Shown here piece by piece: positions 1-32,090 of a stretch of DNA of 32,090 nucleotides; position 1 is the first letter of the stretch; every line of letters begins with the position of its first letter. The notes beneath the pieces were generated by a model, which saw nothing but the letters and a program-made list of their open reading frames with translations, was not told the DNA's origin and made no database searches. The DNA is from Candidatus Jordarchaeia archaeon (GTDB lineage: Archaea > Asgardarchaeota > Jordiarchaeia > Jordiarchaeales > Jordiarchaeaceae): contig JAHQXB010000080.1 of the NCBI GenBank assembly GCA_029856435.1, positions 1 to 32,090 on the forward strand, written 5' to 3'. The position numbers and the translations under genes are program-made.

Positions 1-226
1 CGTTTTCCTCCAATTTTTAAGAACTACTTTAGAATATAAATTGTTCCCTATTCAAAAAGGTTGATGTGTTTGGCTCAAAAGCACCCACAGATGCAAAAAA
101 AGGGGTTCACTGTTATAAGGGGGTTTGGGGCGCTGTCGATACGTTTCATCATATCCTTGGCGTACTGGAAGTACATTTTACCTAAAGACAAAATAAAAAT
201 TGAGACACCTTCGGCTTATGAGTGGT

Positions 227-484
227 TTAGAGTGGTTTTATTTTAAGGATTCTGGATCTTAAGAAGCAGCGTTCCTCGCCCTTCAACCCGCAGAAAGCAA
301 ATATGCGTCTTCCCCTCTTCTCACGGACAACAAGAACGCGCTCAGTAACCTCACCCACCCCATCCCTGTAGAGCACCTCGTAACGGCAACCAACCTTAAC
401 AATGATTCTCGGAACATGAGCCGCTGCTCGCCCATCCTGCTGATCGCTTAATGGCGGCCTTTCTCCTTTGAGGGTCAATTCCAC
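227..484 (-). CDS. Small WYL-like (Sm/SH3-type barrel) domain ORF or fragment; start uncertain
   Basis: C-terminal ~55 aa YEVLYRDGVGEVTERVL...IFAFCGLKGEERCFLRSRI matches the WYL pattern Y..x.G..T.R......A.C.LR...R.F...RI. N-terminal part overlaps the amidohydrolase remnant and looks non-coding. Confidence 0.45.
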   Translation of the reverse strand: MELTLKGERPPLSDQQDGRAAAHVPRIIVKVGCRYEVLYRDGVGEVTERVLVVREKRGRRIFAFCGLKGEERCFLRSRILKIKPL

Positions 485-767
485 AAAGGCTAATGAAGCT
501 ATCGGGATACTTTTCTATTTCTGCCACGTAGTTGTTGTAGTCCTTGAAGGAAACGTCGCCCTTGTAGGCGAATTTGTAGCCCACAGCTACTATTACTGCT
601 CTGTCTATTCCCGCTTCGTCCATTTCTCTAATTAGCCTCTTAGAGGTTTCCTCCATCATGATTTTTGGGTTCAGGCCGAAACGTTTGGAAACCTCGATAA
701 GAATTTGTTTAAGTTCGGGGGACATGGGTTTTTCTTCCCAAACGTGGCAGTGCACATCAATAATCAA
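396..767 (-). pseudogene. Truncated amidohydrolase family 2 (TIM-barrel metallohydrolase) gene
   Basis: TTG at 767 gives IIDVHCHVW (DxHxH metal motif), then EMDEAGIDRAVIVA, NNYVAEI..YPDSFISLCGIDP. Family similarity ends near 440 and only ~110 aa of a normally ~280 aa protein remain. Confidence 0.7.
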
Positions 768-1196
768 ATTTTGCCAGCTCCTTCCATTATTGTCCATTTT
801 CAATTTTTTGAATCATACCCCTTTCACCAGTTTTCCCGACTATTCCTTTTCCCTAAAGAGGCTTTGTTGAATAATTTTAATTTTTCCAAAAAATTGGTTG
901 TTTTTTGAAATTTTTTCAAATTAACAATGTAAAATTGCAAAAAATTAAAAGGGTAAGGAAATTGAAAAAATAAAACTTTTTCAACAGAGCCAAAGGAGGA
1001 CGGGGGGTGAAAAGCTCCTTTTTTTGGACGCGTTTTGCCAAAAAAATAATCTTAACTCTTACTGGTGGAAGTGTTGATTAGAGGAAAAGGTTTGGTGGGG
1101 AAATATTTGCAGGCACCAAAAAACATATCTATATACTGTATATATTTTTATTTAAAGCACATTCACACCTGAATATTGGGATTTTGTGAGGGGAAA

Positions 1197-1559
1197 ATGT
1201 CTGAAAACGCAAATTTCATTAACAATCTGAAGAGAGAGTTGGCACCAATCTATGGGACCAGCAAAAAAGGCTTAGCCATCATATCAAAGATGGGTGAAAT
1301 ATTATACTCAGACATGGCAAGCGAAACCGAACAGAAAATACTCCGCTTCAAGCAAAGCTTCCAAGGCTTAACCCAAGGGTCAAACATTACCCTAGTAAAA
1401 GGCAAAGAAGCCACAATAATCATTTGCACCTCAGAAGAAACACTATTGGCCGTGGAAACCAAGCAACACGTAGGCTTCGCCCTCCTCTACCTCCACAACC
1501 TCATAAAAAAATACGAAGCCGAATTCAAAAAATACACAAAGAAAACACCACCAGCCTAA
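1197..1559 (+). CDS. Roadblock/LC7 (MglB)-like small alpha/beta protein
   Basis: 120 aa from ATG 1197 (GAGGGG upstream). LAIISKMGEILYS resembles the Roadblock beta-hairpin AIVSxDGxxIAS. Three short strands are followed by HVGFALLYL, resembling the NLGLIxxxM C-terminal helix. Confidence 0.55.
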   Translation: MSENANFINNLKRELAPIYGTSKKGLAIISKMGEILYSDMASETEQKILRFKQSFQGLTQGSNITLVKGKEATIIICTSEETLLAVETKQHVGFALLYLHNLIKKYEAEFKKYTKKTPPA

Positions 1560-1626
1560 AAAGGATAAGCCCGAAACGAAAAACACTAAAACAAAAAAAG
1601 GAGAAAAAGGAAGAAGTGTTCACACC

Positions 1627-3399
1627 TTACGCTTCTTCTGCCACTTTAGCTTTAGGTTTTACTTCTGCTTCTTCTTCCACCTTGGGCATTTCTACGCCTT
1701 CAAGCCAGATGGCGTTAATCATAGCCAGGTCTGGGGGAACAAGGTTGGCTTCCCGATCTACTATAACATCTATTACCGCTGGCTTATTGGATTTAACTGC
1801 GCGTTCCAAGGCCGGTCTAATCTGGCTGGGTTCAGTCACCCGTTCACCAAAACAGCCCATAGCCTGAGCCACAAGGTCGTATCTTACGTCGGTGAAGTCT
1901 ACACCCAAATATCTTTCTCCGAAGTTGAGCTTCTGTCCACCCTTAATCATTCCCCACTGCCTATCATTGTTTATAATTACTACTATGGGGACTTCAAGTC
2001 TGGCTGCTGTCTCCAGCTCCTGTATGTTTAACATGAAGCTTCCATCCCCACATACAGCATATACTGGTCTCTTGGGTTCCACGAGTTTCGCAGCGATGGC
2101 GTATGGCAGTCCTACTCCCAGGTGGCCGGAGTCTGCTGCTTGGAGGAATGTTCCCGGCTCATATATGAGATTCATGTAGGTGTACCAGAGTGCGGTGTTT
2201 CCCCCATCAACTATGCTTATGGCGTTTTTGGGAAAGAACTCTCTCACCTCCTTCATTAGCCGCATGGGGTGGATGGGTTTAACATCCGATTCTGCCAACT
2301 CTTTATAGCCTGCTCTCTGCATCTCCTGAGCCTGTCTGCAGGCTTGGATTCCCGGGTTGGGTGCCCTCTTGTTAGTCATTTTTTTGACTTCTTCAATGAG
2401 CAACCTTAGGGTGGCTTTAGCATCCCCCACTATGGCAACATCCACGTCACGGTTCACACCAATCATTTGGGGATCGATATCTATCTGTATGAATTTTTGT
2501 TCCTCAGGGGGTTTCCAGGCGGGGGGTTGACCCCAAAAATCATAGTCACACAGGCTGCTTCCCACAACAAGTACCACGTCTGCCTGGGACTGAGCGGTGA
2601 GAGCTCCATAGGTGGCAGCCGCAAAGTATAAGGGGTGATCGTTGGGCATAGCGTCCCTGGCGCACACTGTTCCCGTGACTGCTGCTCCCAAGTGTTCTGC
2701 CAGCTCCTGTATTTCTTTGCTGGCCTTTGACCTCATAACTCCTCCTCCGGGGTGGATTAGGGGAAACTTGGCTTCCACAAGCATTTTTGCCGCCTTTTTT
2801 ATTAGTTCTGGGTTTCCCACCGGAGGTGCTGTGGCGCGGTACCTTTCTGCGGGCACTACACGTACACTTTCTTCCGGACCCATTGCCGCTAGAACGTCTA
2901 CTGGAACGTCTAAGTGTACTGGTGCCGGTGCGCCTGAGACTGCTACTCGGAATGCTTGCCTTACCAGTTCCGGTATCCTCTTCCAGTGGGAAATGACTGC
3001 GTTCCACTTCACTACACCCTTGAATAGTTCAAGCTGGTCGCATCCCTGCGTAGACCCATGGTCTGGATATGATTTCCAGGTCTGGTTTTGCACTGTCAAA
3101 ACCACCATGGGTATATTGTCTGCGTATGCTGGGTATACTCCTGGCACTAGGTCGACTGCTCCTGGGCCTACTGTTCCTAGGCATACTCCGGGGATGCCTG
3201 TGAGGCGGGCGTAGGCGTCTGCCATGTGTGCTGCGGCTTGTTCGTGTCTGGTTCCAATGTATTTTATTCCCAGGTTTTCTCCTTCACGGTATATGGCGTC
3301 TATGAAGGGTAACCATTGGCCCCCCACGACTCCAAATATGTATTTCACTTTTTCTTGGGCGATACATCTTAGAAGTAGTTCGCCTCCAGAAATATTCAA
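1627..3399 (-). CDS. Thiamine-diphosphate-dependent enzyme (acetolactate synthase large subunit / 2-hydroxyacyl-CoA lyase superfamily), paralogue 1
   Basis: TRHEQAAAHMADAYAR (catalytic Glu), GPG, GHLGVGLPYAIAAK and ThDP motif GDGSF...NND. Start probably TTG 3399 after GGAGGTG; ORF track start is 3408. Confidence 0.92.
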   Translation of the reverse strand: MNISGGELLLRCIAQEKVKYIFGVVGGQWLPFIDAIYREGENLGIKYIGTRHEQAAAHMADAYARLTGIPGVCLGTVGPGAVDLVPGVYPAYADNIPMVVLTVQNQTWKSYPDHGSTQGCDQLELFKGVVKWNAVISHWKRIPELVRQAFRVAVSGAPAPVHLDVPVDVLAAMGPEESVRVVPAERYRATAPPVGNPELIKKAAKMLVEAKFPLIHPGGGVMRSKASKEIQELAEHLGAAVTGTVCARDAMPNDHPLYFAAATYGALTAQSQADVVLVVGSSLCDYDFWGQPPAWKPPEEQKFIQIDIDPQMIGVNRDVDVAIVGDAKATLRLLIEEVKKMTNKRAPNPGIQACRQAQEMQRAGYKELAESDVKPIHPMRLMKEVREFFPKNAISIVDGGNTALWYTYMNLIYEPGTFLQAADSGHLGVGLPYAIAAKLVEPKRPVYAVCGDGSFMLNIQELETAARLEVPIVVIINNDRQWGMIKGGQKLNFGERYLGVDFTDVRYDLVAQAMGCFGERVTEPSQIRPALERAVKSNKPAVIDVIVDREANLVPPDLAMINAIWLEGVEMPKVEEEAEVKPKAKVAEEA

Positions 3400-4109
3400 A
3401 ATATTCACACCTCCCAGAAATATGGGTTTTTCTCAAACGGTATTAGTTCGTAATTTTATTGTTTTTTTGATTTATTATTCTTTTTGGGTTTCCCTCTATT
3501 TTTGTTGTTAAATCTAATCCGTCGAAAACTTGTTTTTCGCCACATTTCCTTGGGTTCTTCCTTCATAGTTTAATTGTGAGTCTAGGTTTGTTGGGGGAAA
3601 GAGCTGTTGGTTGATTTCTTGGAAAGCCCAGTTGTAAACGCTTCACCGGGGGGTGGCTTTAGGGACTGAGCGTAAAAAGTTTTTAGTGCATTTGGATTCG
3701 GAGCACCTTTAGACAGGGGTAGTCCCTCAAATTAAATGGTTGGGTTTCAATGGGGAGGTACCCTAAGGGTAACAATTTTGAAAAGTTTTTTGTCATCTGG
3801 TGTTCCCCGGCATGAAATGGTTAATGAATTCTTCTTTCCAAAAAAGCGTTTTTGTCTTCTTTTTCACGGAGAGCAATATAACTATAACTAACGATAAAAA
3901 ACTTATTTCTCACGGGGGCTTCTTCTGGCGAAAATCACGTTAGAAAGCCAGTGCCAAAAGCATTCATCTGGGTGGTTCACGCCAAAAACTTTTTTGTGCC
4001 CTTTTATTGGGTTCTGCTCCCCATTTTCGATTCTTGATTCTTTCGTTGCTCCGGATTTCTTCTATTTCTATTGAGTCAACCTAACCACTTATAACAGGTG
4101 GATACTCTG

Positions 4110-4245
4110 ATGTATGCCTATAACTTCGGTTTAAGTGTGAAATGAGTTGCTGGTTATCTGGTTTTTGCTGTTGGCGCTCGGTGCTTCTTTGTTGGGACTC
4201 ATCGGACTTACTGGTACAAAAGTGCTTCATCCTAAGCCTGAATGA
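4110..4245 (+). pseudogene. Possible frameshifted ~44 aa single-TM peptide (MYAYNFGLSV/NELLVIWFLLLALGASLLGLIGLTGTKVLHPKPE)
   Basis: AGGTGG lies ~8 nt before ATG 4110, whose frame stops at 4143-4145. Removing one A from gtgaaatgag joins it to a frame (4144-4245) encoding a clean hydrophobic helix. Confidence 0.3.
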
Positions 4246-4404
4246 TAGGGTACTTTTCTAGTTGCAGAGTATAGATGTGGTCGTGTTCATGTAACATAAT
4301 CGCCTTTTCTTCTGATTCTTTAAGTACATTAATAAACCTTTGTTGCAATTTAAGGAATTAAAACTAAAAGTGTTTTTTGAAAAGTTTGGTTGGGTGATTG
4401 ATTG

Positions 4405-5199
4405 ATGGAAAAAAGGTTGGAAGGTAGAGTTGCTCTGGTTACTGGGGCTGCCTCGGGAATTGGGCGGGCCATTGTTCTGCGGTTTGCGAGGGAAGGAGCG
4501 AAGGTTTCTGTGGTTGACATTAATATTGAAGGAGCGAGAAAAGTAGTTGAGGAAATTAAAGAATTTGGTGGAGAGGCTATTGCTGTTCAGTGTGATGTGA
4601 GTGACGAGGAGCAGGTGAAAAGGGCTGTTGCGGAGACTGAGCAAAGACTGGGAAGGATTGGAATTCTGGTAAACAACGCTGGAATCGGGGATGCGGGCCT
4701 AGTTCAGGATATGACCACGGAGCAGTGGCACAGAATGTTTAGGGTAACTGTTGACGGAGCATTTTACTTTACAAGAGCAGTTCTTAAATCCATGCAGAGC
4801 GGCGACCGAATCATTAACGTGTCCTCAAATGCGGCAGTTACGGGCATGGCGGCCGGCTCCCACTACGCTGCGGCAAAATCGGCAATAGTGGGATTCACCA
4901 AGTCGCTGGCGATAGAGATAGGATACAGAGGAATCACCGCAAACGTAATCGCTCCAGGATTCATAGATACACCTATATTGGCACCCTTCATAGCAGTTGC
5001 ACCCGAATTCTATAAGGAGATGCCTGTCCGCAGGCTGGGAAAACCAGAAGAAATCGCCGAAGTTGTGGCTCTACTGGCCTCACCACAAGCAAGCTTCATA
5101 ACGGGACAAGTATTCCTTGTAGATGGAGGAAGCACTCTTTTCAACTTGGTTCACCAGGCACCCTACAGAGCACTGGGACTCCACACCCTAGGAGTCTAA
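4405..5199 (+). CDS. Classical SDR, FabG/3-oxoacyl reductase-like
   Basis: [12 protein letters not shown], catalytic S and [22 protein letters not shown]. Confidence 0.93.
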
Positions 5200-5511
5200 A
5201 AATAAAAACTCGAAACGAAAGTTATGCAAGCGATGAAGCTCACAATTAGCAAGTTTTTCTCCCCCCTTCTCTTTCTCTTTCCAAAAATTTTTTGGCTTCT
5301 CTCCCCTTTTTTGGGTCTAGTCACCACAGCTCCATTGGGCTTATTTAGTTGTCTCGTATTTTCCCGTCTTTTTTTGGGCATTATTGGCTTTTGTTGTGAA
5401 AAAAATTTTTCAATATGTTTGGAGCACTTTTATGTGCATGCCTTTATAGGGCTTACCCTTTAAACAAAGTTTGTGATGAGTTGTACTTATGAGTTGTTTG
5501 GTGGTATTTTT

Positions 5512-6168
5512 ATGAAGTGTGCTTACTGTAGTGTTTTGGCTTGTGTTTTTGGCGGTGGAGAAAGGCTGCCTGCCGACTGTCCCATGAGTACTAGCAGTGA
5601 TGTTATGGTGAAGGCTAAGGAGCTTTATGAGGGGGATGTTGAGGTTAGAGAGCTGGCGAGGCAGTCAAGTATTGTGGAGGCAACGGGATATATGGAGTGG
5701 CCCCGGTTGAGGGACACCGTGGAGTTTGCCAAGAGAATGAAGTACAAGAAGTTGGGTGTGGCATTCTGCATAGGTTTGCATCGGGAGGCTGGTGCTGTGT
5801 GCCAGGTTTTGGAAGGGTTTGGGTTCGAGGTAGTTTCTGTATGCTGCAAAACTGGAGCCTTGTGGAAAAGGGATTTGGGCCTTCCCGAGGAATACATTGG
5901 GTACTCAAAGACGGGTTACCTTATTGGTGAAATTTCCTGCAATCCGGTGGCGCAGGCCTTGTACCTTAATGAGCAGAAGACTGAAATGAATGTGCTTGTG
6001 GGACTCTGCGTGGGCCACGATGTTCTGTTCACCAAGTTTTCAAAAGCAGGGGTAACCACCCTGATAGCGAAGGATCGTCCACTGGCACACAACCCCGCTG
6101 GAGCAATCAACACCTATTATTACAGCATGTATTTTGGTGAGTTGCAAAAGAGGATGAGTCAGAAATAG
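5512..6168 (+). CDS. DUF1847-family Cys-rich (putative metal-binding) protein
   Basis: MKCAYCxxxxC, RLRDTVEFAKRMKYKKLGVAFCIGL, SVCCKTG, CNPVAQA, GLCVGHD, KDRPLAHNP are characteristic blocks. Start ATG 5512. Confidence 0.85.
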   Translation: MKCAYCSVLACVFGGGERLPADCPMSTSSDVMVKAKELYEGDVEVRELARQSSIVEATGYMEWPRLRDTVEFAKRMKYKKLGVAFCIGLHREAGAVCQVLEGFGFEVVSVCCKTGALWKRDLGLPEEYIGYSKTGYLIGEISCNPVAQALYLNEQKTEMNVLVGLCVGHDVLFTKFSKAGVTTLIAKDRPLAHNPAGAINTYYYSMYFGELQKRMSQK

Positions 6169-6263
6169 TTAAGAAAAGTTTTCCTCCATATTCCCCTTCC
6201 CTTTTTTTGGTCGGTGGAAGAGTATCTGTTGGAAAAAGAGGGGGTTGGAATGTTTGGTGGTGT

Positions 6264-8258
6264 TTAGGCTACTTCTCTGACGTCTTCTCCTAGTTTTGCT
6301 GCTTCTTCTGATTTTTCCTCGATTTTGGGCACTTGACAGCCTTCAAGCCACATTGAGTAAATGAAGTCCAGACCGGGTGGTGTGAGGGTTGCTTCCCTGT
6401 CGATTATTATGTCTAGTACTGCGGGTTTGTTTGATTTCACCGCCCTTTGGAGGGCGGGTCTGATTTCTCGGGGGTCTTCCACTCTTTCTCCATAGCACCC
6501 CATAGCTTTCGCGACTTGGTCATATCTTACGTCGATGAAGTCAACACCTATGAACCGTTCTCCAAAGTTTAGTTTTTGTACAGTCTTAATCATTCCCCAC
6601 TGACGGTCATTCATAATGATTACTACAAACGGCAACCCCAGTCTGGCTGCGGTTTCCAGTTCCTGTATGTTGAACATGAAGGCCCCGTCCCCACATATGG
6701 CGAAAACTGGTCTTTGGGGCTCGGCTAGTTTTGCTCCTATTGCGTATGGTAGTCCCACTCCAAGGTGCCCTGAATCTAAGGCTTGGAGGTGGGTTCCAGG
6801 CTCATATACTCGGTGTGCGAAAGTGTACCACATTACAGCGTTTCCACCGTCCAAGATGCTTATTGCGTTTTTGGGGAAGAAGTCTCTTACCTCTTTCGCA
6901 ACCCTCAAGGGGTGGATGGGTTTAATGTCTGACTCCATTAATTCCTTTAATCCTTGCTTCCCCATTTCTGCGACTTGTCTAAGTGCTTCAATTGCGGGGT
7001 TGGGTGCTTTTTTGTCGGTCAGCTTTTTTACCTCGTCTATTATTGCCCTCAGAGTAGATTTAGCGTCCCCCACAATGGCTAAATCCACATCTCTATTCAC
7101 TCCAATCATTTCGGGGTCCACATCTATCTGTATGAATTTTTGTTCTTCGGGACTCTTCCATCCCGGTGGTTGGCCCCAGAAATCGTAAACATTAAGAGTG
7201 CTTCCCACCACCAGCACCGTGTCCGCTTGGGTTTTGGCTGCCACGCCCCCATAATTTCCCGAGGCAAAATAGAATGGGTGTTCATCAGAGAGTACGTCTC
7301 GCGCAAAAGCTGTACCAGTCACTACTGCTCCAAGGTACTCGGCTAGTTCTGCCACTTCTTGGCTGGCCCTTGATCTGAGCACTCCTCCTCCACAGTGGAT
7401 TAAGGGAAATTTTGCTTCCACCAACATTTTTGCGGCTATCTTTACCAGTTCAGGATCTCCCGTGGCGGGCCTTGTGGCCCGGTATCTTTCTGCGGGAACG
7501 ATGCGAACATTTTCTATGGATCCCACTTCAAACAGTATGTTTACTGGGATGTCTAGGTGAACGGGCCCTGGTTGACCTGCTGTTGCGGTGCGGAATGCTT
7601 GTTGTACCATTTGTGGTATTCTTTTCCAGTGGGAAATCATGGCGTTCCACTTCACCACACCCTTAAATAGGCTAAGTTGATCGCATCCCTGACTGGAACC
7701 GTAGTCTGGGTAGGATTTCCAAGTTTGGTTTTGCACTGTCAAAACTACCAGGGGTATGCTGTCTGCATATGCTGGGTACACTCCGGGAATTAGGTCTGCG
7801 GCTCCCGGGCCTACTGTTCCTAGGCATACTCCGGGTTTGCCTGTGAGGCGGGCGTAGGCGTCTGCCATGTGTGCTGCGGCTTGTTCGTGCCGGGTTCCAA
7901 TATATTTTATTCCTAGGTTTTCGCCTTCCCGGTATAGGGCGTCCATAAAGGTTACCCATTGTCCTCCAACCACTCCAAAAATGTAGGGCACCTTTTCTTG
8001 GGCTAGGCAGTATAAGAGGAGTTCTCCTCCGGACCATTCCCGTCTTTCTGACAGTTCCGGGTATTTTGGTTTTTCGGCTTCTAGCTCCGTTTCAGGCTGT
8101 TCAGCTTCGATTTTTTTAACGGAAACCCGCTCTATCACTTTTTTCTCAACTATTTTCTTTTCTTCTCTCTCAACTATTTTTTGTTCTTTTGCATCTTCCG
8201 TTCTTTTTAGGGTCATTTTTGTCCTCCCAAAAACTTTAGTTAAGGATTGTTGTTTCAA
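6264..8258 (-). CDS. ThDP-dependent enzyme paralogue 2 with a ~70 aa charged N-terminal extension
   Basis: Same motifs as 1627-3399 with long identical stretches (YIGTRHEQAAAHMADAYARLTG, LTVQNQTWKSYPD). Extension contains repeated KIVE. TTAAATA TATA-like element lies ~20-25 nt upstream of TTG 8258. Confidence 0.92.
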   Translation of the reverse strand: MKQQSLTKVFGRTKMTLKRTEDAKEQKIVEREEKKIVEKKVIERVSVKKIEAEQPETELEAEKPKYPELSERREWSGGELLLYCLAQEKVPYIFGVVGGQWVTFMDALYREGENLGIKYIGTRHEQAAAHMADAYARLTGKPGVCLGTVGPGAADLIPGVYPAYADSIPLVVLTVQNQTWKSYPDYGSSQGCDQLSLFKGVVKWNAMISHWKRIPQMVQQAFRTATAGQPGPVHLDIPVNILFEVGSIENVRIVPAERYRATRPATGDPELVKIAAKMLVEAKFPLIHCGGGVLRSRASQEVAELAEYLGAVVTGTAFARDVLSDEHPFYFASGNYGGVAAKTQADTVLVVGSTLNVYDFWGQPPGWKSPEEQKFIQIDVDPEMIGVNRDVDLAIVGDAKSTLRAIIDEVKKLTDKKAPNPAIEALRQVAEMGKQGLKELMESDIKPIHPLRVAKEVRDFFPKNAISILDGGNAVMWYTFAHRVYEPGTHLQALDSGHLGVGLPYAIGAKLAEPQRPVFAICGDGAFMFNIQELETAARLGLPFVVIIMNDRQWGMIKTVQKLNFGERFIGVDFIDVRYDQVAKAMGCYGERVEDPREIRPALQRAVKSNKPAVLDIIIDREATLTPPGLDFIYSMWLEGCQVPKIEEKSEEAAKLGEDVREVA

Positions 8259-8382
8259 GCTTGTTTGTATAACTATTTAAGATTTTACTTATCAATAATT
8301 GGAATGGTGGTCGAAAAATGTGTGTTCTCACTAAATTAGACTGCCTTCTGGTTTAGTTAAAGGGTAATGGAGAAGGAGGGGC

Positions 8383-9477
8383 TTAATAGTGTCTGAAGGC
8401 TATTTTTGTGGATTTATGTTTTTTCTTGTCCAGTTGGGCTTCGAAGGCCTGTTTCCATTCTTCAAGCTTGAAGGTTTTTGTGAGTAGAAGCTGGTTCTTG
8501 ACTTTTCCCTTCTCCTGCAGCTCTAAAGCTATGCTGAATGGGGTTCTGGCAACTTGTTCTAGGGGGTAGCCGTTGACGCCATATAGTTTGAGTTCTTTGA
8601 CGCTGAACATGAGGAAATCTATGGATGCTTCTCTCATCAATCCCACAAATATGATTTCTCCCCGTGGCTTTGTTATGTTAATTGCGTCCTGCAGTGTTTG
8701 TGCACTTCCCACTCCGTCGTAGGTCTGGTCTACTCCCTTGCCTGTTGCCATGATTATCTCTGTGGAGGGTGTTTCACCCTTTTCCAAGCAGTAAACGTGG
8801 TCTGCTCCCAGCTGCTCAGCCAGTTTTGCTTGATACTCAAACTCGGTTGCCACAAAGGTTTCCAGCGCCCCCATTACCCTACAGGCTTGAAGGATCTGTA
8901 AACCGATGGCACCCGCACCAATTATGGCGACTTTTTTGCCGACTGGGTTTCCCACGAAACAGGAGTGGATTCCGACTGCTAGTGGTTCGGTGAGAACTGC
9001 ACTCTCATCGGAAACATTGTTGGGAATTTTGTAAATTCGGGATTTGTGTGCTAAGAAATACTCTGCAAAGCCTCCCCCGTTCACCTTATTGTATCCCAAT
9101 CCTCCGCCCAGCAGAGCCTGATTATAGCAGAGACTGTAGCGACCCAGCTTACACATATCGCAGGGCTCCAAACCTAACTCGGCACACCCCGCAGCTCCAT
9201 CCACAACCACCCTGTCTCCCACATTTAAACTCTCCACGCCTTCACCAATCTCGCTTATGACCCCCACTACTTCGTGGCCGAAGATGAGGGGTTTGGGCAT
9301 AAAATCAGCCAGCGCCATCTTACCAGTAATAATTCCCATGTCAGAGCCACATATGCCACACAGTTTTGTTTTAATCAGCACCCAGTCCTTTTTGGGAACA
9401 GGCTTCTCGACATCTTCCAAATAGAAACCTTGGGGGTAGGGTTTACCGTCCCATAGAAGAGCCCTCAAACATTCCAC
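8383..9477 (-). CDS. Zn-dependent medium-chain alcohol dehydrogenase (MDR)
   Basis: GICGSD and GHE (catalytic Zn), GC..(7)..CDMC......LC (structural Zn), GAGAIG Rossmann motif. Confidence 0.93.
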   Translation of the reverse strand: MECLRALLWDGKPYPQGFYLEDVEKPVPKKDWVLIKTKLCGICGSDMGIITGKMALADFMPKPLIFGHEVVGVISEIGEGVESLNVGDRVVVDGAAGCAELGLEPCDMCKLGRYSLCYNQALLGGGLGYNKVNGGGFAEYFLAHKSRIYKIPNNVSDESAVLTEPLAVGIHSCFVGNPVGKKVAIIGAGAIGLQILQACRVMGALETFVATEFEYQAKLAEQLGADHVYCLEKGETPSTEIIMATGKGVDQTYDGVGSAQTLQDAINITKPRGEIIFVGLMREASIDFLMFSVKELKLYGVNGYPLEQVARTPFSIALELQEKGKVKNQLLLTKTFKLEEWKQAFEAQLDKKKHKSTKIAFRHY

Positions 9478-9515
9478 CTTCCTAATAGTCGACTAAAATG
9501 GCACTGATACAACTA

Positions 9516-9530
9516 TTATAAATACCTTTT
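9516..9530 (-). promoter_or_regulatory. BRE/TATA promoter of the MDR gene
   Basis: Minus strand reads AAAAGGTATTTATAA, ~40 nt upstream of GTG 9477. Confidence 0.5.
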
Positions 9531-9685
9531 TCACAAGACTAAAGAAAAAACTATGAAACCAATCACACTGAGCAGAATCTAATAGTTAAAAAATTGGAAA
9601 AATAGAATGGGAAAAATTCGAATGTGTAATGTTGATGTTTATCTTAATTTTTGGGGAACCTCGCCTTATGTATGTAGCTTCTCTT

Positions 9686-9787
9686 CTATGCGTAATCGCT
9701 TTTTCCTCTCAAAAAAAGGAGGCTTAACAGGGCTTCCTTCCAAATAATCCTAAAAAAAGGAGTAAGAATGGCTAACCCTGCACACAT
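9686..9787. mobile_element. Eroded copy of the ~107-bp MITE family
   Basis: atgcgtaatcgct..cctctcaaaaaaaggaggcttaacagggcttccttc..ctgcac aligns with atgtagaatcgtt..cctcaaaaaggagtgtttatagggcttccttc..ctgcatc of the 21971/23227 copies. No TSD, ends degraded. Confidence 0.45.
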
Positions 9788-9909
9788 ACCATGTCAACAA
9801 ACCACATACTTACGACAAGGCCCCAATTTTTGGCTGAGAAACACAAAAATCGGTGGGGAACATTTTTCTGTTTTTTGGTTGGGGTGTAGTGTAATTATAG
9901 CGTATGGGA

Positions 9910-10641
9910 TTAGAACATGAAGCAATGTGCGACGCAGTGGGGCTCGAAGTATTCTACTAGTTTGAAGTCCCAGTTGTAGCCGGTTACTAGTTTGAGGTAT
10001 TGGCAGTTGTACTGCATTATTCCGCATTGTATGGTGCCGTCACGCCTTTTTGCTAGGCCTTCCTCATAGGCTAGTTTGCATGCTTCCTTAAGGTAGCATG
10101 TAGGATAGATAATGTGTATGCTTCCGTCTCCGTTTTTCTTGTAGCCCATTTGGTGGTGAGCCATCATGGTTTGGATGGTGTCTTTTCTATATTTTTCGAG
10201 TATTCCATCTATGTCGATGTTTCGTTCTTCACTGTTTTCAGCTTTTTCCAGGTCTTTGGTGAAGCTGTGTCCCACTTCCATGCTTGCAGCGCCGATTCGT
10301 CCCTCAAAAAAGTTTTCCACATTAAACTGGGCGTATACTGCTGCACAGTAGGGGAAGGGATAATTGTCAGCCAGAGAAATTAGATACTCTTTTAACTGGT
10401 CTAAGGTTTTGATTTCTTGGGCTGGCTCTTCTCCCACCTTCCTTTTCACAAATCGCAAAGCGTGCTTTATGAAGTTGATGGTATAAACTGGACCGAAGGT
10501 TTTTTCCACGGCTTTATAACCTTCGATCACCAGTCCTGTTAGAAGTTTTGTGTCTGGAAGCTCGTAGGGAGCCTTCTCCAACATTTTGAAATCAGAGATC
10601 TTGAAAACCGCCAATTTTAACACCAGCTTCACTAATCGCAT
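9910..10641 (-). CDS. Hypothetical protein with Cys-rich C-terminal V4R-like domain; paralogue of 18096-18779
   Basis: AVEKTFGPVYT..IKHAL..VGEEP..EIKTLDQLKEY aligns with AVARMFGPVFT..VKYTL..LGEKP..NIETLEGVVEY. Shared CxxxxxC...C......C...D....C pattern. V4R fold assignment is inferred. Confidence 0.75.
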   Translation of the reverse strand: MRLVKLVLKLAVFKISDFKMLEKAPYELPDTKLLTGLVIEGYKAVEKTFGPVYTINFIKHALRFVKRKVGEEPAQEIKTLDQLKEYLISLADNYPFPYCAAVYAQFNVENFFEGRIGAASMEVGHSFTKDLEKAENSEERNIDIDGILEKYRKDTIQTMMAHHQMGYKKNGDGSIHIIYPTCYLKEACKLAYEEGLAKRRDGTIQCGIMQYNCQYLKLVTGYNWDFKLVEYFEPHCVAHCFMF

Positions 10642-10987
10642 TTTTGAGGCGCATTCAATTAAATAATAACATTTTTATAATAAAAACTTTGCCACATTAA
10701 GTTAAATATACAAATTGAGATATTACAATTTTATTTAGTAACACCACCAGATAAACTCGCCAAGCTTAATTTGCACCCCAAAAAATTTTTCAAAAAAGTA
10801 TATAATCCCCGCGACCCAAAAGGAGCAAAAAAACAAAAAGTTTCCAAATAACAAATACATCTAAGACCTACCCTCGAAACAACACACGAAAATAAGTATC
10901 CGCGAGAACGCACAAACGCTTATCTCAGGCAAAGCAAAAACATATTTCCGCGAACTTATTGTTCTACAATTTATGGGAGGTTTCACA

Positions 10988-12451
10988 TTGTTAAAAACTA
11001 AAGAACAATTCATTGAGAGTTTGAAGAAGCAGAAGCCGGAAATCTACATGTTCGGTGAGAAAATTGAGGATCGGGTTACTCACCCTCTACTTAAACCCCA
11101 AATCGACGTTATTGGTTTAACCTATGAATTGGCTCACGACCCTCGATACCGGGAGTTTACCACCGCAAAATCGCACTTAACCGGCACGGTGGTGAACCGC
11201 TTCACCCATGTTAACCAGAGCTCCGACGATCTCATTAAGAAGGTGCAAATGATTAGAATGTATGCCCGCCAGTGCTGCTGCATCCAAAGATGTATGGCTA
11301 TGGACGCCCTAAACGCTCTATCCATAGTGACCCACGAAATAGACCAGAAACATAGAACGAGTTACTATGAGAATTTCAAAAACTATCTGAGCCACTTTCA
11401 GAAGGAAGACATTAGTTCCACCTGTGCCATGACCGATGTTAAAGGCGACCGCAGCCTCAGACCTTCAGAACAGGCTGACCCCGACCTCTACCTAAGGGTG
11501 GTGGAAAAAAGGGATGATGGAATAGTGGTTAGGGGTGCCAAGTGCCACACCACCGCCGCCGTCCCCTCAAACGAGCTAATCATTATGCCCACCAGGGCCC
11601 TGAGAGAGAAGGATAGTGACTACGCGGTTTCCTTCGCGGTGCCCATTGACGCTGAGGGATTGAAACTCATAGCGCGCTCCGTAACTCCTAGGGAAAGGAG
11701 AGAAATAGATTCGCCTTTCCGGGCTCGGTGGGGGGTCACTGAGACTCTCACCGTTTTTGACGATGTTTTCATACCTTGGGAAAATGTTTTCATGTGTGGA
11801 GAGTGGGAATTTGCCGGCCCCGCAGCTGAACTCTTTGCGGTTTATCACCGTCATAGTTACTGCGGATGCAAACCAGCGGTAAGCGACATTCTCATGGGAG
11901 CCGCCACACTTATCGCAGATTATAACGGTGTGAAGGATGCTGGTCACATTCGAGAAAAGATTACTGATATGATATGTACTGCGGAGCAGATGTATGCTTG
12001 TGGCATAGCGGGTTCTGTGAGGGGAAAACCCAGGGGTCCGGGCACCTATGAGCCAGACATAACTATGGTGAACATTGGAAAGTACATTGCTGGAACACAC
12101 ATCTATGAGGAGATTTATCGGGTGCACGACATTGCCGGAGGATTTGCAGTCACCTGCCCCTCAGAGAAGGATTACTTTAATCCCGAAACCAAATCCTTCC
12201 TTGAGAAGTATTTGAAGGGTAGGGCGGATGTTTCCTCTCTGGACCGTATGAAGGCTTTCAAACTGGTGGAGGATTTAACTGCTCATGGATTTGCGGGCTG
12301 GCTTATGGTGGCCAGTTGCCATGGGGGAGGCTCGCCTGAAGCCCAGAGAATTACCATATACCGTGGCTACGACTTAGAAACACGTGAGAAAATCGCCAAA
12401 TGCCTGGCCGGAATAGAGGAATTCGAAAACTTTCCAGAGTTCAAACCCTAA
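10988..12451 (+). CDS. abfD: 4-hydroxybutyryl-CoA dehydratase (AbfD)-like, HpaB/AbfD family, FAD + [4Fe-4S]
   Basis: CIQRC and YHRHSYCGCK supply the 3 Cys + 1 His cluster ligands known from AbfD (CFQRC; H..SY.GCK). Also AMTDVKGDRS and HGGGSPEAQ. TTG start after GGAGG. Confidence 0.82.
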   Translation: MLKTKEQFIESLKKQKPEIYMFGEKIEDRVTHPLLKPQIDVIGLTYELAHDPRYREFTTAKSHLTGTVVNRFTHVNQSSDDLIKKVQMIRMYARQCCCIQRCMAMDALNALSIVTHEIDQKHRTSYYENFKNYLSHFQKEDISSTCAMTDVKGDRSLRPSEQADPDLYLRVVEKRDDGIVVRGAKCHTTAAVPSNELIIMPTRALREKDSDYAVSFAVPIDAEGLKLIARSVTPRERREIDSPFRARWGVTETLTVFDDVFIPWENVFMCGEWEFAGPAAELFAVYHRHSYCGCKPAVSDILMGAATLIADYNGVKDAGHIREKITDMICTAEQMYACGIAGSVRGKPRGPGTYEPDITMVNIGKYIAGTHIYEEIYRVHDIAGGFAVTCPSEKDYFNPETKSFLEKYLKGRADVSSLDRMKAFKLVEDLTAHGFAGWLMVASCHGGGSPEAQRITIYRGYDLETREKIAKCLAGIEEFENFPEFKP

Positions 12452-12798
12452 AGCTTCTCAACATTTTATTTTGACCCCTTTTTTTCACTTTCTTTTTCAA
12501 CATGCTTTTCATAATTTTTACTATTTAGGCTCCTTTTTTAGCAGTTCCTAGTAAGAGCCTGTGCTTGATTTAAATGTGCAATATTATAAAAAAGAGTGAC
12601 AATTGGTAGAGATTTCAAAATTTCCCGAAAAAGTTTATAGTGAAATATGTTTGAAGTTCAAGAGGGTAGATTAAGGCTGCTAAATGTGGTGGATATTTCT
12701 GTCCTTCTCAACATATCAGAATTTAAACTGCAAAAACAATTTTATAACAAAGAAGAAAGAAAACGAAGTCTAAACAAAAAATTTCAAGGCGCTAGGAA

Positions 12799-13758
12799 TT
12801 GGATGTTAGTATCGTTTGTGAGAATCTTAGGCGTTTACTGGAAGAGTCTGTGAAAAGAAATCTCGCTGAGGGTATGCTGCTTTCGGGAGGTCTAGATACC
12901 TCCATAATTGCAGCAGTGGCGTCCAAGTATAGAAAGTTGAAAGCGTTTACTGTGGCCTTTGAGGGGGCTCCCTCACCAGACGTGGAGTACGCAGAGCAGG
13001 TTGCCGAAAAATTCAATCTTGAGCACATCATTCACTATATGAGTATGGAGGAGCTTAACTATGAGATTCCCACCATTGTTCGGGTGACGAATTCTTTTGA
13101 CCCAATGGAGATAAGAAACAGTGTAGTTATTTTAGTGGGCTTAAAGGCGGCGAAGGAAGCCGGAACAAATTCTATACTCACGGGAGACGGGGCTGACGAA
13201 CTCTTCGCAGGCTACAGCTTCCTTTTCCAGTATTCCCCAAAAAAGCTGGAACGGGAGCTGCAGAGAATTTGGGAAAATATGCGTTTCTCTTCAAGAGACA
13301 TTGCAGCATACCTCAACATGGAGGTTAAGCTACCCTATTTGGATAAGAACTTTCAGTCCTATGCAAAGCAGATAGACCCCAAACTAAAAGTTCACAAAAT
13401 GAGGGGTGGCATAATTGGAAAATGGATTCTAAGGAAGGCCTTCCAAGATGTCTTGCCCCAAAACATAGTCTGGAGAGTGAAAACCCCCATAGAACAGGGC
13501 TCCGGAACAGCTCATCTCCCCCAAATATTTGAGGAATTAATTTCGGACACAACATTTGAAGAAAAGAGGAGAAGAATATGGCAAGAGGATCATGTTGAGA
13601 TACGGGATAAGGAGCATTTAGCCTACTATGAAGTATACCGCTCCGAAATAGGAGTACCCTCAGCCACAAGTACAAAAGAAAAAATCTGCCCCAAATGCAA
13701 CTCCAACGTTAAAAAAGACTCCACATACTGCAGAACATGCGGAGCATACCCCATCTAG
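12799..13758 (+). CDS. Asparagine synthetase C-terminal (PP-loop) domain protein lacking the glutaminase domain, with C-terminal zinc ribbon
   Basis: LLSGGLDTS, LTGDGADELFAGY, LPYLD, KWILRKAF, WRVKTP. Ends CPKC...CRTCG. Confidence 0.88.
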   Translation: MDVSIVCENLRRLLEESVKRNLAEGMLLSGGLDTSIIAAVASKYRKLKAFTVAFEGAPSPDVEYAEQVAEKFNLEHIIHYMSMEELNYEIPTIVRVTNSFDPMEIRNSVVILVGLKAAKEAGTNSILTGDGADELFAGYSFLFQYSPKKLERELQRIWENMRFSSRDIAAYLNMEVKLPYLDKNFQSYAKQIDPKLKVHKMRGGIIGKWILRKAFQDVLPQNIVWRVKTPIEQGSGTAHLPQIFEELISDTTFEEKRRRIWQEDHVEIRDKEHLAYYEVYRSEIGVPSATSTKEKICPKCNSNVKKDSTYCRTCGAYPI

Positions 13759-14104
13759 AAAAGCCACACCCCTGAAAAGAAGCCCAAAGTCCCAAATTTA
13801 CAAAATTCTCATAAAAGAATGGCTTAAGGAAACTATTATACAGATTATTTTTTTCCGAGTTTTCATAGCTGGTTGCATTATGGCTATTTCAAGTATACTT
13901 TGAATGTTATCTCGAGTTTTGGAATTCGCAGTGGAATATTTGAACTCAAGGGGGGTATGCCAAACAATTCTTCCATACTGTGATTGCTGGAAAGATTCTG
14001 ATTTGGTTTTTTGTTGTTTTGTTGACTCATTTTTTGTTATCAAAAAATTTAACAACATGTTTAGTATATCACCGTTTAACTGATTTAGTTCTTGGAGGAA
14101 TCTT

Positions 14105-14884
14105 ATGGATCTGGAAACTATTAAAATTGAGAAGCAGGATGGCATCGGCAAAATTATTCTGAATAGGCCTGATAAGAGGAATGCCATTAGCGCCGAAATG
14201 TTTAGAGATATCGGAGAAGCCGCCCGCATCGTTTCTGACGATAACGAGGTTAAGGTGGTAATATTAACAGGGGCGGGCCCAGTTTTTTCAGCAGGCATAG
14301 ACTTCACTTCAATGGGAGCGCTGGGCGGCGCATCCTCCCGAATGTTCCGTGACATGTTGAAGAAGAGCCAGGTAAACTATGGATTGCTTGAAAGCATGGA
14401 GAAGCCCGTGATAGCCGCCATCAACGGGGCGGCCATCGGTGCGGGTTTAGAGATGGCTCTATGCTGCGACATAAGAATTGCTGCGGAGAACGCCAGAATG
14501 GGTGTTCCGGAAGTATGTTTTGGGCTGGTTCCAGATCTCGGCGGAGCTCAGAGGCTTCCCAGAATAGTGGGACTGGGGAGAGCAAAAGAGCTAATCTTCA
14601 CGGGAAGAATCATAGATGCAAAGGAGGCTGAGAGAATAGGCCTCGTGAATAGGGTGGTGCCCGCCGATAAACTAATGGATGCAGCTTTGGAAATGGCCAA
14701 TGAGATTAAGGACAACGGGTTAATCGCCGTGGGCTTGGCCAAAAAAATTGCCAACAAATCCTTGGAAATCGACTTGGAAAGCGTCCTTGAATACTCCATA
14801 CTGGCCCAAGACATATGTGTGAGAACAGAAGACATGGCAACTCTATTCCAACGCTACATGGAAAAGAAGAGCAAGAAAAAGTAA
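14105..14884 (+). CDS. Enoyl-CoA hydratase/isomerase (crotonase)
   Basis: LNRPDKRNA, FSAGID, GAAIGAGLE and PEVCFGLVPD (both catalytic Glu present). Confidence 0.93.
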   Translation: MDLETIKIEKQDGIGKIILNRPDKRNAISAEMFRDIGEAARIVSDDNEVKVVILTGAGPVFSAGIDFTSMGALGGASSRMFRDMLKKSQVNYGLLESMEKPVIAAINGAAIGAGLEMALCCDIRIAAENARMGVPEVCFGLVPDLGGAQRLPRIVGLGRAKELIFTGRIIDAKEAERIGLVNRVVPADKLMDAALEMANEIKDNGLIAVGLAKKIANKSLEIDLESVLEYSILAQDICVRTEDMATLFQRYMEKKSKKK

Positions 14885-15291
14885 ATTGTCCCAAAAACAC
14901 TTTTTTAATTTTATTCCTCGACGGCTGGAAATAGCCACAAAGACCCTCTAGTTGCCACTTCTCAACGTTAAGTTAGAGGTTTTCCCGCCGACCGGCTTGC
15001 GGGGTGAATTTCTTAAAAAGAAAGAGGAAGGAGCGAGAACTTGAGGCGGGATACTTTCGCTGATAGCCGCATTACGGGCTAAAAAATGGTGGTGAATGTT
15101 TTTTCACTTTCACTTTGGACACAATTAGCTAGGCGTTACCTATCGTGTGCACTTAGTGTTCTAAGCTCTCTTGACATGAACCTGCTCGCAGTTGTTCCCG
15201 GGGCGAATAGCGACGAAATACGCTCAGAAGGAAGGTTGTTTGAGCCTAAAAATGCACCACACATAATGGTTGCCACTCAGCTAACAGTGCC

Positions 15292-16578
15292 TCACTTTGA
15301 GACTTGTATCATTTGGGCTAGCGACCACTTGACAAAGGAGTCGGGCAATATCGCTCCCTTTCTTCTCTTCTGGAATAGTGTTTGGTCGTATCTTTCAAAT
15401 CCCACCTCGGGGTTAACCGCACACCTGGGCTGCAATCCCGACATCATCCTCATTAGGCACTGCAGGCATCGGGTGCATTTTCTTATTTCATCTGTTTTTC
15501 CCTGTTTAACCTTGTTGGGCCAGTCTGGGTCCGCAATTGACTGTCTGCCAAGTTCAACTATGTCTGTTATTCCTTCGCGTACTGCCTGCTCTGCGAGAGC
15601 TGGATCATTTATTGATGGTGTCATTATGGGGATGTCTAGGACGCTTTTGAGTTCTGCTGCCTCTTTCAGTATGTGGTTTTTGACGTGCTCTATGCTTTCT
15701 GGAAGGAAGTATTTGAGGGCCTCATAGCATCCATCAGAAATGTTGAAGTATGAAATTCCCATGTCCTCCAGCTTCTTGGCGACGACCTTCACCTCGTCTA
15801 AGGTTAATCCTCCCGGCATGTGTTCGGCGGCGCTCATTCTCACACCTACTGGGATTACGTTTTTCACCTTTTCCAGTGTGCGTTCAGCTATTTCTACCAG
15901 AAACCTCATTCGATTCTCTAGTGATCCGCCGTACTGGTCAGTTCTCTTGTTTGAACGTGGTGAGAGAAACTGGTGTAAGAGGTATCCGTGGGGTGCGTGT
16001 ATTTCTATGCCGTCGAATCCGGCGGTTATTGCTCTCACGCACGCTTCAACGTAGCGCTCCTGCTCGCTCTGTATTTCTTCGACTGTCATTTCTCTGGGGG
16101 TCTGTCCCTTCATGTATTTTTCCAACTCGGGGCTGCCCAGCATCGGCTTGAATGTTTCTGGCAGCATCTCGGCGGACACTTCGTAGGGGATTGGTGAGGG
16201 GGCGTATGCTGGTGTGCCGTCTAGGGAGCGTCCCTGCCGTCCCAGGCCTATAGTTAGCTGTGCGAATATTTTTGCTCCGAAACTGTGTACTGCCTCCACT
16301 AGGGTGTTTAAGCTGGATATGAAGAGATCATTGTATAGGCAAAAGTTTTTGTAGAAATTGAATTGGTAAGACATTTTGGTTGCAAATATGGCTTCGGTTA
16401 TTATTAGTCCAAAGCCGCCCTTTGCTCTACGCGTGTACCAAGCTATGCTTTGTTCTGTTACAAAACCATCATGGGTTGAGAAGAGCATATCCATGGGGGC
16501 CATCGCTAATCTGTTGCTTAGTTCAATGTCTCCTATTTTGATTGGTTCAAAAAGGGTTTCGAAGCAGGGTTTCTCCAC
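15292..16578 (-). CDS. NADH:flavin oxidoreductase (Old Yellow Enzyme family) with C-terminal Fe-S motif, no fused FAD domain
   Basis: NRLAMAPM, GFDGIEIHAPHGYLLHQFLSPRSNKRTDQYGGSLENR, and CTRCLQC-x11-CAVNP. Confidence 0.92.
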   Translation of the reverse strand: MEKPCFETLFEPIKIGDIELSNRLAMAPMDMLFSTHDGFVTEQSIAWYTRRAKGGFGLIITEAIFATKMSYQFNFYKNFCLYNDLFISSLNTLVEAVHSFGAKIFAQLTIGLGRQGRSLDGTPAYAPSPIPYEVSAEMLPETFKPMLGSPELEKYMKGQTPREMTVEEIQSEQERYVEACVRAITAGFDGIEIHAPHGYLLHQFLSPRSNKRTDQYGGSLENRMRFLVEIAERTLEKVKNVIPVGVRMSAAEHMPGGLTLDEVKVVAKKLEDMGISYFNISDGCYEALKYFLPESIEHVKNHILKEAAELKSVLDIPIMTPSINDPALAEQAVREGITDIVELGRQSIADPDWPNKVKQGKTDEIRKCTRCLQCLMRMMSGLQPRCAVNPEVGFERYDQTLFQKRRKGAILPDSFVKWSLAQMIQVSK

Positions 16579-16907
16579 AATGACTCTATCAATTACTATT
16601 TTGCTGGGCTTCTCGGTGGATTTTTCGGTTCTGGTTTCTTCCCGAATTTGCTTAAGGCTTATTTTTCATCCCTCCAAGAATGGTCTCAAACGGTAAGTTT
16701 TTATTTGATAGAGATCATACATTCCCCTTTTTATCAAAAAAGAGGAAAGAGGCTCCTCCGCATTATTCTTGTTTTCTTTATTTGCCTTTTCTTATTTGAT
16801 ATCATAGAAAACTTATATAAATTTTACTCTTAAAGAAAATATTTATAATAATGATTTTTAAAGGAGAATTTAAAAAAATAAGGAGGGGAAAAATGAAAGC
16901 CCTATTT

Positions 16908-17441
16908 TTACTTAGATTCGATTTTCATTTTCAAGTGGCAGGTTTTTCCCTCAGTGGTAACACTCATATCCGTTACCTGTCCGAAGCCTAGAGCCTCCAC
17001 GGTGCCGGCACCTACCACAGCTAGGGCGCAAATGGGGCATCCCTTATATCCCAGCAGGTCTTTAGCTATTTTTCCGAAGCCCAGATACATGCAGCCGGTC
17101 AATGTTCCAGTCATGGTGTTGTCCTTCAAAGTCACTTCCACGTTTTCCACAAATTTGCTGTTTTTCACCGCGTCCGTAAAGTCCTTGGGAAGCTCGTCCA
17201 GAGTGGAAGCCGGTTCCCTGCCCAAAAGCACCCTGTCAACTATCTTCAGTACTCCCTTTAAAACATCGGCTGTGCGGCGTGAAGTTAGCGTGGTAGGTAT
17301 ACCCATATTCTCCAGAGCTGAGAGAAGAGAGCCGAAAATCACCGCATTGTTGAAAATGTTCAGCGTCACTTCCTGACCCTTTTCCGCAGTAAGCTCACCA
17401 ACAGTTTGCATCAATTTCTCAATGTTTATGTTTTCCGACAA
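16908..17441 (-). CDS. Stand-alone V4R-like (HNOX/TRAPP-Bet3 superfamily) domain protein
   Basis: Helical N-half, then beta-hairpin VEVTLKDNTMTGTLTGCMY, GCPIC and terminal strand pair ending KTCHLKM. Fold is inferred. Confidence 0.65.
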   Translation of the reverse strand: MSENINIEKLMQTVGELTAEKGQEVTLNIFNNAVIFGSLLSALENMGIPTTLTSRRTADVLKGVLKIVDRVLLGREPASTLDELPKDFTDAVKNSKFVENVEVTLKDNTMTGTLTGCMYLGFGKIAKDLLGYKGCPICALAVVGAGTVEALGFGQVTDMSVTTEGKTCHLKMKIESK

Positions 17442-17490
17442 CGCTTACCCACCCTAACAAGTTGAATTTATTCCTCTAAAGTATACATGG

Positions 17491-17599
17491 AGCGATGCAG
17501 AATTGTAGTCTTCTCCTCTAAAAAGGGGGTTCAAAATTCACCTAGGCTCTGCCAACCCTAAAGGAAAAGGGGAAATCAACTAACACATTCTGCATCATT
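17491..17599. mobile_element. Diverged copy of the ~107-bp MITE family
   Basis: Ends gatgcagaat / attctgcatc form an inverted repeat. Internal cctctaaaaagggggt matches the other copies, length 109 bp, no recognisable TSD. Confidence 0.6.
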
Positions 17600-17602
17600 A
17601 AT

Positions 17603-17628
17603 ATGTAAATGTTACATTGATATTTAAA
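17603..17628 (-). promoter_or_regulatory. TATA box (TTTAAATA, 17621-17628) with adjacent palindrome ATGTAA-atg-TTACAT (17603-17617), upstream of the V4R-like gene
   Basis: Both motifs read directly from sequence. Operator role is inferred. Confidence 0.4.
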
Positions 17629-18095
17629 GGTTATAGGTAAAGGGTGCCAAAAGCCTCCACATAAATTAAGTATGAATGACGGTTAGAGGGAGGCATCAAG
17701 CGGTTAAATTCAAACTATTGAGCGTTTACTTGGTGTGTAGATTAGTCCGATTCTGCCCTTCATTTTGGGGCTCTAAATCGGAAAAGAAGCCCTATAAACG
17801 AAGTCGAAATTGAAGGAAACTACACTGCGCGTTTACTTGGAGGATACGCCTATAGATTTAGTAGGCAATTTGCTGAATTATCCTCATTTTCTTATTTTGT
17901 TGCGCTATTCCATTTTAAAAAAGGGGAAATTAAAGGCTTTATCAATTGGGGATAGATGGTGTGTTTTGGCAAACCTTGACATAATCCGCGATTGGTAGTA
18001 ATCCTCAAATGCACAAAGTAGAATGGTTGGTTTCTTCCACAAGCAGTGTTGGGCGACTCCTGTTGGGCAAAATGGGGGGTTCTCGTTTTTAGTTT

Positions 18096-18779
18096 TTACT
18101 CTTTGAGGTAGATTTTTCCCTCGCATGTGGGTTGGTCAAATTTTTCTAAGGTGTAGTCGCATCTTTTTCCGGTTATTATTTCTGCGGCTGCGCAGTGGTT
18201 GATTAGGATGATGCACTCTTTGCCTCCCACTATGCGTGAAAAGTCTTCTTGGGCTAGTTTTCTGCAGGCGTCCTTGCAGGTGCAGTTTTTTACAATCATT
18301 TTGGCCCCATTTTCCCGCCGTTCGAACATGTTTGGGGGAATAACTTTAAGGAGACTGTTTAGCTCGTGGAACTTCACTATTGCATCAAAGATTTGGTCTG
18401 TTGATCCTTGGAGGCTGCTTAACATTCCGCTTTCCTCCATGACTCTTTTAACGGCGTTGAAGGCCATTCTTTTTGATCCCGAAGCAGAGTAGCCCTCCAG
18501 AACCCGCTCCGATTTTGCCATTCCGTAAACTATGCTGCACACGCCATCAGGGTAGCGGTCAATGTTTTTTTGAATGTACTCCACTACTCCCTCCAATGTT
18601 TCAATGTTTTCTGGAGGCTTCTCGCCCAGTTTTTCTGCTTCAAACTCCAAAGTGTATTTTACTGTGTTTTTGGTGAATACAGGCCCAAACATTCTGGCCA
18701 CAGCCTCAGTGGTAGTTTTTGAAACCATCAAGCTCGTGTTAACGTCGGGAACCACACTAATTTCAGTTACATCCACCAA
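18096..18779 (-). CDS. Hypothetical protein with Cys-rich V4R-like domain; paralogue of 9910-10641
   Basis: Full-length alignment to 9910-10641. TTG start after GAGGTGG; ORF track start is 18794. Confidence 0.78.
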   Translation of the reverse strand: MVDVTEISVVPDVNTSLMVSKTTTEAVARMFGPVFTKNTVKYTLEFEAEKLGEKPPENIETLEGVVEYIQKNIDRYPDGVCSIVYGMAKSERVLEGYSASGSKRMAFNAVKRVMEESGMLSSLQGSTDQIFDAIVKFHELNSLLKVIPPNMFERRENGAKMIVKNCTCKDACRKLAQEDFSRIVGGKECIILINHCAAAEIITGKRCDYTLEKFDQPTCEGKIYLKE

Positions 18780-19063
18780 TGTGTTCCACCTCACATCTAT
18801 TAGTTGGCCTTTACTACCTAAAATTCAAAAAAAGGTAATAATATTATTTGTATTTGAATTAAACATTTCTAGTTTATATTAATTTTCACTATAAAAAGTT
18901 GGCTGCCGAACTGTTCTAAGATCCCCAAAAGGGAGGCGGCAAAGAGAGGCGGGACAGGTAGAGTCCGCTTCGAATTTCAGAATTTTATTACAAAATCTTT
19001 GGTGAACTTCCCCTACTGTTTTGGGCATATGGCCCTTTTTTTAGTCCACCTATTTTGAAACTG

Positions 19064-19906
19064 CTAGGAAGGGCGGGCGAGGATTTCAATGATGTTTGGG
19101 AATATGTATTCTGCGAGGTCTTCTCTGGAGCCGCCATGGGTTATAATCATGTATTTTCCGTTGCACACTTTTTGGGCGCATCTCTTGACCATTTTGACCA
19201 GTTCCAAGAAGAAGGATTCTGAGAGTCCCCTATCGCCATAGTCTCCACGGGCGGTGTCATGTCCCAAGAGGTGGAAAATTATGTGGGGCTTAAACTTTTC
19301 CACGCGGGGCACAAATTCTTTCTCCACATGGCGGAGGTACTCTTGATCGTTTGTGTTGTAGCCTACGTCGACGCATATCTTTGTTCCCTCGTCCTCAACT
19401 GTGTTGTGGCTGCAGAAGCAAACGTGTAGGACGTCTCTGTCTCCCATGAATACTGCTCTGGTTCCATCGCCGTGGTGGCTGTCGGTGTCCAGTATGGCGT
19501 AGCGGCCGGCTCCAAATTTTTCGCGTAGAGCTACTACTGTGGGGCCGGTGCAGGAAACGTAGGTGCCTCCCCAAGCGTGTGATGGTCCAGCGTGGTGACC
19601 TGCCCCCACATCAAAAACCAGTGCGTTGTCCAATTCGCCGCTCACTATTTTGGTTGCCGCCTCTATGCATCCTCCCACAGAGTAGAGCGCTCCCTCACAG
19701 TACCAGGCTTTTTTCAAGTTTTCCAGTAGGGGTTCAGTGTGTACTTTTTTTAGGGTTTCCCAAGATACTTTGGTGGGGGTGTAAAGTTTGACTCCCTCAA
19801 TTTTTAGGGCCCACTCCATTGCTTTGGGGAAATTTTTGAACTTGTTTCCAATAACTGGCCAGGAATTCTTGGCGAAGAGGTCATGCCAGTAGACTCCGGT
19901 CCTCAT
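19064..19906 (-). CDS. Divergent histone-deacetylase-superfamily (AcuC/AphA-like) Zn amidohydrolase
   Basis: GHHA dyad, DTDSHHGDGT and GHD Zn ligands. HGGS occupies the usual EGGY position. Confidence 0.85.
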   Translation of the reverse strand: MRTGVYWHDLFAKNSWPVIGNKFKNFPKAMEWALKIEGVKLYTPTKVSWETLKKVHTEPLLENLKKAWYCEGALYSVGGCIEAATKIVSGELDNALVFDVGAGHHAGPSHAWGGTYVSCTGPTVVALREKFGAGRYAILDTDSHHGDGTRAVFMGDRDVLHVCFCSHNTVEDEGTKICVDVGYNTNDQEYLRHVEKEFVPRVEKFKPHIIFHLLGHDTARGDYGDRGLSESFFLELVKMVKRCAQKVCNGKYMIITHGGSREDLAEYIFPNIIEILARPS

Positions 19907-20197
19907 CCAAATCTCTCCTAAGAATGAATTTGACTTACTCTTAGCCCCAGCAGGTGTATAAAATCTGTGGCTTTGACATTTTGAGTATTTATTTCTAAGA
20001 TTTTGTAATATTTAAACAGTTTCTTCTGGATGGTGTCGTACTGTTTTTGCTTAAATCACAGATTGATCTGTTTCCTGCGAATTAATTTTTTGTATTATTC
20101 CCCTTTTTGTTGGGGAAAGATATTTTAGGAATATGTGCCTTTTTTCCTACGTTAGCTTTGGGAGTTTTTCGTTTTTACCTGTTAGGAGGAGTTTTAG

Positions 20198-21409
20198 TTG
20201 AAGATTGTGATTGTTGGGTTTAGTTTGGCGGGTTTCACTGCTTGCAGATATCTTCTCCAAAACGCTCCTGGCAATAGCATAGAAATTTTTACTGATGAGA
20301 AGTATCCCTATTATCCTCGCCCTTCCCTCTACAGGGTTTTATCTGGAGAATCTCCAGTTAGTGATATTTTTATTTATCCCCTCAGCTGGTATGAGGAGCG
20401 AAATGTTAAAGTTCACTTGGGTACTCCAGTAAAATCCATTAACACCAGTGAGAACCACATTGTTTTGGCTGGGGGAGAAAGTGTTTCCTATGATAGTCTT
20501 CTCCTGGCTAATGGTGCCCGCTCCTTCATTCCCCCAGTTAAGGGGTCTGATAGGAGGGGAGTGTTTGCCCTAAGAACCATTGATGACGCCTTAGCCATAA
20601 GGGAGTACGCTAAAAAAAGAAGGAGCGCGGTTGTGGTGGGTGGCGGCCTACTGGGGTTGGAAATATCCGCCGCCTTGAGAAAGTTGGGTTTAAAGGTTAC
20701 CATATTGGAGTTTGCGCCTTGGCTTCTTCCAAGGCAAATTGACCGGGAGGGTTCAAATGTGCTCATGGGGGAGTTTGAGAAAATGGGGATGGAAATCAGG
20801 TGTGGTGCCCAAACAGAGGAGATTGTGGGAAACGCTGAAGTTTCAGGCTTAAAACTAAAAGGCGGAGAAACCATCCAGGCAGACTTAGTTGTTTTCGCCA
20901 CTGGAATTCGCAGCAACATTGAACTGGCCAAAGAAGCGGGAATAAATGTGAACAGGGGAGTCGTTGTGGATGACTATATGAGAACCAGCGTTGAAAACAT
21001 TTATGCTGCGGGAGACATAGCGGAGCACAGGGGAAGAGTATACGGCATAATTCCGGCCACCACGGAGCAGGCTCAGATAGCCGCAGCAAACATGATTGGG
21101 AAAAAAGTGGCTTACAAGGGAACAGTCGCCCTAAACACGCTAAAAGTGGCAGGCATAGACCTCACCTCAATAGGACTGGTAAACCCTGAAACCCAGGACT
21201 ACGAACAGATCCGAAAAATAGAAGCGGAGAAATGCCTCTACAAAAAAGTAGTCCTAAAAGACGGAAAAATAGTGGGAGCAATAATCATAGGGGACAGAAA
21301 AAGCGCAAAACCCATGACCGACATAATAAAAGAAGAAATAAATGTGGAAAAAGTAAAAAACAAAATCCTTGAAAAGGAATACGACCTCAACCAACTACTA
21401 AAAAAATAA
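20198..21409 (+). CDS. FAD/NAD(P)H-dependent oxidoreductase (NADH:rubredoxin oxidoreductase / NirB N-terminal-like)
   Basis: YYPRPSL, LLLANGA, VVVGGGLLGLE, TSVENIYAAGD, and C-terminal LKVAGIDLTSIG..YKKVVLKDGKIVGAIIIGD domain. No rubredoxin or siroheme domain. Confidence 0.9.
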   Translation: MKIVIVGFSLAGFTACRYLLQNAPGNSIEIFTDEKYPYYPRPSLYRVLSGESPVSDIFIYPLSWYEERNVKVHLGTPVKSINTSENHIVLAGGESVSYDSLLLANGARSFIPPVKGSDRRGVFALRTIDDALAIREYAKKRRSAVVVGGGLLGLEISAALRKLGLKVTILEFAPWLLPRQIDREGSNVLMGEFEKMGMEIRCGAQTEEIVGNAEVSGLKLKGGETIQADLVVFATGIRSNIELAKEAGINVNRGVVVDDYMRTSVENIYAAGDIAEHRGRVYGIIPATTEQAQIAAANMIGKKVAYKGTVALNTLKVAGIDLTSIGLVNPETQDYEQIRKIEAEKCLYKKVVLKDGKIVGAIIIGDRKSAKPMTDIIKEEINVEKVKNKILEKEYDLNQLLKK

Positions 21410-21970
21410 TAGAAGCCCACCACCAGATAAAAAGTTACATTCCCATTGCTATTATAGGACCCTCTTAGAGGCAGCCATGCATTACCCACAATTACTTTTT
21501 TTCTCTCTCGGATTTTATACACGTTTGATACTTTTAATCCCAGGGAACAGGAAACTATGCATTTTTCACATAAAATTAGAGAGAAACAATTCCTCGCAGC
21601 ACTTAATGCATAGCTTAGAGGCAGGGGTGTATAAAATTATGGGTCTCGCTGAACTTGTTAAAAAAGTAAGTCTTTTTCGCGGTTTGGTTGCAATTGTTTC
21701 AAGGGTTGGTGGGGTGTGGTGCAAAGCCTTCCTCTATGATATATTTCTGCCTTGCAATTCGCAGAATCACCAGTTTACACCTGGTGGGAAACCAACCAGA
21801 ACCCCTGAAACAACAACTTTTTAACAAGTTCGGTCTCGCTCGGAGAGAAGATGCCTTTTTATGGCTTCTTTCGAGATTTGGAGCCCTATGCTGGAAAGGG
21901 GGGGCTCTGACAGTCTACATTCACCCAGAGATTAAATCGAAAAAATAAGTCACCACCATGCATTTTCACA

Positions 21971-22077
21971 GGTGATGTAGAATTGTTCGGTTTCGCCTCA
22001 AAAAGGAGTGTTTATAGGGCTTCCTTCACGATTTGAAGCCTTAATAGGGAGATGGAACCGAATAAATCTACATCACC
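21971..22077. mobile_element. MITE, 107 bp, ~24-bp imperfect TIRs, 10-bp TSD CATTTTCACA
   Basis: Left end GGTGATGTAGAATTGTTCGGTTTC versus reverse complement of right end GGTGATGTAGATTTATTCGGTTCC. CATTTTCACA occurs at both 21961-21970 and 22078-22087. Confidence 0.9.
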
Positions 22078-22128
22078 CATTTTCACATTTGGAAATCCTT
22101 ATTAACTCTTTTTTGAATATTTTAGCCC

Positions 22129-22983
22129 ATGATGCGCCCATTATTTTTTAACGTGGGTTTTGACCAGAGTGGACAGTTTGTTCCACTGGCCTATGAGAGT
22201 GTAGGCACGAAACTGGATAATGTAAAATTCGACAAGGACTGGGGAACCCTCATAGTATCAGATGTACGCATTGTATGGTACAAGAAAAGAGCTGGTAGTG
22301 GTAAAGCAATTCTTAAAGGAGCCCTAGCAGCAGCCGCAGTAGGAGTTGCAGGCTCCATAGCCGGAGAAGTTGTGGGACGCCACGTGGGAGGCTGGGCCGG
22401 ACACTTAGCGAAACATGCTATAAGGGGAGCCACCTATGCGGCTTCCTCGGGACTGGTTCTGGGCAGCTTGACCGGAAACGACTTCATGAATTTTGGTAAG
22501 GATGGAAAACTCGACTCCATAGCTATACCTCTAGTTTCAGTTAAGGATGCTCAATCCGATAAGAACGGTTTAACCATAATTTTAGAAAGCGGAGACGCCA
22601 TACGCTTCGAGGTAAAAAATGTAAACGTTTTACCTGCAATAAAGGCCATGATAGTGTCAAAGAAAAACGAGGGAAAATGTCCCTACTGCGGAACCATGGT
22701 AGCCCCAGGCAACGCCTCTTGTCCGTCATGTGGAGCCCCAGTGAGAGCAGCTCCAACACCGGGAAGTGTGCCGAGACCAGCTACACCCACAGTATCTACA
22801 CCAATGGGTATGCAGATGCCCACTGCCCAAATGACGTGCCCATCGTGTAAAAAGCAGGTGCCCTATGCAAAGTTTTGCTGTGAATGCGGTGCGCCAATGA
22901 CACAAACATGCCCCAGCTGTAAAGGAGAAATCCCGCCAAATCTTCTCAGCAAATTCTGTCCACATTGCGGAGCTAAAATCTAA
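22129..22983 (+). CDS. PH/GRAM-like domain with Gly/Ala-rich hydrophobic insert, Pro/Thr linker and three zinc ribbons
   Basis: GTLIVSDVRIVWY and IAIPLVSVKD resemble PH/GRAM strands. Six CxxC pairs: CPYC, CPSC, CPSC, CCEC, CPSC, CPHC. Confidence 0.8.
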   Translation: MMRPLFFNVGFDQSGQFVPLAYESVGTKLDNVKFDKDWGTLIVSDVRIVWYKKRAGSGKAILKGALAAAAVGVAGSIAGEVVGRHVGGWAGHLAKHAIRGATYAASSGLVLGSLTGNDFMNFGKDGKLDSIAIPLVSVKDAQSDKNGLTIILESGDAIRFEVKNVNVLPAIKAMIVSKKNEGKCPYCGTMVAPGNASCPSCGAPVRAAPTPGSVPRPATPTVSTPMGMQMPTAQMTCPSCKKQVPYAKFCCECGAPMTQTCPSCKGEIPPNLLSKFCPHCGAKI

Positions 22984-23226
22984 TTAAAACTAGGCTCCAA
23001 TATGCAAATAACAGTTCTCCCACCTAAACTTTTTTGTTTAAAACCAATACCGCGATTTTTGTACCCCTTATTGTATTCCTTAAAACAAGTAAACAAACAA
23101 TCCTAGGGGGGAGTAGAATAGTTTCTCATTCGATAGGGTGATGCATTCCAGTTGGGAATTGAAAAAATAGGCGGTGAATCTGTACCTTCGGGTTCTGATC
23201 TGGTTAAGTAGCTTATGCCGATTGGC

Positions 23227-23334
23227 AGTGATGTAGAATCGTTCGGTTTCGCCTCAAAAAGGGGGTGTTTATAGGGCTTCTTTCACGATTTGGAGCATTA
23301 TTAGGGAGATGGAGCCGAATAAATCTGCATCACC
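23227..23334. mobile_element. MITE, 108 bp, 9-bp TSD CCGATTGGC
   Basis: Near-identical to 21971-22077. CCGATTGGC occurs at 23218-23226 and 23335-23343. Confidence 0.9.
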
Positions 23335-23407
23335 CCGATTGGCTTTGAAAAAATTTAAAAATCATTGATACAATAATACTTAAAATCATTTTGAGGGATG
23401 AGTGCGA

Positions 23408-24979
23408 ATGTCCAAGAAGAAGGAGACTGTTGGAGAAACTGAGGGAATTAAGGGTAGAAAGAGGTCATTTATGGCTATTAGTGCGGCGAACTTTGTGGAC
23501 AGGGCGGATATGCAGGCGCTTCCCACCTACTACACTTCCATTGGCCGGGAACTAGCCGTTACTCGTGGGGCTTTGGGTTTCATAACTTCGACGAGGTCAG
23601 CTGTTCAAACAATTGTTGCTCCCCTCTGGGGATATTTGGCGGACAAGTATTCGCGGAGGGTGGTTCTAACAATCGGCTGCTTAATTTGGGGTGCTTTTAC
23701 TCTCCTGTGTGCCTATGCTGGCGATTTTACATCACTGCTCTTCTTTAGACTGCTGGCAGGATTCGGCTTGGCGACCATTATACCTACAGGTTTTTCGCTG
23801 ATTGCTGACTTTTTCAAGCCTGAGGATAGAGGCAAGTGGCTGGGAATTTTCCAAATGTTTGGGGTTCTGGGTGTCGCCATTGTTGTGCCCGTTTTGGGTA
23901 TGCTGGACGCAAAAAGCTACACCTTTGGACTCGAGTCTAACCTTTACCAACTGTACCTGTACTGGCTGGTGTATCCCCCCATCCTTGACATACTGAATGA
24001 ACTTCTAGTGTTTGACACTTTGATGAAGTACACCGTGCATTATGGAGCCTGGAGAATGGGGTTCATACTGGTTGCGATCATAAGCTTAATAGTGGCTGGT
24101 GTGGTGTGGTTCTTTGTTAAGGAGCCTGCTAGGGGCGCAATGGAGAAGGAGCTTAAGGACATAATTACTGTGGAAGCCGCGGAAAAATATAAAATTGAGA
24201 GGAAAGCTGTAGGCGAGATTCTGCGAACCAGAACTATGCAAATAATAATAATTCAGGGAATGCTCGGCTACATGCCTTGGATTGTTTTGCAGGCCTGGAT
24301 TGTGCACTGGCTTGAAAGCGTGAGATACATTCCGCCGAGTGATGCAACATTAGTTTTTGCAGTACTGGTAATCGGTGTGGCTCTGGGCAATGGGCTTGGA
24401 GGCTGGCTGGGAGATAAGGGTGAAAAGAAGAGTTTTAACAGGGGCAGAATTATTGTGGCTCAGATTTCTGTGTTCTCGGGAATCCCCCTCACTTTGTTTG
24501 CGCTCACCATACCCCTTTCCCTTCCACACTACATGGCTCTGATGTTCATTACGGCTGTTTTGATTAGTTGGGCTGGTCCCGCAGCTGTTCAGCCAATGGT
24601 TGCCAACGTAACCAAACCAGAGGTGAGAAGCACCTCCTTCTCCATTGAGCAAATGTTTGAAGGAGGCTTCGCAGCCATAGCCGCAGTCATCACGGGATAC
24701 CTAGCAGACACCATTAACGGTGGGGTCGCAGGCATAACGATGCAAACCATAACTCCCTACATAGGGTACTGGCTAGGAGTTCTCCCCCTTCCCCTGCTGC
24801 TAGCTCTATTCACAGTTTCGGGACAATCGCTAACCACAGCAATGCTCATAACAATAACCATTCCCTGGACACTTTGCCTGCTTGTGTGGTTCTTCGCATA
24901 CAGATTCTATCCCCGGGATAGGGAAAGGATCTTCAAAATTCTGGAAGAAAGGCGAAAAGAAATGACCAAAAAACCCTAA
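23408..24979 (+). CDS. MFS transporter (Spinster-like)
   Basis: FVDRADMQALP in TM1, motif A GYLADKYSRR, FFKPEDRGK, GGWLGDK, and about 12 or more hydrophobic segments. Confidence 0.92.
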   Translation: MSKKKETVGETEGIKGRKRSFMAISAANFVDRADMQALPTYYTSIGRELAVTRGALGFITSTRSAVQTIVAPLWGYLADKYSRRVVLTIGCLIWGAFTLLCAYAGDFTSLLFFRLLAGFGLATIIPTGFSLIADFFKPEDRGKWLGIFQMFGVLGVAIVVPVLGMLDAKSYTFGLESNLYQLYLYWLVYPPILDILNELLVFDTLMKYTVHYGAWRMGFILVAIISLIVAGVVWFFVKEPARGAMEKELKDIITVEAAEKYKIERKAVGEILRTRTMQIIIIQGMLGYMPWIVLQAWIVHWLESVRYIPPSDATLVFAVLVIGVALGNGLGGWLGDKGEKKSFNRGRIIVAQISVFSGIPLTLFALTIPLSLPHYMALMFITAVLISWAGPAAVQPMVANVTKPEVRSTSFSIEQMFEGGFAAIAAVITGYLADTINGGVAGITMQTITPYIGYWLGVLPLPLLLALFTVSGQSLTTAMLITITIPWTLCLLVWFFAYRFYPRDRERIFKILEERRKEMTKKP

Positions 24980-25297
24980 AACTAAACCCTCTCCTTATTT
25001 TATTTTGTTATAAAAAACATTTTTCATGTTTTGTCTAAGAAGCAGAGCTTATGTAGGTTTTTATGAAACAATTTTTGAGGAAAAATTCTATGACTGTTGA
25101 ATCAGTATAGTTAACTTTGGCTGTCTGTGCAACTTCTGTCCCATACTTTCACGTAAAAAGGGGGGTAGAGTTTCCAAATTCTTGAGGACATTTTTCCCGT
25201 GCTTAACCAGCTCCATCCAGTTATATTTGTGTTTATCCCGCTTTTTAGGTATCCTTTTTTTGCTTCTCTTTTAGTTTAAATGGGTGTGAAGTAAGTT

Positions 25298-26098
25298 TTA
25301 GCTTTGGCTCTGTTTTAGGGTGGGTTTCATTATTTCTTCAATTTTTGGTATCAGCTCATCCAATACTCCGAATATTCCTAGGGCGAATATGATTGTTCCT
25401 ACAAGTGTTACTATGGCTTGGATTTCTGGGGATACCCTCTGGTAGAACATGTTGGCCATAAGTATTGTGAGTCCTAGGGCGAATCCCAATGATCTGCCGC
25501 TCCTGTTCTTCCAAGCAATATAGTAGAAAAGTAGGATTGTTGGGGCAGAAAGTAGCATGATGTATATTCCCATCACAATTAGGTGTGTGGGAGAATACGC
25601 TACGTTTAGAGGGTCAAGTATGGGTTCAATGTTTAGGAAGTAGGGGAGGGTTCTAAGTAGGCTCGGGTCCAAATTTCCGAGGATAACGTACCAGCTCTGC
25701 CCAATGAACTGTCCGGTCGTCACGAGTGAGAGGTACTGGGTGCCCAAATAGGCTTCTGTTCTGGTGTAGTCCAAAATAAAGTAGTGTATTGCGGCGAGGG
25801 TGGCTACGTATGGTGGGAGCAAGTACAGTTCCCTTATTTCCATCATCACTAATCCTACCAGTAGCACCACGGAGAAGTCTATTAGGGATGTGAAAACTAT
25901 GTACACGTAGGGGTGAATCTGAAAAATGTCTAAAAGTATGAGGAAGTAGCCTATCCAGGTTGCTGAAAACATAGCGAAGTAAGTGATTATTATGAGGGTG
26001 ACGATTTGCTTCCTTTCAAAGAAGCGTTTGGTCAGATAAGCCGCGCAGACCGCGGGGGGAATGGAGCATGTTAGTACCAGAAATTCGTAGAGAGCCAT
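25298..26098 (-). CDS. Orphan seven-transmembrane protein
   Basis: Seven hydrophobic segments by eye with a ~60 aa loop between TM4 and TM5. ATG 26098 lies 2 nt after the upstream gene's stop. Confidence 0.8.
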   Translation of the reverse strand: MALYEFLVLTCSIPPAVCAAYLTKRFFERKQIVTLIIITYFAMFSATWIGYFLILLDIFQIHPYVYIVFTSLIDFSVVLLVGLVMMEIRELYLLPPYVATLAAIHYFILDYTRTEAYLGTQYLSLVTTGQFIGQSWYVILGNLDPSLLRTLPYFLNIEPILDPLNVAYSPTHLIVMGIYIMLLSAPTILLFYYIAWKNRSGRSLGFALGLTILMANMFYQRVSPEIQAIVTLVGTIIFALGIFGVLDELIPKIEEIMKPTLKQSQS

Positions 26099-26100
26099 GG

Positions 26101-26499
26101 TTACCACATTTCCTTTTCCTTTTTCAGGATGCTTCCCATTTTGGTTTTTTTATCTTCCTCGATAAGCTTTTCTAAATTGTAGAAGTCTGAGAGAGCATTT
26201 ATTCTTCCCCTCAGGTTTATTGCGGCGAGCCTTGCCACCTGGGAATCCTTCATGACTACTATGACTCCTGTTTTCTCAGTTATCTTCATGAGAAAGGTGT
26301 TATTGTTGTGTAAACTGTCTCCCAAATGCATATCAGAAAGGGGGAACCTACGGTAATAGTCAAGAACCCCACTTGGAATAGCGCCTTTTTCACACCAAAC
26401 CCTACTGTTAACATCAATGATGGCCAAGGCTTCCGGCTTCCAGCTGCCCAAATTAATCTCCACAAGTTCAACCATACGTTTTAGATCAGTATTACTCAA
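26101..26499 (-). CDS. Small soluble Roadblock/profilin-like protein
   Basis: Pattern helix-ALAIIDV-RVWCE-...-FLMKIT-GVIVVM-helix. Similar layout to 1197-1559. Fold is inferred. Confidence 0.55.
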   Translation of the reverse strand: MSNTDLKRMVELVEINLGSWKPEALAIIDVNSRVWCEKGAIPSGVLDYYRRFPLSDMHLGDSLHNNNTFLMKITEKTGVIVVMKDSQVARLAAINLRGRINALSDFYNLEKLIEEDKKTKMGSILKKEKEMW

Positions 26500-26822
26500 G
26501 TGTTATCCCCTCAACATTGTATTACTCACTACTGAATTCAATACCCTAAGAAGAAGAGAATTTTCCTTATATATCTTTTTACACCTCTTTGACAGCTCTC
26601 GATTCACTATTTCAAACATTCACTCCTTTTTGCCCTTTTGCACAATTTATTTTTCCGTTTTACCCATTTATTTTTGGCGAATTTTTGCAATTTTACAATG
26701 TATTCTTGGAAAAAGTTCAGAACACATAAAAAAATATTAGAAAAAGTAAAAATAGAAAAAAGACTATTACCTATTGTAGCAATAGTTTGTTTGTTCTAGG
26801 CTTGTTTTGAATTTTTCTGGTG

Positions 26823-27884
26823 TTAGTCGAATTCTTTGGGTTCCTCTCTGGGCAGCCTTTTTTCCACTGGAAGCATGGGCTTGAACTTTTTGTGCGGCTC
26901 TGTTTGGTACCAGTAGGCTGTGCTGGAGTAGTCGTCGGAACGCCTGTTAGCGTGTCCATGCTCAATGGTTACCCTTATGGATTTTTCAAAGTATATGGGG
27001 TCCTCTATGTGGAAACGGTACATGCTTATTTTTCCCGACCAGTTTTTGCCTCCGGGAACAGTTATTCCATGGTAGGGGGCGCAGTATTCTTGGGCGGGGC
27101 AGAAGGCAGTGTTAAAGTAGTCTTCGGTTCCGGTTCCATTTATGGTTGGCTGTTCGTCGCCATCTATGAATATCATGTCGTCTCCCTCGCCATACCAGTT
27201 CCACTTCTCCCTAGTTAATCTCAGGTTGTGGATGTTAAGGTTGCATCCCACATAGTGTCCTTTTCCCTCAGCCTCCAGTATTACATAGTTTCCTTTGCCG
27301 TCAAGGTTTTTTCCTCCGAAGAGATACTCCCAATTGTCCATTCCAAAATCGGATATACCTTCACAGGGGTTTTCCCTATTCCAAGTTGCGTGGAACCTTC
27401 CCAAGTCTTCCTCAAGCTTATCATACTCCTCATAGTCTATGTAGTAGTAGAAAATCATGGCTTGCTCCGCCTCGTTAACAATTTCTACTACGGCTCTTTT
27501 GGAGAAGGGCATAGGGAAAAAGCAGTTAAATCCTCTGCCGTTCTCAGGAGACATGGTGAGGGGCAGGGAGACGAAATTTTTGCGTATGGCGTGTCCTATT
27601 CCAAAGAAGTCTCCTATGGGCACCTCCACTGAAGGGTTCTCCTCATCGTCCCAGAACATGCGAATAAGGATTTTTCTCAAATAGTATGGTGCCGAGCAAT
27701 CCATGGTTACCCAAATGTGCGTTATGCAGCCCGCACCCCTAATATCAGCTATGGTTACACTCTCCCGACTTTTTATCAACAGGTAGTCATCGTTGCCACC
27801 ACTCTTATCCCAGCTGGATACTCGTCTCCTTTTACAGTTCCTCAATCTTGGTAGGTCGCGTAGGGAACTTCCAATCCAACTCAA
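26823..27884 (-). CDS. DUF2961 / glycoside hydrolase family 172 protein
   Basis: SSWDKSGGNDD, GAGCITHIW, PSVEVPIGDFFG, FNCFFPMPF, WYGEGDD and GTGTEDYFN (both catalytic Glu motifs), EHGHAN, YWYQ. TTG start after GGAGG. Confidence 0.92.
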   Translation of the reverse strand: MSWIGSSLRDLPRLRNCKRRRVSSWDKSGGNDDYLLIKSRESVTIADIRGAGCITHIWVTMDCSAPYYLRKILIRMFWDDEENPSVEVPIGDFFGIGHAIRKNFVSLPLTMSPENGRGFNCFFPMPFSKRAVVEIVNEAEQAMIFYYYIDYEEYDKLEEDLGRFHATWNRENPCEGISDFGMDNWEYLFGGKNLDGKGNYVILEAEGKGHYVGCNLNIHNLRLTREKWNWYGEGDDMIFIDGDEQPTINGTGTEDYFNTAFCPAQEYCAPYHGITVPGGKNWSGKISMYRFHIEDPIYFEKSIRVTIEHGHANRRSDDYSSTAYWYQTEPHKKFKPMLPVEKRLPREEPKEFD

Positions 27885-28141
27885 AATTAAAAACCTCCTT
27901 AAACTCCACTTTTCAAATGTCTCTCTCCTAAAGACTAATGTAGTAGACTTATTATATTTCACAGCCTCCATTTTTTAATTTACGCTTCCACCGAATTTTA
28001 GATGCGAGTCCACAGTAGGCGAGCCCATAAACCTACCAAGTGAAGCTCGAAGAAGTGAGGAAAGCAGGCACCCTAAGGGTGAAACAGAGAAGAGTTCACG
28101 GTTTGGACGCGGAGCCAAAAAAAGGAGTGAGGGGAGGATAC

Positions 28142-29218
28142 TTATTTTCCCATTTTTTCTGTCTTCTCTTTTAGCATATTCATGATGAATGTTTTGCTGT
28201 CTGGAATCTCGGAGATATGCTCTTCCGGCTTCCTCACCAATTTTATGGCTTCATTTGGACAGGTGGGATAGCAGACCCCGCACCCCACACACCTCTGCTC
28301 GTCTATCTCTGCAAACTCTTTTACCGTTATTGCTTCCATAGGGCAGCGTTCGGCGCAGATTCCACAGGCTGTGCACAAATCGGTGTTCACGGTGCTTACA
28401 TAGTTTGATTTTGCGAGGGCTCTAGGTAGCCTAGCTGATTTGAGGGCTCTGAAGAAGAGGCAACAGTCAGAGCAGCAGTTACATATGGTTGCTACTTTTC
28501 CCTGGTGGTTTTCGGTCATATGTACTAGGCCTTCCTGGTTTGCTTTTCTCAGGATTTCTAGCGTTTCTTCTCTGGTGATCTCTCTGCCCATTCCGTGTTC
28601 CACTATGTATTGCCCCATACTATCAAAATGTAGGCAAACCTCCAGAGAATGGTTGCATCCTCCCCCAGTATATCGAGCAATCTGTCTGCAGGGGCAATTA
28701 GCCACAGCGAAAAACTTGTTTGCTTTGAGTAGCTCTTTGATATCCTCGTAGGGGGTTACCTGTGAGCCGTGAGATATGGAAATATCTACGGGTATCACTC
28801 TAAGAATGGATTGTTTCCGTTCGCCAATCTCGTAGGCAAACTTTTTTTCAAAGTAACTTTTCCAGAGAGGAGCAAGCTTTAAGGCTCTATTATCCTTCCT
28901 CCCAGGCCAGAAGGGAGTTTCAGAAAAGCCTACAATCGAAGGCAGTAAACGGTACAACTTTCTGCCTTCACGCTCCAAGGCGAAAACAGTTCCTTTATCT
29001 GCCATTCTGTCCAGCATTTTTCCTAGCCTATCTGGATCTTCTTTAACTTGGGCGGCTATTTCTTCGAGGGTCTGGGTAACAAGGGGCAGTTTGAGGGCTA
29101 GTTCAGCCTCCTCCGGGGTATAAAGGACTCTGAGAATTTCCAGTGCCTCCTCACTTTTGGGAAACCCTATCGGCCACTCGTCAAGCTTCCTTCTTAATCT
29201 CTCATAGATATCCTCCAT
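28142..29218 (-). CDS. Poly-[4Fe-4S] protein with N-terminal winged-helix-like region
   Basis: CPCR, C..SLEVC, ICNCCSDCC, plus two ferredoxin motifs CTACGICAERCP and CVGCGVCYPTCP. N-terminus LYTPEEAELALKLP..TLEEIA. Confidence 0.88.
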   Translation of the reverse strand: MEDIYERLRRKLDEWPIGFPKSEEALEILRVLYTPEEAELALKLPLVTQTLEEIAAQVKEDPDRLGKMLDRMADKGTVFALEREGRKLYRLLPSIVGFSETPFWPGRKDNRALKLAPLWKSYFEKKFAYEIGERKQSILRVIPVDISISHGSQVTPYEDIKELLKANKFFAVANCPCRQIARYTGGGCNHSLEVCLHFDSMGQYIVEHGMGREITREETLEILRKANQEGLVHMTENHQGKVATICNCCSDCCLFFRALKSARLPRALAKSNYVSTVNTDLCTACGICAERCPMEAITVKEFAEIDEQRCVGCGVCYPTCPNEAIKLVRKPEEHISEIPDSKTFIMNMLKEKTEKMGK

Positions 29219-29409
29219 ATTTGGCAACTCCTAAACATATTTTCCGACGTACAGGATTAGGCGTCTCATAAAGTTTATGCTTTAAAATCAATGTCCGAAT
29301 TATCCCGCTAATAAGACCAAATATTAGTAAAAAGTGCTTAAAGTTCTCTTCCCTAAATAGTGTGGAGCGTTCACGGACATTCATTTTGAGGGGTTTAAGG
29401 CAGGGAAAG

Positions 29410-29862
29410 CTATTTCATGTGCTCCCACAGTATAACTCCACCTATGAGGCCCAGTAAGCCTCCAAAGTTAAATAAGGCAAAGAATCCCATCAAACCAAAA
29501 ACGGTTAAGATTACAGCATACCACTTGTTGCCGCTCCATACCCCAATGGAACTTAGAAGGATGACAAAACCGTGAACAGCCACAATCACTCCGAAGGTAT
29601 ATAGGTTCCAAATAATTGCGCCCACGTAGTAGCCCCCTAACGGGCCCAGGGAAATTAAATTGATGAAGGAAACAAAATATGTGGACAAGTAGGTCAAAAG
29701 CTGCTCCAAAAATTGTGGAAAGAAAACAGAAAGCCCCATCAAAAATAGAATGTCCCCCCTCAAACTAACACTCAAAAACATTATCACCAGCCCACTCAGC
29801 ACCCCATATAAGCCACCAATACATCCCAAAACAACAAACGCCTTCAGCGAACCAGAACCCAT
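29410..29862 (-). CDS. Small multi-pass membrane protein (DUF4064-like), tandem paralogue A
   Basis: VLGCIGGLYGVLSG ... FNFGGLLGLIGGVIL aligns with the neighbouring gene. Confidence 0.78.
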   Translation of the reverse strand: MGSGSLKAFVVLGCIGGLYGVLSGLVIMFLSVSLRGDILFLMGLSVFFPQFLEQLLTYLSTYFVSFINLISLGPLGGYYVGAIIWNLYTFGVIVAVHGFVILLSSIGVWSGNKWYAVILTVFGLMGFFALFNFGGLLGLIGGVILWEHMK

Positions 29863-30037
29863 GCAAAAACCCCTTTTAATTCAACTAACACTAAACCCTT
29901 TTTTAGATTTCCACACTTAAAATAGTATCTCTGAAACCCAGCTTACACATACTACACCCCCCACTTGGAAATCAAAAAACAGGAAAAAGCAAAAAAAGAA
30001 AAAAATTGGAGAGAGTTTATTTGTTTGCAGAATCTTC

Positions 30038-30478
30038 TTATTTGGCTTTGTAGTAGAGCACCAGGCCGGCGATGAGAGCCAGCAGTCCTCCAAGGTTGAA
30101 GATTAGGAAGCCAATGAATCCAATGATTGCCATTAAAATTGCGCCCCACGCCTTTCCTTTCATTGCGCCAAATGCTCCCAAGAGTATCAGTAAACCAAGA
30201 ATTATGACGACGATTCCAAGAATGGATAGAGCGGAGCTCGCCTGCAAACCTAAAAGTGGAGCAAGCGGACCAAAGGTGAAGGCTGCCAATGTTGGAGAGA
30301 AGTACTGGACAATCTGGAGAATTGCTGCAATAGAACCAGGATACAGAGAGCCCAGTGCGAGAACGGTGTTAATGGTGTTCGCGGCACCCACTCCAGCTAT
30401 GGCAATAGCGATTCCGGAGAGTATCCCGTAGAGTCCACCCAAGATGCCTAAAATTGCCCAGGCTTTTTCTTCTGCCAA
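30038..30478 (-). CDS. Small multi-pass membrane protein (DUF4064-like), tandem paralogue B
   Basis: ILGILGGLYGILSG ... FNLGGLLALIAGLVL. TTG start after GGAG. Confidence 0.82.
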   Translation of the reverse strand: MAEEKAWAILGILGGLYGILSGIAIAIAGVGAANTINTVLALGSLYPGSIAAILQIVQYFSPTLAAFTFGPLAPLLGLQASSALSILGIVVIILGLLILLGAFGAMKGKAWGAILMAIIGFIGFLIFNLGGLLALIAGLVLYYKAK

Positions 30479-30579
30479 GAGTCTTTCCTCCTACTTTCTC
30501 CCCCCCAAATCAGGGGGGTTTTTCCTGAAATCAATTTTTCTATACTTCATTAATTTCCTATCAGCTCCTTATAAGCTTT

Positions 30580-30910
30580 ATCGCCCAAGACCCCCAACAT
30601 TACGACAATTGCATAATCAACACTAAACCCCACAACCATAAAAAATTCCTCCCCCCCAAACCCTTCCCCGCACCGCCAGTCCCCCTGTAAATTTCGCAAA
30701 AACTCCACCTCCAAAGCAGAAACTCCAATACCCACAACCAGCACAAAGCACACTAACAAAAAAGCAATAAAAAGGAGAAAAACGAAAAAACCACAAAATG
30801 GAGAACCCCAAGAGATTTGAACCAAGAAAACCAATTTGACCCCCAACACCCCCTTCAAAAACACAATGACCCACCACAAAACAAAAAGAAAAAACCATTA
30901 CAAAAAGCAC
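30580..30910. other. Extreme A/C-rich low-complexity intergenic tract
   Basis: Plus strand is almost devoid of G and T (e.g. cacaaccagcacaaagcacactaacaaaaaagc). No periodic repeat unit. Confidence 0.7.
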
Positions 30911-31340
30911 CAAAAAATTTCCCGTGCGTATTTAGGTTACAAATTGAATGAGGATTATTCCCCCTCTTTTGCAAAATGGAAGTTCCCATTCCATATGTTC
31001 AAACAGGTCTCCTTGTGGCTGGTTTTTGTGGATTGATTTCTGCCCTGACCCTGCATCCTCAGTCCTTCCGCCCATCATTTTTATACATGTTTATTTATAA
31101 GGTGGAGGGAATTTTCATATGAGCTCAGCCACCAAAAAAGGAAATCACCACAAATAGGAGTGCCACCAGAACATATGGTCCCACTCTCTTTTCTTCAAGA
31201 TTCAGAGGATTAGATACTACAAAAACTTGTTTTTTGTTAAATTTGGAGAAGTTTTATAATGTTTGTTTTGTTTAATTTATGGTGAAGACGATGGTGTGGC
31301 GGGGCTATGTGGTTTCATGTTTAGGTTTAAAAATTTGTGG

Positions 31341-31945
31341 ATGAGTAAAATAGTTTTAATCTTTTTTATGGTGCTATCCGCGTATGCCTTAGGTTTCCTT
31401 GACCTGTTTTCCGATCTGCCGGCGTCCTCCCAGCTTTCAAACTTGGTTTGTGAGTCGAAATGGTCCCCACTACTCTTTGGCTTCAAAGGATCAGCTATCC
31501 GCTTGTAGTATCCTAGTATTACAACTGGAACCATATTAAACATAAAGGTTACCGTGCGTCTCACAGGTTGACCAAGTAACTTTTAACATTTCCAATGTTC
31601 AAGCCAAGAACTATAATACTATATGCACCGCCGAGCTTCCCAGCGACGGCTATTCTTTGAGGGGCCTAACATATGCTATGTCTTTCAACTTGAGCCAAAC
31701 ATGCTACCTATACAATATTAGCGCATACCTTCTTGGTGGCGTACCTGCCAAAAAGATTGATTTCGGAATATACAATGCTACTTGGAAGTCTACAGGGCAA
31801 AGAATTGAATTGAGCCAAAACATTACCGGGTGGAAAAGCTATTCTGCGTCCTTCCTCTTTCACCAAACTTCCGAGCCGTTCAAACAGGTAAAAGTTATTG
31901 GGTTGCCTGAATATTTTTATGGTGCTCGTATAATACATTTTTCAA
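31341..31945 (+). pseudogene. Decayed secreted/surface glycoprotein gene; not shown as one ORF in the track
   Basis: ATG 31341 gives signal-peptide-like MSKIVLIFFMVLSAYALG. Stop at 31506, then a frameshift near 31560. Frame 1 from 31546 is open to the window end: QVTFNISNVQAKNYNT...FNLSQTCYLYNISAY...YNATWKSTGQRIELSQNITGWKSY, with five N-x-S/T sequons. Confidence 0.6.
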
Positions 31946-32090
31946 CTGTTTTTGTTTATTTTTTTTCTATTTTTTTAGTTTTTTCTTTATATTTTTGTTT
32001 TTGGTGTTTTGCTGAGTTGTTTTTTATTTTTCGTCAATGTTTTCGATTTTTGGTAAATGCTTTTGGGGGCAATTTGAAGGCAAAAAAGTA

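What the first reader, a model, noticed from the sequence alone, without database searches (positions are those of the whole stretch)
1..32090. Gene-scale, strand-symmetric G/T (5') to A/C (3') compositional gradient
Many genes on either strand start G/T-rich and end A/C-rich at synonymous sites. Hand counts of G/T at third codon positions, first 20 vs last 20 codons: AsnB-like 15 vs 1, FAD oxidoreductase 16 vs 2, SDR 14 vs 5, MDR (minus strand) 11 vs 4. On the plus strand this gives a saw-tooth: abrupt A/C-to-G/T jumps in intergenic DNA (e.g. ~9860, ~1620) and a decline across the next 1-3 kb, with extreme tracts at 30580-30910 (A/C) and 31940-32090 (T/G). ThDP paralogue 1 is an exception (7/20 at its 5' end), so the unit may be a transcription or chromatin domain rather than the gene. 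Ordinary replication skew or codon bias does not flip inside genes. Possible causes (all inference): single-strand deamination from convergent sense plus antisense transcription, dispersed replication initiation, chromatin-linked repair, or selection for 5'-3' mRNA end pairing.
Basis: partly seen in the sequence, partly recalled or inferred. Interest (0 to 1): 0.7.

Follow-up and report, generated by a model that had tools for sequence, protein, structure and literature searches.

The report
Operon-scale strand-composition sawtooth, Asgard archaeon
In this Asgard archaeon (Freyarchaeia) the freely variable DNA letters of each transcription unit drift from G/T-rich at the start to A/C-rich at the end and reset after the transcript; the pattern is real, genome-wide and confined to this lineage among the genomes sampled, its cause is unknown, and it looks like the trace of a strand-specific DNA process acting in bursts.

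Summary
All four hand counts reproduce exactly. Genome-wide, keto skew (G+T-A-C) at 4-fold sites falls from +0.02 to -0.24 along genes, and 70% of 2306 genes fall.

The unit is the transcription unit, not the gene. The 3' drop is missing at operon-internal junctions (-0.06 against -0.29/-0.30). The size of the drop does not grow with unit length (0.3 to 6 kb), and the skew ends about 25-50 nt past the stop codon.

The gradient is present in the genus, weaker in the order, and flat in four other Asgard genomes and 45 bacterial loci. It sits on top of an ordinary replichore skew and does not depend on it.

Tested and not supported: amino-acid composition, T-run avoidance, specific 5'-3' mRNA pairing, deamination alone.

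New here, from four ~92%-identical genomes:
- Recent substitutions are nearly flat along units and erode the 3' A/C richness (900:693).
- Single lineages carry strand-coordinated clusters over a few hundred bases that include A<->T and C<->G changes.
- One gene shifted 62:8 towards G/T on one lineage.

Best reading (about 0.45): an episodic, strand-specific mutation or repair process tied to transcription units. Selection on transcript composition is not excluded.

This scan found the same pattern earlier in other genomes of this lineage. I found no description for archaea in the papers I searched.

The parts
1..32090 (.). Whole contig (C111 of the MAG): plus-strand keto-skew sawtooth on top of an overall plus-strand G/T excess (replichore-type skew)
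   Evidence: replichore layer shown in the complete genome of the genus
4402..5199 (+). SDR gene: G/T fraction at 4-fold sites 0.79 to 0.31 by quintile
5473..6168 (+). DUF1847 gene: 0.78 to 0.40; the plus strand jumps up in the spacer before it (5200-5470)
8383..9477 (-). MDR alcohol dehydrogenase: 0.56 to 0.21 on its own strand
9910..10641 (-). Hypothetical 243-aa gene: 0.59 to 0.06; the plus-strand jump at about 9600-9900 lies between its 3' end and the 5' end of the MDR gene
12799..13758 (+). AsnB-like gene: 0.64 to 0.14. The A/C-rich state runs about 60 nt past the stop codon. Its orthologue shifted 62:8 towards G/T on the stem lineage of three sister species
18096..18794 (-). Hypothetical 232-aa gene: 0.58 to 0.06
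20198..21409 (+). FAD/NAD oxidoreductase: 0.60 to 0.26, with an A/C-rich 3' end
23402..24979 (+). MFS transporter: 0.63 to 0.34
1627..3408 (-). ThDP enzyme paralogue 1: an exception, reversed or flat (0.21 to 0.47)
6264..8258 (-). ThDP enzyme paralogue 2: flat at about 0.3. In sister species G004, positions 6900-7200 carry 19 plus-strand amino-to-keto changes against 1 the other way, including 8 consecutive A>G
29690..29907 (-). Extreme tract (A/C on the plus strand): the G/T-rich 5' part and upstream leader of a small membrane-protein gene (29410-29862)
30573..30937 (-). Extreme tract, about 79% A/C on the plus strand. The 109-codon ORF in it (30550-30879) is probably an artefact, because G/T-only DNA has no stop codons. 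The stretch 29351-30923 that holds most of it aligns at 83% (G003) and, as far as 30635, 79% (G004) identity
31884..32090 (+). Extreme T/G tract at the contig end. Its last ~140 nt (about 31950-32090) are a repeat that occurs as inverted pairs about 3.9 kb apart in three relatives
1448..1633 (.). Extreme A/C tract just left of the jump at about 1620

Best explanation
Composition is set at two levels. The first is an ordinary replichore-scale keto skew. The second is a gradient along each transcription unit: the coding strand runs from about balanced or G/T-rich at the 5' end to strongly A/C-rich at the 3' end, and returns to neutral within about 50 nt after the stop codon.

I read the second level as the accumulated footprint of a DNA-level, strand-asymmetric mutation or repair-synthesis process that is bounded by transcription units. 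It acts in episodes on patches of roughly 100-1000 nt. It shifts one strand towards keto (or amino) bases through all four substitution types: A<->G, C<->T, A<->T and C<->G. Between episodes, an almost strand-symmetric background of point substitutions slowly erodes the pattern.

Shown: the pattern, its unit, its scaling with length, its confinement to this lineage among the genomes sampled, the clustered strand-coordinated changes in single lineages, and the present net erosion.

Inferred: that the cause is mutational and not selective, and that transcription sets the boundaries. The enzyme or pathway is not identified.
For: 1. The gradient is at 4-fold sites and is the same in all 12 neighbouring-base contexts: T/A odds fall x0.49-0.63 and G/C odds x0.63-0.84. 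Searches give the genome-wide figures.
2. The unit is the transcription unit. Keto skew at the 3' end is -0.06 when the next gene follows within 20 nt on the same strand, and -0.29/-0.30 when the gap exceeds 150 nt. The drop is about 0.24-0.27 for units of 0.3-2 kb and 0.16-0.18 for 2-6 kb, so it does not grow with length. The skew stops 25-50 nt after the stop codon, and spacers are neutral.
3. It is lineage-specific and heritable. It is present in the complete Freyarchaeia genome of the genus, weaker in the order, and flat in four other Asgard genomes and 45 bacterial loci. Per-gene skew correlates between species whose 4-fold sites are only 46% identical (r=0.61).
4. It is independent of replication direction.
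5. Changes cluster by strand within single lineages. Pairs of transitions on the same branch go the same keto/amino way in 55.9% of cases under 30 nt apart, 54.6% at 30-100 nt, 52.8% at 100-300 nt, and 50% beyond 1 kb. Pairs on different branches are at 50% at every distance. A<->T and C<->G transversions co-cluster in the same direction. Example runs: 8 consecutive A>G, and 12 G>A within 160 nt, nearly all at third codon positions.
6. A gene-sized burst: the AsnB-like gene on the stem of three sister species has 62 amino-to-keto changes against 8 the other way (A>G 25, C>T 22, A>T 10, C>G 5). It is about 33% diverged in DNA, while its flanks are about 10% diverged.
7. Skew extends into untranslated DNA next to genes.
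Against: 1. In 280 kb of four-species alignments, the summed recent substitutions do not maintain the gradient. The equilibrium they imply is nearly flat (+0.04 to -0.05), and the 3' third is gaining keto bases (900:693, CI of the ratio 1.16-1.47, on all four branches). A parsimony artefact explains a ratio of only 1.06.
2. Most strongly directional windows go towards keto on the coding strand, even near 3' ends (20 against 6 in the last 40% of units). So the step that builds the A/C-rich ends was not caught in action. It has to be rare and large, or older.
3. A drop that does not grow with the unit's length, and the involvement of every keto/amino substitution type, would also fit selection or a fixation bias on composition.
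4. There are no expression, transcript-end or polymorphism data.
Confidence: 0.45

Rival explanations
1. Selection, or another fixation bias, acts on transcript composition. It favours an A/C-rich, poorly folding, G-poor 3' part and tolerates or favours a G/U-rich 5' part. Possible reasons include termination, decay, avoiding R-loops, or blocking antisense read-in. Mutation pushes the other way.
For: The skew is confined to the transcribed span and ends about 25-50 nt past the stop codon. The drop does not grow with the unit's length. All keto/amino substitution types shift, not only transitions: the 5'/3' ratio of ratios is 1.87 for A<->T and 1.62 for C<->G, against 0.99 and 1.12 for the two transition pairs. 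3' segments fold less (mean MFE -14.4 against -19.9 kcal/mol mid-gene). A recent excess of amino-to-keto changes at 3' ends is what unpurged, mildly harmful mutations would look like.
Against: Hundreds of synonymous sites per unit would each need to be under selection. At about 4% divergence per branch most differences are fixed, so a flux ratio of 1.30 is hard to obtain at mutation-selection balance. Clustering by strand within single lineages, absent between lineages, and a 62:8 burst that also changed the protein to 63% identity, do not look like site-by-site selection. Many genes are flat or reversed. No specific 5'-3' pairing was found. Skewed tracts also lie upstream of a promoter-like TATA element, outside the downstream transcript.
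Confidence: 0.27
2. DNA synthesis starts at the spacers between transcription units and runs inward on both strands, with random meeting points. This could be dispersed replication, recombination-dependent replication, or long-patch repair. It would be a small-scale version of the human skew N-domains.
For: The polarity (an upward jump at boundaries on the plus strand whichever way the genes point) and the straight decline whose slope scales with unit length are what that model predicts.
Against: Spacers are neutral, not most skewed with a flip inside them. Operon-internal junctions lack the jump. The genus shows a normal two-replichore skew, and the gradient is the same in co-oriented and head-on genes. 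About 2000 start sites would be needed in 3.5 Mb. Recent substitutions show no such asymmetry.
Confidence: 0.1
3. Single-strand deamination (C>T, A>G) of the non-template strand by sense transcription at 5' ends and by antisense transcription at 3' ends.
For: The skew is bounded by transcripts. Many clustered changes are A>G plus C>T on one strand. Most directional windows are amino-to-keto on the coding strand, as transcription-associated mutagenesis predicts.
Against: The jump is strongest at convergent gene ends and weakest at divergent promoters. Recent A>G/T>C and C>T/G>A ratios do not change along units (0.99 and 1.12). A>G is as common as C>T in clusters, and A>T and C>G share the direction. 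I did not test whether spontaneous deamination alone could give these proportions. A drop that does not grow with length argues against decay from a start site.
Confidence: 0.13
4. Artefact of assembly, binning or my ORF calling.
For: The genome is a MAG with 181 contigs. Extreme tracts are over-represented at contig ends (24 of 201). G/T-only DNA creates spurious ORFs.
Against: The gradient is seen in Pfam-verified genes, in a manually closed genome of the genus, in orthologous regions of independently assembled relatives, and is absent when the same pipeline is run on other genomes.
Confidence: 0.02

Closest known systems
[quoted passage not shown]
   Same: The skew changes sign within a gene and is tied to transcription. 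It is seen at 4-fold sites, reaches into flanking untranslated DNA, affects amino-acid usage, and its cause is unresolved between mutation and adaptation.
   Different: The polarity is opposite: fungi are C-biased at 5' ends and G-biased at 3' ends, whereas here 5' is G/T-rich and 3' is A/C-rich. In fungi the AT skew is roughly uniform; here the T/A shift is the larger part. Here the unit is a prokaryotic operon and the drop does not grow with its length.
[quoted passage not shown] 2021, PMC8256042)
   Same: Intense, positively correlated GC and TA skews, strongest at third codon positions. Both signs occur on one strand, amino-acid usage is affected, and the mechanism is unknown. The extreme tracts here look alike.
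   Different: GRINS are defined as duplicated regions over 500 bp with over 80% identity that undergo gene conversion. The window has no such repeats. The pattern here is genome-wide and ordered along transcription units.
Replication-associated strand skew (G/T-rich leading strand) and human skew N-domains
   Same: Same base classes, and the same sawtooth shape of upward jump then straight decline. A true replichore-scale keto skew is also present in this genus.
   Different: The scale is 0.3-6 kb, not a replichore or about a megabase. Boundaries follow transcription units, spacers are neutral, and the pattern is independent of replication direction. The comparison with N-domains rests on my own knowledge of that literature.
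Transcription-associated strand asymmetry (G+T excess on the coding strand, strongest near the start site, as in mammals)
   Same: It is confined to the transcribed span. Recent clustered changes are mostly amino-to-keto on the coding strand.
   Different: That asymmetry keeps one sign along the transcript. Here the 3' part is strongly A/C-rich, and the effect at the 3' end is the larger one. The description of the mammalian case is from my own knowledge.

Membership tests
Replication-associated strand skew | The sign changes only at the origin and terminus, at replichore scale | tested here: not met
   The sign flips within every transcription unit. A separate replichore layer exists: in the complete genome, plus-strand against minus-strand genes have a G/T fraction of 0.50 v 0.41 at 0.1 Mb and 0.40 v 0.48 at 2.7 Mb.
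Replication-associated strand skew | The skew depends on gene orientation relative to the fork | tested here: not met
   The gradient is present in both co-oriented genes (+0.08 to -0.18) and head-on genes (-0.06 to -0.25).
Fungal-type opposite 5'/3' skews (McLean and Tirosh) | The sign changes between gene ends at 4-fold sites and reaches into untranslated flanks | tested here: met
Fungal-type opposite 5'/3' skews (McLean and Tirosh) | The coding strand is C-biased at the 5' end and G-biased at the 3' end, with roughly uniform AT skew | tested here: not met
   GC skew at 4-fold sites goes from -0.09 at the 5' end to -0.26 at the 3' end, and TA skew from +0.08 to -0.23. The polarity is opposite and the AT part is the larger one.
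GRINS | Intense, positively correlated GC and TA skews, strongest at third codon positions | tested here: met
GRINS | A duplicated region over 500 bp with over 80% identity to another region of the same locus (gene conversion) | tested here: not met
   The only direct repeat in the window is 300 nt at 69% identity, between the two ThDP paralogues.
Transcription-associated mutational asymmetry | Confined to the transcribed region | tested here: inconclusive
   The skew ends 25-50 nt after stop codons and continues across operon junctions. True transcript ends are not known.
Transcription-associated mutational asymmetry | One sign along the transcript, with excess C>T and A>G on the coding strand | tested here: not met
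   3' parts are A/C-rich. The ratios of recent complementary transitions do not change along units.
Transcription-associated mutational asymmetry | Strength scales with expression | not testable with these tools
   No RNA data.
Skew N-domains (origin-bounded sawtooth) | Upward jumps coincide with replication initiation sites | not testable with these tools
   Only the shape could be tested: polarity and scaling with length fit, but neutral spacers do not.

The most novel reading that the evidence does not exclude
Freyarchaeia/Jordarchaeia, and perhaps other lineages, have an undescribed DNA transaction bounded by transcription units. It could be patchy, strand-specific repair synthesis or hypermutation. 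It rewrites one strand towards G/T or A/C through all substitution types, in bursts large enough to re-code whole genes. The operon-scale sawtooth would be its long-term footprint, and it may be the same unknown process that makes GRINS in bacteria.
Probability: 0.35. Interest if true: 0.8.

Novelty: new variant of a known kind. Interest (0 to 1): 0.58.

Why it matters
If the cause is mutational, these close relatives of eukaryotes have a strong, local, strand-specific mutation or repair process that follows transcription units. Such a process can drive a gene to 63% protein identity while its neighbours stay about 90% identical in DNA. That would affect how divergence, horizontal transfer, codon usage and phylogeny should be read in Asgard genomes. 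It would also offer a genome-wide system for the unexplained keto/amino skews first seen in polyketide synthase genes.

If the cause is selective, it points to an unrecognised rule for how archaeal messages are built.

In practice, the skew marks transcription-unit boundaries from sequence alone. The extreme tracts create false ORFs and coincide with breaks in assemblies.

Tried and rejected
- Amino-acid composition: rejected. The gradient holds at 4-fold sites in all 12 neighbouring-base contexts.
- Avoidance of T-runs (premature termination) or selection for A-runs: rejected as the main cause. The shift is no stronger next to T.
- The gene as the unit: rejected in favour of the transcription unit.
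- Bidirectional promoters as the source: disfavoured. Divergent spacers show the weakest jump and convergent ones the strongest.
- Specific 5'-3' mRNA pairing: cognate duplexes are no stronger than non-cognate ones.
- Dependence on replication direction: none.
- Steady position-dependent transition asymmetry (a deamination gradient): not seen in 22,544 aligned 4-fold sites.
- Parsimony artefact as the cause of the flux imbalance: simulation gives a ratio of 1.06 against 1.30 observed.
- Pure relic of an ancient process: unlikely by a rough hand estimate. From the rates and the 46% identity at 4-fold sites with the complete genome, only about 40% of a gradient would survive since that split. 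Yet both species show strong gradients.
- NucS/EndoMS mismatch specificity as the lineage-specific factor: NucS is present, and canonical MutS gave only weak hits, in all gradient-bearing genomes. The same holds for the flat genome G011, so it is not sufficient.
- 5'-neighbour preference: the tallied 5' neighbours of changed C and A were spread over all four bases. I ran no control for base frequencies, so this is a weak negative for a deaminase-type motif.
- Rfam scan of the window: no matches.
- Hyper-diverged syntenic genes as a general sign of bursts: mixed. Some show no composition shift and look like allele replacement or paralogues.
- Not done: an expression proxy and a survey of reverse transcriptases.


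Full report
**What the window is.** The window is the whole 32,090-base contig C111 of a 3.54-Mb, 181-contig MAG. Its HpaB-type gene is 97% identical to one from 'Candidatus Freyarchaeota archaeon SQRJ_82' and 91% to Ca. Jordarchaeum madagascariense. A genome of the same genus held by the tools has exactly the length (3,576,204 bp) of the published complete Freyarchaeia genome from wetland soil. Its authors report a cumulative GC skew consistent with bidirectional replication (PMC11291895).

All four hand counts reproduce exactly. Most genes on either strand fall steeply in G/T fraction at 4-fold sites: SDR 0.79 to 0.31, AsnB-like 0.64 to 0.14, the 243-aa gene 0.59 to 0.06, the 232-aa gene 0.58 to 0.06. 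Six minus-strand genes are flat or reversed.

Genome-wide, I called 2825 non-overlapping ORFs with my own caller. Keto skew at 4-fold sites falls steadily from +0.017 to -0.239 over gene deciles. T falls from 0.33 to 0.23, G from 0.177 to 0.153, A rises from 0.28 to 0.36 and C from 0.21 to 0.26. Of 2306 genes, 70.5% fall. The fall appears in each of the 12 contexts defined by the preceding and following base: T/A odds x0.49-0.63 and G/C odds x0.63-0.84. So it is explained neither by amino-acid composition nor by avoidance of T-runs.

**The unit is the transcription unit.** Where the next gene follows on the same strand within 20 nt, the 3' end is not A/C-rich (-0.06). With a gap over 150 nt it is -0.29 (same strand) or -0.30 (opposite strand). 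Likewise, 5' ends preceded by such a junction carry on from the upstream gene's value. The drop is about 0.24-0.27 for predicted units of 0.3-2 kb and 0.16-0.18 for 2-6 kb, so it does not grow with length and the slope scales roughly with 1/length. Around stop codons with long spacers, all-site skew is -0.21 in the last 25 nt and -0.15 in the first 25 nt after the stop. From about +50 nt it is zero, and upstream spacers are also neutral. On the plus strand the upward jump occurs at all four gene arrangements. It is strongest at convergent pairs (-0.09 to +0.08/+0.11) and weakest at divergent pairs (-0.04 to +0.01).

**It was found only in this lineage among the genomes sampled.** The same pipeline gives the following:
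- the complete genome of the genus: -0.03 to -0.17;
- two genomes of the same order: +0.07 to -0.02 and +0.09 to -0.03;
- four other Asgard genomes: flat, noisy or slightly reversed;
- 60 bacterial loci pooled (654 genes): flat;
- 45 bacterial loci taken singly: mean drop -0.007, none above z=3.

Between this genome and the complete genome (77% median protein identity, 46% identity at 4-fold sites), per-gene G/T fraction correlates at r=0.61 and the first-half minus second-half difference at r=0.31.

**A separate replichore layer exists.** In the complete genome, plus-strand genes are richer in G/T than minus-strand genes at 0.1 and 0.9 Mb (0.50 v 0.41; 0.49 v 0.42). They are equal at 1.8 Mb, and the relation is reversed at 2.7 Mb (0.40 v 0.48). 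This explains why plus-strand genes in the window are richer in G/T overall. The unit-level gradient is present in both co-oriented and head-on genes.

**Recent substitutions.** Three sister species are 92-94% identical to this genome. I aligned 280 kb in all four and assigned three-against-one differences at 22,544 shared 4-fold sites to terminal branches. Three results follow.

First, the ordinary substitution process is almost flat along units. The equilibrium keto skews it implies by quintile are +0.035, -0.049, -0.014, -0.045 and -0.045 (sd about 0.03). The observed values run from -0.02 to -0.215. The ratios A>G/T>C and C>T/G>A do not change between the 5' and 3' thirds (x0.99 and x1.12). 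A>T/T>A and C>G/G>C change by x1.87 (z=2.4) and x1.62. The 3' third is gaining keto bases, 900 against 693. The ratio is 1.30, with a block-bootstrap CI of 1.16-1.47, and the direction is the same on all four branches. A simulation of a stationary process gives only 1.06 from the parsimony artefact.

Second, changes cluster by strand within single lineages. Same-branch transition pairs go the same keto/amino way in 55.9%, 54.6%, 52.8%, 50.9% and 50.2% of cases at under 30, 30-100, 100-300, 300-1000 and over 1000 nt. Different-branch pairs stay at 50%. A<->T and C<->G transversions co-cluster with transitions in the same direction. Examples include 19:1 in 300 nt of the ThDP2 gene in one sister species, with eight consecutive A>G, and twelve G>A within 160 nt elsewhere, nearly all at third codon positions. 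At the level of genes, 19 of 98 gene-by-branch tests exceed |z|=2.

Third, a gene-sized burst. The AsnB-like gene is about 67% identical in DNA and 63% in protein between this genome and the three sister species, while its flanks are about 90% identical. Two outgroups show that the change lies on the sisters' stem. It comprises 62 amino-to-keto changes against 8 the other way (A>G 25, C>T 22, A>T 10, C>G 5).

One caution applies. Most strongly directional windows go towards keto on the coding strand, even near 3' ends. The step that builds A/C-rich 3' ends was therefore not seen directly.

**Reading.** The following are each disfavoured for the reasons given under the rival explanations and under tried and rejected: amino-acid composition, codon choice for translation, T-run avoidance, specific 5'-3' pairing, replication direction, a steady deamination gradient, and bidirectional promoters.

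Two readings remain. One is an episodic, strand-specific mutation or repair process bounded by transcription units. I prefer it because of the clustering within single lineages, the gene-sized burst that also changed the protein, and the skew in untranslated flanks. The other is selection, or a fixation bias, on transcript composition. It fits the confinement to transcripts, the drop that does not grow with length and the involvement of all keto/amino substitution types.

A rough hand estimate argues against a pure relic. From the rates and the 4-fold identity, only about 40% of a gradient would survive since the split from the complete genome.

NucS is present, and canonical MutS gives only weak hits, in all gradient-bearing genomes. 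The same is true of a flat one, so this does not explain why the gradient is confined to this lineage.

**Comparison with what is known.** The closest published cases are the opposite GC skews at fungal gene ends (PMC3315797) and GRINS (PMC8256042). The fungal case has the opposite polarity and a uniform AT skew. GRINS share the correlated third-position skews of unknown cause, but are defined by duplication, which the window lacks. My searches found no description of an operon-scale keto/amino gradient in archaea.

This scan had already reported the same pattern in other genomes of this lineage (e1-5396231, e1-5396160).
- the substitution-level evidence;
- the scaling with length;
- the independence from replication direction;
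- the test of 5'-3' end pairing;
- the controls in other genomes.

Noticed in passing
window 31950-32090 (contig end): The T/G-rich end of the contig is a repeat of about 140 nt. In G003, G004 and the complete genome G005 it occurs as inverted pairs about 3.9 kb apart (76-86% identity). This looks like the ends of a mobile or invertible segment and probably explains the break in the assembly.
   Followed up: partly
window 860-990; also 30989-31179, 3770-3904, 15118-15291, 17736-17824: Short dispersed repeats (about 90-190 nt) with dozens of copies at 70-88% identity in the sister genomes and several in this genome. They look like MITEs.
   Followed up: no
window 12799-13758: The AsnB-like gene is only 63% identical in protein to the gene at the same position in three sister species, whose flanks are about 90% identical in DNA. 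It is closer (71-73%) to the copies in the two more distant species of the genus. The extra change lies on the sisters' stem and is strongly directional.
   Followed up: yes
genome-wide; contig ends: Of 201 extreme-skew tracts, 24 lie within 300 nt of a contig end. Genes cut off by contig ends have the most extreme values (3' ends -0.36). Extreme tracts seem to break short-read assemblies.
   Followed up: partly
L009 (Ignisphaera sp. MAG contig) and L021 (Chloroflexia MAG chromosome): The Ignisphaera contig shows a strong gradient in the same direction (drop 0.39, z=5.7, 6 genes). The Chloroflexia locus shows a reversed one (z=-4.9). Similar patterns may exist outside Asgard archaea.
   Followed up: no
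window 29410-29862 and 30038-30478 (minus strand): Two paralogous small membrane proteins (33% identity, no Pfam family) lie in tandem. The ORF at 30550-30879 upstream of them is probably an artefact of G/T-only DNA, which has no stop codons.
   Followed up: partly
G000 C44:5651-5980 and C89:14733-15155; relatives G001-G020: NucS/EndoMS is present, and only a weak MutS-like paralogue was found, in this genus, its order and two other Asgard genomes. Six other Asgard genomes have a canonical MutS (four without NucS, two of them with only weak NucS hits).
   Followed up: partly
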